Shown piece after piece: positions 1 through 64,000 of a stretch of 64,000 bases of DNA; within the stretch, counting starts at the first letter, position 1, and each line of letters opens with the position of its first letter. The translations under genes were made by a program, and so were the position numbers. The DNA comes from a virus. Taxonomy: Duplodnaviria; Caudoviricetes. The stretch lies in the IMG/VR virus record IMGVR_UViG_3300033072_000537, positions 27,573 to 91,572 of that record, one strand, 5' to 3'. Below the pieces are notes generated by a model. That model was given only the letters and a program-made list of their open reading frames with translations, was not told the origin of the DNA and did no database searches.

Positions 1-801
1 TCTGCGCTCTCCCGTGGCGAAATCAAGGTCGTCACCTTCTGTAATCTGCTCGTTGAGGGCGTGGATTGCCCGGCGATTGAGGCAGTTATCCTGCTCCGCC
101 CGACTCAATCGCTGGCGTCCTATCTACAGGTGATCGGACGCGGGCTTCGCCCGCACGGTAACAAGGATCGTTGCTATGTGCTTGATCATGCCGGATGCAC
201 GTTCACGCATGGGTTCGCTGATGAGATTCGCGACTGGTCGCTGGATGGTATGAAGAAGAAGGGTAAGAAGAAAAAGGACGACGATCCCGAGGTTAAGGCC
301 GCTCAGTGCGGGAAGTGCTATCGTTGCTTTACGCCAGCCGAAGCGATTGAGGCTGGCCGGGAGCGAGGCAGTGGCCCTTGCTGCCCGTACTGCGGCCATC
401 GCTCAGAGGTGAAAGAGCGCAAGATCGAGCAGGTTGATGGCGAGTTGCAAGAGATTACCGCCGAAGTCCGCGAGGCGATGCGCCGCGAGGCCCGCCGCCA
501 GCAAGGGGCCGCCCAGACCGTCGAGCAGCTCGTCGCCATCGGCAAGTCACGCTGGGAGGCCGAGCGCATCGTCAAAGCGCGCGCCGAGAAGCAGGAAGTC
601 ATATCCGGCTTAATTGCTGATTTGACAACGTGGCAGCAAGAAACGGGGCAGATGCCATTCACCATTTTTGGTGTATCATACAAAGACATTCGGTTCATGA
701 AGCCCAAGGATTTGAAGGCGCTGCGGGACCGTTTCGAGCAGCACAAAGCCGAATACCTGGCGGCGCAGAATACTGGGGAATTTCAACTGGAGGTTTCATG
801 A
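1..801 (+). CDS. SF2 DEAD/DEAH helicase (RadD/YejH-like), C-terminal part; gene begins upstream of window
   Basis: Frame open from base 1 (…NLLVEGVDCP…), motif VI QVIGRGLR, LDHAG, CxxC…CxxC Zn ribbon. Confidence 0.85.
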   Translation, partial: SALSRGEIKVVTFCNLLVEGVDCPAIEAVILLRPTQSLASYLQVIGRGLRPHGNKDRCYVLDHAGCTFTHGFADEIRDWSLDGMKKKGKKKKDDDPEVKAAQCGKCYRCFTPAEAIEAGRERGSGPCCPYCGHRSEVKERKIEQVDGELQEITAEVREAMRREARRQQGAAQTVEQLVAIGKSRWEAERIVKARAEKQEVISGLIADLTTWQQETGQMPFTIFGVSYKDIRFMKPKDLKALRDRFEQHKAEYLAAQNTGEFQLEVS

Positions 802-1538
802 AAAAAATTACGCTTGTTTCGGCCCGTGGGCAAACTTACCTTGAAATTGACGGGGAAGTCGTCAGTCCTGAGCGCGCCCGTCTGTGAATCAATGCCTGCG
901 AAGGTATCCCGGACTACCAGCTTACCGGCGAGAATGGCGAGTCGAACCGCCTTGGCGAAACCATCGACCATCTGCGCTCGCAAATCAGCCTTGTCGGCGA
1001 GTCCCACCCCCTGAAAACCATCTTCGACCAGTGCATCGAGCAGGCCGTGTCCGGCAAGGGCGAAGAGCGCCACGGCCACGGCACCCCGTTCATGGAGCAG
1101 CCGTGGCACCAGATTGCGGATCGCCAGGGCCTTGGCTTTCTGGTCGGTCAGGCCGAGAAGAAGATTGGCGAGGCCACGGCCATGATCCAGCATAACCCCG
1201 GCCGCGATGGCGTCGAGTTCTGGCAGAAGGAAATCCGCGGCGCGATGAACTACCTCGCCATGGCAATGCTCTACGTCGAGGAGCAAGTTGCAGAGCTGCA
1301 GGCTGATCAGGCCGGCTGCGGCAACTGCCAGGCCTGCGCCGCTGCTGCGGAAAAAGCAGCCCCGATGAAATATGACCCGGTGACTGGCATCTCCCCGTAC
1401 CCCGGCCCGTTTCTTCCGGAAGCCTATCGGTCGTACCACGTCCCGGTGGCATGGTTGTTCAACCCCTGGACTGGCGAGAAGCGCGACCCGCTAGACGTCG
1501 GAACGGACCCGGCCGGTCATCTCATTGCACCGTTTTAA
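798..1538 (+). pseudogene. Phage hypothetical protein interrupted by in-frame TGA at 885-887 (pseudogene or recoded)
   Basis: GGAGG RBS before ATG 798; ORFs 798-887 and 1047-1538 share one frame with only a single stop; ARL*INACEGI resembles ACVNACEGV in ORF 20547-21227. Confidence 0.6.
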
Positions 1539-1561
1539 TCACCGCCCTTTGGAGCAAAACC

Positions 1562-1843
1562 ATGAAAAAATCTGAACTGATCAAGCACCTGGCCGAGCAA
1601 ACCGGCCAGACACAGAAGGCCATTGGCGAACTGTTCTCCGCCCTGGACCTGACCCTGCAGAATAATGCCGCAGCCGGCGAGGATACCGTCCTGGGCCTGC
1701 TGACCGTGGCCGTGGTCGAAAAGGCCGCCCGCGTCGGCCGCAACCCGAAGACCGGCGAAACCGCTGAAATCCCTGCGCGCACCGCGATCAAGGTCAAGGT
1801 CGGCAAGACACTGAAGGACGCCGGAAAGCGGGTGGTAAAGTGA
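1562..1843 (+). CDS. HU family DNA-binding protein
   Basis: MKKSELIKHLAE… and ARVGRNPKTGETAEIPA signature; GGAG RBS. Confidence 0.93.
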   Translation: MKKSELIKHLAEQTGQTQKAIGELFSALDLTLQNNAAAGEDTVLGLLTVAVVEKAARVGRNPKTGETAEIPARTAIKVKVGKTLKDAGKRVVK

Positions 1844-2115
1844 ATACCCGCCTCTACAAAGTGACCGTCGCCGCCCGCGTGATCTCCTGCTTTGCGCACC
1901 TGTCCGGCCGCGACAAGTCCGCCGTCATTCCCGAGAGTACGTTCGACCAGCTCGACATGGACAGCCTGGACGTGATCGAGCTGATCATGGCGCTGGAAGA
2001 AGAGTTCGAGATCGAGATCGACGAAAATCTGACAGGGGATTTCACCACGGTCGGCGAGTTTATCGCGCTCGTTGAAAAAGAAACCGCCGGCACCGTCCAG
2101 GGTTCGCCGATTTGA
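1840..2115 (+). CDS. acpP: Acyl carrier protein
   Basis: LDMDSLDVIELIMALEEEFEIEI with phosphopantetheine Ser motif DSLD. Confidence 0.88.
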   Translation: MNTRLYKVTVAARVISCFAHLSGRDKSAVIPESTFDQLDMDSLDVIELIMALEEEFEIEIDENLTGDFTTVGEFIALVEKETAGTVQGSPI

Positions 2116-2153
2116 TTTAGCGGGGGGCTGTCCCCCCGTTTTTTGGAGCCAAC

Positions 2154-2600
2154 ATGGCAAACAATATTTCAGTTGTCGGGCGTCTGGCTGCCGACTCCGA
2201 GGTTAAGCACACAGCATCCGGCACAACCGTCTTGGAATTCCGTATCGCCGACGACGTCGGTTTCGGAGATAAGAAGGTTACAAACTGGTGGCGCTGCGCT
2301 GTCTGGGGAAAGCAGGCCGAGGGTAAGCTGGCCGACTTTCTCAAGAAGGGCCAGCAGGTCGTCGTCTTTGGCGAGGTGACCATGCGAGAATGGGAAGACA
2401 GAGACGGCAACAAGCGCCTGTCTCCTGAGATTCGCGTTAATGCCGTGAATCTGGCCGGGGCCAAGCAGGACGGCGGCGGCTCTGGTCAATCGCAGCACCA
2501 GCAGGACAAGTCGAACGGTTACCAGCCGCAAGGTGAGCAGCAGCAGCGACGGCAGGCGCCGCAGAATCAGAGCTTTGATGACGGGGATATTCCTTTCTGA
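2154..2600 (+). CDS. ssb: Single-stranded DNA-binding protein
   Basis: OB-fold N-terminus, Gly/Gln linker, acidic C-tail DDGDIPF. Confidence 0.96.
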   Translation: MANNISVVGRLAADSEVKHTASGTTVLEFRIADDVGFGDKKVTNWWRCAVWGKQAEGKLADFLKKGQQVVVFGEVTMREWEDRDGNKRLSPEIRVNAVNLAGAKQDGGGSGQSQHQQDKSNGYQPQGEQQQRRQAPQNQSFDDGDIPF

Positions 2601-2622
2601 TGTAAGGGTTTGCGCAAAATAC

Positions 2623-2651
2623 AACACCGCCCTCTGGGGCGGTTTTTATTT
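2623..2651 (+). terminator. Rho-independent terminator
   Basis: ACCGCCC-TCTG-GGGCGGT followed by T-tract after ssb. Confidence 0.8.
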
Positions 2652-2671
2652 GCACGATTCATCCGAAATAC

Positions 2672-2700
2672 TTGCACCGTTACCCGAATTTGGTTAATCT
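2672..2700 (+). promoter_or_regulatory. sigma70-like promoter with embedded 16-bp palindromic operator
   Basis: TTGCAC-17-TAATCT; TACCCGAATTTGGTTA at 2681-2696. Confidence 0.7.
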
Positions 2701-2889
2701 ACTCATGCCGGATGTAGGTATCCGGAGAAGTGCGCCAAGGCCGAGGACGGTCTGCTGCCTGGGTTCATCGTCACCGACGAGTACAAAGGCGACCGGATCA
2801 ACGCTGACGACCTGACGCCGTTCAACGGCTGATCAACCCAAGCCCGGTGACAGCGGGTCTGGACGAATGATTTTGAACTTAGGACTCAC

Positions 2890-3384
2890 ATGAACAAAAC
2901 CCGCTTTGACGCAATATATTCTGGCCTCACCTCAGTCGCTCAGAAGGTCTACTGCGCTGTTCCGATCACCGAGGAATGGCCCATCTCCCAGATTCACTCT
3001 GAGCTCGTGCGACTCGGCGCTAACACCGACAGGAAGATTCTGCAGGGTTGCCTAAAATCGCTGATGGACGCCGGGCTGATCACCGAGTCCGCAGGGAAAT
3101 GCTACCGCCGTGTCGAGGTGAGAAACAGGGCGGCCAGCTCTACGTCGCCAGCGCCCGAGCCTGAGATTGAAGCCCCGCCAACGCTGGCCCCTGCTGCGCC
3201 GACCACCCCGTTTGGCAAGTTGGCAGCACTAGCCGCCAAGGCTCGTGAATTGGCGAAAAGCCTGCACGAGCTGGCGGAAGAAATCGAGAACGCAGCGCTT
3301 GATGTTGAGGCCCAGGCCGAAGCGAATAGCGCCGAATTGCAAAAGGTAAAGCAGCTGAAGGCGATACTGCACAGCCTGAGCTAA
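2890..3384 (+). CDS. Winged-HTH plus coiled-coil hypothetical protein
   Basis: AGGA RBS; wHTH-like pattern LKSLMDAGLI; C-terminal coiled coil. Confidence 0.65.
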   Translation: MNKTRFDAIYSGLTSVAQKVYCAVPITEEWPISQIHSELVRLGANTDRKILQGCLKSLMDAGLITESAGKCYRRVEVRNRAASSTSPAPEPEIEAPPTLAPAAPTTPFGKLAALAAKARELAKSLHELAEEIENAALDVEAQAEANSAELQKVKQLKAILHSLS

Positions 3385-3430
3385 TCCACTGATTTACCCG
3401 AATTACCAACAACAGCCAGAAAGGCAAACC

Positions 3431-3697
3431 ATGAACGCAAAGAAAGCAAAAGCCATCCGCCGCTACGTCCGCTCGACCGGGGCGACCAAGGCCGAGCTCA
3501 CCCGTCCCCGCTCCGGAGTGATCAGCCACACCGACCCGATCACCCGCCAGGAGTTTCGCTACGACCTGCCGCTGACCGCCAGCTACCCGCAGGATTCTTT
3601 CCAGCGGGCCTATTCCCTGGCAAAGCGCCTACTCGGCAACGTCCGCACGGACATCATCAATGCTCGCGCCGAGCTGAATTTCGCCGCCGCCGCCTAA
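3431..3697 (+). CDS. Hypothetical protein
   Basis: RBS, phage-like codon usage. Confidence 0.65.
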   Translation: MNAKKAKAIRRYVRSTGATKAELTRPRSGVISHTDPITRQEFRYDLPLTASYPQDSFQRAYSLAKRLLGNVRTDIINARAELNFAAAA

Positions 3698-3737
3698 TCA
3701 CCCCGGCCTGGTTCGCCAGGCCACCCCGGAGACTGCC

Positions 3738-3965
3738 ATGCAAGACCATGCAAAGCCGATCCGTCAGCGACTGATCGCAGATACACCCGAAGACACCCCG
3801 CTGGACATCAAGCGCCGCGCCGCCGTCGCTTACCTGGGTGAAAACCATGTACTGCATCCGGAGTACAAGTTCCGCCCTCGCCACTCGTTCTCCGTCGCTG
3901 GCTGGGCTCCCCATTCCGTGCTGCGCCCGATTCAACTGGCCGCCCAACAGGCTGGCCGTATCTGA
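3738..3965 (+). CDS. Hypothetical protein
   Basis: GGAG RBS, in operon. Confidence 0.6.
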   Translation: MQDHAKPIRQRLIADTPEDTPLDIKRRAAVAYLGENHVLHPEYKFRPRHSFSVAGWAPHSVLRPIQLAAQQAGRI

Positions 3966-3983
3966 TCTGCCTTGGAACGAACC

Positions 3984-4460
3984 ATGAACAAACTCAAAAT
4001 CCAAAAACTGCACCCGGAAGCCATCATCCCGAAGTACGCCACTGCCGGGGCTGCATGCTTCGATCTGCATGCGGTGCTCGTCGATCAGAAGGAAGGCCCG
4101 TATCAGGACATCGTCGCGCCTGGCTGCACACTGGTCGTCAATACCGGCCTTGCATTTGAAGTGCCCGATGGCTGGGTGATGTTGATCTTCAGCCGCTCAG
4201 GCCACGGCTTCAAGAACGATGTCAGCCTCTCAAACTGCGTTGGCGTGATCGATTCTGACTACCGCGGCGAGGTGAAGGTCAAGCTGCGCAACGATAGCCC
4301 GTTAGCCGACCAGGTTGCGGCCTGCTTGCCTGTGGCCCATGGCGACCGCATCGCTCAGGCCATGCTCGTCAAGGTCGAGCAGTGGGAGATGGTCGAGGTT
4401 GACGAGCTCTCCAGCACCGAGCGCGGCGCGGGCGGGCTGGGCTCGACTGGTACGAAGTAA
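3984..4460 (+). CDS. dut: dUTPase (trimeric)
   Basis: Motifs AACFDL, SRSG, GVIDSDYRGEV, DRIAQ, RGAGGLGSTG. Confidence 0.96.
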   Translation: MNKLKIQKLHPEAIIPKYATAGAACFDLHAVLVDQKEGPYQDIVAPGCTLVVNTGLAFEVPDGWVMLIFSRSGHGFKNDVSLSNCVGVIDSDYRGEVKVKLRNDSPLADQVAACLPVAHGDRIAQAMLVKVEQWEMVEVDELSSTERGAGGLGSTGTK

Positions 4461-4479
4461 TTTTTAAAAGGATACGATC

Positions 4480-5397
4480 ATGTTTTTCAAGAACCTCCAG
4501 ATTTTCCGTCTCTCCGGTGTCGGCCTGTTTCTCGCTACGTTCGGCGAGCAAATTGCCAAGGGTCAATTCCGGCCGTGCTCAGATCACGAGTCCTATACCC
4601 GTGGCTGGGTGTCGCCGCGTGGCGATGGTTACCTCGTCTATGCCTCCGGTCGCCAGTGGATGATCTCCTTGGCCGTGCAGGAGCGCCTGCTGCCGTCCTC
4701 CGTGGTAAATGAGGAGGTCAGCAAGCGCGCCGACGCCTTGACCAAGGAGCAGGGCTACGCGCCGGGTCGCAAAGCGATGAAGGAGCTCAAGGAGCGTGTC
4801 ATCGATGAGCTGATGCCGCGCGCTTTCACTCGCACCCGCCGGACGAACGTTTGGATTGACCCTGTCAATGGCTGGTTCGTGGTCGATGCCGCCAGTATGG
4901 CCAAGGCCGAGGAGGTGATCGAGCACCTGCGACTCTGCCTCGACAACTTCCCGCTCAAACTGCTCCGCACAACGATTTCTCCGCAGGCGGCAATGGCGGA
5001 TTGGCTTGCGGGCGGCGAGGCCCCGACCGGCTTCACTATCGACCGAGACTGCGAGGTCAAGGCAGTAGGCGAGGAGAAGGCTACGGTCCGCTACGTTCAT
5101 CATCCGCTGGCGGACGAGGCTGCCGACGAGATCAAGGCGCACCTGGCCGCCGGCAAGCTGCCGACCAAGCTGGCGCTGACCTGGGACGAACGTATTTCAT
5201 TCGTGCTGACCGAGAAGCTCGAGATCAAGCGCCTGGCCTTCCTGGACATCGTCAAGGATCAGGCCGAGAGCGCGGCGGAAACCGCTGACGATATGTTCGA
5301 CTCCGACTTTGCCATCATGACCGGTGAGCTGTCGCGCTTCCTGGTGGCGCTGGTTGATGCGCTTGGCGGTGAGATCGTCGAGGAGTCAGCAGCATGA
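4480..5397 (+). CDS. rdgC: Recombination-associated protein RdgC
   Basis: MFFKNLQIFRL, ERLLPSSVV, LMPRAF, KLALTWDERISFVL, FDSDFAIMTGEL. Confidence 0.95.
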   Translation: MFFKNLQIFRLSGVGLFLATFGEQIAKGQFRPCSDHESYTRGWVSPRGDGYLVYASGRQWMISLAVQERLLPSSVVNEEVSKRADALTKEQGYAPGRKAMKELKERVIDELMPRAFTRTRRTNVWIDPVNGWFVVDAASMAKAEEVIEHLRLCLDNFPLKLLRTTISPQAAMADWLAGGEAPTGFTIDRDCEVKAVGEEKATVRYVHHPLADEAADEIKAHLAAGKLPTKLALTWDERISFVLTEKLEIKRLAFLDIVKDQAESAAETADDMFDSDFAIMTGELSRFLVALVDALGGEIVEESAA

Positions 5398-5588
5398 GCG
5401 CCGAAACCAATTGCCTTGCCCATGGTGAAGACGGCAAGCCGAACGGCTGCGACATGGCCGACCAGTGCCAGCGCCACCTGGCGCTCCGTGCCGTAGGGCC
5501 GTTCCCCGGCGGTAACGTCGAGGAGCGCGCCTGCACCAAGTCAGGCTATCCGGCATTCGTTCGCGATGTCAGCGCCAAGCAGAATTAA
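5394..5588 (+). CDS. Small Cys-rich hypothetical protein
   Basis: ATGA overlap with rdgC, GAGGAG RBS. Confidence 0.55.
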   Translation: MSAETNCLAHGEDGKPNGCDMADQCQRHLALRAVGPFPGGNVEERACTKSGYPAFVRDVSAKQN

Positions 5589-5823
5589 CGGCGTCGACCG
5601 GGCGGTCCTCGAGGCCGCCTGCAAGTCAAAGAACCGATACTCGGATCACCTGACTGCCATCGCTATCGGCATATCCCAGTCCGAGCGTTATGGCGTGAAG
5701 CTCTACACGTACAAGTGCCCGCATTGCCGCGGCTGGCACCTGACGAAAAATGGACGCGGCTTCAACGGAAACCCGTCGCTTCTGTGCTCGCCGAAAATCT
5801 TCGGCGCGGGCAGCGACAACTGA
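5566..5823 (+). CDS. Small Zn-ribbon phage protein
   Basis: CKSKNRY…YKCPHCRGWHLT. Confidence 0.7.
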   Translation: MSAPSRINGVDRAVLEAACKSKNRYSDHLTAIAIGISQSERYGVKLYTYKCPHCRGWHLTKNGRGFNGNPSLLCSPKIFGAGSDN

Positions 5824-5833
5824 AAGGACGATC

Positions 5834-6592
5834 ATGGAAACCACTACTGCCGGCGAATCGCTGGTTGTCGAATTAAACGCAAAGGCCCTTGCGCCTGTTT
5901 CTATCTTCAAAGCGGATGCTGACGTCCGCTATTACCTCAACGGTATTTGTGTCCAGCCTGGCCTCGATGGCGTCGGCTGCTTCGTCATCGGCTGCGACGG
6001 TCGCCGCCTGGCGCTCTGGTACGACAAGTACGGCAAGTGCTCTCGCCAGGTTGTGCTGCGCGTCTCCCGTGAGCTGGTGTCGGCCAGTCGGAAGAAGGGC
6101 GCAAAGGACGGGCGCATTGTGCTGGATGCTGGCCGGCTGGTCTGTGTCGGAGAGAACGGCGAGGAGCATTTCGTCCAGGCCGGCAAGGCAGAGGTTGAGC
6201 TGTCTACGTACGGAGAAGGAAAGTTCAAGCGCACCCATGAATACCCCGACGTTTTCCGCGTCATCCCGAAAGATGCCGAGCTGCAGCCTGGTGCTCATGG
6301 CGCGATCAACGGGCGCTATCTGGAGGACATTGGCAAGGCTTCCAGGCTTCTGCAGCGCAACCGGTTCGGCATCGGGGTCTGGCATTTCACCAAGGACAAA
6401 GGCGGTCCGGTGGTCACTCGCTTCGAGGGCGAGGATAATTTCCTCGTCGTCACCATGCCTATGCGCTCAGATGGCCTGGACCGCTGGTCGAAGCTGCCGG
6501 CGGCGATCAACTGCAAGCACCTGAACGACAAGCCTTCCAACGTGCCGGCGACGGCCGGCTATCCGATGGGTTCGATGGGGGAGGCGGTATGA
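5834..6592 (+). CDS. DNA polymerase III beta-clamp (DnaN)-like partial protein
   Basis: DVRYYLNGI, CDGRRLA, YPDVFRVIP and VTMPMR match DnaN middle/C-terminal domain motifs; lacks the first domain. Confidence 0.75.
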   Translation: METTTAGESLVVELNAKALAPVSIFKADADVRYYLNGICVQPGLDGVGCFVIGCDGRRLALWYDKYGKCSRQVVLRVSRELVSASRKKGAKDGRIVLDAGRLVCVGENGEEHFVQAGKAEVELSTYGEGKFKRTHEYPDVFRVIPKDAELQPGAHGAINGRYLEDIGKASRLLQRNRFGIGVWHFTKDKGGPVVTRFEGEDNFLVVTMPMRSDGLDRWSKLPAAINCKHLNDKPSNVPATAGYPMGSMGEAV

Positions 6593-7107
6593 AGATCACC
6601 GAAGAACGCATCCGCCGTATCACCATCAGCGAAGTGCAGTGCCTCGATCCGATCCGCGTCATGCTTGAGGACGTCGGAGAGAACCAGGGTCGGATCAATA
6701 TCGAGTGCTACGGACAGTCCTGGGCGTGCTTCTGGGGCAGCATGGGTGGCACAATTTCGGAGTTCTTCACGAGCTGCGACGAGCACTACCTTGCCGGCAA
6801 GTTGAGCAGCATCCCGAGCGAGATTTATACGCCGGACGGCCTCAAAGAGATGTTGAAACGAGAGCTGCTGAATGAGCGCCGCCGTCGCCTAGTCAGCGGC
6901 GGGTATGCGCGCCAGCGATACGACACCATTGAAGAACTCGACCTTCCGGAAACCGAAGAACAGTTATGGAGCATCGCCCGTGAGATGGAGAGCATCATCG
7001 GCGAGGAATGGTGGTACAGAATCCCGAAAAAGCCAAACCCAGACTACGAGTACCTGACTCGGATTATCAAGACCGTGCAGGCCGCACTGCGAGAGGTGAA
7101 TTCATGA
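6589..7107 (+). CDS. Phage hypothetical protein
   Basis: ATGA overlap, GGAGG RBS. Confidence 0.75.
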   Translation: MKITEERIRRITISEVQCLDPIRVMLEDVGENQGRINIECYGQSWACFWGSMGGTISEFFTSCDEHYLAGKLSSIPSEIYTPDGLKEMLKRELLNERRRRLVSGGYARQRYDTIEELDLPETEEQLWSIAREMESIIGEEWWYRIPKKPNPDYEYLTRIIKTVQAALREVNS

Positions 7108-7568
7108 AAACGACCAAGCAGCAGCGCCTTGAGCACGCCAACGATCTTATCAAAGTGATCGCCTCGCATGGTCGCCGGTTCTTTTTCTATGGCGGAAGCA
7201 ATGTCTATGACCCGCATACAAAAGCATCGGTCTTTGTACCCGCAAATCGTTACGCGCGTTTTGAGCTACGCAGCGGACGTCTTTGGTTTATTGATGATTA
7301 CAGCCAGCGCGCCATCTACATGCACAAGACAGGATTCCGCAACAAGTGGCGCGGATTCAGTCACGGCGGTACGCTGCGCGCTCTGGTTGAAGATATGCGT
7401 GACTACATCCTCGCATCGACGCCAGTTCCGCGATGGAAGATCGTAATCCAGCAACTTGGCGCAGAAGGCCTCGATAGAAACATCTGGGGATATGACGTCG
7501 AGTCGGCCAAGGCCGTCCGTGCTGCGGCTTATGCGCTGCCGATCATGGAGGTGGACCATGCCCGCTAA
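7104..7568 (+). CDS. Phage hypothetical protein (WRGFSHGGTLR)
   Basis: ATGA overlap, GAGGT RBS. Confidence 0.75.
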   Translation: MKTTKQQRLEHANDLIKVIASHGRRFFFYGGSNVYDPHTKASVFVPANRYARFELRSGRLWFIDDYSQRAIYMHKTGFRNKWRGFSHGGTLRALVEDMRDYILASTPVPRWKIVIQQLGAEGLDRNIWGYDVESAKAVRAAAYALPIMEVDHAR

Positions 7569-8013
7569 CAAGAAGCCCCGCAAGGACTACCGCCCCCGCG
7601 CATCGATCTATCCAGACCTGCACGACGTCGGAACGATTTTCCGCCCGATTCACACCATGTTCGACCAGCTCCGTGCCGGCGAAGTCGATGCCGTCCGGGG
7701 GCGGCCGGTGTTCACGGACTGGATGGGCGAAATCTGCGAAGTCGTGCCGGCACTCGAGGGCTGGATTTCGTGCTGGCAGCGCATCATCGACGGCGAGCGC
7801 TTGGCGATCAAGCTGGACGGTCTGCGCAAGATCGCGAAGCGGCTCGACCTGGGCGTCATAATGACTGAGGAGGACGTGGAGGCTGGCTGGCGCGAGGTGC
7901 TGGCGTGCCAGCGCGCGACGACGCGAATTCCGCGCAAGACGCTGGGTTCGTACATGCGCACCGAGCAGATCGCTATCGAGGTCGAGCAACGGGGGTTGAC
8001 CTATGCTGCCTAG
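7558..8013 (+). CDS. Phage hypothetical protein
   Basis: GGAGGT RBS, coupled ORF. Confidence 0.7.
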   Translation: MPANKKPRKDYRPRASIYPDLHDVGTIFRPIHTMFDQLRAGEVDAVRGRPVFTDWMGEICEVVPALEGWISCWQRIIDGERLAIKLDGLRKIAKRLDLGVIMTEEDVEAGWREVLACQRATTRIPRKTLGSYMRTEQIAIEVEQRGLTYAA

Positions 8014-8431
8014 ATCACTGCACCCGACCATGGGGAAGCTGCGCAAGCTGTTCGAGGCTGGCAATCGCCTGTCAGCCTTTGACGCTGAAGCCCGGCTTTT
8101 CGTCGATGCCCGCAACGCGCGCGAGTATCTGAAAATCCTCCACGCCGAGAAGTTCATCTACATCCATTCCTGGGTGCGTCCCGGCAATCACGGGAAATGG
8201 ACGCCGATCTATGCGCTAAAGCGCGACGAGGACGACAGGGACGTGAAGTCGCCTGCCGCGCTCAAGGAGGCGGAAATCAGTAGGCGCTTTCGCCCCAAAC
8301 CTGAGAAATGGGAGCACGAGATCAAGCAGGCGAGGATTCGCCGTGCCGGGCGCAAGTACGTGGAGCAGGTGGTTCAGCTCGACCCGCTGATGGCGGCTCT
8401 CAATCGTGACGCCACCATTGCTGGATCATGA
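8003..8431 (+). CDS. Putative wHTH DNA-binding protein
   Basis: Coupled ORF; similar architecture to 27109-27612 (…YIHSW… vs …HIAGW…; DPLMAA vs DPLIAA). Confidence 0.6.
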   Translation: MLPRSLHPTMGKLRKLFEAGNRLSAFDAEARLFVDARNAREYLKILHAEKFIYIHSWVRPGNHGKWTPIYALKRDEDDRDVKSPAALKEAEISRRFRPKPEKWEHEIKQARIRRAGRKYVEQVVQLDPLMAALNRDATIAGS

Positions 8432-8859
8432 GCGAAACCAAAGTTGTTGTTCCGAGCGTCCTCCTGGAGCTCTCGCGCCAGGGGGCGACCGGCTTCCGCG
8501 TCAATACCGGTACCGGATGGATCGGCACCGGTAAGCCGGTCCGTATCACGAAGCCGATGACGGTCACGCTCCGCCCTGGTGACGTGGTCCTGCGTGGCCC
8601 GGTCCGCCCCCTGAATGCCGGCCTGGTCAAGGGCGGTAGCGACATCATCGGCTGGGACCAGGTTGTCATCACCCCGGACATGGTCGGCAAGACCATCGCG
8701 CAATTCCTGGCTATTGAGTGCAAGGACGGCAAGGGCCGGCTGTCCGACGAGCAGCGAATCTTTATCAACAATGTCCGTGCAGCGGGTGGCAAGGCCGGCG
8801 TCGCATACTGCGCCGATGATGCACGGGACATCCTGAAAGGTCACAATATTTCCCCGTAG
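8428..8859 (+). CDS. VRR-NUC domain nuclease
   Basis: GSDIIG…FLAIECKDGKGRLSDEQRIF…GGKAGV. Confidence 0.9.
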   Translation: MSETKVVVPSVLLELSRQGATGFRVNTGTGWIGTGKPVRITKPMTVTLRPGDVVLRGPVRPLNAGLVKGGSDIIGWDQVVITPDMVGKTIAQFLAIECKDGKGRLSDEQRIFINNVRAAGGKAGVAYCADDARDILKGHNISP

Positions 8860-8939
8860 TATTATCCTGTTTTGGTTATAATCACCGAAAACTAAGCGGC
8901 GCAGACCGCATATATGACTTTCACCGCCTGGGTAAATAT

Positions 8940-11843
8940 ATGAAGAACAACGAGCTAACGCTCGATGCTGTGAGGGAAGCGCTTTCTTTTATTCCTGCCG
9001 ATGACCGCGACATCTGGGTCAAAATGGCGATGGCCCTCAAGGATGAGTACGGAGACGAGGCCAAGGACGCCTGGCTCGACTGGTCGTCCACTGCGCTGAA
9101 CTACAACGCTTCGTCGGCTGATCACGTCTGGAAATCCGTGTCATCCGGCAAGGTCACCATTGCCAGTCTGATCTACGAAGCCAAGCAGTTCGGCTGGAAG
9201 CCGCGCGCAAGTCATCAGCGCCGAGTCACGCCCGAGGAGTACGCCCGCAAGCAGGCTGAACGCGAGCGCCGACGTGCTGAGGAGGTTGCCGAGGAGCGCG
9301 CAAAGGCCGAGCGTGCAGCCAAGCGTGCCGCCGATATGTGGGAGAAGGCAGAGCCCGCCGCTGACCATCCGTACCTGGCTCGCAAGGGCATCCAGCCCCA
9401 TGGCACTCGCCTGCTGCCGATCTGGGAACGCCGGCACACCGACACTGAGACAGGCGAGGTCACTACCGTGTCGGTGCTCAATGTGCTGCTGGTGCCGATC
9501 TATTCAGGCCCCAAGGCCATTGCCAGCCTGCAAGCGATTTTCGCCGCGACCGACCCAACCCTTGATCGCGACAAGGACTATCTGCCTGGTGGGCACAAGC
9601 AAGGCTGCTACTACACCATCGGCGCCATCACCCGCTCGACGCTGCGCGTGATCTTCTGCGAAGGCTTCGCGACTGGTGCCAGCATCCACGAGGCGACCGG
9701 CTGCCCGGTGGTTGTCTGCTTCGACGCCGGAAATCTTCAGCCGGTGGCCGAGGCAGTCCGCGCAAAGCTGCCCGACGTCGAGATCATCATTGCCGGGGAT
9801 AACGACCTCTGGACCAAGAACAACCCGGGCGCTCGCAAGGCAAATGCCGCCGCGTGGGCGGTACAGGGTCGCGTTGCTCTGCCAATTTTCGAGGATTACA
9901 CTAGCGAGCCGACGGACTTTAATGACCTGCGCGACGCCGATGCTATCCGCGCACAGGTCGATCAGGCCGTCAGCCCGCAAGACCCTGAGCACTACACCCC
10001 CGAATGCCGCTGGGTTCCCCCTGACCAGCCGGCATCGCCCCAGCCGGAGGTGGGCAACAACGAGGTTGATGCTGCCTCGCAAAACGCCGGCAGCGGGAGC
10101 CCTGGACAATCCTTTCCTGGGGCCGAACCCGCCGTGCAGGACTCCCCGCCGGGCCAGGCTGCGCCAACAGCCCCCGGCGGGGCGCACGATGACGACGACG
10201 ACCACGACGCGTCCGGCTACTTCACTATCAAGGGCTACGACCACGACCGCTATTTTGTGTTCCAGCACGAGCGCAAGCAGCTGGCTGTCTATACCGCTGG
10301 CAGTTTCACGGATTCTGGCTTCATCGCGCTGGCACCGCTGCAATTCTGGGAGATCGAATTCCCGGCAGACTCAGGGTTCAACAAGCGCGCGGCCCTCAAC
10401 TGGTTCATCCGACTCGCGCACCGCCGCGGCATCTTCGACCCCAGTCATACCCGAGGTCGTGGTGCCTGGGTGGATCGGGGGCGGATTGTTCTTCACCTGG
10501 GCAACGAACTGGTTGTTGACGGCGAGGTTACGCCGATAACGAAATTCGAGAGCCGCTACGTCTATGAGCTTGACCGCTCACTGCCGCCGCTGTCTGCGAG
10601 TGCGCTCGGGTCCGATGAGGGCGAGGAGCTGCTCGAGCTCGCGGGCCTGTTCCGCTGGACCAAACCGGCCAGTGCGCCCATGCTCGCCGGCTGGTGCGCG
10701 CTGGCTCCGCTCTGCGGTGCGCTCCGTTGGCGTCCGCATATTTGGCTCACGGGTGGAGCTGGTTGCGGCAAATCTAGTATTCTGAACGGATTCGTCCACG
10801 TCCTGATGAACGGCATGGACATTTTCGCCCAAGGCAACTCGACCGAGGCCGGCATCCGGCAGACCCTGCGGCAGGACGCGCTGCCTGTGCTGTTCGACGA
10901 GTCCGAGACGAACAACGACCGCGAGAAAATGCGCGTCGATGGCGTCCTGGCGATGATCCGGCAGGCCTCAACCGAGTCGGCGGCGCGTACCCTCAAGGGC
11001 AGCGCAAGCGGCGACGCCATGGCCTTCCACATCCGGTCCATGTTCTGCCTGGCGTCGATCATGGTCGGCATGGAGAAGCAGGCCGACTACGAGCGCCTCG
11101 CCGTGCTGGCCCTGCGCCCGAAGCACGACAACCCGACCGCAGCGGCCGAGTCCTGGGAGCGCATCAAGAACCGGCTGTATGACCTCGGGCGCGACGAGGA
11201 TTTACCGGCCCGGCTATTCCGCCGCTCGCTCAACCTGCTGCCGATCACGCTCAAGAACATCGAGGTGTTCGCTTCAGCTGGGGCCAAGAAGTTCGGCAGC
11301 CAGCGCGACGGCGACCAGTACGGGACGCTCATGGCCGGGGCCTGGAGCCTGATCTCCGACCGCGTCGCAAGCGAAGACGAAGCCATGGAGATGCTCAACC
11401 GCTACGAGTGGAACGAGCACATGGAGTATGCGGATGCTGACGAGTCCATGCGGGCGCTGCACGCCGTCATGGAGGCCCGGATTCGCCTGCAAGGCGGGCA
11501 GGAGTTGGCCGTGCATGAGATCGTCGAGCTTGCCAAAAATCGCATCGTCGAGGGCGTCGAGATCAGCGCATCGCTGGCCGATACGATCCTGCAGCGCTAC
11601 GGCATGCGGGTCAGAGATGATTACCTGCTGTTCTCAAACTCCAGCACTGCGCTCCGCGGCCTTGTGCATGGCAGCTCGTTCGAGTCCGATCTGCGCGGCC
11701 ACCTGCTGCGCGTTCCAGGAGCCTCCAGGTTCGACAATCGGCCGGTCAAAATCGGCCCGGCGGTGTCCAAGTGCGTGGCGATTCCGCTGAACCTGATCAT
11801 TCACGATGACCCGATTATGGGTGACGACGACCGCCCATTCTGA
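8940..11843 (+). CDS. Primase-helicase (PriCT-2 + TOPRIM + P-loop helicase)
   Basis: PriCT-2 N-terminus, CEGFATG…GDND…DFND TOPRIM, Walker A GGAGCGKS, LFDE; acidic DDDRPF tail. Confidence 0.9.
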   Translation: MKNNELTLDAVREALSFIPADDRDIWVKMAMALKDEYGDEAKDAWLDWSSTALNYNASSADHVWKSVSSGKVTIASLIYEAKQFGWKPRASHQRRVTPEEYARKQAERERRRAEEVAEERAKAERAAKRAADMWEKAEPAADHPYLARKGIQPHGTRLLPIWERRHTDTETGEVTTVSVLNVLLVPIYSGPKAIASLQAIFAATDPTLDRDKDYLPGGHKQGCYYTIGAITRSTLRVIFCEGFATGASIHEATGCPVVVCFDAGNLQPVAEAVRAKLPDVEIIIAGDNDLWTKNNPGARKANAAAWAVQGRVALPIFEDYTSEPTDFNDLRDADAIRAQVDQAVSPQDPEHYTPECRWVPPDQPASPQPEVGNNEVDAASQNAGSGSPGQSFPGAEPAVQDSPPGQAAPTAPGGAHDDDDDHDASGYFTIKGYDHDRYFVFQHERKQLAVYTAGSFTDSGFIALAPLQFWEIEFPADSGFNKRAALNWFIRLAHRRGIFDPSHTRGRGAWVDRGRIVLHLGNELVVDGEVTPITKFESRYVYELDRSLPPLSASALGSDEGEELLELAGLFRWTKPASAPMLAGWCALAPLCGALRWRPHIWLTGGAGCGKSSILNGFVHVLMNGMDIFAQGNSTEAGIRQTLRQDALPVLFDESETNNDREKMRVDGVLAMIRQASTESAARTLKGSASGDAMAFHIRSMFCLASIMVGMEKQADYERLAVLALRPKHDNPTAAAESWERIKNRLYDLGRDEDLPARLFRRSLNLLPITLKNIEVFASAGAKKFGSQRDGDQYGTLMAGAWSLISDRVASEDEAMEMLNRYEWNEHMEYADADESMRALHAVMEARIRLQGGQELAVHEIVELAKNRIVEGVEISASLADTILQRYGMRVRDDYLLFSNSSTALRGLVHGSSFESDLRGHLLRVPGASRFDNRPVKIGPAVSKCVAIPLNLIIHDDPIMGDDDRPF

Positions 11844-11873
11844 TCAACACCGATTACCAGGCAGTACCCTTTG

Positions 11874-11897
11874 CCGCCCTTCGGGGCGGTTTTTTTG
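11874..11897 (+). terminator. Rho-independent terminator
   Basis: CCGCCC-TTCG-GGGCGG-TTTTTTT. Confidence 0.85.
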
Positions 11898-11968
11898 TGC
11901 CCGCCGTTCGGGGGCGGTGGCTGGCGGTAAATTTGGCCGCTCGGCGCTAATCACCTGAAATGGGCAAT

Positions 11969-12219
11969 GGTTATTTACCAAGTCGGTTTTGGTAACCGAT
12001 TTTTAACCAGCAGTTTTCAATGAAATCAATGGCTTAACCGTTTACCGGATTTTCCGGGGGATAGAGACTATGTGTGTGTGCGCGTGTGTGTGCGTGCGCG
12101 CACGCATGTGTGTACGTATAGGATTATATTATTTTGGTAAATTTGGTTAATTGGTTAAGTATATGAATTGAAAGGGGGATTTCTTAACCAAGCCTTAACC
12201 AGCGGTTACCTGTCGGTTA
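11969..12219. repeat. ori-like element copy 1: GGT(T/A)A / T(A/T)ACC iterons, IHF-like site, 52-bp alternating purine-pyrimidine tract, AT-rich segment
   Basis: RY tract 12069-12120; AATCAATGGCTTA at 12024-12036 fits the IHF consensus; lies directly downstream of primase-helicase. Confidence 0.7.
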
Positions 12220-12318
12220 AAGCACCGAATTCGGATAATTCACCCGATTTCACGCATTGCCCACTTACCCCAAATACCGCCGTGATAAAATCCGCCCCAC
12301 CGCATACAAGGGGCAGGC

Positions 12319-12873
12319 ATGCAATCACCAACCGTCGAGTATTCAACCAGGGCTGACTGCCCCGGCACGTTCTTTCGCTGCGAACCCAATCGAGCGACTC
12401 TGACGGTTTCATCCTGCGCTCGAATGTGGGAACAGGCCAACGCAAAAGGCCGCCGGCAAGACCCATGCGACCGCCTACACCACTGTTTCGGATGCGAGCT
12501 GGGAGCAACCCATGCGGGCGTCGAAATCGTGCGATCCAACCACCTCTACGGCGCCCGCATCTGCTCCCGTTGCCATCGCCCATCAAACCGGCTGATCCAC
12601 GGCGAGCACTGCACCTCGTGTTATAACCGTCAAAGAGAGGTCGAGATCGGCCGCAACGGCAAAGGCACCCGACCGGTAAAACACGCCCACCTACACGCCT
12701 GCCGGCTGCTCGTCGCAATCAACGGCCAACCCCAGGCCAAACGGTTTGAGCGCATCGCCGACACAGCCGAGGCGATTGTGTCCGTGCTCAGGCACGCGCA
12801 AGGCGTCGTGGTCTTCGGGTTCAAGGGCATCATCCAGTCCAGCCCGCGCCCGGTCCAGCTGGAGCTGTTCTGA
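12319..12873 (+). CDS. Multi-Zn-finger hypothetical protein ending in QLELF
   Basis: Several CxxC pairs; C-terminal clamp-binding-like motif. Confidence 0.65.
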   Translation: MQSPTVEYSTRADCPGTFFRCEPNRATLTVSSCARMWEQANAKGRRQDPCDRLHHCFGCELGATHAGVEIVRSNHLYGARICSRCHRPSNRLIHGEHCTSCYNRQREVEIGRNGKGTRPVKHAHLHACRLLVAINGQPQAKRFERIADTAEAIVSVLRHAQGVVVFGFKGIIQSSPRPVQLELF

Positions 12874-13112
12874 TGGCGCTCTGGAAACTGACCGACCACG
12901 CATGCCGGCATTGCCTGGCCCGCCTGCTGGTGTCCGAGGACGGTAAGCGCGTCATGTGCCCAAACTGCGAGGCCGCAGCCGATGACGGCGTGAAATCGCT
13001 GTGCGCGTGCGGCATGAAACTGAAGTCAGGCAAGTCAGCCGGTCTGCGCTGCATACGCAACCCCAACCCGACCGACGAGATGCCGTCCAGGATCGTCGCC
13101 AGCGCGATATGA
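12873..13112 (+). CDS. Small Cys-rich Zn-binding protein
   Basis: TGATG coupling; CRHC, CPNC, CAC. Confidence 0.7.
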   Translation: MALWKLTDHACRHCLARLLVSEDGKRVMCPNCEAAADDGVKSLCACGMKLKSGKSAGLRCIRNPNPTDEMPSRIVASAI

Positions 13113-13630
13113 GCGACGATCTCAACCTAGCCGAGTACGAGGTGCCGGCTGACACGGAAAACGGCCCCAAGGCGATTTGCGAGCTCCTGGTGGTGACGTG
13201 CAACGAGTTCGCCCACCTGCGCGAAGGCGAGCCCCGCATCCTGATCCTGTTCCGTACCATCCCCAAGGTGAAGGGGGGGAGGGCAGTCCTCGGCGAGTGC
13301 TGTATGCCGACCGTTCAGGGCAGCCTGCGCAGCATGTTCGAGTGGCTCATGGTCGAGCGCTTCGGGTTCTATCCGGACTTCATGATCCTGCTCGACCGCG
13401 ACTGGTGGAACGAGGCCGACGAGCGAAGCCGGGAAGCGCTCATGTTCCACGAGCTCATGCACGCCGACCAGGCCGTCGATCAGTACGGGGCGCCGAGGTT
13501 CAACAAGGAAACCGGCGAGCCTTGCTGGCGCATCCGTGGCCACGACATCGAGGAGTTCAACGCCGTGGTGGAAAGGTACGGGGCGTGGCTTCCGGATATT
13601 CGGGCGTTTATCGAGGCATCGAAGGGCTAG
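13109..13630 (+). CDS. Putative phage metallopeptidase
   Basis: HELMH zinc motif plus HDIEEF. Confidence 0.85.
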   Translation: MSDDLNLAEYEVPADTENGPKAICELLVVTCNEFAHLREGEPRILILFRTIPKVKGGRAVLGECCMPTVQGSLRSMFEWLMVERFGFYPDFMILLDRDWWNEADERSREALMFHELMHADQAVDQYGAPRFNKETGEPCWRIRGHDIEEFNAVVERYGAWLPDIRAFIEASKG

Positions 13631-13757
13631 TCTCAAGTCTCATGAGACACATTGAGAATGGCCCCGGACCAATAAACACAAGGGTTTGCGGCTTCGGCTG
13701 TTCAATTTTGGATAACAGATACTTGGAGCGTCTCACTCGCAATGAGACGATGAAACG

Positions 13758-14366
13758 ATGGCAGGGAACAAAGACACATCCGCGCTGAAGGAGGCCGTAA
13801 TCGCCGAGCTGCGCGACGCGATCAAAAACTACGGGACAGAAGCCGCCCCCAAGCTGGTCCGCGAGCGCTACCCGGACATCGCCAAGCCGACCTGGTATCG
13901 CTGGCTGAAGGAGGTACAGGCGACGCCGATGGATGTCGCGGTTCAAACGGCGGTGAAGGCTGCCGCCAAGCATCTGCCGGTTGCGCCGCCGCCGTCGTAC
14001 ATCAACGAGCGCCCGGTCGAGGCCCGCCAGGGTATCAACTTCATGGAGCGGCTCGAGCACCTTTACGCCGATGCCGAGATGCTGCGCGCCTGGTCGACGT
14101 CGAAGGTGACCGACGCCAGCGGCAAGGAGTCAGAGCGCATCAAAGTGCCGGCGTTCTTCTCGCAGTCGATCAAGCTGCGCTCCGACCTGTTGGAAACCGC
14201 CGTCCGTACCGTGCAGCAGTTCTACGACCTGCGCCGCATGCAGCAGTTCTACGACTCCGTGCTGGAGGAAATCGCAGCTGAGTCGCCAGAAGTCGCACAG
14301 CGTATCACTGAGCGGCTGGCCCGCCTGGATTCGGAAATGGGAATGACGGTCAATGCGCGCGTGTGA
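13758..14366 (+). CDS. Putative terminase small subunit
   Basis: N-terminal HTH-like region (TWYRWLKEV), helical C-terminus, upstream of TerL; assignment mainly positional. Confidence 0.5.
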   Translation: MAGNKDTSALKEAVIAELRDAIKNYGTEAAPKLVRERYPDIAKPTWYRWLKEVQATPMDVAVQTAVKAAAKHLPVAPPPSYINERPVEARQGINFMERLEHLYADAEMLRAWSTSKVTDASGKESERIKVPAFFSQSIKLRSDLLETAVRTVQQFYDLRRMQQFYDSVLEEIAAESPEVAQRITERLARLDSEMGMTVNARV

Positions 14367-14409
14367 CCGCAAGTAGTTGACACGCCTTAATCAATTTAGG
14401 TTAAGATTA

Positions 14410-14443
14410 TCCCGCCCGTTCAACTTCTGGGCGGGATTTTTTT
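14410..14443 (+). terminator. Rho-independent terminator
   Basis: TCCCGCCC…GGGCGGGA followed by T7. Confidence 0.7.
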
Positions 14444-14493
14444 AGGGGGTTTCAAGTGTCCAAAATTCATTCTTTTGCAAATGGGGTGGCTCA

Positions 14494-14850
14494 ATGAGCG
14501 CGGCCAACAACGGAGGGTCGGCGTTTCCGATCCCTCTCACAGACGAGCAAGAGCAACGCTGGAATCAATCGCCGGAATTGGGTAGCGCGAACGGCATGAC
14601 CCTGCGCCAGTACGCAGCAATCAAGTTGCGCGTACCGCAATCAGGAACGGACTGGCTTGATGAGATGATCGTCGAGTCTCGTCGGCAGGACTTGTTCGCG
14701 GCGGTTTCTTCTGCGCCGTTTGCTCATCCTGGTCGCCTCGGAACGGTAGTCGAGGCACTTGAAAAGGCGTCCGATGTCGTCAATGCCACGCGGGAGATTT
14801 CGCGGTTCGACGCCATGCTCGCCGCCCGCGAGAAAGGCGGTGCGGCATGA
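14494..14850 (+). CDS. Phage hypothetical protein (GGSAFP…GMTLRQYAA family)
   Basis: Common phage early-gene motif. Confidence 0.75.
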   Translation: MSAANNGGSAFPIPLTDEQEQRWNQSPELGSANGMTLRQYAAIKLRVPQSGTDWLDEMIVESRRQDLFAAVSSAPFAHPGRLGTVVEALEKASDVVNATREISRFDAMLAAREKGGAA

Positions 14851-15593
14851 GCCAGCCTTTCCGCCCCTCATTCCCTCACCCGCTTCCGGTTTTTGAGTGC
14901 CGGAGCCAAGTAGGCGCGCTCAAGGTCCGGGCAAAAGTCCCGACAGGCAGCGGGTACGACCTGCATTTCGAGGACGACCGTTTCCCGGTTTTGAGCGTCG
15001 GGAGGGATTTGGAATGGCCTTATTTGATCTTGCACGAGATTGATCAGGCCGTTGGTTACGTAGTCCAATCCGAGCCTGACGGTGATGTTTTTTTCGTGCG
15101 GGGTGATCTTTTCGATGCGCTTGGTTTCAAGGCGGCGCAGGAAGGAACGGACGGCGTCGAGCCCGCCGCCGCCTTCGAGTCCGGCTACTCGCTGGTGGAG
15201 ATCGCCGACGGCGCTGTCCAGTCGATGGACTTCGGCGACGCAATCCGGGCGCTGAAATCAGGCAAGCGCGTTGCGCGGGCTGGCTGGAATGGCAAGGGGA
15301 TGTGGCTGTCGCTCTCGGCCCCGGCGTCAGGCGGCCCGTTCGCGCTCGCCCGCAGCGTCCCCGCTGAGTACTTCTGGAGCGAAAACAACCGCGCCTATGC
15401 CGAGGAAAACGGCGGCTTCGCCACCGTGCTTCCGTGCATCACCATGAAGACCGCGACCGGCGAAATCCTGATGGGCTGGCTTGCCAGCCAGTCGGACATG
15501 CTGGCCGTGGATTGGTTGGTCGTTGAGGCACAGGCAGATGAGGTGTTGCCCGTCGGCCCGGCGACGCAGGCTGCGCGGGAGGTGGGGCAGTGA
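14847..15593 (+). CDS. DUF2829/Tad2-like anti-defence protein with extra N-terminal domain
   Basis: MDFGDAIRALKSGKRVARAGWNGKGMWL…GWLASQSDMLAVDWLVV. Confidence 0.85.
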   Translation: MSQPFRPSFPHPLPVFECRSQVGALKVRAKVPTGSGYDLHFEDDRFPVLSVGRDLEWPYLILHEIDQAVGYVVQSEPDGDVFFVRGDLFDALGFKAAQEGTDGVEPAAAFESGYSLVEIADGAVQSMDFGDAIRALKSGKRVARAGWNGKGMWLSLSAPASGGPFALARSVPAEYFWSENNRAYAEENGGFATVLPCITMKTATGEILMGWLASQSDMLAVDWLVVEAQADEVLPVGPATQAAREVGQ

Positions 15594-15697
15594 ATCATAC
15601 CCTGCTCGGCGTCGCCATTGGACTCGTCGCATTCCTTGTTGCGATGCTGCTGATCTACCTGCTCGTCCCGCCGGCCAAGGCCCCTGGCGGTTGGTAG
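15590..15697 (+). CDS. 35-aa single-pass membrane protein
   Basis: GTGA overlap, GGAGG RBS; MNHTLLGVAIGLVAFLVAMLLIYLLVPPAKAPGGW. Confidence 0.5.
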   Translation: MNHTLLGVAIGLVAFLVAMLLIYLLVPPAKAPGGW

Positions 15698-15815
15698 TCA
15701 GCCTCTGAATCTGGACGTCAGGCATCCGCCGGCCTGACGCATCAAAGACTTACGGCGGCAACCGGAATTTCGGGCGCACATCGGGCGCACCAACAACCAA
15801 GAAGGGAAGCAACCC

Positions 15816-16448
15816 ATGAGCAACGCATTCAGCAACGCCCTGGCGCTTGAGAGCGTCGGCGAACTTGGCATCTTTGACGCTGCCACTGGCACCTACTCTG
15901 GCGTCACCCATGATGATCTTGTCAGATACGCTCGCACCGTCGCTTACAAAGTTTTCCACAACCTCAAGCTCGGCCACACCATGAGCAAGGAAGACGATCC
16001 GCTTACGGTCGACGGGGTCAGTGCTGCAAATGTCTGGGCGGATCACTACGAGTTCGTATCCGAGAATCCGCTCTGCGGAGAGTGGTATCGCGTCCCGTAT
16101 CCGCCTACTGATGCCATGAAAGACGCTTGGAACAACGACGATAGCAATGACTTCAATACGGCATATCTCGCGATGGTTCATGCTTCGCCAGCCGCCGACC
16201 AGTGCTGCGGCAAGTGCGAGAAGCCGGACGGCCGCGCCCCGCAATACACCGACCTCGAGCAGCGCCTGGCCGCAGACCTTCACGCTGCGCAGCACCTGCT
16301 GGCCATCGCCACGCATAAGCTGGGTGGCACGATGGTTGTCACTCCCGGAGACGCTGATGTGCCGCATCGGTCGACGCTCGGCGGTTCGGTTGATCCCGAG
16401 ACCGGCAACTACATCCTGACGCTGGTTCAGGCACCGGCGGTGCAGTGA
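15816..16448 (+). CDS. Hypothetical protein
   Basis: RBS, codon usage. Confidence 0.65.
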   Translation: MSNAFSNALALESVGELGIFDAATGTYSGVTHDDLVRYARTVAYKVFHNLKLGHTMSKEDDPLTVDGVSAANVWADHYEFVSENPLCGEWYRVPYPPTDAMKDAWNNDDSNDFNTAYLAMVHASPAADQCCGKCEKPDGRAPQYTDLEQRLAADLHAAQHLLAIATHKLGGTMVVTPGDADVPHRSTLGGSVDPETGNYILTLVQAPAVQ

Positions 16449-17050
16449 TGACCCGCGACAATGTTCTGCGGCTGGCGCGCGAGGCTGGGTTCGATCCCGG
16501 AACCCCGGCTATTGAGGATTGGCTTGAGCGCTTCTACGCTCTGGCCGTTGCGGACGAGCGCGCCAGGATGCCGCCACCCCCGCTCGTCGTCGACGTGAGC
16601 AGCATTGACCCCGGCGAGCTGGCCGACGCGATGAAACGCGCCAGGCCTGATTCTGCTCCCGTGCTTGTGCCTGTGCAGGCGACCCGCAAGCAGCACATCG
16701 ACGCACTGGTCGGAGACCGCCTGACAGCCGACAAGGCAGACCACATCTGCGAACGTGACGGCTACGCTGTTACGGGGGTGGTGCTGACCCTGCCCGATGG
16801 CCGGGCCTGCATCGTCAATCGTTCGGCTGTTCGCTGGCTGCACGGCGAAACCGATCTGTGGAACCTTCTGCACACCGATAGCGCTCTGAACCAGCGGCTG
16901 ATCGCCGAGGCTGTGGACGCCGAGCGCGAGGCGTTCGCGAAGGTGTGCGACGTGATCCGCCGTCACCTCAAACCGGATGCTCAACAACAGAATGCTTGCG
17001 AGGCTCTGGAGTCGGCATCGGAAGCCATCCGCTCCCGAGGTCAATCATGA
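16445..17050 (+). CDS. Hypothetical protein
   Basis: Coupled ORF. Confidence 0.65.
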   Translation: MMTRDNVLRLAREAGFDPGTPAIEDWLERFYALAVADERARMPPPPLVVDVSSIDPGELADAMKRARPDSAPVLVPVQATRKQHIDALVGDRLTADKADHICERDGYAVTGVVLTLPDGRACIVNRSAVRWLHGETDLWNLLHTDSALNQRLIAEAVDAEREAFAKVCDVIRRHLKPDAQQQNACEALESASEAIRSRGQS

Positions 17051-17247
17051 GCCCGGCCGCCTCCATGTCACTGGCGCTCGTGCTGGTTTCCCTGGGCTTG
17101 ATCCTCATGATCCTTGCCTTCGGCATGTGGATCGCGGCTCGCAAGTACCCCGCTGCTGAACCTCCGGCGGACCGCAGCGAACGGGCCATCTGTCTGGTAC
17201 TCCTGGGCGCTGGTGCTTACGCGATGGCTCTTGGGTGTGCGTTATGA
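17047..17247 (+). CDS. Two-TM small membrane protein
   Basis: ATGA overlap, two hydrophobic segments. Confidence 0.6.
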   Translation: MSPAASMSLALVLVSLGLILMILAFGMWIAARKYPAAEPPADRSERAICLVLLGAGAYAMALGCAL

Positions 17248-17453
17248 GCCGCTACGCCACCGGGGAGCCCGACGCCATCGACCGCGCCCGGCGCGTCACC
17301 GCGCTGGATGCCAAGATGGCGGGCGTGATGTGCTCGTCTTTCCGCTGTGTCTGCTGCGGCAAGGATCGGAAGACCGAGGGCCGCAAGCAGATGGTCAAGG
17401 GCACGAACAAGTTCGGCTACAAGTGCGCGTGTTGCGTGGAGGAGGGGCAATGA
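17244..17453 (+). CDS. Small Zn-finger protein
   Basis: ATGA overlap; CVCC…CACC. Confidence 0.6.
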   Translation: MSRYATGEPDAIDRARRVTALDAKMAGVMCSSFRCVCCGKDRKTEGRKQMVKGTNKFGYKCACCVEEGQ

Positions 17454-17476
17454 GTCGAGCCGGTGCCGCCGCCGCT

Positions 17477-17492
17477 GGCGTGACGCCATAAT
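17477..17492 (+). promoter_or_regulatory. Late-type promoter (leaderless) for terL
   Basis: GGCGTGAC-GC-CATAAT, 8 nt before ATG. Confidence 0.7.
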
Positions 17493-17500
17493 CCCCGCCT

Positions 17501-19570
17501 ATGCCGCCTGCAATCCGCTCAAAAACCCCAGACTACCGCGCAGGCCTGTCCGACATGATCGGCAGGCTGCGCGCCTGTACCGGCTTCGAGATCAAGCATA
17601 AGCCTATCGCCGACGGCGTGACCTTCCGCGCCTGGTGCGAGCAGCTCGGCAATGACGGCCTCAAGGTCGATGGCCGACCGTTCAAGCTCGACGACCGGCC
17701 GGCGATGGCCTGGATTTACGACCAGATACCCAGCACCGAGGACGAGGCCTATCGCCTGATTCTGGTCCTGATGAAGTGCGCTCAGGTCGGTTTCACCGTG
17801 ATGGAGATGCTCGCCACCATCTACCTGGGGCTGCGCTTCGGGCCGGCGACGGTCGGCATGTTCCTGCCCGACATGAACCTGGCCGGGCTGAAATCGTCCG
17901 AGCGCTTCATGCCGATTGTCCGCAGCGTGCCGACCGTGCATGCGCTCATGACACAAGAGTCGGCGGACGGCTCAGGCACGAAGAAGGGCGAGGGCAACGT
18001 CCGCACCCGGCGCATTGGCGACGCCATGTTCGTATTCTCTTGGACGTCCGGCCGGGCGACGACCGAGTCCATCCCGATGGACATCCTGTCGTTCGACGAG
18101 GTCCAGGAGATGACCATTGAGCAGATGGAGAAGACGCTCGAGCGCTTGTCGGCATCAAGCGTGCGCTTCGTGCTCATGGGTTCGACGGCCAACTGGCCGG
18201 ACGCCGACATCCACCACTGGTACAAGCGCGGCAGCCAGTGCGAGTTTCATACTGAGTGCCCGCACTGCGGTGCCAGGCGGCCGCTAGACGACTACTTCCC
18301 GGACTGCATCCGGTACATCGCCGACGATGGCATGCACCGCTATGTCTGCAAGGAGTGCGGCGGCGTCATCCGCGACACACAGCGCGGTGAATGGATCGCA
18401 CGCAACCCCGAGGCTGACCCGCCCGTCGATCCGTCGATCCCGAAGCGCGACCGCCCTCTGCGCATCCGCTCGATCCACTTCCCGCAGATGCTGTCGCCGA
18501 CTATCTCAGCCGGCGAAATCATGGACTCGTACAATCACGCCGAGGACATGAAGAACTTTTTTAACCGGAAGCTGGGGAAGCCGTACCTGGACCCCAGCCA
18601 GGTGCCGGTTACGCTCGAGCACTTGGCGCGATGCGTCGAGCTCGGCAAAGAGGCCGGCATCACCTGGAAGACCCGCGCCCGCGGCACGTTCATGGGCATC
18701 GACCAGATGGGTCAGTTCAACGTCGTGGTGATCAAGGAGCGGCTGCCTGACGGTCGCCAGGCGTGCATTCACGTCGAGATGATCTACAGCGCGGACCCGT
18801 TCGCCCGCTGCTCCGAGCTCATGGAACAGTTCGGGGTGTCCGTGGCCGTGGTGGAAATCAACCCGAACTACAACGACGCCAAACGTTTCGCCAACCGGCA
18901 CCCCGGGCGAGTCTTCATCTGCGACTCGTTCGGCACGGTGGCCGAGGGCATGATCCAGTGGGGCGACGCGCCGAAGCTCGACACGTCTGACCGCCGGACC
19001 GACGAGGAGGAGCGCGACCGCTACACGCTGCGCATGGACCAGTACAAGTGCATGCAGGTGTCCATGGCCAGGATCACGGGCACGAAAAACACCCCGCCGT
19101 CTCTACTGTTCCCGGACCCGCAGGGACTGGTGCAGGAGGTCAATGAGAAGGGCGTCAGGACCGTAAAGCCTGTCCTGCCTATCGCCTTCCATCACTTCAC
19201 GAAGACCGCCCTGGTTGCCGAGAAAGACGACGAGACGAACAAGTACCGCCGGAGCGTGAAGAAGGTCGGCATCGACCCTCACTTCTCCTATGCGAACATG
19301 CTCTGTGATGTGGCCTGGGCGCGCTCGCATGGCACGGCGACGTTCATCATCCCAGAAGGCCCGGAGATCGACGCCTTGAACAAACGAGACGAGCTGCTGC
19401 GGCAGTCGCCGGTCGAGCTGCCGAATGCCGTGGTAGAGATGCTGTCGCACCAAGCGCCGGCAGATACGTGCGGGCGCTGCTCCGGCTACGAGGCCGGCAT
19501 GTGCATGACTCACGGCTACCGAGTAAAAGAGGATGCCGTGGTCTGCGACTTCTTCGACCAGGCTTTCTAG
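17501..19570 (+). CDS. terL: Terminase large subunit (lambda gpA-like)
   Basis: KCAQVGFT Walker A variant, LSFDE Walker B, GST, CPHC…CKEC Zn ribbon, FMGID nuclease motif. Confidence 0.92.
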   Translation: MPPAIRSKTPDYRAGLSDMIGRLRACTGFEIKHKPIADGVTFRAWCEQLGNDGLKVDGRPFKLDDRPAMAWIYDQIPSTEDEAYRLILVLMKCAQVGFTVMEMLATIYLGLRFGPATVGMFLPDMNLAGLKSSERFMPIVRSVPTVHALMTQESADGSGTKKGEGNVRTRRIGDAMFVFSWTSGRATTESIPMDILSFDEVQEMTIEQMEKTLERLSASSVRFVLMGSTANWPDADIHHWYKRGSQCEFHTECPHCGARRPLDDYFPDCIRYIADDGMHRYVCKECGGVIRDTQRGEWIARNPEADPPVDPSIPKRDRPLRIRSIHFPQMLSPTISAGEIMDSYNHAEDMKNFFNRKLGKPYLDPSQVPVTLEHLARCVELGKEAGITWKTRARGTFMGIDQMGQFNVVVIKERLPDGRQACIHVEMIYSADPFARCSELMEQFGVSVAVVEINPNYNDAKRFANRHPGRVFICDSFGTVAEGMIQWGDAPKLDTSDRRTDEEERDRYTLRMDQYKCMQVSMARITGTKNTPPSLLFPDPQGLVQEVNEKGVRTVKPVLPIAFHHFTKTALVAEKDDETNKYRRSVKKVGIDPHFSYANMLCDVAWARSHGTATFIIPEGPEIDALNKRDELLRQSPVELPNAVVEMLSHQAPADTCGRCSGYEAGMCMTHGYRVKEDAVVCDFFDQAF

Positions 19571-19797
19571 CCCCTGCCACGGGCCTTGCAGAGCTCGCGC
19601 TGCGTCGGTTCCGGTATCGTCTGGCAGTTAGCCGGGTTCGCCCCCAGCTCGACGCGGCAGCGCTCGCGCAGGGAATAGTCCCGGATGGCCGTACATGCGT
19701 GCGGCTGTCCGACCTCAAGCGCACGGCAGTAGGCGCGCTGGTCTGGGTCGTGGATCATGATGCAGGAGGCTGCGGCGAGGATCAGTATCGTTTCCAC
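19567..19797 (-). CDS. Small Cys-rich hypothetical protein
   Basis: GAAGGAG RBS before GTG. Confidence 0.55.
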   Translation of the reverse strand: METILILAAASCIMIHDPDQRAYCRALEVGQPHACTAIRDYSLRERCRVELGANPANCQTIPEPTQRELCKARGRG

Positions 19798-19994
19798 TTC
19801 GGCTCCTTCAAAAACTCGGCAAGCGCGGCCCTTGCTGCCCACACCCGCTTGGCAATCATGGTCCGCGTGGAGTGCTGGATTTCTTCTGCTGACAGGTGCA
19901 GCGCGTAGCGCCTGGTGCTGCCGTCTGGCATCGGGCGCACCATGAAATAAGCGCGCCCGCCGTCTGGATAGTCAATCCGCCGGTTTTTGATCAC
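19782..19994 (-). CDS. Hypothetical protein
   Basis: GTGA overlap with upstream gene. Confidence 0.55.
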   Translation of the reverse strand: MIKNRRIDYPDGGRAYFMVRPMPDGSTRRYALHLSAEEIQHSTRTMIAKRVWAARAALAEFLKEPKWKRY

Positions 19995-20296
19995 GGCTGG
20001 CCCTCCACCTCGGCGATGGCCGCCTCGATCTTCGCCAGCGCCGCCCTGGCGTTCGCGAGGAAGCACACGGACTGCAGCACCTCCTCGGCGACGTGCAGGG
20101 CGTGGACCAGGTTGTCCCGGTGCGTGATGAGCGTGGCGACGGCCTGGGGGGCTTCCTTGGCCAGGTCGGTGCCGGAAGGTAAGCTCAGGGCGTGGCCGAC
20201 GCGTTGCAGGGCATCGGCCTGGTGGCGCAGGTTGTCGAGTTGCTTGTTCTGCATGTCGATCTGCTGGCGCAGGCCTAGTTCGATGGCGAAGGTCAT
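19991..20296 (-). CDS. Hypothetical coiled-coil protein
   Basis: Coupled ORF. Confidence 0.65.
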   Translation of the reverse strand: MTFAIELGLRQQIDMQNKQLDNLRHQADALQRVGHALSLPSGTDLAKEAPQAVATLITHRDNLVHALHVAEEVLQSVCFLANARAALAKIEAAIAEVEGQP

Positions 20297-20550
20297 CGCT
20301 GCACCCCTTGGCTCTCGACCAGTCCGCCGTCAGCAGTCCACGATTCAATCTTGCTGATGTCACCGACTAGGCCAGCATTCTCAAATTCGCCAGCAGCCAG
20401 AGCAGCAAGCGAAGCCATGCAGGACTCGCATCCGCACAGCTCGCCACCGCAAAGGCATTTCACAATGCCAAGATGGGCCTGCTCTAAGGCATCTTCGGTG
20501 GCGAACGTCAGCGCGCGCAAGCAATCTTGGCACAGGGCTTGGCGGCTCAT
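20293..20550 (-). CDS. Cys-rich hypothetical protein
   Basis: Coupled ORF. Confidence 0.6.
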   Translation of the reverse strand: MSRQALCQDCLRALTFATEDALEQAHLGIVKCLCGGELCGCESCMASLAALAAGEFENAGLVGDISKIESWTADGGLVESQGVQR

Positions 20551-21227
20551 ACTGCACCGCCTTTCACTCGGGCGATGGCGTCATCTGCCATTTGGCGAGC
20601 ATCCAGTCCGGTCATCCCGATTCGGTCAATCGCCTCCAGCAGGTCGTCGCGCTGCTTGATCAGGCCGGCGATCCTGTTCTCCATCGTGAGGACCATGCGA
20701 ACCCGGACGAACCCGGCTGCGCGCAGTTCGTCGTCGGAGAGGGTAGAGAGGTCGCTATCGCGTGGCATAAAAATAACGCCGCTCAGTCCTGTCACAGAAC
20801 GGCGCATCCAGTCGCCGATAGACTTCGCTTCTTCTTTGGAAACGCCGTCGGACTTTATCACGATCAGATCGCTGCCGGGATTTATCGACTGGACAATAGC
20901 GTTCTTGGCGCAGTCAAGTTCGGCCAGCAGCTGGTCGCGCTCAACCTGCACACGCTTGGCGGCGTCAGCGGCTTCGCGGTAGCTTTCTAGCATGTGCACC
21001 TGAGTCTCAATGGCCCTCATTTTGTCGTCGATAGCGGCCTTGTAGCCCGGGGCGTCCTCCAGCACTTCGGTGTGGACACCCTCGCACGCATTCACGCAGG
21101 CCACGATGCGGCGGGCGTGCTCTTCGGTTAGGCCATGGGCAATCTGTTCGTTCCCTTGGCTTAGATACCAACCGTCATTGTCTTCACCGTAGACTATCGG
21201 CTCCGGCGTATTCTCCTTTTCGCTCAT
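20547..21227 (-). CDS. Phage hypothetical protein (ARRIVACVNACEG family)
   Basis: GAGG RBS; common phage motif. Confidence 0.75.
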   Translation of the reverse strand: MSEKENTPEPIVYGEDNDGWYLSQGNEQIAHGLTEEHARRIVACVNACEGVHTEVLEDAPGYKAAIDDKMRAIETQVHMLESYREAADAAKRVQVERDQLLAELDCAKNAIVQSINPGSDLIVIKSDGVSKEEAKSIGDWMRRSVTGLSGVIFMPRDSDLSTLSDDELRAAGFVRVRMVLTMENRIAGLIKQRDDLLEAIDRIGMTGLDARQMADDAIARVKGGAV

Positions 21228-21234
21228 ACCCGCC

Positions 21235-21420
21235 TCACTTCGCCAGGCTGCCCATAACTGCCGCAGCGGCCCCGCAGATGATCAGGCCGAGGCCCATGGC
21301 GATCACCGGCTCATAACCCCCCATCGGCATGGCACCGAGGCCGTGGTTCTGGGCAAAGGACAGGCGTTCAAAGCCGAGGCCGACCAGGACGGCGGCGACG
21401 ATGTAGAAAATGGCTTTCAT
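21235..21420 (-). CDS. Two-TM small membrane protein
   Basis: AAGGAG RBS; two hydrophobic helices. Confidence 0.7.
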   Translation of the reverse strand: MKAIFYIVAAVLVGLGFERLSFAQNHGLGAMPMGGYEPVIAMGLGLIICGAAAAVMGSLAK

Positions 21421-21449
21421 GGAAATCTCCTTGGGTTGAATACAATCCT

Positions 21450-21478
21450 AGTATTGTTCAAATTTGGATAACTGGCAA
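21450..21478 (-). promoter_or_regulatory. sigma70-like promoter with operator driving the leftward cassette
   Basis: TTGCCA-17-AATACT on minus strand; TATCCAAATTTGAACA at 21455-21470. Confidence 0.65.
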
Positions 21479-21508
21479 GTAGATCAGTTATAGCCCGCCC
21501 TCGGCGGT

Positions 21509-21524
21509 GTCGTGACATTACCCT
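21509..21524 (+). promoter_or_regulatory. Late-type promoter (leaderless) for portal
   Basis: GTCGTGAC-AT-TACCCT, 8 nt before ATG 21533. Confidence 0.75.
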
Positions 21525-21532
21525 TCCAGGGT

Positions 21533-23359
21533 ATGACTACCGACACCGCCCGCTCCGTAGCGTTTGATCCGCGCGCCCCCGAGGACGAGCGGTACGACGC
21601 CAATCTGGAAATCCAGCAGTCAGCCACGGCTGCCGGACCTCACGCGAAGTTCGCGGAGATCATCGACTTCATTAAGTCGGACTACGCCGAGCAGGACTTC
21701 ATGAAGTCCATAAGCGACGCGAAGATCGTTCAATTCCCATCGAAGCAGGCGCAGCAGAACCGGCCAGGCATGCAGTCCGTGTTTCTGGACGACATGCAGA
21801 TTTCCTGGCAGGGCGGCTACTTTGAGAAACAGGGCTCGCTCAACTTCGCCACGCTGCGCGCGATGGCCGAGGGCACGCCCCTGATTTCGTCGATCATCAT
21901 CACCCGCATGCGCCAAGTCGCCCGCTTCTGCGCCCCGCAGGAGTCTGGCGAGGGGCCGGGTTTCGCCATCCGGCACATTGAGAAGAATCACGCCCTGTCC
22001 GACGAGGAGCAGAACAGCGTCAATCTGCTGACGAAGTTTTTCCAAAACTGCGGCTGGGAGATGAACCCACGCAAGCGCCGTAAGCTCAAGCGAGACGACT
22101 TCTCGTCGTTCATGATGAAGTCCGTCCGCGACACGCTGGTCATGGACAACGCGCCCATTGAAACCGAGCTCAAGCGCGACCGTGATCTGGGCATCGATGG
22201 CTTCTATGCGGTCGATGGCGCGTCCGTGTTCCTGGTCAATGAACTAGACTACGACGGCGACGATGAGATTTTTGCCTGTCAGGTCGTCAATGGGCAGATT
22301 CGCGCGGCCTACAGCTACGACGATCTGATCCTGGTCCCGCGCAACCCATCCTCGTCGATTCTGACCGCTGGCTACGGCACGTCCGAGCTGGAATTCCTGG
22401 TGAAGATCGTCACCGGCTTCCTGAATGCGCTTGAGATCAACCTGTCCGGGATGAGCAAAAACTCAATCCCGCGCGGCTTCATGTCCCTGATCGGCAACTA
22501 CGACGAGCGCGACCTAGCTGCCTTCAAACGCTACTGGACCTCGACCGTCCGCGGCGTGCAGAACCGGTTCAACATGCCGGTGATGGTATCTAAGGACGCC
22601 GAGAGCAAGGCCGAGTTTGTCGAGATCGGCAATCAGGTCGATGAGGTGATGTACCAGAAGTGGATGGAGCTGCTCGGCGCTATCGCGTGCGCGGTCTATT
22701 CCATCGCGCCCGAGGAGATCAACTGGACCTCCTTTACGGCTTCCAAGTCGTCGCTATCTGGCTCCGATACGTCAGAGAAGCTGGCGCAATCAATGGACAA
22801 GGGCCTGCGCCCGCTGCTGTCCTACTACCAGAACCTTTTCACCGATTACATCCTGTCGGACTTCTCCGACAAGTACGTGTTCCGCTGGACCGGCCTAGAC
22901 GAGGAGGACGAGCAGCAGCGTTTCGAGGCGCGCAAGCTGGCGCAGACATGGAATGAATTCCGGGCGGCCGAGGGCCTCGAGGCCATCGAAGGCGACCAGG
23001 GCGAGATGCCGATGAACCCGTCGTTTATCGGCCCCTGGATGCAGATCAAGGGCATTGGCCAGCAGCAGCCCGACCAGGGCCAGGGCGAAGATTTCGGAAC
23101 ACCTCCCGAGGGAGAAGATGCGCAAGACGAAGCGAACGGCGATGCTGGAGGCCAAGACCAAGGCGAGCAGGGCGGACCCGATGAAGGCGGTTCGCCTGAT
23201 GCGGCGCAGGGCCAAGCGGATGCAGGAGAGGGCGGCGAGGCTGGCGGTGACGCTTGGTCGCCGGACTTCGGAAAGCAATCAGGACTCGACTTCGGCAAGG
23301 CATTGGCTGTGGGCGAGCAGTTCGGCCTGCCTGTAATGAGCATCTGGGGGGATCAGTGA
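21533..23359 (+). CDS. Portal protein
   Basis: Position after TerL; DTLVMDNAPIE…FYAVDGAS…GYGTSELE…IAPEEI…GLRPLL…TWNEFRAAEGLE; acidic tail. Confidence 0.9.
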   Translation: MTTDTARSVAFDPRAPEDERYDANLEIQQSATAAGPHAKFAEIIDFIKSDYAEQDFMKSISDAKIVQFPSKQAQQNRPGMQSVFLDDMQISWQGGYFEKQGSLNFATLRAMAEGTPLISSIIITRMRQVARFCAPQESGEGPGFAIRHIEKNHALSDEEQNSVNLLTKFFQNCGWEMNPRKRRKLKRDDFSSFMMKSVRDTLVMDNAPIETELKRDRDLGIDGFYAVDGASVFLVNELDYDGDDEIFACQVVNGQIRAAYSYDDLILVPRNPSSSILTAGYGTSELEFLVKIVTGFLNALEINLSGMSKNSIPRGFMSLIGNYDERDLAAFKRYWTSTVRGVQNRFNMPVMVSKDAESKAEFVEIGNQVDEVMYQKWMELLGAIACAVYSIAPEEINWTSFTASKSSLSGSDTSEKLAQSMDKGLRPLLSYYQNLFTDYILSDFSDKYVFRWTGLDEEDEQQRFEARKLAQTWNEFRAAEGLEAIEGDQGEMPMNPSFIGPWMQIKGIGQQQPDQGQGEDFGTPPEGEDAQDEANGDAGGQDQGEQGGPDEGGSPDAAQGQADAGEGGEAGGDAWSPDFGKQSGLDFGKALAVGEQFGLPVMSIWGDQ

Positions 23360-25098
23360 ATCCGAAGACCCCTGCCAAGCCGCAGAGCTCCCCGTCTAAG
23401 CGTGCAGGCTCCCCAGCCAAGCAGGCCCGCAAGCCCGGCGTAGAGGTTGGCGACCACGTTTATTTCAAGCTGGGCGACCAGCACACGCACGGCAAGGTCG
23501 TATGCCACGGCGAGCACGGCTGCCACATCGACCACGATGGCGGGCGATCCCGTGTCTATTGGTCCGACGTGCTCGGCCACCGTTCCCGGTCTGCCAAGTC
23601 GGCCAAGGTCATCGACCAGGGCGACGACGGATTCCTCATGGAGGACGACAAGGGGCGTCGCCGCTTTGTTGCCGGCGAGCTGCCGGAGCAGGAGCCCGAG
23701 AGGCGCGAGGACACGCCAGGCGACCACGCTGCCATTGCTGAATCCATCAAACAGGCTACCCCTATGACCAAATCAATTCTCCCGCCTGACGGCCGGATCG
23801 TGTTTCTCAAGGGCGGCCCGGTGGCTAACCGCCCCGGCCTGACCCAGAAGAAGATCACCGACAAGGCAGGCCACCAGACAACCCGCTTGGTGCGCACAAA
23901 TGCGCAGGCACCAGCGAACGATAACGGCGGTGGCAAAGACCCGGACCCGACTGATCACCGTGGCGCTGGCGCTGGTTATGGCACCCATGACATCCAGCCG
24001 GGTGCGCGGGTCAAGTTCCTTGCCGGCGAGCACAAGGGCGAGGGCGAGGTAACGGCAATCGGCAAGCACGGCCTGACGGCGAAAGACGCGACTGGGCGCG
24101 AGCACCAGGTTCATCACCATGAGGTGACGCACTACCAGCCCGCCCCGGACCAGAAGAAGCCCGATGTCGAGAATACCGTTCTTGGCAAGCAAGACCCGAT
24201 CCCGGCGGAGTCGTTCAAGGCGTCCGACTACGCCAAGTCGCACGATCAGGCTGACGTGAATGCCGACGCGATCCTGGCGCACTTCCCGGCCGACACAAAG
24301 GACCGGATTGCGGCTGCTCAGGAGCGCCTGAAAGACATCGAAGACACGATGTCGCAATACCAAAAGGACGGCGTCTGGGACGCAAAGCGGCAGGTTCTTC
24401 ACCACCAGATCATGGCGAACCTGTTCTCTCCCGAGGCGATCAAGAAGGCGACTCCGGCCGAAGGCCAGCAGCCTACGTTCATCATCTTGGGCGGGCGAGG
24501 CGGCTCAGGTAAGAGCTCGTTTGCTGGCGCGGTCTATGACCCCGAGAAGTTCCTCGTCCTTGATGCTGACCATATCAAGGGCATGATCCCTGAGTATGAG
24601 GGCTGGAATGCCGCGCAGGTCCACAACGAGTCCGGCGAGATTTTCGACAACGCCGTGCGTATCGCTCGCACCCTCGGGCTGAACGTCTGCCTGGACAAGA
24701 CGATGAAGACCGCCAAGTCGGCGATTGCTGACGTCCAGTCCTTCAAGGACGCCGGCTATCGCACCGAGGCGCACTACATGCACCTGCCTCGCCAGGAGGC
24801 CGCCAAGCGCGCCGTGGGGCGCTTCCTTGGTGGCGGCGAGAAGGGGCGCTACGTGCCGGTCGACGTCGTGCTGTCGAACACCACGAACGAGGACGCATTC
24901 GACCAGGTCAAGGGCATGGTTGATGCTTGGTCGTTCCGTGACAACAACGTACCCAAGGGCTCGAAGCCGATCCTGATTTCGCAGTCTGGCGGGGAGAAGA
25001 AGCCGGACAGCGTCGGCGACGTCAGCCAGGGCGATGCACCGGATTTGAAGAAATCCGAGGACGCAGGTAAAATGATCCTGCTTTTCAGGAGAATGTGA
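23356..25098 (+). CDS. Multidomain protein with C-terminal zeta-toxin-like P-loop kinase
   Basis: FIILGGRGGSGKS, LDADHIK, RAVGRF…GRYVP; GTGA overlap with portal. Confidence 0.8.
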   Translation: MNPKTPAKPQSSPSKRAGSPAKQARKPGVEVGDHVYFKLGDQHTHGKVVCHGEHGCHIDHDGGRSRVYWSDVLGHRSRSAKSAKVIDQGDDGFLMEDDKGRRRFVAGELPEQEPERREDTPGDHAAIAESIKQATPMTKSILPPDGRIVFLKGGPVANRPGLTQKKITDKAGHQTTRLVRTNAQAPANDNGGGKDPDPTDHRGAGAGYGTHDIQPGARVKFLAGEHKGEGEVTAIGKHGLTAKDATGREHQVHHHEVTHYQPAPDQKKPDVENTVLGKQDPIPAESFKASDYAKSHDQADVNADAILAHFPADTKDRIAAAQERLKDIEDTMSQYQKDGVWDAKRQVLHHQIMANLFSPEAIKKATPAEGQQPTFIILGGRGGSGKSSFAGAVYDPEKFLVLDADHIKGMIPEYEGWNAAQVHNESGEIFDNAVRIARTLGLNVCLDKTMKTAKSAIADVQSFKDAGYRTEAHYMHLPRQEAAKRAVGRFLGGGEKGRYVPVDVVLSNTTNEDAFDQVKGMVDAWSFRDNNVPKGSKPILISQSGGEKKPDSVGDVSQGDAPDLKKSEDAGKMILLFRRM

Positions 25099-25283
25099 TG
25101 CCGATCCCGACCCCGCAAGAACGCCCCGACCTCTACGACGATTACGATGGTCGTCCCGATGTAGCCAAGCCTGGCGAGCAGAAGTATTGGGATAGCGTGG
25201 TTCCTGACCATGTAAAGGAAATGCTGGCGCAGAAGAGCGGCCAGCAGGCGCCGACACCGAAGCCTGACCAGCAGGCAGAATAA
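25095..25283 (+). CDS. Small acidic protein coupled to the zeta-like gene
   Basis: Overlapping start, AGGAG RBS. Confidence 0.6.
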   Translation: MMPIPTPQERPDLYDDYDGRPDVAKPGEQKYWDSVVPDHVKEMLAQKSGQQAPTPKPDQQAE

Positions 25284-25309
25284 AAAACCCCGCTTCGGCG
25301 GGGTTTTTT
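25282..25309. terminator. Bidirectional terminator
   Basis: AAAAAA-CCCCGC-TTCG-GCGGGG-TTTTTT between convergent genes. Confidence 0.9.
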
Positions 25310-25484
25310 ATTTCAAGGTACGAATTTCAACAAGCGTTCCCGTGACACGGATGTTCCCGCCCTCTGGGTGCATGATCAGGATGTCTGTCGCCATCTGGTC
25401 GGCAAGGGACGGATGTACGCCCTTGCTGATCAGGCTGGCGGCCAGCTTGGCGACCCGCTCCGGGTCTGGTTTGACGGGCTTCAT
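25308..25484 (-). CDS. Hypothetical protein
   Basis: ATGA overlap. Confidence 0.5.
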   Translation of the reverse strand: MKPVKPDPERVAKLAASLISKGVHPSLADQMATDILIMHPEGGNIRVTGTLVEIRTLK

Positions 25485-25816
25485 TCGTCGATCAAGCGCC
25501 ACTCGTACCCCCGGCTGCGGGAGTAGGTCGGCGCATCGTCCCTGTTCCGGCGCTCGATGTGGCCTTCGTCTCTGAGCTTACGAAGGTGCAGCGTTGATGA
25601 CGTCGCAGCGTAGCCGAGCGCTCCCTCGATTGCGGCCTGGGTCATCCAGCCCTTCCCCTGCATCGCGCTACGGTAGGCTTTCACGGCCTTCTCGCTTTTC
25701 GACTTAGCTCCCAGGGCCAAGTTCTTGAGCCGCTGTTCGTGGATGCGAGATTCCGTGTCGGCCTGGTGAGCGCTGGAATTGGCGGCGGCTATGATTTGCG
25801 CGGCTATGTTCAGCAT
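25481..25816 (-). CDS. Putative wHTH protein
   Basis: WMTQAAIEGALG…LRKLRDEGHIERR. Confidence 0.6.
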   Translation of the reverse strand: MLNIAAQIIAAANSSAHQADTESRIHEQRLKNLALGAKSKSEKAVKAYRSAMQGKGWMTQAAIEGALGYAATSSTLHLRKLRDEGHIERRNRDDAPTYSRSRGYEWRLIDE

Positions 25817-26130
25817 TTGTGCCCACCCATTTCGTTCCAGTGGGCAGCCAAAGCCTCGACGGCGCTTTCGTCTGCGTGGAACATCACTGGAGAGCCAGTG
25901 CTCTTTTCGCCAAGACGCATGCAGTTGAAGCCCTTGCTGTCGAGGACGGTCGATCCGAAGTCGCATGTGAAAACGGAGTAGGGGCCGCCATCCGCCAGCT
26001 CGTGCTTGGCCGCCCAGGATTTCAACCAGAATGACGAGCTATCAACGGTTGCGCTGTCGGGGGTGTCATCGGGGAAAACAAATCCCATTTGGCGCAGTTT
26101 GCCGACCAATGTGCGATCTGTTTCGATCAT
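25810..26130 (-). CDS. Hypothetical protein
   Basis: GGAGG RBS, coupled. Confidence 0.6.
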   Translation of the reverse strand: MIETDRTLVGKLRQMGFVFPDDTPDSATVDSSSFWLKSWAAKHELADGGPYSVFTCDFGSTVLDSKGFNCMRLGEKSTGSPVMFHADESAVEALAAHWNEMGGHKC

Positions 26131-26492
26131 GCTGCCACCTCCTGGCGACCGGCAAGGCCGCAGTATCCGTGTGTAGGGGCGTCCGGAACGTCGATAGTCG
26201 CCTCGTATTTTTGGTATGCTGGCGGCCCGATGAGTTGAGCCACGGCACGCTCACGGATTTCAATTTCCTTGTGCATGGTCGTGCTCGGCACCCACCGCCA
26301 CATGGCGCACTCGCTGGCGATGCAGCGGCAGGAGGGCGGGACGCGACTGCGGCCGAGGGCGTCGGTGTTGCAGCCGGCGACGACGGTGTTGTTGTAGGCA
26401 GTGTCCGGTGCGTGCGGCTGGATGAGTTCGCGCCGCGCGATCCGCACCATCGGGCACCAGAGCTCGCGGGCTTGGGATTCGGTGTGGCTCAT
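26127..26492 (-). CDS. Cys-rich phage protein
   Basis: WCPM…CIASECAMWRW…GYCGLAG. Confidence 0.7.
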   Translation of the reverse strand: MSHTESQARELWCPMVRIARRELIQPHAPDTAYNNTVVAGCNTDALGRSRVPPSCRCIASECAMWRWVPSTTMHKEIEIRERAVAQLIGPPAYQKYEATIDVPDAPTHGYCGLAGRQEVAA

Positions 26493-27112
26493 GCTGCACC
26501 GCCTTCCGTGTCATCGCACTGGAAGCGCACCGGCATGGCTTCATTTCGCCCGCAGTCCGGGCAGTAGTAGACGGGCGTGCCGTCGCCCATGTGCTGCGTG
26601 ATGGTGCTGGGGTGGAGGCAGGGGGCGCTGGGGGGGCTGCCTTTTGTATTGGCGATGGCGGCGCTGATCTTCTCGATGATCATTGCGTTCCAGCACGAAC
26701 AAGGCTCAACGAAGTTTGAGATAACAAACCGGCAGTCCCACTCATGGCCGCCAAAAGACAAAACATCATCTTTCAGGTCGGCCAGAACCGCCAGCAGCTG
26801 GTCAATCTTTTGCTCTGCGGTGACGGCGCGAACGTGCATATCGGTGACCTTGCGCGCCAAGTCGCGCTTCTTCTCCTCAAGCGTTTCGACCCGCTGCCGA
26901 TTGAACGCCTCGGCCACTGCCTCGCCGTGAGCCTCAGCCTTGAGCCCGAGCAGCTCGGCCACCCGTGCCAAGGCCTTGAGGCCGTCGCGCGACATGAACT
27001 CGTGCCGGTAATTGTCCTTTCCGACCCGCTTTGAACTGACGAAAAAAATGCCTTCGCCTTCGTCGATGGTGATCCTGACACCGTTGTTCTGGTTGGTTGT
27101 ACTTCTCATCAC
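26489..27112 (-). CDS. Hypothetical protein
   Basis: AAGGAG RBS, coupled. Confidence 0.6.
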   Translation of the reverse strand: MMRSTTNQNNGVRITIDEGEGIFFVSSKRVGKDNYRHEFMSRDGLKALARVAELLGLKAEAHGEAVAEAFNRQRVETLEEKKRDLARKVTDMHVRAVTAEQKIDQLLAVLADLKDDVLSFGGHEWDCRFVISNFVEPCSCWNAMIIEKISAAIANTKGSPPSAPCLHPSTITQHMGDGTPVYYCPDCGRNEAMPVRFQCDDTEGGAA

Positions 27113-27612
27113 ATCTCCTTGTTTGAACGGGCAGAACTGCCCATGATGGCGGCGATCAGCGGGTCAATTGCCGCAACGCCACCGGTTGAAAACTTTTGTT
27201 TCGCAGTGCGATTCTGGTCGTATTTCCGGGCGTAGTCTTTCCCCGCCTTGCTCCTCTTCCATTTCTTACGAGCCCGCTTGCTGGCCTCGCCCCCCTTTTC
27301 GGTGTGGCGATAGCGCTTGCACTTCTCGGTGGCGCTCAACGGCTGCGGCTTGTCTGCGTCTGCGCCCGGCCCCAGCTTCCAGAGTTCAAAGTGAGGGCCG
27401 CCGCCAGCTCTTGCCCAGCCGGCGATATGGACCTCGCTCTTACTGTGCATGCGCTTCATTACGCGCTCGACGGTTTGGCGGGCACGGCCTGCTTTCTCTG
27501 CGATCTGGCGGGTGCTCTTTGCGTGCTTACGCGGGCCAATCAGATCAGGGAGCATGTCAGCGAGCGGCAGCGTGTAATCGCTGCCGGGCGTGGTGCGGCT
27601 TTTGTATTTCAC
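27109..27612 (-). CDS. Putative HTH DNA-binding protein
   Basis: STRQIAEKAGRARQTVERVMKRM. Confidence 0.65.
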   Translation of the reverse strand: MKYKSRTTPGSDYTLPLADMLPDLIGPRKHAKSTRQIAEKAGRARQTVERVMKRMHSKSEVHIAGWARAGGGPHFELWKLGPGADADKPQPLSATEKCKRYRHTEKGGEASKRARKKWKRSKAGKDYARKYDQNRTAKQKFSTGGVAAIDPLIAAIMGSSARSNKEM

Positions 27613-27827
27613 GGCATGGCCTCGCCGATGGCTGCGGCTTGTCCATCGCGGCGCTCCCCAGGAAACATGACGCGGCCCCAGGCGTCGAGGTAGGCGGCCC
27701 AGCAGGTCAGGCCGAGCGTGGCGGTGGTGATGGCGATCTCTGCTGACACTTCGACGTGCCGGCGAACCATTGCAGCGGGGGTTACCTTCGGGCGCAGGAT
27801 GCGCTGCAGGGGAGGTGTGTTGATCAT
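27609..27827 (-). CDS. Hypothetical protein
   Basis: AGGAG RBS, first gene after promoter. Confidence 0.6.
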   Translation of the reverse strand: MINTPPLQRILRPKVTPAAMVRRHVEVSAEIAITTATLGLTCWAAYLDAWGRVMFPGERRDGQAAAIGEAMP

Positions 27828-27864
27828 CGAAATCTCCTAGTCAAAAAATGGATGAAACGCCGCG

Positions 27865-27893
27865 AGTATTATCCAATTTCGGGTAATATGCAA
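27865..27893 (-). promoter_or_regulatory. sigma70-like promoter with operator driving the leftward cassette
   Basis: TTGCAT-17-AATACT; TACCCGAAATTGGATA (minus strand, 27870-27885). Confidence 0.7.
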
Positions 27894-27899
27894 GATATT

Positions 27900-27915
27900 G
27901 TCGTGACTGTATTTT
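27900..27915 (+). promoter_or_regulatory. Late-type promoter (leaderless)
   Basis: GTCGTGAC-TG-TATTTT, 6 nt before ATG 27922. Confidence 0.7.
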
Positions 27916-27921
27916 GTAGAA

Positions 27922-28806
27922 ATGGACAATGAAACTGCCAATGCTTGGAAATCAGCTTATCTCGACGAGGGCTTGCCGGTCAGGAAGATCGCTGCGCGGT
28001 TCGGTGCGTCAGAATGGATGGTCGCAACCATACTCAAGGAAATTGGAGTTGAAGTAAAAAACAGACGGTACAAGGACAAGACTCTGAGAGTTGAGGCCGC
28101 TAGGCTGTACGTAGAAGAGCGAAAAACGACTTATGAGATCGCGGCATTGTTGAAGGCGTCTCCGGCAACCATTTTAAGGTGGCTTCACGATTTGTCAGTG
28201 CCAATTAGGTCGCCGTCTGAGGTTGCTATACTGCGGTCTGAAAATCCAAAGAAAAACGGCTATCTACGAAGTCTTCGTGCGGCATACCAGTCCAGCAAGA
28301 TGGGGTGCTGGTTTATTGCACACTCGCGATACGAGGTCGCGCGAATGATGCAACTTGATGGCGACGATGATGTTGCCTCATGGAAGAGATGCGATCAGTG
28401 GGTTAGCCTGCCTGGCGGAAAGCGGTACATGCCAGATTTCGACGTTACGTACCGTACCGGTCGGCGCGTCATTGAAGAGGTCAAGCCGTCCCATCTTTTG
28501 ACCAATGAACTTGTTCTCCTAAAGGCGCAATGCGCGAAGGAATTTTTCTCGAAAGAGGGCGCGGAATACGTGTTTGTTACTGAGCACGAAATAGGTAAAG
28601 AGCGGATCAAAAACGTCGACACGGACCTGATTAGTTTCGACATCAAGCGCGCAGCAAAGCCAAAAAAAGACAACTCTGCGTATCATCGAGCGTATTACCA
28701 CAACGTAATCAAGAAAAATCCTGAGAAGATGGCTCGATTGGCAGAGATAGCTCTCGCTTCTTACCACAGGCGAAAACTATCGAAGGAGGATGGTCGTGCT
28801 GATTGA
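27922..28806 (+). CDS. TnsA-N-like PD-(D/E)XK endonuclease with tandem HTHs (putative homing endonuclease)
   Basis: SRYE…LD…YMPDFDV…IEEVKP…K…FVTE; more AT-rich than flanks. Confidence 0.8.
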   Translation: MDNETANAWKSAYLDEGLPVRKIAARFGASEWMVATILKEIGVEVKNRRYKDKTLRVEAARLYVEERKTTYEIAALLKASPATILRWLHDLSVPIRSPSEVAILRSENPKKNGYLRSLRAAYQSSKMGCWFIAHSRYEVARMMQLDGDDDVASWKRCDQWVSLPGGKRYMPDFDVTYRTGRRVIEEVKPSHLLTNELVLLKAQCAKEFFSKEGAEYVFVTEHEIGKERIKNVDTDLISFDIKRAAKPKKDNSAYHRAYYHNVIKKNPEKMARLAEIALASYHRRKLSKEDGRAD

Positions 28807-29950
28807 TGTTTCTCGCGTCAGCGACGAATGCTGCAACCATGCCATCGACGAACTATTCGCGAAGGCTGCCGGCGACCCACCAAATATCTGGGAGCCACAC
28901 CATAGCCCATTGGTTCGCCGGCTGATTGAGCTCTTCACCGAGCGTGGCCTAATGCGCATCGGTGCCTTGCAGCTTGAGCTGCAGAAGTGGCTCGACGGCG
29001 AGCGCCACAAGGAAAGCGAGCGGTCCATCGTCCCGCCTGGCTACGTCGAGCGCTGGACGCCCGGCGAGCTTGAGCTAGTCCGCCTCTACCTGGAGAGCTT
29101 GCCGCCGGCCGAATTCACCGCCGACGACTGGATGCTCTGCATCGACTTCCTGCATCAGCGCTATTTCCCGCAGGACGAGCTCCGCGCCGAGGCCGAGTGG
29201 CTGGCTGTGCGGGCCTCAATCATGGGGCGCGTGCAGGCCCGCATGGGCGAGGTCAGCGAGCGCCAGGCCGACGCCCTGCTGATGGCCGCCCCGGCGACCG
29301 TCGAGGAGGTCGGCGCTCGGTTTGGTATGACCGCGGCACAGTCGGCCATGCTTCGCTGGGGGCGCACGCACTGCGCCGAGAACATCGTCACCGTGGCCGA
29401 CGGCATCCGCCAGCGTATCAAGGCCGTGGTGCTCGACTACCAGCGCGGACTGGCGCTGGGCGACCCGACTATCCGGGAGAGCATGCAGACGCGGATCGCC
29501 GACAAGTTCGCCACGGCCAACGCCGACTGGCGACGCATCGCTGTTACCGAAGCGTCAGAACTGATGAATCAGGGGTTGATCGCGTCGCTTGAGCAAGGAA
29601 CTCGGGTCCGCCGACTGGAGCAATACAAGGGGGCCTGTCAGTTTTGCCGAAAAATCGACGGCATGGAATTCGAGGTTATCCCTGCGTCTGAGGCCGCAGG
29701 CAAAGACCCGTGGAAATTCGTGTGGGCAGGAAAAACGAATATCGGGCGCTCGGCTGCTCCAAGGAAGCGTGTAGGTGGAGAACTGGTAGATCGCGAACCG
29801 CATGAAATGTGGATTCCAGCTGCTGGTGTACAGCATCCTCATTGCCGGGGGCTTTACATTGCCCTCAAAGAGCCAGACAGCGCTGGCGATGCTGAATTCA
29901 CAGAATGGATGAAGCGGACCCTGGAGACGACCAATGCCGACAGGGACTAA
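28790..29950 (+). CDS. Head morphogenesis protein (Mu gpF/SPP1 gp7-like)
   Basis: WRRIAVTE…ACQFC…HPHCRG. Confidence 0.8.
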   Translation: MVVLIDVSRVSDECCNHAIDELFAKAAGDPPNIWEPHHSPLVRRLIELFTERGLMRIGALQLELQKWLDGERHKESERSIVPPGYVERWTPGELELVRLYLESLPPAEFTADDWMLCIDFLHQRYFPQDELRAEAEWLAVRASIMGRVQARMGEVSERQADALLMAAPATVEEVGARFGMTAAQSAMLRWGRTHCAENIVTVADGIRQRIKAVVLDYQRGLALGDPTIRESMQTRIADKFATANADWRRIAVTEASELMNQGLIASLEQGTRVRRLEQYKGACQFCRKIDGMEFEVIPASEAAGKDPWKFVWAGKTNIGRSAAPRKRVGGELVDREPHEMWIPAAGVQHPHCRGLYIALKEPDSAGDAEFTEWMKRTLETTNADRD

Positions 29951-30590
29951 GCTAACGCACGAAGACGCCGTATCAAGGTTGCGCGCCAAGAGCATAACTC
30001 TCTTGTCTGAATTTAAGGGTTCGCAAAAGCCAATTCTTGTCCGTTGTGACAAGCACGGCGATGAATACTGGATTCGCGCTCACGGACTGGTTTGCGATGT
30101 GAAGCGAATGAGGTGCTGCCAGCGCGAAGATGCTAGGGAGCGAATGACCGGCAGATTCGTATCAGAGGAGACGCGCGCGAAGATTAGCGCTTGGCAGCAA
30201 GACGGGAAAGCGCCTTGGTCTGGAAAAACTTTGTCAGAAGACCACAAGGCAAAGATTCGTCACGGAGTCCACGTTTCCTATGACGCCATCGATCCATTTA
30301 TTGCACTTGCCAAGGCTGGAAAGACCGCTGGCGTCAAAGGCTGGTTCTACATCGCCAAGATGGATAACGGTCTGCTCAAATTCGGAAGCACCCGCTTCGA
30401 CGACTATGAGAAAATGCGCTTCCGTCATTTTGAGCGAGCATTTGGTACTTCATCCGAAGAATTGTTGACGCGAGTTCTCGTTGACGACGCCGGCGCCTAC
30501 GAAGCCGCGATGATGCAAAAGCACCGCGAGCACTGGGCACATGGCGAGTTTTTCAAAGATTTCCGTTCGGAGCTGAATTGTGCAGCCTAA
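29934..30590 (+). CDS. Putative homing endonuclease (NUMOD3-like repeats + GIY-YIG/T5orf172-like domain)
   Basis: CDKH Zn motif, SEETRAKIS and SEDHKAKI, GWFYIA…LKFGST…GEFF. Confidence 0.6.
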   Translation: MPTGTKLTHEDAVSRLRAKSITLLSEFKGSQKPILVRCDKHGDEYWIRAHGLVCDVKRMRCCQREDARERMTGRFVSEETRAKISAWQQDGKAPWSGKTLSEDHKAKIRHGVHVSYDAIDPFIALAKAGKTAGVKGWFYIAKMDNGLLKFGSTRFDDYEKMRFRHFERAFGTSSEELLTRVLVDDAGAYEAAMMQKHREHWAHGEFFKDFRSELNCAA

Positions 30591-32247
30591 GATCGTGTTC
30601 CTGAAATCGTCGCCGGCTGCCGAGCCCGTCGACCTCACCACAACCCCCGTCCGCGCCGACGAGCCTACCCCGGCCCAAGCCGAGTCCGGCAACTACGCCA
30701 AGCGCGCGATGCCGTGGAAGGGCCTAACCATCCGGATCGAGAACGAGGCAGGCAGCGTGCGGCGCGGCACCGATCCTGGCGGCAAGGCCTGGGAGACGCA
30801 CATGCCGCACGCCTACGGCTACATCGTGGGCTCAATGGGAGTGGATGGCGACCCGGTCGATGTCTATGTCGGTCCGTTTGCCGAGACTGCCGAAAGCGTG
30901 TTTGTCGTCCATCAGCGCCGAGTCGGCGACTGGGACAAGTACGACGAGGATAAGGTTTTTGTTGGCTTCCTGAACGAGGACGAAGTCAAGCAGGCGTTTA
31001 TCCAGTGCTACGACGATCCGCGCTTCCTGGGGCCGATTACGGCTATGCCGGTGGGCGAGTTCGTCGAGAAGGTGAAAACGACCAAGGAGAATCCGAAGAT
31101 GATCAAGTCTGCCCCCCGCGTGGTGATGGCTAAGTCGCACGTCGAAGCCTACACCAAGAAGGATGGGACGTTTGTGGCGGCGCATGAGGATTCTAGGAAG
31201 CCAAAACAGGTAAAGTCCATCGAGCACATTCGCCAGCTTGCCGACCAGAATGGAGGCAAGATTTACGTCAGGTGGTCAGTGCATCATTCGCACGACATGA
31301 AAGACGGAGCAGTTTCCCGTGATTACGCAAATGGCGGGGTGCACGGAGGCTTATCTGCCGTGCCAATTACTTCCGACATGGAGGATCACGAAATTGCGAA
31401 ATACGCGAAGGAATACGGCTTCCTCAGAATGAAGGACAGCAAGATAAAGCCGCACTTCTACGCTGGTGAGAAGGTCGGAGAAGATTCTGATGGGTATGAC
31501 TCAATACGCCCAACGCGCCACATCGGAACTGGGCATGCGTCTTTCGTCAAGGAGCTTGATGCAGGGCTGGCGGAGAAGCTGCGCCTCAAAAGAAATATTG
31601 AGAAGGGAGAAAAGTTACTCGCTGGGGACATGGATGTTGTCGCCCGAAAGATTTGGGAAAAGTCAGTGGCAGAGGATAAGGAAAAGCTCGCCGGACTAGG
31701 CGGAAAACTGATGTCGAAATCCATCATCTTCCTCAAGGCCAAGCAGAAGGGCGACGACCGAACGCCGGATATGTTCGCGACGCACGTCGAGGCGCGCACC
31801 AGGAAAGACGGGCACGTCCAGAACTACCATGTTGCGAACGCCAAGCCTGACACCGTCACCGAGCCGCGCGCCGAGCTGGTGAAGGAGCACGAGCGCCTGG
31901 TGCATGTGCTGGAGAGCCCCAGCCACGCCGACGACAAGGCCGAGGCGAAGCGACAGAAGGCCGAGCTCGAGGAGTACAAGGCGGGCGGGGATGCCGGTGT
32001 CACCGTCACTAGCAGAAAGAAGGTCCGCGACCCGCTCGAAGGCACGCAGACGCACGTCACGCTCTCGAACGGCAAGACGCACCGCCTGCAGCGCCTCAAC
32101 GCGACCGAGTCCATGGGCCTGCCGGGCTGGCATGACGTCGATGGCGGGTTCCTGGGAGACAACGAGCAGAGCGCTATTGATGAGTTGGTGCGGCGGGCGG
32201 GATCGCGCCCCGCACCAATGATCAAATCAATCCGCAGGATGAAATAA
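30580..32247 (+). CDS. Polyvalent protein with inorganic-pyrophosphatase-like (InPase) domain and additional modules
   Basis: YGYIVGSMGVDGDPVDVYVG…DEDKVFVGF; several tag motifs. Confidence 0.8.
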   Translation: MQPKIVFLKSSPAAEPVDLTTTPVRADEPTPAQAESGNYAKRAMPWKGLTIRIENEAGSVRRGTDPGGKAWETHMPHAYGYIVGSMGVDGDPVDVYVGPFAETAESVFVVHQRRVGDWDKYDEDKVFVGFLNEDEVKQAFIQCYDDPRFLGPITAMPVGEFVEKVKTTKENPKMIKSAPRVVMAKSHVEAYTKKDGTFVAAHEDSRKPKQVKSIEHIRQLADQNGGKIYVRWSVHHSHDMKDGAVSRDYANGGVHGGLSAVPITSDMEDHEIAKYAKEYGFLRMKDSKIKPHFYAGEKVGEDSDGYDSIRPTRHIGTGHASFVKELDAGLAEKLRLKRNIEKGEKLLAGDMDVVARKIWEKSVAEDKEKLAGLGGKLMSKSIIFLKAKQKGDDRTPDMFATHVEARTRKDGHVQNYHVANAKPDTVTEPRAELVKEHERLVHVLESPSHADDKAEAKRQKAELEEYKAGGDAGVTVTSRKKVRDPLEGTQTHVTLSNGKTHRLQRLNATESMGLPGWHDVDGGFLGDNEQSAIDELVRRAGSRPAPMIKSIRRMK

Positions 32248-32296
32248 TAAATTCGTTGAATGTTCACCGCCGGGTGGCACTGCTACCCGGTTGTGC

Positions 32297-32617
32297 ATGA
32301 GCATAGAAAATGGGCGTCGTGCTGCCCTAAATGCGCGCATTGACCTGGCCTGCAAAATGCTGGCCGAAACAGATTTGACCCTGGCGGAAGTCGCGCTCGA
32401 GGCCGGCTTTTCAAGCCAGGCGCACATGAATTTCGCGTTCCGCAAGATTCGAGGGATTACCCCCAGGCAATGCCGTTGGCGCTGCCGGTCGTCACTTCCC
32501 CCGTGCCTGACGGCTTTTTTCGCGCTCCCAGGCCTCGCGGCAATCCGCATTGCACCAACGCCGGATGCCGTCGGATGGCTGATCGCCTGCCTGAATACGC
32601 TCCAGGATGTCGTCTGA
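32297..32617 (+). CDS. Stand-alone AraC-type HTH fragment
   Basis: RIDLACKMLAETDLTLAEVALEAGFSSQAHMNFAFRKIRGITP. Confidence 0.65.
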   Translation: MSIENGRRAALNARIDLACKMLAETDLTLAEVALEAGFSSQAHMNFAFRKIRGITPRQCRWRCRSSLPPCLTAFFALPGLAAIRIAPTPDAVGWLIACLNTLQDVV

Positions 32618-32773
32618 TACCAGCTGCTCGCCGCAGTTGGGGTCAAGGCAGAATCCGGTAGGGCGGGGGCCTTCTGGCTTCCTGATGGCAATCTGCGCGG
32701 CAAGGATCATCTCCTGCTGGGCGACAGACTGGTCTAGCGGGTCTGATTGGTGCTCGAATTCTTCGTTGAACAT
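32492..32773 (-). CDS. TraR/DksA-like C4 Zn-finger protein
   Basis: SDPLDQS…FCLDPNCGEQL…RWCNADCREAWE; own late-type promoter. Confidence 0.7.
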   Translation of the reverse strand: MFNEEFEHQSDPLDQSVAQQEMILAAQIAIRKPEGPRPTGFCLDPNCGEQLVSDDILERIQAGDQPSDGIRRWCNADCREAWEREKSRQARGK

Positions 32774-32802
32774 GGCGGGATGACAGCGGTTTAGGTGCGC
32801 TG

Positions 32803-32840
32803 ATTGTGCCGTCACGCCTTTTGATTCGTGACGGCAGAAT
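32803..32840. promoter_or_regulatory. Divergent pair of late-type promoters
   Basis: Minus GGCGTGAC-GG-CACAAT (32818-32803); plus TTCGTGAC-GG-CAGAAT (32825-32840). Confidence 0.7.
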
Positions 32841-32874
32841 TCCAGGTAACTCAATAAATCCCGGCGACCGCCCT

Positions 32875-35800
32875 ATGCTGATCCTGTTTTTGAAGTCCCA
32901 GATGGGGCTGTTCGACATGCCGACGCTGATCTCTGGCAGCGTCAAGAAAGACGGCACGATCACTGCGCCACACATCGGCATTCGCAAGAAGCGGATTGCG
33001 CCGCCAGCACCCGTGCAGGCCGATCTGTTTGGCGGCCACGAGGAGGCGAAGAAGACCCGCCGCACCGCACTGGAGGCCCTGCTGCGCAAGTACGGTGGCG
33101 CTGCCCAGGTAGCAGCGATGATGCGCGGTGTTGCCGAGGATAAGCGCGCCGACGCCATCGCGAAGATGGCGAAGATCGCCAAGGTGACGCCGGCCGAGAT
33201 GCAGGCTGCGCTCGACGCCGCCAAGCCGGAAGACGCGCCGCAGATGGACCTATTCGCGGCGACTGTCGCCAAAATCGACACGTCGGAGAAACGTGTCGAT
33301 GAAACGCCGAAAACGGAACACGTCGCCCCTCCTGCCACCGACGCCGCCTTGGTCGAATACACGACCAAGAAGGGCAAGAAGCTGACCGGCATCGTCCGCT
33401 CCGATCTGACCAAGGAGCAGGCGAAGGAAATCGACCCCTACACCTTCTGGCACAAGAACCCGAACGGCTGGTTCATCCGTGAGAAGCACATCGGCCAGTC
33501 ACCTGCCGCCTCTGATCAAAACCCGATCAAGACCGAAACCCCCGCCGTTGCTCGCAAACCGAAGCCAGCGCCGGTCGAGGATCAAAACCCGGTCAAGAAC
33601 GATTCGGGCGTATCCGAGCGCCACGCCGCCGACCCGCTCGATTTCGGCGTCAAGCCCGGCACCAGCAAGGCCGACCGCCGCCGCCTGAATGCCGCTGCTG
33701 CGGCCCTGGTCGATGAGAAAACGCCGGGCGAGATGACTGGCCAGGACCGCGCCGTCCTGCGCCAGTACAGCGGCAACGGTGGCTGCGGTGACAGCCTCAA
33801 CGAGTTCTACACCGACCCCGCAATCGCCAAGGCAATCTGGGACGTGGCAGGCCGCCTAGGGTATGAATCCGGCACCTGCCTGGAGCCGTCCTGCGCTACC
33901 GGTGTTTTCCTGCACACCGCCCCGGCTGGCTTCAAGATTACCGGCGTTGAGCTGGACCCGACGTCGGCAAAGATCGCGACGGCGCTGCATGGCGACCGGC
34001 ACGAGATCGTCAATGCCAGCATGGAGCGCTTCGCCACTCAGGACATGCGCCAGTTCAACGTCGTGGTGGGCAATCCGCCCTACGGCCCGCGCGGCATCCT
34101 GGCAAAGGACGACAAGGTCGAGCTCTCGAAGGCCGAGGAGTATTTCATCGACACCAGCCTGGACAAGACCGCCCCGGGCGGGCTGTGCGTGATGGTTGTC
34201 CCGGCCGGGATCATGGACAGCAAGAACGGCCGCAGCTTCCGCGAGCGCATCCTGCGCAAGGCTGAATTCCTGGGCGCGCAGCGCATGCCGAACACGGCGT
34301 TCGAGCACACCCATACCGACGTGACGGCCGACATCATCTATTTCCGCAAGCGGCCTGACGACGTTGCCGGTGCGCTGGCGACCGTGGGTCAGGACACCTT
34401 GCAGCAGCTGGGTGTCTGGGACGATGAATTCCTGGCCGGCACGTACTTTGATGGGCGCGGCGCTGAAAACGTGTTTGGCGAGGTCGGCACGGCCAAGCGC
34501 GCATTCGGCGAGATTTACACGGTCAATGGTTCCATGCGTGGCGTGCCCGAGGAGGTCGCCAAGTTCGAGCCGCACGCCAAGGGCCTGCCCGTGTCTGTGC
34601 CGGACATCCTGGAGGCGCTGGGCGATGACGAGGCCGCCAAGAACCGCGCGCTGAACGGAGCCGAGAAGCGTCCTTACCAGGACACCGCCAAGGTCGGCGA
34701 CATCCGCGTGATCGACGGCGTGTCCTATGTCCTGCAGGGCAACCCGCCGCGCTGGCACCGCGTCGACGAGGCGCTCCAGTCCGATGCGGTGACCGAGGCG
34801 CAGGAGCTGGCCGAGGCCATCGACCGTTTGATGACTGGGCGCGCTGCTGACCGTCAGAAGCTCGAGGCCGACGTCCGCGCTTGGGTTGAGAAACACGGTA
34901 TCCCGGCCAAGAACCCGAACCTTCTAGTCGCCGCCGCGACCGACAAGACGCTCTACCGCCTGATCGGTGCCGTGGGCAAGGACGGCAGCCTGTCTGACGT
35001 GGTCACAGGCCGGTACTTCAAGGCCAACGAGGAGGCAGGTTTCGACACCATCGCCCGGGCGCTGGCGCTGAACCACGAGACAGGAGCATTCACGCATACA
35101 GAGCTCGCCGAGTCGCTAGGCCAAGACCGCGAGGAGGTTCTCGACCGTCTCGTCGCCGATGCGAATTACGCCTACCTGCCGAATGCCGACCTGGGCGCCT
35201 ATGGCGCTTGGGCACCGATGGACGTCTATCTGACCGGTGAGCTCTGGCCGAAGCTGGACAGCGTCCGGGCGGAACTGGCACGCGAGGGTCTGCCCGAAGA
35301 GGTCCGGGGCAAGCTCGAGCACCAGGCCAGCCGCCTCGAGGCCACCATCGATCCGAAGTCGCTCGAAGACGTCGAGATCATGCTCAACTCGGCATTCCTG
35401 CCGACCAGCGTGATTGAGGCTTGGATGAATTCCAAGATCGCGGCATTCAAGGGCGAAAACCCGACCGCATCCTACGCTCAGAGCATGAAGGAAGACGCCA
35501 AAGTAACGTTCGACAACGGCGTCTATTCGATCAGCGGCGGCATGTGGGGAGATGCCAACCTCCTGGACAAGTACCTGAACCGTACCGGCGTCCGGAAGGA
35601 CGACATGCCGCGCATTGAGCAGATGAACGAGGAGTTCAAGGACTGGCTCTGCTCATCGTCGCTGCGTGACCAGGTCGAAGAGCTCTACAACCGGAAGTTC
35701 CGCGGCTTCGTGCAGCGCGATTTTTCCAAGGAGCCTATCGACGTCCCGGGCCTGGCGAACCATGACCAGGTCAAGGACTACCAGTGGCCGGGCCTGCGCT

Positions 35801-38800
35801 GGGCGCTCGCCGCCGGCAAGGGCATCATCGCCGACGACGTGGGCCTGGGTAAGACCCTGCGCGGCCTGCTGCTGGTCCGCATGGCGAAGATCGAAGGCCG
35901 GGCGCAGAAGCCGAGCATCGTTGTGCCCAAGTCCGTGCTGGCTAACTGGTACGCTGAATCGCAGAAGTGGTTCCCTGGCTCCAAGGTGCTGACCATCGGC
36001 GCCACGTTCGAGATCAAGGACGGCAAGCTGGTCGGCAAGGACGACAACGCCAACGAGCGCAAGCGCAAGTACCACGACCTGTCACAGAACGACTACGACT
36101 TCGTCATCATCAGTGAGCCGGCTTTCGAGGAGCTCGACCTCGATCCGATCACCAAAGAGGAATACTACAGTCAGGATTTCTGGGTGCAGCGCGGCGAGTC
36201 GCTGGGCAATGCCGGCGACAAGCGCCGCAAGAAGATCAAGGAGCAGTACGAGCAGGCTATCGCCAAGCGCGAATTCGCCGACCGCACTGACGCGATCTAT
36301 TTTAACGAAATCGGCATCGACATGCTGGTGGCGGATGAAATGCACCACCAGAAGAACCTCTATGCTGCCAAGGCCCGTTTCGGCGACAGCCCGAAATTCC
36401 TCGGCGGCCAAGGGCTCTCAAACCGGGCGCTGGACTTCAACCTGAAAACCCGCTGGCTGCTGCAGAACCACGGCAACAAGGGCGTCTATGGTCTGACCGC
36501 GACCCCGACGAAGAACAGCCAGCTCGAGGTCTATTCGATGCTCTGCCACATCGCACCGGAGGCCTTCGAGAATATCGGCATCCGCAACAGCGAGGAGTTC
36601 CTCGACCGTTTCTGCGTGTTCCAAAACGATACCATCCTGAACAAGCGCGGCGAGATCGAGGACGCCATCGTCACGGCTGGCTTCAAGAACATGAACGAGC
36701 TGCGCGAGATCATGCGCCGCTACATCGCCCGCAAGACGGCTGACGACGTCGGCCTGGTGCTGCCGAAGGCCGACCCGCACATGCACTTTGTCGAGATGAC
36801 GCCGGCACAGCAGGAGGTCTATGCGACCTACCGCGAGATGCTGGAGAACGAGGCCAAGGGCAAGGACGCGACCGGCGACAGCCATATCTTCTCCATCATG
36901 GACAAGATGAACAAGGCGGCACTCGACCTGGAAATCCTGGACCCTGTGACGCACAAGGGCCAGCCGAGCCCGAAGTACAAGAGTCTGGCGAAACACATCG
37001 TCGAGGGCCTTGCCGACGGCGGCCAAGTCGTTTTCTCCGACTACATCGACTCGCACGACAAGATCGTCGATGCGCTCGTCGAGAAGGGCATCCCACGCAA
37101 CCAGATCGCCATCATCAACGCGCAGGTGGCAGGGTCAGCTGTGAAGCGGCAGAACATCGCTGACGCATTCAACGCTGGCAAGATCAAGGTCGTCATCGGT
37201 AACACGGCGACCATGGGCGAGGGCATCAACCTCCAGAAGGGCACGGCTGACATTCACCACCTCGACCTGCCATGGGAGCCGGCCAGCATGCAGCAGCGCA
37301 ATGGCCGCGGCGTCCGCCAGGGCAACACGATGGCGTCGGTTCGCATCCATACCTACCTGTCCAAGGGCTCGTTTGACGGTTACCGCTACCAGTCGATTGC
37401 GGCCAAGAAGGACTGGCAAGACTTACTCTGGAAGGGCGGCGACCGCGTCGACAACCTGGCGCGCGAGGGCAAGTTCAGCCGTCAGGACATCCAGATCATG
37501 ATGGCCGCCGACCCGGATGCTGCGCGCGAGAAATTCGAGAACGACAAGGCCCTGGCGCTGGCGCAGCACGAGGCCGGCGAGCGCGTGAAGGCCGCCGAGC
37601 AGTTCGTCCGCTTCCAGGAGCTCAAGGCCGGTTACAAGGCGCTGAAGAACAAGGGCTCGGCCAGCGCCGCCCGCCTGAAGCGCAAGCTCGAGGACGCAAA
37701 GACCGGCCTGAAATCTAACCGGTTCTTTACCGCCAAGTCGGCGCTCGATAGCGACGAGGCGACCGTGATCCAGCCGGAAACCGGCGAGGCGTTCCATGCT
37801 GGCGTGGCGTTTGAGGCGGTGGCGGACGACGGTACCAATGAGGGCAAGTTCGTTGTGACCGGCGTCAATCTGCGCGGCGGCACTGTTACCGTTCGTCCGT
37901 ATGCGGCGACGACCGGCGGGCGATCCAAGACGGTCAAGCTGGCCGACCTGTCGCATGGTGTGACGCCGTTCAAGTTCGATGCGGATGCCGAGGCGAAGGA
38001 AGTCGCCGATCACCTCGAGCGCGCAGCAGCGGACCGCGTGAATAACATCGCGCACTGGGACGACCTGAAGACCATGCCATCGGCAGTCCTGGAAGCGTCG
38101 AACGAGTCGATCCAGCGTCAGCTTTTCAAGGGGGCCAAGGACTACTCTGTCCGCTTCCCCTATGGCGACATCCCGATGATCAACAAGGAAACTGGAAAGG
38201 TTGAGCGCGTCAGCCAGTACAGCGTCAAGGACAAGGAGGCAACCCACGACTTCCTGCTGCCGACCGATGCCAACAAGGAAAAGGCTATGCGGGACTGGGC
38301 AGAAGAGGAGCGGACGAAGCGCTACGGGCAGACCACCTACCAGAAGCGTAAAAACAGCCGGACCGAGTGGAAAAACGTCGTCCAGTACCCGAACGCTGAC
38401 TACAACAGCAAGAGCCGCAATCCGATGACGTCCATCCTCGAGGGCATGTCTCCCCCGAAAGACCCGGTGGCGTCGTCGTTAGGACGCGAGTCGCCGTTGG
38501 TCAAGGAAGCCCGTGAGCGCTTCGAGCGCGAGCAGCTCGAGCGAGTGCGGCGAGCCCCGTCCTTCAAGGAAGCGCTAGCCGAGGCCGTGCCGCTGACTTC
38601 TTTCTCGGAATATGGAAGCACAGATAGCGCGTACCCGATTTACCACAAGCGCGCCCTGGCCATGCTCTGGGCTCGCGCAAAGCACGAGGGAGTGCTGGAC
38701 CACGACTGGGAGCAATTCGTGCCGACTGAGGCCAGCCCGTACAGCAGCAGAGAACTGCCAAAACATAACAAGTACACCTGGCATGCTGGCGGCTACGCCA

Positions 38801-46024: not shown

Positions 46025-47084
46025 AGCGTACGTCCGTCAGCATCAGCGCAAGCTGAAATCAGGGAAAGTTGTCGAGGTTGTTGCCCACAACGACAACCGG
46101 ACGGCAGTTGCTGTGACTCGGAGAAAGCAGGTATTGTTTGATCGGCATATTGAGGCGATGAAACAGTCCTATCTGTCAGGAGAGACTGTGAAGCAAATTG
46201 CCTCACGGGTCGGCATCAATGAGATTACAGCCAGGTCTTGGCTGATCGACGCTGGCGTATATGAGCACCAACGAGGCAGGCTTTCTCGTGAGCAGGAAAG
46301 GTCTATTCTCGAGTCCTACCTGTCGGGTGATTCTCTCGGTGAAATCGCGACGAGGCATGGAATAGATCGGACAACTGTCTCGCGAATTGCGCAGCGGAAT
46401 GGTGCGCTTCGGTCAAAGTCGGAATCGCAGTCTGTTCGTGCTGCGCGCGACGGCGTTGGTCTTGATCAGTTTGGAAAAAAAGGAGCCTTTCACTCCGCGA
46501 AGATGAATCTGTGGGTGCCAACGGACAGTCTCTACGAGTACGCCAGGATGGAGCAGCTCGACGCAGATGAAAGTGTCGTGTCTTGGAGGCGGTCTAATGC
46601 GCGCATCAAGTACGAGTTTGAAGGAATACAGCGGACCTACGTTCCTGACTTAGAAGTCATTCTCGTCAGTGGTCGTGTTCGAATCGAAGAAATAAAGCCA
46701 AACAAATTCGCCTTGTCGCCGCTCAATCTGGCAAAGTTCTCTGCCGGTCGTAAGTTTGCCAGTGACAACGGTTACGAGTTCAAGGTCGTTACGGAGGACG
46801 ATATTGGCCGATCAGCAATTGACAGGGCGGCCGGATCGACGGTTACGAGCATACCTGAGTATGAGCGTAAGCGTAGGCGGGTCGAGGCTTCGCAAAGGGT
46901 TGTAGCCAAGATGACCCCAGATCAAAAATCAGAGTATTTGAAGAAGGCCAAAGAGCGGGAAAAAGCGAAACGCGATGCCATGACGCCAAATGAAAGGGCT
47001 GCGTACAATGCCAAGGCAAGGGAGAGGAGGATGCGAAAGAAAATGGCGAAATCGATGGTCGTCCTGTTCTCGAAGGCCGCATGA
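45993..47084 (+). CDS. TnsA-N-like PD-(D/E)XK endonuclease with HTHs and tag motifs at both termini
   Basis: SLYE…LD…YVPDLEV…IEEIKP…K…VVTE; KVLFFKAY N-terminus; MAKSMVVLFSKAA C-terminus. Confidence 0.8.
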   Translation: MSIETKVLFFKAYVRQHQRKLKSGKVVEVVAHNDNRTAVAVTRRKQVLFDRHIEAMKQSYLSGETVKQIASRVGINEITARSWLIDAGVYEHQRGRLSREQERSILESYLSGDSLGEIATRHGIDRTTVSRIAQRNGALRSKSESQSVRAARDGVGLDQFGKKGAFHSAKMNLWVPTDSLYEYARMEQLDADESVVSWRRSNARIKYEFEGIQRTYVPDLEVILVSGRVRIEEIKPNKFALSPLNLAKFSAGRKFASDNGYEFKVVTEDDIGRSAIDRAAGSTVTSIPEYERKRRRVEASQRVVAKMTPDQKSEYLKKAKEREKAKRDAMTPNERAAYNAKARERRMRKKMAKSMVVLFSKAA

Positions 47085-47338
47085 TGAAGCAGCAGATTGA
47101 AAACGTCCGCCGCCAGATTGGCGAGCTATCCAGCCTGGCGGAGAAGACGGACGCAGCGGAGCGGAAAATTCTCGAGTCCGCCGAGAAGCGGATCGACTGG
47201 GTGCAGTCACGCATGGGCGAATTGCGCGCCAAGGCACTGACCGATGGCGATGCCGGCAAGGAATACCAGTCGCTCGCCATGGAGCGCAGCAGGCTGAACC
47301 TGGTTATTGCTCAGGCCCGGAAGAACATCGGCGGATAA
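47081..47338 (+). CDS. Coiled-coil hypothetical protein
   Basis: ATGA overlap. Confidence 0.7.
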   Translation: MMKQQIENVRRQIGELSSLAEKTDAAERKILESAEKRIDWVQSRMGELRAKALTDGDAGKEYQSLAMERSRLNLVIAQARKNIGG

Positions 47339-47345
47339 TTCTGTC

Positions 47346-47361
47346 GTCGTGACGGCATGCT
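47346..47361 (+). promoter_or_regulatory. Late-type promoter (leaderless)
   Basis: GTCGTGAC-GG-CATGCT, 7 nt before ATG 47369. Confidence 0.75.
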
Positions 47362-47368
47362 GTAGGGC

Positions 47369-48253
47369 ATGCAAGATAGTGAACTTCTAGCCTCGATTCC
47401 TGACTTTGTCAGCTTCGACACGATGATGAAGGCTTCCCCCGTAGAAGAAGGGGGCGAGCGCTTTATCTATGTCGAGGCCAGCAAAGAGTCCCGCGACCAG
47501 CAGGGCGAGATCGTGCTGGCGAAGGCACTCAAGGACTCCGTCGATGTCTTCCGCAAATTCGGTGTGGTCGACATGGACCATAAGAGTATGCCGTCGGTCG
47601 CGAAGATGTACGGCATTACGGACCCTGAGTCTTGGATCATCGGGCAGCCCGCCGAGGTGCGGTTCAACGGCGACGTGACTTTCGTAAAGGCGCAACTCCG
47701 ACGCGGCGATACTCCGCTGGCAGAGCGCGCTAATCGCGTCTGGGATGGCTTGACCAAAGTCAGCCCACCAGATCGCTACTATGCGTCCGTTGGTGGTTCG
47801 GTGCTCGGCAGAGAAGTCCGCATTGACCCAGTCACCAAAGAGCGCGTCCCGGTCATTACCAAGACGCGCTGGAACAATCTGGCGCTCAGCCTGAACCCGG
47901 TAAATCCTGACCTGAACCCGGCGACGACTACTCCGGTCGGCACGTTCGCGAAGTCGTTGGGCGGGTTCGTTGTCGCCAAGGCGCTAACTGCCGGCTACGC
48001 CACGGATTCCGCCGCCATGACCGGCGGGCAGGCCCTTGCGACACAGTCGCTCGACCGCCGCCCCAAGAGTTATTTCGACGCGCGGCACAAAATCTCGGCC
48101 GCAATGACCTCCGGCAAGCTGAAAAATGCCGGTATGAATGAGATCATTGCTTACGCCCAAAAAGAATTCGGCATGTCGCTCGATGAGAGCGCCGAATTTT
48201 GCGAGCGCTTTCTGCGCGACATCCACGATAATCTGAAACGGAGAAAACCATGA
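47369..48253 (+). CDS. Prohead (maturation) protease
   Basis: ASKESRDQQGEIV…DMDH…IG…YASVGG…LALSLNPVNP; upstream of scaffold and capsid. Confidence 0.85.
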   Translation: MQDSELLASIPDFVSFDTMMKASPVEEGGERFIYVEASKESRDQQGEIVLAKALKDSVDVFRKFGVVDMDHKSMPSVAKMYGITDPESWIIGQPAEVRFNGDVTFVKAQLRRGDTPLAERANRVWDGLTKVSPPDRYYASVGGSVLGREVRIDPVTKERVPVITKTRWNNLALSLNPVNPDLNPATTTPVGTFAKSLGGFVVAKALTAGYATDSAAMTGGQALATQSLDRRPKSYFDARHKISAAMTSGKLKNAGMNEIIAYAQKEFGMSLDESAEFCERFLRDIHDNLKRRKP

Positions 48254-48852
48254 GCTTTGAAAAATTGCTCGAAGAACTCGACGTCATGGCAAAGGCCATG
48301 GGCGACGAGGACGACAACCAGGATGACGACAACATCCAGGCTGCTGCCGATGCTGCTGCCGATGCTGCTGGCGACCACGCCGAGCCGGATGGTGACGAAG
48401 ACGAGGACGGCAATGAGCCGATGGGCAAGTCTTTTGCCTTCACGCTGGAAGACGGCCAGGTCGTCGAGGCCATCGATGGCACCGAGCTGGTGAAGTCGCT
48501 GATTGGCCGCATGGATTCCACCGATACCATGATGACCAAGGCGCTCACACAGACTCTCGAGCTGGTCAAGTCGCAGGGCGAAATGATCAAGTCGCTGCGC
48601 GGCGAGATCAAGAAGCTGGCAGGCGAAGGCCGTGGTCGTAAAGCTGTTGTGACTGTCGCCGAAAAGGTTCCGGCAGGCCAGCAGATGACCACGTCCGAGC
48701 AGCCCGGCCTGACTACTCAGGAATTTTTCGCCAAGGCAAATGCCGCCTTTGGCGCCGGCCGTATCACCGGCCAAGAACTTACCGTGATCGATGTGTCCCT
48801 GCGCTCCGGTATGGCAGTTGACCAAGGCCTTGTTGCCAAGGTCGTCGGTTAA
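48250..48852 (+). CDS. Putative scaffolding protein
   Basis: Acidic/coiled-coil protein between protease and capsid; six xxK-S/A repeats. Confidence 0.7.
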   Translation: MSFEKLLEELDVMAKAMGDEDDNQDDDNIQAAADAAADAAGDHAEPDGDEDEDGNEPMGKSFAFTLEDGQVVEAIDGTELVKSLIGRMDSTDTMMTKALTQTLELVKSQGEMIKSLRGEIKKLAGEGRGRKAVVTVAEKVPAGQQMTTSEQPGLTTQEFFAKANAAFGAGRITGQELTVIDVSLRSGMAVDQGLVAKVVG

Positions 48853-48874
48853 TCACCCATTGGAGAAATCCTAA

Positions 48875-50389
48875 ATGAATGCTCAGACTCTGATGACCCA
48901 GTTCGCTGGGGTTAGCCCGACCAGCGGCAATAACGCTGTATTGGGCGGCTCTGTCGGCGGCTCCCTGGACGCCGTCGAAGAGCTCAAGAAGGCCTTGCAG
49001 GCCAGCGACTACCAGACCGACGTTGCTACCCTCTCCGGTGGCGGCGCTCTCGGCGTGCAGTCTCTGGATACGGCCATGAAGACCGTTGTGCAGGAGCAGG
49101 AACATTTCGTTCTGTTCAAGAAGCTCCAACAGACCAACGCAACCAACATCGTCGACGAGTACGTTCGCCAGAACTCCGTCGGCGGCTTCCTGGGTGGCTC
49201 CACCAACACCCAGATGGGCGTCGTTCGCGCTGCTCAGGGCGACTACAGCCGTGAAATCGGTCTGGTCAAGTTCCTGGCGTCTCTCCGCCAGGTCGGTTAC
49301 GTCATGAACATCGGCAAGAACATCATCGACGCGACCGCTGCTGAAGAGCGCAACGGTGCTTTGCAGCTGCTGACCGATGCCGAGTACCTGCTGTTCCACG
49401 GCAACTCCGCTGCTTGCCCGACCCAGTTCGACGGCATCTTTACCCAGCTCGACAAGGAAATTTTGGCCGGCAATATGTCCGACGACCACGTCATCGACAT
49501 GGACGGCGCCAAGCTCGACTCCGTCGATCCGTTCGTCAAGCTGCAGGCTGCTGTGAAGCGCTACGGCTCCTGGGGCACCCTGACTGACACCTTCCTGACC
49601 ACTGGTGTGCAGGGTGACATCAACATGGGCCTGGACCCGGCATTCCGCTGGAGCCCGCAGGGTAACAACACCCCGCTGATCGGCGCCCACGTCGATGCGA
49701 TCCGCCTGTCCGGTGGCCGCCTGGCTACTCAGGAAGACACCTTCCTGCACGATGGCGACTTCCCGATGGCGAAGCCGTTCGAGCTGACCTGGCCGTCTAT
49801 TGCCACCGCCAACGTGGCATTCAAGCCCGCCAGCGTGGCCGTCGATGCTTCCGGTTCCGACACCGCCTCCCGCTTCACCACTGCCCGCGCCGGTAACTAC
49901 TACTACGCTGTGGCAGCCATCGGCGGCGAAGGCCAGGGCTACACCGAGGTCGTCAAGTCCAGCCAGACCGCTGTCGCCTCCGGCAAGAAGGCCGTGCTGA
50001 CGATCACCAAGTCGTCCGCCGGCACCGAAACCGGCTATGCCATCTACCGCTCGCGTCAGAACGGCACCAACGACACCAGCGACTTCCGTCTGGTCAAGGT
50101 GATCCCGAAGGCCGCTGGCAATACCACGACCTTCACCGACCTGAACCGCGACATCCCGGGCTCTGTGTCGATCCCCTGCCTGAACATGGCTCCGGCTGCC
50201 GATGCAATCGGCTGGCGCCAGTTCCAGCCGATGACCAAGATTCCGCTGCCGTTCGGCGTCGGCGGCATGCCGGTCATCTCCTGGTTCCAGTTCTTGTTTG
50301 GTTACCTGCGTATCACCAAGCCGAAGCATCACGGCTACATCAAGAACGTGGTGCCGACCAACGCGACCTGGCAGCCGTTTGCAGCCTAA
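48875..50389 (+). CDS. Major capsid protein
   Basis: 504 aa, strongly biased codons, KKAL…GGGALGVQSLD N-arm, LFHGNS…FDGI; followed by terminator. Confidence 0.9.
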   Translation: MNAQTLMTQFAGVSPTSGNNAVLGGSVGGSLDAVEELKKALQASDYQTDVATLSGGGALGVQSLDTAMKTVVQEQEHFVLFKKLQQTNATNIVDEYVRQNSVGGFLGGSTNTQMGVVRAAQGDYSREIGLVKFLASLRQVGYVMNIGKNIIDATAAEERNGALQLLTDAEYLLFHGNSAACPTQFDGIFTQLDKEILAGNMSDDHVIDMDGAKLDSVDPFVKLQAAVKRYGSWGTLTDTFLTTGVQGDINMGLDPAFRWSPQGNNTPLIGAHVDAIRLSGGRLATQEDTFLHDGDFPMAKPFELTWPSIATANVAFKPASVAVDASGSDTASRFTTARAGNYYYAVAAIGGEGQGYTEVVKSSQTAVASGKKAVLTITKSSAGTETGYAIYRSRQNGTNDTSDFRLVKVIPKAAGNTTTFTDLNRDIPGSVSIPCLNMAPAADAIGWRQFQPMTKIPLPFGVGGMPVISWFQFLFGYLRITKPKHHGYIKNVVPTNATWQPFAA

Positions 50390-50401
50390 TCGTTGAAACA
50401 A

Positions 50402-50427
50402 ACTGGGGGCTTCGGCCCCCGGTTTTT
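50402..50427 (+). terminator. Rho-independent terminator
   Basis: GGGGGC-TTCG-GCCCCC followed by GG and T5. Confidence 0.8.
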
Positions 50428-50441
50428 CATTGAGGAAGATC

Positions 50442-50687
50442 ATGAAGAAAGTCACCTGCACACTGCCCAACGTGTCCGACGAGATCAACGGCATCAAGTT
50501 CGAGTTGGACGATGGCGTCGCCACCGCCGAGCTGGAGGACGACGTCGCTGCCCAGTTCGATGGTATCCCCGGCTACGAGATTGCCGATGCCGGCAAGAAA
50601 TCTGCCGCGAAGGGCGCCGGCAAGGGCAAGGAGCCCGAGTCGAAACCCGAAGGCGGCCAGACCCCGCCAGGCGACGACCAAAAGTAA
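50442..50687 (+). CDS. Hypothetical protein
   Basis: GAGG RBS, follows capsid gene. Confidence 0.7.
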   Translation: MKKVTCTLPNVSDEINGIKFELDDGVATAELEDDVAAQFDGIPGYEIADAGKKSAAKGAGKGKEPESKPEGGQTPPGDDQK

Positions 50688-50699
50688 TCGACTGCGCCC

Positions 50700-50745
50700 C
50701 AACAAACCCGCCACTCCGGCGGGTTTGTTGTCGTGATGCCAGACT
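50700..50745 (+). promoter_or_regulatory. Terminator hairpin abutting a late-type promoter
   Basis: CAACAAACCCGCC…GGCGGGTTTGTTG then GTCGTGAT-GC-CAGACT (50730-50745). Confidence 0.65.
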
Positions 50746-50783
50746 GAGATTTGAGCAAACATAACGAGATTTTGGAGTAGGAA

Positions 50784-51167
50784 ATGGCAAAGTTTGTGCA
50801 TTCTGACGTCCTGGACGGTGGCCTGAACGCAATCAAGAACGGGGCCACTCACATGCTGCTGATCAAGGCCTACGCCGCAGGGGATAGCTATGCGACCGTG
50901 GTCGGCAACGCCTTGGCTGACGTGACGATGGTATCGGGCGATTACACCCTGTCGTCCTCTGGCAACAATCGCGTGCTGACCACTGCGGCCGGTAAGAGCG
51001 CTACCGCTTCTGCAAACTCCGGCGCTGCTCCCAACCTGCATATCGCATTCACCGACGGTAGCGCCAAGGTGCTGTGGGTCACCGATGAAACCTCCGATCA
51101 GGTAATCACCTCCGGGAACACGGTGAACTTCCCGCAGCTCACCTATACGTCGAACCAGCCGACCTAA
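50784..51167 (+). CDS. Virion structural protein
   Basis: Beta-rich, late operon, GGAG RBS. Confidence 0.7.
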   Translation: MAKFVHSDVLDGGLNAIKNGATHMLLIKAYAAGDSYATVVGNALADVTMVSGDYTLSSSGNNRVLTTAAGKSATASANSGAAPNLHIAFTDGSAKVLWVTDETSDQVITSGNTVNFPQLTYTSNQPT

Positions 51168-51181
51168 CGGGGGGCTCTGGC

Positions 51182-51820
51182 ATGAGCGACATTGTCCTGC
51201 TGGCCGACAAGAACGGCCAGCCGCTGACGCCCGGGGAAGCGGACCAGAACCTTCAGGAGCTGGATCGTCGAACCGGGCACGGGTGGAATGACCTTGTGCA
51301 GGAGGTTGTCGTTCGTGCTGGCACGAACGCCCCGCAGCTCATGGCGTTTCGTGGTGGCATCGTCGCTCACTCGTTCGCGCCCAATACGGTTGCTGAGTGC
51401 TTCGCAAATTTTCACATGAGGCACGACTACATTCCTGGGCAGATGGTCTACCCTCATGTGCATTGGAGTGTGAACACGGCAAGCTCTGGCCGTGTCCGCT
51501 GGGGCATCGAATACACTATTGCCCAGCGTGCCGATGGTGGCACTGGGGTAGTGTTCGGGCAGCCAGAGACAAAGTTTATTGAGGTCGACGTTCCGGCTGG
51601 CAGCCAATACACGCACTTCGTCAGTGAGGCCGATGATGGACATGGGATTGATGGCGCAGGCCTTGATGTGGATGCGCTGATCCTCTGCCGCTTCTTCCGT
51701 GATGCCGAGCACCCTAATGACACCTTCCCGGACGACGTGTTTCTGCTGACCGTTGATATTCATTACCCGGCCGACGTGTTGTGCACGCCGATGCGGTTTC
51801 CACCTTTTAATCGAGCCTGA
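51182..51820 (+). CDS. Putative virion protein (fibre/decoration module)
   Basis: Position; PLTPGEADQNL N-terminal motif. Confidence 0.65.
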   Translation: MSDIVLLADKNGQPLTPGEADQNLQELDRRTGHGWNDLVQEVVVRAGTNAPQLMAFRGGIVAHSFAPNTVAECFANFHMRHDYIPGQMVYPHVHWSVNTASSGRVRWGIEYTIAQRADGGTGVVFGQPETKFIEVDVPAGSQYTHFVSEADDGHGIDGAGLDVDALILCRFFRDAEHPNDTFPDDVFLLTVDIHYPADVLCTPMRFPPFNRA

Positions 51821-51825
51821 TTCAC

Positions 51826-52764
51826 ATGGGTATCAAGCACACTTACGCGGCTACTGGCACAAACGACGGAACCAAGCAGGTATCCGTTGACCGTTGGAAC
51901 GAAGATCACAAGATCGACGCGGAACTAGACATTCCGGTTGTGTCACCTGAGCCTGCCGCGCCAGCAGGCGGCTTTCTTTCGATCTACGCCTCCAAAATCG
52001 GCGGGCGAACCATGCTCATGCAAATGGGGCCAAGCGGACTGTCGACTTCGTTGCAGCCGAATCTGGGCGGCAACAAGGTTGCGCTCTGGATGCCGCCTGG
52101 CAACGGAACGACAGTTCCCGGTGTGTTTGGAATGGCCGCGCTTACCGCTGTTGGAGCAGCTACGGCGCGCACCGTAGCCACAACCAATATGCTCACCCGC
52201 ATGACGCGACTGGCCTATGTGTCTGCTGCAACAGCCGGCTCGCTGGCTGGAGCACGCGAGGCGGCAGCAAAGTACACCACGGGGGCTGGCGCAGGCCTGG
52301 GTGGGTTTTTTGCCCGGTTTCGATTTGCGGTTTCAGACGCATCTGTAGTCACTGGTGCGCGCATGTTTGTTGGATTATCGGCAACCATCGCCGCTCCAAC
52401 TAACGTTGAGCCATCAAATCTCGCAAATTGCGTAGGCGCAGCGCAGATTTCGACATCAAACAACCTACAGATCGTTTACGGCGGCTCGTCTTCACAAACG
52501 CCAATTGATCTGGGCGCAAACTTTCCCGTGAACACCATGTCACAGGATGTTTATGAGTTGGCAATGTTTTCCCCGCCATCTGGCGGCGTCTACTATCAAG
52601 TTACGCGGCTTAATACAGGCCATACAGCGTCTGGTTTTTTGGCTGCCGCCTCTACTCCAGCAGGCTCTACATTGATGGGCATCCAGACGTGGCGAACCAA
52701 CAACGCCCAGGCGCTTGCGGTCGGTTTGGATATTTGCGGGATTTACATTGAAACGGACTACTGA
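51826..52764 (+). CDS. Putative virion protein with lectin-like beta domain
   Basis: Position, Gly/Ala/Thr-rich composition. Confidence 0.6.
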   Translation: MGIKHTYAATGTNDGTKQVSVDRWNEDHKIDAELDIPVVSPEPAAPAGGFLSIYASKIGGRTMLMQMGPSGLSTSLQPNLGGNKVALWMPPGNGTTVPGVFGMAALTAVGAATARTVATTNMLTRMTRLAYVSAATAGSLAGAREAAAKYTTGAGAGLGGFFARFRFAVSDASVVTGARMFVGLSATIAAPTNVEPSNLANCVGAAQISTSNNLQIVYGGSSSQTPIDLGANFPVNTMSQDVYELAMFSPPSGGVYYQVTRLNTGHTASGFLAAASTPAGSTLMGIQTWRTNNAQALAVGLDICGIYIETDY

Positions 52765-52766
52765 TC

Positions 52767-53153
52767 ATGTACCGGATCAACACTGCGAACGGGGATATTC
52801 ACTGCCCTGACGGGGCGATCATTCGTGTGCCTTACGAGGATGAAGGCTATGCGGCCTACTCATCGTGGGTGCAGGCCGGGAACTCGCCTGAATGCTTCGA
52901 TGGCGGCTCTGATGTGCCGACGTCCGTAACCAGATTTCAGGCGCTCGCCGCACTCGAGGCCTTCGGTATGCTGGATACCGTAGAGGCAATGATGGCGTCG
53001 CCAAGCATGCCAAAGATGGCAAGGCTGGCGTGGCAGAACGCGCTCATGTTTGAGCGAAACAGCCCCACGGCAACGAACCTGGCCGCTGCTCTCAGTCTCA
53101 GCGAACAAGCTCTTGATGACCTCTTTCGTGCGGCCGCGTCCGTCCAGGCTTGA
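52767..53153 (+). CDS. Tail-fibre-assembly-like protein
   Basis: YSSWVQAGNSP; VPTSVTRFQA…W…FERNSP…LDDLFRAA. Confidence 0.65.
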   Translation: MYRINTANGDIHCPDGAIIRVPYEDEGYAAYSSWVQAGNSPECFDGGSDVPTSVTRFQALAALEAFGMLDTVEAMMASPSMPKMARLAWQNALMFERNSPTATNLAAALSLSEQALDDLFRAAASVQA

Positions 53154-53160
53154 GGCGTAA

Positions 53161-55326
53161 ATGAAGACGCCGCTGTTTGACAGCGCCGTACTTGACCCGG
53201 CGGTCTTTGGGGGCGACGCAACCCTATTTGACTCTGGCGTCTTCGGCACGATTTTCGACGAAGGAACTGCTACCGCCGGCACGCTGATTGGCGCAAACGC
53301 AAGTCAGTCGAACGCATCTGGTACAGGCGCAGTTGCTCAGGTCTATCCGTCGAACAAGGTCCGCTACATTCGGGACTGGGCGAACGGTTCGTCTGTTAAT
53401 GGCGCTAGCTACTGGGTCGAGATTGCGGCTTATGACAAGTTCGGCGCTAAAGTTTCAGTCGGGAAAACCGTCACCACGCCGTTCGCGATCTCGTCCGGCA
53501 CCACGGCGATGGTCACAGATGGCGACCTAGATTCGTCTGACACAGGGAAGTACCTTTGTCTCGCTGATCAAAATGTCTATGTCACGGTCGATCTCGGAGC
53601 AGTGCTTGACATCGCGTGGGTCACGCGCTGGCACTACTACCACGATGGCCGGGTCATGCTCGGCACCAAAACCGAGGTATCGCAGGACGGCGTAACCTGG
53701 ACGACGATCTTCGACTCGGCTGTCTCTGGAACCTATGCGGAAACTGGCTCAGGGCGGACAGATGTAACTCTGCCAACCAGCGCTGGTGCGACCAACCTCA
53801 CGGGTGCGTCATCCTCTCAGGCGAGTGTGTCCAGCACAGGAGCTGTTGCACAGACTCATGCTTTGGTGGGCGCATCAAGTTCCCAGGCTGCTACCAGCGT
53901 CCCAGGTGCCGCCACGCAGGCGCACGGCCTTGATGGCATAGGAAGCTCACAGGACAATCAGTCAAGCACAGGGGCAGAAGCACAGGCGCACATCCTGTCT
54001 GGCTCCCCATCTTCCCAAGCCGCTACTTCTGGCGCGGGTACGGTGGCATCAATTCATGCTTTGCTCGGCGCAAGCGCATCTCAGGCGCAGTCATCTCAGG
54101 CCGCAGCGGTTACAAGTATCCAATCGCTGGCTGGCGCGGGCTCAGTGCAGGATGCTGTGGCGTCGACGGGCGCTGTCGCACAGACCCACGGGTTGTCCGG
54201 CGCTGAATCATCACAGGAGAACACCTCGCTTGCCGCCGGGGTAAGTTCTATCCTGATGCTTTCTGGGGCAAGTTCGTCCCAAGCAAATACCGCATCGGTC
54301 GGTAGCGTTAGCCAAGGGCTCGCGCTGATCGGCGCTGCTGCGTCGCAGGCCAACGCATCCGGGGTTGGCACGGTAGATCAGGCGCACGCACTTGATGGCG
54401 CTAACACGACGCAGGACAGCGCTTCTGGTAGCGGCCCGCTGTTCTCGGTCTATGTGCTGCATGGAGGCGCCACTTCGCAGATCGGTGTGTCTGGCGTCGG
54501 CTCCGTCAGTTTTGCGCATGTGCTTTCCGGATCGGCATCTTCGCAGTCGTCCTCCATTTCGGCCGGCGTTGTCCGCCAGGTGCATCCGCTTTCCGGCGCT
54601 CCGTCTTCTTCGCCTAGCGCATCCTCTTCTGGCGCAGTCATTCAGCACTTCCTGTTGGCTGGTGCCACCACGTCCGACTCGAAGGTGTCGGGTTCCGGTG
54701 TCATCTCCATTGCTCACAATCTCCGAGGCGCGGGCTCCGCCCAATATGCGACATCGCAGACGGGGGCTCTGTCTGAATCTCATGCGCTGGCCGGCTCTGC
54801 TGCATCTCAGTCGGCAACAGTTTCGACTGGGCGTATCATCCGGGTTCAATCGCTTGATGCTGATTCAACATCGCAAGGAGGATCGTCAGAGGCTGCGGCA
54901 GTTCGGCAGGTGCATCACCTGCCAGTTGCTCGAGCAGATCAGTCTGCGTCTTGCTCGGCAGGGAATGTTGCGCAGGATCACTTGCTTGAGGCTTACGGCT
55001 CTGTAGTCGGATCGGCCAGCGTTGGTGCCAACGTAAGGCAAATCCACAAACTGACTGGCGATTGGGTGCTGCCTGGATACGTCGATGATGGCTATGTCGC
55101 CCGCGCTCGGTGTGAGCAGTCGGCTTGGTCCGGTTCTGGCATGGTTTATTTCGCAAAGCCTGTTTCAGAAGACCGCACATATCGTGTGCCGTACTCGCTG
55201 AGAGAGATGGCGGTCTTGCAATCTCCCCGCGCTGGATCGGTGGTGCCTGATTCCAGAAGTGCTGCGGTGTCATCACCGCCTCGTCGTGACCGCATGATTG
55301 CCGCCAAGCGATATTTCAAGGCATGA
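53161..55326 (+). CDS. Fibre/decoration protein: discoidin(F5/8 C)-like domain + Ser/Ala-rich ~22-aa repeats
   Basis: VTVDLG…TEVSQDGVTWTT; repeats HxLxGAxSSQxxxSxxGxVxQ. Confidence 0.7.
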   Translation: MKTPLFDSAVLDPAVFGGDATLFDSGVFGTIFDEGTATAGTLIGANASQSNASGTGAVAQVYPSNKVRYIRDWANGSSVNGASYWVEIAAYDKFGAKVSVGKTVTTPFAISSGTTAMVTDGDLDSSDTGKYLCLADQNVYVTVDLGAVLDIAWVTRWHYYHDGRVMLGTKTEVSQDGVTWTTIFDSAVSGTYAETGSGRTDVTLPTSAGATNLTGASSSQASVSSTGAVAQTHALVGASSSQAATSVPGAATQAHGLDGIGSSQDNQSSTGAEAQAHILSGSPSSQAATSGAGTVASIHALLGASASQAQSSQAAAVTSIQSLAGAGSVQDAVASTGAVAQTHGLSGAESSQENTSLAAGVSSILMLSGASSSQANTASVGSVSQGLALIGAAASQANASGVGTVDQAHALDGANTTQDSASGSGPLFSVYVLHGGATSQIGVSGVGSVSFAHVLSGSASSQSSSISAGVVRQVHPLSGAPSSSPSASSSGAVIQHFLLAGATTSDSKVSGSGVISIAHNLRGAGSAQYATSQTGALSESHALAGSAASQSATVSTGRIIRVQSLDADSTSQGGSSEAAAVRQVHHLPVARADQSASCSAGNVAQDHLLEAYGSVVGSASVGANVRQIHKLTGDWVLPGYVDDGYVARARCEQSAWSGSGMVYFAKPVSEDRTYRVPYSLREMAVLQSPRAGSVVPDSRSAAVSSPPRRDRMIAAKRYFKA
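55283..55298 (+). promoter_or_regulatory. Late-type promoter
   Basis: GTCGTGAC-CG-CATGAT at the end of the fibre gene. Confidence 0.65.
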
Positions 55327-55327
55327 C

Positions 55328-56416
55328 ATGGCAACCCTTCAAAACGATGGAAAGGGGCTCTGGGCGCAGCAGGACAAGGATGCCTTCCTGGACTACGCCC
55401 TTGATTGGTCGGACTGGCTGTCTCGCGCGCCCGGCGATTCCATCAACACGAGCACCTGGACGGCTGACCCTCAGCTGACCATCAGCACGTTCGGCGTTGA
55501 TGGCGCAGTGACGTCCGTGTGGGTTCAGGGCGGCGTCCAAAACAAGTGGTACGCACTGGTAAATACTGTGGTGAGCGTGCAGGGTCGCCGCGATCAGCGG
55601 GTGATCCGCCTCTACATCACCAACGAGGCTGACGTCGGCCCGCAGGGGACGGCGGTATTCCCAAGTCGCGCAAAGGTGCTGGACGAGTTGCGCCGCGACA
55701 ATCTCATGATCGCGTCGCAAACCTACTTGTCCGGCGTGGAAATGTCCGACGACTACCTGTTCGACAAGCTGCGTGCGGCAGAGGCCTACGTGCAGCACTC
55801 GCTTCGCTGCTACCTGGCACCAACGGTGATCATCCCTGACGATGCACCGCAGTCTGAAATCGACGCCCTCGAGGCTGCCGGCACGCGCTACGCGCAGGAG
55901 GCTGCCTACGACTATGACCCGAGTTTCTTCTCCGCCGACAACTGGGGCTACATCGTCGCCAAGAGCCGGCCGATCATCTCGGTTGAGTCGATGCGCTTCC
56001 ATTACCCGACTCCTACTCGGAGCATTTGGGAAATTCCGCATGAGTGGATTCGGCTGGATCGCAAGTACGGCCACATCCGCCTGATACCGCAGGCTATGTC
56101 AGTATCCGTTCCGGTGGCCGGTTTTATCATGAATGCGCTAGGCGGCGGTCGCCCGATCCCGTTCATGATCCAGCTCCGTTACACCGCCGGGATCAAGAAC
56201 ATCAACGCCGAGTATCCGGAGATCGTCACCGCCATCAAGCGCATGGCCGTGCTGAATGTCCTCAAGGATAGTTTCACGCCGCAGTCTGGTTCGATTTCTG
56301 CCGATGGCCTGTCTCAGTCTGTGTCGGCTGATATGGATAAGTACAGCGATAGCATCGACAAGGCCCTGGACACTGCTCGCGACCAGATTCACGGCGTCCG
56401 ATTTATTGTGTGCTGA
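55328..56416 (+). CDS. Head-tail adaptor with N-terminal Ig-like (LDYALDWSDWL) domain
   Basis: Position; RPIISVE…IQLRYTAG…SISADGLSQS. Confidence 0.75.
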   Translation: MATLQNDGKGLWAQQDKDAFLDYALDWSDWLSRAPGDSINTSTWTADPQLTISTFGVDGAVTSVWVQGGVQNKWYALVNTVVSVQGRRDQRVIRLYITNEADVGPQGTAVFPSRAKVLDELRRDNLMIASQTYLSGVEMSDDYLFDKLRAAEAYVQHSLRCYLAPTVIIPDDAPQSEIDALEAAGTRYAQEAAYDYDPSFFSADNWGYIVAKSRPIISVESMRFHYPTPTRSIWEIPHEWIRLDRKYGHIRLIPQAMSVSVPVAGFIMNALGGGRPIPFMIQLRYTAGIKNINAEYPEIVTAIKRMAVLNVLKDSFTPQSGSISADGLSQSVSADMDKYSDSIDKALDTARDQIHGVRFIVC

Positions 56417-56417
56417 T

Positions 56418-57059
56418 ATGCCTCGCCTAAACCCAGCTGCGTTCAACCGATTTCTGCGTCACATGGGCCAAAACGTTCTGTGGCGCTCGTCCTCGGCCTG
56501 CCCTTGCGTGAATGAGTTCTCCGGAGCTGCCGAGCCTTCCTGTCCGCAATGCCACGGCAAGGGCCACACCTGGGAGGCCGGCGTCGAGGGCGTCGTCGGC
56601 GTCACCAGGCAGGACGTGTCGCCTGAGTGGAAGGACTTCGGTAATTTCGAGCAGGGCGACATGACGCTTTCGGTAGGGTCGGATTCGCCTCTCTACGACA
56701 TGGGGCGCTTCGACCGCGTCGTCCTGCTCAACAGCACCGACCGCTTTTCCCGCGTGCTGACACATGGCGTGAATGACGCCACGCTCGACATGCCGGTCGT
56801 TTCTTTCAGCCGGGTATATTGGCTGTCGCAAGATCGGACGAGCAAGATCGAGGGCAGCTTGCCGGTGTGGAATGAGGCGACGCGGTCGCTGACCTGGCCG
56901 GACGGCGCGCCGCCGGTCGGGCAGCAGTTTTCACTCACTGGCGTGCGCTATGACGAGTATTTCGTGTGGCAGACCCTGCCGTCTGATCGCAACGAGCACC
57001 AGGGCGCGCCGCTGCCGAAGCGTGTCCAGCTCCGCAGGTTCGATTTGTTCGGAAGATAA
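56418..57059 (+). CDS. Head closure/neck protein
   Basis: GQNVLW…CPC…CPQCHGKG. Confidence 0.7.
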   Translation: MPRLNPAAFNRFLRHMGQNVLWRSSSACPCVNEFSGAAEPSCPQCHGKGHTWEAGVEGVVGVTRQDVSPEWKDFGNFEQGDMTLSVGSDSPLYDMGRFDRVVLLNSTDRFSRVLTHGVNDATLDMPVVSFSRVYWLSQDRTSKIEGSLPVWNEATRSLTWPDGAPPVGQQFSLTGVRYDEYFVWQTLPSDRNEHQGAPLPKRVQLRRFDLFGR

Positions 57060-57076
57060 CCAAATCTGGTTATAAT
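57057..57076 (+). promoter_or_regulatory. Operator-bearing promoter (leaderless) for the GIY-YIG gene
   Basis: TAACCA-AATC-TGGTTA overlapping TATAAT, 6 nt before ATG 57083. Confidence 0.65.
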
Positions 57077-57082
57077 GTCCGC

Positions 57083-57904
57083 ATGAAAACGTGCGGAATA
57101 TACCTGATCACTGTGCAGCGCCCCGGGTTGCTTCCGGTGCACTACGTCGGACAATCGGTGTGCATCGAAAAAAGGCTAGTTCAGCACACCCAAAAACTCG
57201 CCTGCGGGAGCCATCCAAACGCCAGGATGCAGTCTTGCTACAACAAGTACGGAGGAGGATCGTTCTCCTTTGACATTCTTGAGGAGTGCCAAAGAAGCGA
57301 GTTGAATAGATTTGAGCAGTGGTGGCTTGACGAGATGGTTGGTTACAGGCGCGTGTTAAATTTCGGAGTCGTAGCCACTAGCGGAATGGCGAAGCGCAAC
57401 CATTCGCCCGAATCAAAAGCGCGAATGTCCGCTGCTCACAAGGGTAAAAAACTCTCAGCAGAGCACGTAAAAAAAATAGCGGACAAGAACAGAGGAAAGA
57501 GAATATCCGACCAAGAGCGGCTATTTCGATCAATAAACCAAAAAGGTAAATCGTTAACGGAAGAGCATCGCCAAGCACTGGCGGATGCAAAGAAGGGGAA
57601 AGAGATACCAAATACTCAAAGGCAAAAAATGATCAAAGGTCTGCCGCGAGGAGATGATCATCCAGCTAGGAAAAACGCAGAAAATCATCCGTTGCATAAG
57701 CCTGTAATTGCGGTCTGCAAGGAAACAGGAAAGGTATTAACCTTCAAGAGCTTGAAGCATGCCGGGGTGGCCGGATTCAATCCGGCCACTATATCGTCAG
57801 TGTGTTCTGGGAGGTTGAAATCGCACAAAGGGTATAAGTGGTCATTTATCCACCAAGATCGCGTTTCACCGCTTCCTGTATCACCTTCTCTGCAACTGGA
57901 TTGA
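57083..57904 (+). CDS. GIY-YIG homing endonuclease with NUMOD3/NUMOD1 repeats
   Basis: CGIYLI…YVGQS…R…E…N; HSPESKARMSAAHKGKKLS; KSHKGYKWSF. Confidence 0.92.
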   Translation: MKTCGIYLITVQRPGLLPVHYVGQSVCIEKRLVQHTQKLACGSHPNARMQSCYNKYGGGSFSFDILEECQRSELNRFEQWWLDEMVGYRRVLNFGVVATSGMAKRNHSPESKARMSAAHKGKKLSAEHVKKIADKNRGKRISDQERLFRSINQKGKSLTEEHRQALADAKKGKEIPNTQRQKMIKGLPRGDDHPARKNAENHPLHKPVIAVCKETGKVLTFKSLKHAGVAGFNPATISSVCSGRLKSHKGYKWSFIHQDRVSPLPVSPSLQLD

Positions 57905-58637
57905 GCCCAGCAACCACATTCTGAACAATGTTGAGTCCAGGTTGCGCTGGGATGATCCAGCCTTTGGAATTCTCAGACATGGTGCGGAATGTCAAAAATG
58001 CTGACCTTTTTTGTCCGCCCAGACCTGATGCGTCGAATCGCACCATTCCTTGATAATTTTTAGGAATGTTCGGGCCGTCCAGTCGATCTCCCCACTGGTA
58101 TTTTCGTTGCGGCACCGTCGCCGGCTGGCGAGTATTGACATCCCACGCCCCGGTTCCAGAGATACGCCGCCCCATGCCAGTGACTTTTGAAGGGGCGAGT
58201 TGAGATGCGATCTGGTAAACATTGTCCGGCATTGATGGCGCAAGAGCTCCGCTGCTGGGTACGTTGTGCTGGAGTGGAATGTAGAGATAGCGCGTTCCCT
58301 TCTGTGTGACGCGCACTTTCATTGACGTCCGCAACATGAGCTTGAGGTCGCGCGCCGGGCGGCCGTGCTCAATCTCCGCCGCCTTCGCGTAATCCGTGGT
58401 CACCCTGGCATGGAAGTCGCCGACGTATTTCCACTGGATTGAGCTGGCGTAGGTTTTCTTTTCCTCCGACCAGATTCCAGGGGCCTGCATTACGGCGTTC
58501 GCCCAATTATTCTGAGCCTGCGCCGCGATAGCGCCGATGGCTTCATGCACGCGAGGAAGCACCGCGCTATTGATTATCTGCCCGGCGTCCAGGATCGCGC
58601 CGAGATCGACTTTAATGCTGAAACCGCCGTCTGCCAT
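57846..58637 (-). CDS. Putative neck/tail-completion protein on the opposite strand
   Basis: AAGGAGG RBS; YLYIP…FRTMSENSKGWIIP; own late-type promoter. Confidence 0.65.
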   Translation of the reverse strand: MADGGFSIKVDLGAILDAGQIINSAVLPRVHEAIGAIAAQAQNNWANAVMQAPGIWSEEKKTYASSIQWKYVGDFHARVTTDYAKAAEIEHGRPARDLKLMLRTSMKVRVTQKGTRYLYIPLQHNVPSSGALAPSMPDNVYQIASQLAPSKVTGMGRRISGTGAWDVNTRQPATVPQRKYQWGDRLDGPNIPKNYQGMVRFDASGLGGQKRSAFLTFRTMSENSKGWIIPAQPGLNIVQNVVAGLNPVAEKVIQEAVKRDLGG

Positions 58638-58657
58638 GTGAGAAGCCTCCTTGCCGA

Positions 58658-58693
58658 AGTATAGCGTCACGCGGTTTGTCGTGACGTTACCCT
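58658..58693. promoter_or_regulatory. Divergent pair of late-type promoters
   Basis: Minus CGCGTGAC-GC-TATACT (58673-58658); plus GTCGTGAC-GT-TACCCT (58678-58693). Confidence 0.75.
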
Positions 58694-58700
58694 TCTGTGC

Positions 58701-59543
58701 ATGATCTCAATGGTCCAAGTCCTGCCTGTCGGGAATGCTCTCCGGATTTTCATTACCCCGCCGGTCGGGGCGGAAGCGGTTCGCCTGCTGCGTCGGACCG
58801 CCGATACTTTCACCGGCCACAACGACACGGGCGCCTTCCTGGTGGCCGAGGCGCTCGACCATTCGGTCATCGACACGACTGGGCTGGTGAATGGTCAGTC
58901 CTATTTCTACAAAGCCTACGCTCTCGTCGCCGGTCAGTGGATTGCCAGCCCAACGGCTACCGGTACGCCGAACGCGATCTACCAGGACGAGTCGGTTCAG
59001 GTCGTCGAATTCATCCGCGAGCGACTGGCCGCTGGCCTGCTGGTCGAGGTCCAGCGTGGCGCATTGCAACACGAGCTCGGGAAAATTCCCGTCCTGATCG
59101 CCAGTCCGACCTTCGAGGATACGAAGTGGCCGGTGGTCACAATCCATGTCGCGGCGGACAGCTCCGATAACCGATTCCTTGGCGAAACCATCGACCCGGA
59201 CTGGTTCGATGCTGACGCCTTCGAGTGGGTCGGCTCCGAAGGCTGGCTGTCCTCCGTCCGCCTGAATATCGCTGGCTGGGCGCTGAATGCTGATGTGCGC
59301 GCCGCCCTCCGCAAAGCAATCAAGCGGATCATCATGGCGAACCTGCCGCTCTTCGACGAGCGCGGCATGTATCAGATCATGATGAACCAGCAGGACGTCG
59401 ATGATTTTCAATCGTACTCGGCACCAGTTTATCAGTCCGTAGCTCAGTTCTCTTGCCTCGCTCGCAGCGCTGTTTCTGCTGTTGAGGGTGCTGTTCGCGA
59501 AGTGATTTCTACCCCAGTCGTTCCGGCTGTATATCAACCGTAA
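58701..59543 (+). CDS. Putative tail terminator/completion protein
   Basis: Position before sheath; leaderless late promoter. Confidence 0.65.
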   Translation: MISMVQVLPVGNALRIFITPPVGAEAVRLLRRTADTFTGHNDTGAFLVAEALDHSVIDTTGLVNGQSYFYKAYALVAGQWIASPTATGTPNAIYQDESVQVVEFIRERLAAGLLVEVQRGALQHELGKIPVLIASPTFEDTKWPVVTIHVAADSSDNRFLGETIDPDWFDADAFEWVGSEGWLSSVRLNIAGWALNADVRAALRKAIKRIIMANLPLFDERGMYQIMMNQQDVDDFQSYSAPVYQSVAQFSCLARSAVSAVEGAVREVISTPVVPAVYQP

Positions 59544-59552
59544 GGAGCTCTC

Positions 59553-59777
59553 ATGCCCAAACAAACCGACGAGCCGAAGGTCGCCGACGCAGTAGCGGCG
59601 GCACCCGGCGACTTCCCGCTTTCCCTGGACGAGTTCTGCCAGCGCCTGTCCGCCTCCGACCGTCGCACCGAGCTGATCGGCGCGTTCCACCACGTCGAGA
59701 AGGCAGCCGGCCGCGCTCAGGACACGGAGGGGAATTTCCGCGCCCGCTTCGATGCGTTCGTTTCCCAACCCGCGTAA
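59553..59777 (+). CDS. Small tail-module protein
   Basis: AAGGAG RBS, precedes sheath. Confidence 0.7.
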   Translation: MPKQTDEPKVADAVAAAPGDFPLSLDEFCQRLSASDRRTELIGAFHHVEKAAGRAQDTEGNFRARFDAFVSQPA

Positions 59778-59788
59778 GGAGCTAAACT

Positions 59789-61501
59789 ATGCCGGTATTC
59801 TTTAACGGGCGCCTCTGGATTTCGCCGGCCACCATGTCGGTGGTCGATGACAGCGCCATGTACAACAAAAACCTGTCTGTCGGTAACGTCCTGGCGATTA
59901 TCGGGCGTGCTGATGGCGGGGAACCCAACAAGGCTCTTGCCTTCGGCAGCGCAGCTGAGGCGAAGGCTATTCTCAAGGGTGGCGACCTGCTTACCGCCAT
60001 CGAAAAGGCGTTTGACCCGTCAGCCGAAACTGTTGGGCCTGCGACCGTGATTGCCGTTCGCGTCAATCCGGCTACGCAGTCGTCGCTGGCGCTGAAGAGC
60101 GCGGCTGCTGCCGATGTCATCAACCTGACCTCGACTGACTACGGCCAGCGTGCCAACCAGATCAAGGTCAAGGTTGAGGCGGGCACCAACAAGGGTTTCA
60201 AGCTGACCAGCCAGAACGGCAACGACTATTATTCTGCCGACGACGTCTATCGCGACGCCTTCTCGGTGGTTTATGGCGGTGCCGAGTCTACGGCCACGAT
60301 CACCATCACTGGCACCTCCGTCGTCCTGGCCGCTCCTGCTGGTACTCCGGTTGCCACCATCGACTTGAACAGCTTCCCGACGATTCAACAGCTCGTTGAT
60401 CGTATCAACGTCGTGTCTGGCTTCCTGGCTTCTGTGCTTGACGGCAACGGCGAGCAGGAAGCGCTGAACGGCCTCGACTACGTCACCGCACAATCTGTGA
60501 AAACCAGCTACACCGTCGCCGGCAACCTGCAGGCCGTGGTGGATTGGTTCAACGGGATCGGCGAGGGATTCGTCAATGCAGCCCGTGTCGCTGGTGTCGG
60601 CGCTGTTCCGGCTGCCGTGAACTGGACTTACCTGTCCGGCGGTTCCGATGGCGTCGTAACTAACTCCGAGTGGCAGGCTGCCTACACCACTCTCCAGGCC
60701 GAAGACGTGCAGTGGGTTGTCCCGCTGTCCAGCTCGTCCGCCATCCATGCCATGAACGATACGCACTGTGCCTACATGAGCAACATTGCTCGCATGGAGC
60801 GTCGTGGCATCGTGGGCGGGGCCTCTGGCGCGACCGATGATGCAGCTATCGCTGCAGCCAAGGCGCTGAACAGCGACCGTAGCTCATACACCCACTTGGG
60901 CTACTACGACTACGACGCGAACGGCAATCTCAAGCTGTTCGAGCCGTATTTCATGGCCGCCCTGCTGGCTGGTGCCTTCTCCGGCGTCAATCCTGGTACT
61001 GCCCTGACGAACAAGTCGATCAAGGTCCGTGGCCTCGAGCGCAAGCTCCGCAACCCGACCGACACCGACAAGCTGATCAAGGGCGGCGTGCTGTGCGTCG
61101 AGGACAAGCCGAACGGCTACCGTGTTGTCAAGTCGATCACTACCTGGCTGAACAACAACAACTACAACCGCGTCGAAATCTCGACCGGCGTAGCTCTCGA
61201 CTTTGTCGCACGCAATGTGCGCGACGCGCTGGACCCGCTGCGTGGTGCCAAGGGCAATCCGCAGACCCTGGCGCTGGCTGTTGCCCGTGCCGAGTCCGCT
61301 CTGCGCGAGCTGGCCCGCCCCGAGCCGCAAGGCCCTGGTGTGATCGTCGGCGACAAGGAAAACCCGGCCTACAAGAACATCGTGGCCTATCTGGAGGGAG
61401 ACGTTCTGCGCGTTGATTTCCAGTGCAGCCCGGTGATCCCGGTCAACTATATCCCGGTGACGATCTTCGCTGTTCCGTACAGCGGGACCGCCCGCGCGTA
61501 A
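59789..61501 (+). CDS. Tail sheath protein
   Basis: AIIGRADGGEPN…LSGGSDG…LIKGGVL…PVNYI; 570 aa. Confidence 0.92.
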   Translation: MPVFFNGRLWISPATMSVVDDSAMYNKNLSVGNVLAIIGRADGGEPNKALAFGSAAEAKAILKGGDLLTAIEKAFDPSAETVGPATVIAVRVNPATQSSLALKSAAAADVINLTSTDYGQRANQIKVKVEAGTNKGFKLTSQNGNDYYSADDVYRDAFSVVYGGAESTATITITGTSVVLAAPAGTPVATIDLNSFPTIQQLVDRINVVSGFLASVLDGNGEQEALNGLDYVTAQSVKTSYTVAGNLQAVVDWFNGIGEGFVNAARVAGVGAVPAAVNWTYLSGGSDGVVTNSEWQAAYTTLQAEDVQWVVPLSSSSAIHAMNDTHCAYMSNIARMERRGIVGGASGATDDAAIAAAKALNSDRSSYTHLGYYDYDANGNLKLFEPYFMAALLAGAFSGVNPGTALTNKSIKVRGLERKLRNPTDTDKLIKGGVLCVEDKPNGYRVVKSITTWLNNNNYNRVEISTGVALDFVARNVRDALDPLRGAKGNPQTLALAVARAESALRELARPEPQGPGVIVGDKENPAYKNIVAYLEGDVLRVDFQCSPVIPVNYIPVTIFAVPYSGTARA

Positions 61502-61514
61502 GGAGTGAAACAAG

Positions 61515-61937
61515 ATGCAGACTAACCTTAAAGTCCGCTCGGGTAACCGGATCATCGTCACGTTCGATGGCAAGCAGATTGGCACCTGCAAGTCTGTTCG
61601 CATGAACGATGACTACAGCCCGGAGCCCGTCACCGGTATCGGCGACATTCACGTCGTCGAGTACGTGCCGACCGTGGCCCGCCACAACCTTCAGGCCTCC
61701 TACGTGGTCTTGAACAAGGGCGCGCTCCGCGACATCGGCATCTCGCTCGAGAACGGCGATGCCGCTCTGCAGGGCCTGGTGTTTGATTTGGTCGTCCTGT
61801 CAAAGGATGACGGTGCGCAGCTCCGCAAGTACACCGGCTGTTCCTACGCCTCTGGCGATCTGGAAATCAACGCCAACGCTGTTGTGATGGCAAACGCCAC
61901 CTTTAACGCGCTGGACGTCACCGGCACCGCAGGCTGA
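61515..61937 (+). CDS. Tail tube protein
   Basis: Follows sheath; PVTGIGDIHVVEYVP. Confidence 0.85.
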   Translation: MQTNLKVRSGNRIIVTFDGKQIGTCKSVRMNDDYSPEPVTGIGDIHVVEYVPTVARHNLQASYVVLNKGALRDIGISLENGDAALQGLVFDLVVLSKDDGAQLRKYTGCSYASGDLEINANAVVMANATFNALDVTGTAG

Positions 61938-61958
61938 TCATGTCTTGCGACGGCTGAT

Positions 61959-62011
61959 AAACGCCCCTTCGGGGGCGTTTTTTATTGGTGAAGGCGTCGT
62001 GACTGTACCCT
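61959..62011 (+). promoter_or_regulatory. Terminator followed by late-type promoter
   Basis: AAACGCCCC-TTCG-GGGGCGTTT+T; GTCGTGAC-TG-TACCCT (61996-62011). Confidence 0.75.
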
Positions 62012-62039
62012 TGTTTTATTGATTTTTTCGAGGTGAAAC

Positions 62040-62291
62040 ATGGACAGACTTCGCATGGTCGAGTGGGCGCTGCTGGCGGCAATTTTCTACGCCTTGGCGC
62101 TGATCGTGACCCAGCCGCAGATTCAGACCGCGCTCTGGAAGATGGGGCACATCACCGTCGGGGCCTACCTTGGCTACTGGGCCGACCGCACCCTGCTCGG
62201 GCGCGTGAGCGCGCATTCATCGCCTGCTCGTGTGGTGGCCCGCGCCATCATCATCGCCGCAGCGATCTGGGGCATGTCAGGGGGGCTTTGA
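62040..62291 (+). CDS. Putative holin (2/3-TM type)
   Basis: Hydrophobic helices; GAYLGYWADRTL; GAGGT RBS. Confidence 0.8.
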   Translation: MDRLRMVEWALLAAIFYALALIVTQPQIQTALWKMGHITVGAYLGYWADRTLLGRVSAHSSPARVVARAIIIAAAIWGMSGGL

Positions 62292-62896
62292 TGCGCTGGC
62301 TCTGGCTGCCGATCCTGTTTGCCTGGTCGTCGCTCTCTGCTGCGGCCAGCTCGCTGCCGGAGGCGGCGCTCAAGTATCGCAGTGTGCTCGTCCGCGAGGC
62401 GCAGTTCGTTTTCGGGCTGAACGCGCCTGTTCCGATGCTCGCCGGCCAGATCATGCAGGAGAGCGCGTGGCGTCCCGGCGTCACGGCCTGGGACAACGGG
62501 CGCGGGCTGGCTCAGTTCATGGATGCAACGGCGGACACCATCGTTCGCCTTTATCCAGAGCTCGAACAGCCGGAGCCATACAACCCCGTGTGGGCCATCC
62601 GCGCGATGGTCCGCTACGACAAGTGGCTGGGTGACCGTGTCCAGCAAGAGACTGAGTGCGACCGCTGGGGGGCTGCGCTCAAGGCCTACAATGCAGGCCT
62701 TGGGTACGTTCAGCGGGCGCAACGCGCGTCCCGTCGACCGGGGAAGTGGTTCGGCCTGACCGAGCATATCCAGACCCGGCAATCTCAGAAAAACTTCGAG
62801 TATTCGCGGCTCTATCCTCGTTGGATTCTTCTCAAGCACCAGCCGAAGTTCGCCGGCTGGGGGCTGCGGATGTGTGACACAACCATTCCTGAATAG
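62291..62896 (+). CDS. SLT lytic transglycosylase (endolysin) with N-terminal signal peptide
   Basis: QESAW, GLAQFM, AYNAG; MRWLWLPILFAWSSLSAAAS. Confidence 0.88.
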   Translation: MRWLWLPILFAWSSLSAAASSLPEAALKYRSVLVREAQFVFGLNAPVPMLAGQIMQESAWRPGVTAWDNGRGLAQFMDATADTIVRLYPELEQPEPYNPVWAIRAMVRYDKWLGDRVQQETECDRWGAALKAYNAGLGYVQRAQRASRRPGKWFGLTEHIQTRQSQKNFEYSRLYPRWILLKHQPKFAGWGLRMCDTTIPE

Positions 62897-62903
62897 GCAA
62901 ACA

Positions 62904-63317
62904 ATGACCCGCCCTGCTTCTCCTACTGATTTCAATGTCGAGGTCCAAGGCCTCGGCACCTTCGTATTCGGCCGCCGTACCGGGCGCGACCGGTTCAGAA
63001 TCGCTGCCGAGTATCACCGGCTAACCGAAGGCATGGATGTCGCCGATGTCGAGCTCGGACTGGCTGCCGAGGCGATGGCGACCGTGCGCACTCTGCTGGT
63101 GGATGGGCCGGACGAAATCAAAGCCATGACTGACCTTGAGGCACCGGCAGACCCGGACCCCGAAGCCGACGCCAAGCTGCTGCGCGTGTTCTTCGCGCTG
63201 CGGCAAAAGGAGTTGTCTTTTCGACCGAGAAAGGGAGCGAACGGCCAAGGCGCGGGGCAAGAAGATGGCGACCAGCCTGGAGTTCTGGTTCCGCCGGAAG
63301 TACAGCCTGCCGCCTAG
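62904..63317 (+). CDS. Tail assembly chaperone (G-like)
   Basis: Between tube and tape measure; overlapped by a +1 frame ORF. Confidence 0.75.
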   Translation: MTRPASPTDFNVEVQGLGTFVFGRRTGRDRFRIAAEYHRLTEGMDVADVELGLAAEAMATVRTLLVDGPDEIKAMTDLEAPADPDPEADAKLLRVFFALRQKELSFRPRKGANGQGAGQEDGDQPGVLVPPEVQPAA

Positions 63318-63498
63318 TGATCCGCGATTTTTGGCCCTGACGACCGAGGATATAGAGGCAGAATATTGGGCCTGGTATTACGCCGAACACAGCAACGGCG
63401 AAGAAGTCGAGGATGACGATTTCGATCTCGACGAAGAGATTGCTCGAATGAACAACGACGATTGGGAAGAGGTGAATTTTGACCGGTCCGCAGATTGA
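63220..63498 (+). CDS. Tail assembly chaperone frameshift extension (T-like)
   Basis: +1 frame FDRERE…FWFRRKYSLPPSDPRFL… following TCT TTT CGA. Confidence 0.65.
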   Translation, partial: FDRERERTAKARGKKMATSLEFWFRRKYSLPPSDPRFLALTTEDIEAEYWAWYYAEHSNGEEVEDDDFDLDEEIARMNNDDWEEVNFDRSAD

Positions 63499-64000
63499 TA
63501 TTCAGGCTCAGACGCAGTCTGCCGAGGCCGCGATTCGCCGGCTGACCGACGCTTTCAATCGTCTGGGGCAGGCTGCTGCTGGTGTTACCCGCACGAAGTT
63601 CCAGCTCATCAACCCCGAGGAGCTGGGCCAGCTTTCGGAGTTGGAGGAGAAGCTCCGGCAGGTCATGCAGATGCACCCGTCTATCCGGAGTGCGGTGCAG
63701 GCGAGCAACCAGAATCCAGCGACGCCGGGTTCTATCAACTGGGCAAACGTCCCGCTCACGCCGGGGCAGACGCGCACGCTGATGGGGCACCTGTCTGGCG
63801 GTGCCAATCGCTTCGTCTCCGGGGATGACCCGCAGCAGGCAAGCCGCATCGGCGAGTCCATCGCCCGTGCCTTTGGTCGCTTCTTCGGCGGTATGGTCGG
63901 TGGCGTCGGCCAGGTTGGCAGCGCTGCTGCTAACGGGGCCGTTGGCGGTGCCGGTGGTTTTAGCGGCATGGGCCTCCTGCGCGGCGGCCTGCTTGGCGCA
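63479..64000 (+). CDS. Tape measure protein, N-terminal part (runs off window)
   Basis: GAGGT RBS + TTG; open to the end; Ala/Gly-rich MTGPQIDIQAQTQSAEAAIRRL…. Confidence 0.75.
   Translation, partial: MTGPQIDIQAQTQSAEAAIRRLTDAFNRLGQAAAGVTRTKFQLINPEELGQLSELEEKLRQVMQMHPSIRSAVQASNQNPATPGSINWANVPLTPGQTRTLMGHLSGGANRFVSGDDPQQASRIGESIARAFGRFFGGMVGGVGQVGSAAANGAVGGAGGFSGMGLLRGGLLGA

Follow-up and report, generated by a model that had tools for sequence, protein, structure and literature searches.

How does a phage choose the proteins that it seals inside its capsid? To our knowledge, this choice is understood in very few systems, namely T4, P1 DarB, and the P22 ejection proteins, and for the widespread polyvalent anti-defence effectors we know of no proposal other than fusion to MuF or portal proteins. 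The question is raised by the stretch of DNA analyzed here (the window), 64,000 nucleotides of a virus of the class Caudoviricetes corresponding to positions 27,573 to 91,572 of IMG/VR record IMGVR_UViG_3300033072_000537. A sequence-only reading of the window had pointed to a nearly identical peptide on five unrelated proteins encoded between the portal and the prohead protease, and had proposed that it is a modular address label for enzymes that enter the prohead, have the tags removed there by the protease, and accompany the DNA on injection. Every listed copy of the peptide was recovered, including the N-terminal copies on four of the five proteins and the additional internal and C-terminal ones.

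Unrelated enzymes between portal and protease carry a common peptide

The peptide, here called the tag, has the consensus (R/K)-x-h-h-h-h-K-(S/A), where h is a hydrophobic residue, and occurs at N-termini, at the borders of polyprotein modules, and, as a variant, before a hydrophobic and basic C-terminal tail. Arrows in the motifs below mark predicted cleavage positions, and the carrier, head, and Ulx-like genes are on the plus strand. The gene for the first carrier, a post-portal zeta-like protein (23356 to 25098; Zeta_toxin, E = 2e-22), overlaps the portal gene at a GTGA sequence. Rather than an N-terminal tag, this protein has a conserved portal-adjacent domain at its N-terminus and, after it, a tag (MTK↓S...RIVFLK↓GG, 23764 to 23817), a second SH3-like segment, the zeta-toxin kinase domain, and a C-terminal tail (LKK↓S...KMILLFRRM, 25045 to 25095).

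The second carrier is a polyprotein of three modules (30580 to 32247), whose InPase domain (E = 4.5e-41) spans residues 32 to 165, so that the tags lie outside domain envelopes; internal tags likewise lie between Pfam domains. Its N-terminal tag reads V-QPK-IVFLK↓SS (30583 to 30612, with IVFLK↓S at 30592 to 30609), and the GTG at 30580 is the earliest possible start because a stop codon is located two codons upstream. The border between the InPase domain and the middle module, which has a lower GC3, carries MIK↓S..VVMAK↓S and a hairpin motif (31099 to 31185). A second internal tag, MSK↓SIIFLK↓AK (31711 to 31743), and another hairpin (31780 to 31830) precede the third module, and the protein ends in MIK↓SIRRMK (32218 to 32244).

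Three further carriers follow. A DarB-like N6-methylase and SNF2 helicase (32875 to 39180; Pfam N6_Mtase/Eco57I/SNF2/Helicase_C) begins with MLILFLK↓SQ, followed by QMGLF, a hairpin variant (32938 to 32973), and QADLF. Its start at 32875 is backed by Bordetella phage PHB04 and by L014, and its N-terminal ~300 residues are shared only with PHB04 within our phage collection. Downstream, the gene for a Ulx-like DarB partner (39177 to 39500; phrog_1629, Ulx-like anti-restriction, E = 5e-13) preserves a DarB-Ulx order also found in P1, PHB04, and Thermus phage Lalka8. A 1,511-residue SF2/SNF2-type helicase (41489 to 46024; Pfam Helicase_C/ResIII/DEAD) starts with MRKILFLK↓AI (41489 to 41518). The last carrier, a TnsA-like HTH nuclease (45993 to 47084; Tn7_TnsA-like_N, E = 2e-11), has TKVLFFK↓AY with a hairpin variant near its N-terminus (46005 to 46088) and MAK↓SMVVLFSK↓AA at its C-terminus (47043 to 47081). 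The nuclease had been counted among the injected effectors, a proposal that we do not uphold: it is no obvious effector itself, and its GC3 is ~0.57 over the entire gene, tags of its own included, compared with 0.75 to 0.85 for neighboring genes. It is probably a mobile homing-type gene, and a paralogue at 27922 to 28806 lacks terminal tags.

A strict form of the tag, [ILVM][ILVM]F[LF]K[SAG], matches six times when the complete genome (91,572 bp) is translated in all six frames, and all six matches are in plus-strand coding frames of the portal-to-protease interval. When the 94 called proteins are shuffled with their composition preserved, strict matches average 0.03 and never exceed 1. Nominal significance is inflated by the choice of motifs with the sequences already in view; conservation of the tag in relatives nevertheless provides independent confirmation. 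Synonymous codons differ among the six copies; the tag is therefore not a DNA repeat, and the peptide is the level of selection.

The tag is conserved on head-region cargo of related phages

In PHB04, five unrelated proteins share the peptide, as do five in the window. Its PHB04 carriers are the helicase, the DarB-like protein, an InPase, a RelA/SpoT-like protein (VIVFLK↓A), and post-portal proteins. The PHB04 counterpart of the zeta-like protein retains the N-terminal domain, internal tag, and C-terminal tail, with RelA_SpoT in place of zeta, and the InPase is encoded alone, tagged at its N-terminus and ending in a C-terminal tail.

We also searched 80 IMG/VR loci that encode the same protease, using windows of 10 kb on either side of it. 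The strict tag matches 34 times upstream and never downstream, and a relaxed form matches 57 times upstream versus 10 downstream, with at least one relaxed tag upstream in 42 of the 80 loci. The head-region bias anticipated by the sequence-only reading is thus seen in the relatives as well as in the window. Nearly always the tag is placed 1 to 12 residues past the first start codon; for the helicase, 22 non-identical orthologues from PHB04 and the IMG/VR loci, and more if near-duplicates are counted, have it at this distance. Tagged cargo in PHB04 and these loci comprises InPase, zeta kinase, RelA/SpoT, PBECR nuclease, DarB-like, and helicase proteins. Overall, the effector domains of tagged proteins (InPase, Zeta_toxin, RelA_SpoT, PBECR2/3, Acb1, ART-PolyVal, and LPD3) are of the "polyvalent effector" kind. 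Against a loading role, clade members with an empty portal-protease interval possess the same core head genes, and hence no receptor gene co-varies with the cargo. Judged from sequence, the other patterns support a reading of the tag as a modular label that acts at the peptide level, is limited to late head-region genes, and is found clade-wide on unrelated cargo.

A short lysine motif probably marks prohead protease sites

Every tag ends in the shorter motif h-x-K-[S/A], which makes each tag a candidate cut site. The motif [MLIVF]xK[SA] had been noticed in the scaffold, protease, and portal and before the capsid N-arm, and this recurrence proves to exceed expectation and, in the scaffold, portal, and capsid, to be conserved in relatives. 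Relative to 200 shuffles, it occurs 7 times in the scaffold (0.56 expected), 5 times in the protease (0.88 expected), and 6 times in the InPase protein (1.74 expected), with no shuffle as high in any of the three. The corresponding counts are 4 versus 1.0 for the portal, 4 versus 1.1 for the capsid, and 79 versus 53.6 for the whole proteome. The bodies of the two giant enzymes show no enrichment over the same shuffles (8 versus 6.4 and 5 versus 4.1 expected). Since the motif is not depleted within these enzymes either, cleavage would necessarily depend on context. The motif h-x-K↓S/A is very probably the one cut by the prohead protease.

The maturation protease (47369 to 48253; phrog_1028) contains MMK↓A (47423), FAK↓S (47945), and VAK↓A (47972); after VAK↓A, the capsid N-arm sequence is repeated (47978 to 48055). 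Its His71 and Ser140 are invariant among 30 sequences. An AF2 model (pLDDT 75) has T4 gp21 as its top PDB match (5jbl, E = 3e-6, probability 1.0), and the protein aligns with the phage K protease (hhalign E = 2.5e-4). The model gives the protease the assemblin-like fold of the herpesvirus, T4 gp21, and HK97 proteases, with a predicted catalytic serine and histidine.

The presumed substrates retain the motif at comparable places in relatives. Among the seven copies in the scaffolding protein (48250 to 48852), K15, K60-S61, I113-K114-S115, and K162 fall within the 18 invariant columns of an eight-phage alignment with 49% mean column identity. The major capsid protein (48875 to 50389; phrog_752) has SPO1 Gp6.1 (9vel, E = 8e-22) and the capsid protein of phage 812/K as homologues; its propeptide is predicted to span residues 1 to 38, with cleavage at ELKK↓ALQAS (48980 to 49006). 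Nine relatives keep L-x-K-[A/S]-L ahead of the N-arm and after a variable leader, and the K-A-L motif lines up with LNK-AL of SPO1. The portal (21512 to 23359; Pfam and PHROG portal matches), whose true start is probably the ATG at 21533, has FMK↓S near its N-terminus (21698) and FGK↓A ahead of its C-terminal tail (23291), and the motifs at both ends are kept in seven relatives.

The tag is often joined to a hairpin motif

A beta-hairpin-like motif, HVxxYTRKDGTxVxxH, is frequently joined to the tag. With both combined in one profile, there are matches to 1,239 protein clusters (clustered at 50% identity). Among the top profile matches, K[SAT] immediately precedes 148 of 168 hairpins and the hydrophobic stretch ahead of them varies from one to four residues; in the top 150, the basic hairpin is present in at least two copies in 35 and within the first 30 residues in 76. 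The hairpin is also present without the hydrophobic stretch, as in one bacterial repeat protein (L098), and so packaging could in fact be determined by the hairpin or by other regions. Conversely, the N-terminal tags of the helicase and InPase proteins have no hairpin, which indicates that the module is not uniform. The claim of a modular address label on unrelated enzymes stands with respect to modularity and clade conservation, but the tag is half of a wider tag-plus-hairpin module.

Relationship to known packaging and maturation systems

A close parallel is the T4 capsid-targeting sequence (CTS) of IPI to IPIII and Alt, which is removed by gp21. There too, a short N-terminal leader on unrelated proteins finishes at the head protease motif, this motif is repeated throughout the scaffold, and the protease has the fold predicted here. 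The leaders themselves differ, in that T4 uses MKTYQEFIAE, ending in Glu, whereas the tag is a hydrophobic strand ending in Lys, and the T4 specificity L/I-x-E↓ contrasts with the predicted K↓S/A. Furthermore, the cargo here consists of giant multi-domain anti-defence enzymes, and the tags are also internal and C-terminal and often coupled to a hairpin. By analogy, the tag would work like the T4 CTS; in sequence it is no member of the T4 system.

Herelleviridae (Staphylococcus phage K/812 and Bacillus phage SPO1) have a homologous capsid protein and a distantly homologous protease. The phage K capsid chain in PDB entry 9row equals that in 5lii minus its first 24 residues, and residues 24 and 25 flank the arrow in VVK↓S; judged from these deposited chains, the capsid appears to be trimmed there. 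The precedent of a herellevirus cut after Lys is in keeping with these chains, and the motif here matches this apparent mature N-terminus. The phage K scaffold has seven V-x-K-S motifs, and its protease carries a capsid N-arm copy after a K↓S site, as in the window. From these likenesses we infer that head maturation here is of the Herelleviridae type, with the capsid leader cut after h-x-K. The present phage adds a hydrophobic tag and a hairpin module to this arrangement. Moreover, the portal and protease genes are directly adjacent in phage K, whereas cargo genes intervene here.

A further comparison is with the P1 Dar anti-restriction system, which consists of DarB, Ulx, DarA, Hdf, and DdrA/B. 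The DarB-like protein is 27% identical to P1 DarB over 99% of the 1,233-residue query, sharing the methylase-helicase core, and it is followed by a Ulx-like gene beside the portal. However, the N-terminus of P1 DarB has no sequence similarity to the tag, and its targeting signal is therefore unrelated in sequence. [quoted passage not shown] Cleavage of the P1 capsid protein takes place after Glu120 (E↓S), not at a Lys motif. No DarA or Hdf homologue was noticed in a non-exhaustive look at the phage.

The repertoire of the clade (InPase, PBECR, ART-PolyVal, RelA/SpoT, zeta, DarB-like, and LPD3) is that of the polyvalent proteins. Passages of the study describing these proteins place the effectors beside portal and head genes, predict their injection, and propose MuF/portal fusion and self-processing by a zincin-like peptidase (Iyer et al. 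2017, PMC5512222); term searches of that paper found no shared leader peptide. MuF-linked effectors are fused to their carrier, whereas the MuF-like protein here has no effector domain and the effectors are tagged instead. This stand-alone MuF/SPP1 gp7-like minor head protein (28790 to 29950, 386 residues), with a conserved M-x-LFLD N-terminus, has no Pfam or PHROG match, but its AF2 model (pLDDT 84) yields 40 BFVD matches with E ≤ 1e-3, to minor capsid and head morphogenesis proteins. It is present in all relatives and is a candidate docking partner for the tag.

Encapsulin cargo-loading peptides are a further analogy. They are short, terminal peptides that combine a hydrophobic core with a Lys and dock unrelated enzymes inside an HK97-fold shell, and in core and Lys they may resemble the tag. 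They are usually C-terminal and uncleaved, and their shells have no portal, protease, or DNA.

A load-and-trim mechanism and its alternatives

We lean toward the view that the tag is a T4-CTS-like label for loading and trimming, recognized by a lysine-cutting protease of the gp21 fold, and regard this as somewhat probable. In such a mechanism, the portal-to-protease genes would be co-expressed with the head genes late in infection. The hydrophobic strand would bind, as an edge beta-strand, to one of the core components of the prohead during assembly (the scaffold, protease, MuF-like protein, portal, or inner capsid surface) and thereby carry the enzyme inside. The protease, through Ser140 and His71, would then cleave after Lys at exposed h-x-K↓S/A sites, so that the scaffold is degraded, the capsid propeptide and portal ends are removed, leaders and tails are clipped, and polyproteins become separate effectors. 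The mature DarB-like protein with Ulx, the second helicase, the zeta kinase, the InPase, and others would remain in the head, exit with the DNA, and counter host defences. For the phage studied here, we infer docking, tag cleavage, packaging, and injection alike.

The peptide might instead be a processing site only, preferred by the prohead or a host protease for splitting polyproteins and removing leaders, while packaging is directed by the hairpin, the post-portal adaptor domain, the MuF-like protein, Ulx, or bulk entrapment. The h-x-K-[S/A] end of all tags, the location of internal ones at module borders, and the internal position of the zeta-like tag after the portal-adjacent domain fit this explanation, as does the near-constant K[SAT] before hairpins whose hydrophobic stretch varies. 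However, the loss of 8 to 10 N-terminal residues would have no obvious purpose unless the leader acts first, and the T4 precedent, in passages of PMC9024508, combines address and cleavage site in one leader. Tags also keep a four-residue hydrophobic run, while a single such residue, at P3, is all that is required at scaffold, capsid, and portal sites; the extra hydrophobic residues at P4 and P5, which scaffold sites lack, suggest a second function. We consider processing alone to be rather unlikely. A signal in the nucleic acid or in translation (a DNA repeat, a recombination linker, or a start-region signal) would account for tags at module borders, for the GC3 shift at one of these borders, and for genes with short leaders behind a common TGTCGTGAC motif. 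It is disfavoured as very improbable, given the differing codons, the internal and C-terminal copies, and the retention of the peptide across phages whose DNA is 65 to 75% identical or unalignable.

Alternatively, tag, hairpin, and D-[LM]-F could be motifs that act after injection by binding DNA or a host factor such as the beta sliding clamp, and be common because effector modules shuffle along with them. QMGLF, QADLF, QLALF, QLDLF, QLDMF, and PDMF follow the tag in DarB-like and other cargo and resemble the bacterial clamp-binding pentapeptide; the clamp would be bound through QL[SD]LF-like peptides. The basic, often early or multi-copy hairpin, known also from a non-phage context, points the same way. 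Yet the hydrophobic tag occurs exclusively in late genes of phages that have this head module, is mostly terminal, and ends in the head protease motif, and this explanation leaves the recurrence of K-[S/A] in scaffold, capsid, portal, and protease unaccounted for. We judge it distinctly unlikely as the sole explanation of the tag. Loading and post-injection roles are compatible, however, since the tag could load the protein and the hairpin and DMF motifs act later.

Implications of the load-and-trim reading

If loading by the tag is correct, the principle of the T4 capsid-targeting signal extends to another phage lineage, the conversion of polyproteins to separate effectors is explained, and injected proteins become predictable by a testable rule based on sequence. 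A small tag would also allow foreign proteins to be brought into the capsids of phages whose hosts are Pseudomonas, Bordetella, Yersinia, and E. coli.

Tag and hairpin together form an uncatalogued motif, covered by no Pfam family. We tentatively entertain, with more doubt than confidence, that in a large phage group the composite hhhhK↓[S/A]-H-V-x-x-Y-T-R-K-D-G-T-x-V-x-x-H serves as a portable module, hitherto undescribed and meaning "package and cut here," by which polyvalent effectors are loaded, separated, and delivered. The hydrophobic strand would then be the capsid address and the hairpin the new N-terminus of the mature injected enzyme, and about ten residues would suffice to bring any protein into these capsids. 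Tag and hairpin probably mark Acb1, ART, zeta, RelA/SpoT, and nuclease effectors as weapons of the first minutes of infection. In favor of loading, two tag-bearing proteins of the related Yersinia phage fHe-Yen8-01, gp129, an ART toxin that starts with MLVLAK↓A, and gp131, which starts with MLK↓A and a hairpin, are both labeled particle-associated by their depositors.

Gene order between the portal and major capsid protein

All of the window comes from one phage genome (91,572 bp, about 60% G+C), of which it covers the right-hand 64 kb. Its head and tail genes resemble those of 90- to 95-kb myophages, including Bordetella PHB04, Pseudomonas Jeremy, Dolphis and Touem01, as well as Aeromonas ST4, Escherichia ECML-606-1 and Yersinia fHe-Yen8-01. 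The stretch considered here begins with the portal gene (21512–23359), whose stop is overlapped by the start of a zeta-kinase protein (23356–25098), and ends with the major capsid protein gene (48875–50389); a block of minus-strand genes also lies between these two. The intervening genes encode a MuF/SPP1 gp7-like minor head protein (28790–29950), an InPase polyprotein (30580–32247), a DarB-like methylase-SNF2 protein (32875–39180) followed by a Ulx-like gene, a 1,511-aa helicase (41489–46024), the prohead protease (47369–48253), and the scaffold (48250–48852). The MuF-like protein has no Pfam match and a PDB fold search returned none, whereas its AF2 model matches “minor capsid / head morphogenesis” proteins in the viral structure library BFVD.

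Homing-type nuclease genes with low GC3 begin at 27922 (TnsA-like), 29934 (NUMOD3), and 40840 (HNH). A fourth nuclease gene, also TnsA-like (45993–47084), carries the tag, a short hydrophobic peptide ending in Lys followed by Ser, Ala, or Gly. The GC3 of this gene is about 0.57 throughout, as in the other nuclease genes. Because this low value extends over the entire gene, tags included, an insertion into a resident tagged ORF is not supported. In the InPase polyprotein, the middle module (31150–31700) has a GC3 of 0.5 to 0.7 versus 0.8 to 0.95 in the flanking modules, which suggests its recent acquisition between two tags.

The tag is confined to the head region

A sequence-only reading had proposed that unrelated enzymes of the head region share the tag. 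All the peptides it quoted are present, and a six-frame translation of the whole genome yields six matches to the strict form, [ILVM][ILVM]F[LF]K[SAG], each in a plus-strand coding frame between the portal and protease. Shuffles of the 94 called proteins give an expectation of 0.03 matches and a maximum of 1. Four of the strict tags lie 1 to 9 residues from the earliest plausible start codon (InPase, DarB-like, helicase, and TnsA-like proteins) and two are internal (zeta-like and InPase proteins). A second M-x-K-[S/A] precedes the internal and C-terminal tags (MSK↓SIIFLK↓A, MTK↓S...IVFLK↓G, and MAK↓SMVVLFSK↓A, where arrows mark predicted cuts), and therefore a double cut would excise the tag as a small peptide. 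The shorter motif [MLIVF]-x-K-[SA] exceeds its shuffled expectation in the scaffold (7 versus 0.56), protease (5 versus 0.88), portal (4 versus 1.0), capsid (4 versus 1.1), and InPase protein (6 versus 1.74); this enrichment was seen in head proteins only, with the InPase protein listed among them.

PHB04 shares both the gene order and the tag, which occurs in its helicase (MKPILFLK↓A), DarB-like protein (MIILLTK↓A), RelA/SpoT-like enzyme (VIVFLK↓A), and stand-alone InPase (VGAVVLLK↓A), as well as internally in its post-portal protein (RVLLFFK↓A). The latter has a RelA_SpoT domain at the place of zeta in the window phage, and its C-terminal tail is kept despite this swap (KMIMLIRRT versus KMILLFRRM).

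We gathered 80 related IMG/VR loci by protease alignment, with 10-kb flanks on each side. The confinement to the head region holds among them as well, with 34 strict tags in 0.67 Mb upstream of the protease versus none in 0.69 Mb downstream; for relaxed tags, the numbers are 57 and 10. At least one tag is present in 42 of the 80 loci, and almost every tag follows the first in-frame start codon by 1 to 12 residues. Tagged proteins of relatives carry InPase, Zeta_toxin, or PBECR2 domains, or in several cases no recognizable domain, and in multi-tag proteins the tags are placed between Pfam domains. C-terminal variants (K↓[S/A], a hydrophobic run, and terminal basic residues) number 10 among 416 upstream ORFs versus 1 among 662 downstream, which are small numbers. 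Jeremy, ST4, ECML-606-1, fHe-Yen8-01, and Touem01 have nothing between the portal, MuF-like gene, and protease; even so, each of them has one or two tagged genes at other places in its genome.

Predicted cleavage after lysine by the prohead protease

The AF2 model of the protease has T4 gp21 as its best match (5jbl, E 3e-6). In an alignment of scaffolds from eight phages (49% mean column identity), K-[S/A] motifs supply K15, K60-S61, I113-K114-S115, and K162 among 18 invariant columns. The nine capsid proteins examined share one layout: a variable leader (25 to 38 residues), the motif L-x-K-[A/S]-L-(Q/E)-A, and an N-arm that is highly conserved. The SPO1 capsid protein has LNK-AL aligned at this motif. 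In the portals (7/7), E-F-x-K-[A/S] lies near the N-terminus, and a short C-terminal tail is preceded by h-x-K-[A/S]-F-G-L-P, where h is hydrophobic. Invariant positions in the protease are K21-A22, K195, and K204 (A205 nearly so), plus H71 and S140. The capsid protein and protease of Staphylococcus phage K are distant homologues of those of the window phage. PDB chain 9row of the phage K capsid equals the 5lii chain minus its first 24 residues, and the precursor at 24/25 reads ...EDVVK↓SFQTGYG; V-x-K-S occurs seven times in the phage K scaffold. This conservation, along with the difference between the phage K chains, makes it very likely that the protease cuts after Lys in exposed h-x-K↓S/A sites. 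Of the cleavage code put forward in the sequence-only reading, the motif is thus found conserved in scaffold, capsid, portal, and protease and matches the phage K position, and the cut itself is predicted from comparison. The predicted specificity is that of Herelleviridae-type heads. A paper on Felix O1 gave nothing of relevance to cleavage after Lys.

Following its K-A site, the protease copies the mature N-arm of the capsid protein (KALTAGYATD...QSLD, 47978–48055, versus KALQASDYQTD...QSLD, 48983–49069). The AF2 model shows this copy as disordered, and its probable role is to allow co-assembly of the protease with the shell. The phage K protease shows the same mimicry, with FMK↓S followed by a capsid N-arm copy, and the protease profile matches the capsid genes of ST4 and ECML-606-1 (E about 1e-8).

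A module of tag and putative hairpin

In many relatives the tag continues directly into H-[VI]-x-x-Y-T-R-K-D-G-T-x-V-x-x-H, a sequence resembling a basic β-hairpin. The window has copies at 31135–31185 and 31780–31830 and a variant at 32938–32973. We combined tag and hairpin in a 36-column profile and ran it against 1.84 billion cluster representatives; at E<=1e-3 it matched 1,239 proteins, of which 156 reached E<=1e-10. Among the best 150 matches, half have the module within their first 30 residues and 35 have two or more copies. K-[S/A/T] stands directly ahead of 148 of the 168 hairpins in these proteins, and four hydrophobic residues precede the Lys in 66 of the 148.

Domains on the best-matching proteins include InPase, PBECR3, LPD3, Acb1 (anti-CBASS), and ART-PolyVal. 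These proteins come from varied contexts, among them phages of the same clade (loci L090 and L091). An ST4-like phage (L092) has three genes whose products start M-x-x-Q-F-D-L-L-K↓S-H-I-D-A-Y-T-R-K-D-G, one of them with a second, internal copy. A different phage (L095) has the module with an array of giant proteins, and a bacterial protein (L098) has repeats of the hairpin only. In L090, a metagenomic relative with the same portal and MuF-like context, a 1,098-aa protein (7649–10945) consists of an N-terminal tag and hairpin, an Acb1 domain, and a second tag and hairpin; as such, it would be an anti-CBASS nuclease delivered by the capsid.

Pfam searches gave no match to the module, even at E<=10. 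One hairpin-repeat protein had a weak match to PBCV_basic_adap, which the module by itself did not give. Literature searches for YTRKDG, TRKDGT, and YTKKDG found no relevant paper, and term searches of a paper on polyvalent proteins, in which most of these domains are named, found no description of a shared tag.

The tag as a candidate capsid-loading label

P1 DarB and Ulx are virion components, and the first 30 residues of DarB direct a reporter into the capsid (PMC9024508). The DarB-like/Ulx-like pair of the window phage is homologous to them, whereas the tag is unrelated to the P1 DarB targeting signal, with no sequence similarity found. In fHe-Yen8-01, gp129 (a 2,146-aa ART toxin starting MLVLAK↓AL) and gp131 (starting MLK↓A plus hairpin) are both labeled “particle associated protein” in the GenBank record. 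These depositor labels are the only experimental-type support for packaging; a literature search for virion proteomics of PHB04 or fHe-Yen8-01 found no paper.

We favor, as the probable reading, that the tag would act as a load-and-trim label on capsid cargo in the manner of the T4 capsid-targeting sequence (CTS). The system resembles T4 CTS/gp21 in its working and is not a sequence member of the T4 CTS. If the peptide were a processing site only, the capsid address would lie elsewhere. We regard this as unlikely: P3 alone must be hydrophobic at the scaffold, capsid, and portal sites, whereas tags have four hydrophobic residues in a row, often with Arg, Lys, or Pro ahead of them. Judged by these residues, the tag appears to be more than a cut site.

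Somewhat less likely again is that the motifs act after injection. In favor of this reading, peptides of the Q-x-x-L-F or D-[LM]-F type (QMGLF, QADLF, QLALF, QLDLF, QLDMF, and PDMF) follow the tag in the DarB-like and several other cargo proteins (32893–32916, 33016–33030, and 31762–31773; also loci L002, L014, L058, and L064). They resemble the bacterial β-clamp-binding pentapeptide, QL[SD]LF; none follows the helicase tags. Such peptides would also fit a division of roles in which the tag loads the protein and other motifs act later. We consider an origin at the DNA or translational level very improbable. The six copies differ in their codons, which rules out a DNA-level repeat, and therefore selection acts on the peptide. 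Chance is ruled out by the shuffles and by the upstream/downstream control in the 80 loci.

For the load-and-trim label, the receptor should be the scaffold, protease, MuF-like protein, portal, or capsid, because clade members without portal-proximal cargo keep the same core genes. In about 20 clade members, the MuF-like protein starts M-x-(L/F)-(F/L)-(L/I/V)-D (28790–28810 in the window), and this hydrophobic N-terminal strand is like the tag core, with Asp following instead of K-[S/A]. As a lead only, M-x-L-F-L-D resembles an uncleavable tag and could dock at the same site as the tag. In its repertoire, the cargo matches the polyvalent proteins, for which fusion to MuF or portal has been proposed, whereas the window phage cargo lacks such a fusion.

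Other motifs near the tagged genes

The sequence TGTCGTGAC occurs in exactly four copies, all on the plus strand and 17 to 24 nt before a late-gene start codon, at 21508 (portal), 27899 (TnsA-like), 41466 (helicase), and 58677 (ORF at 58701). One-mismatch copies at 17476, 47345, 55282, and 61995 lie 16 to 38 nt before plus-strand ORF starts, including those of the terminase (17501) and protease (47369). The motif also precedes tagged genes in PHB04 and IMG/VR loci, and there reads through in frame as “CRD”. A late promoter with a very short leader is the likely explanation, and the position of the motif suggests that the portal starts at ATG 21533 rather than GTG 21512.

The helicases of about 1,500 aa end in a conserved (L/M)-D-D-T-G-(L/V)-A-x-F-(L/I)-x-Q-(R/K)...(G/S)-L-(F/L) tail, a second terminal motif found at 45990–46021 in the window and also in loci L002, L046, L056, and L058.
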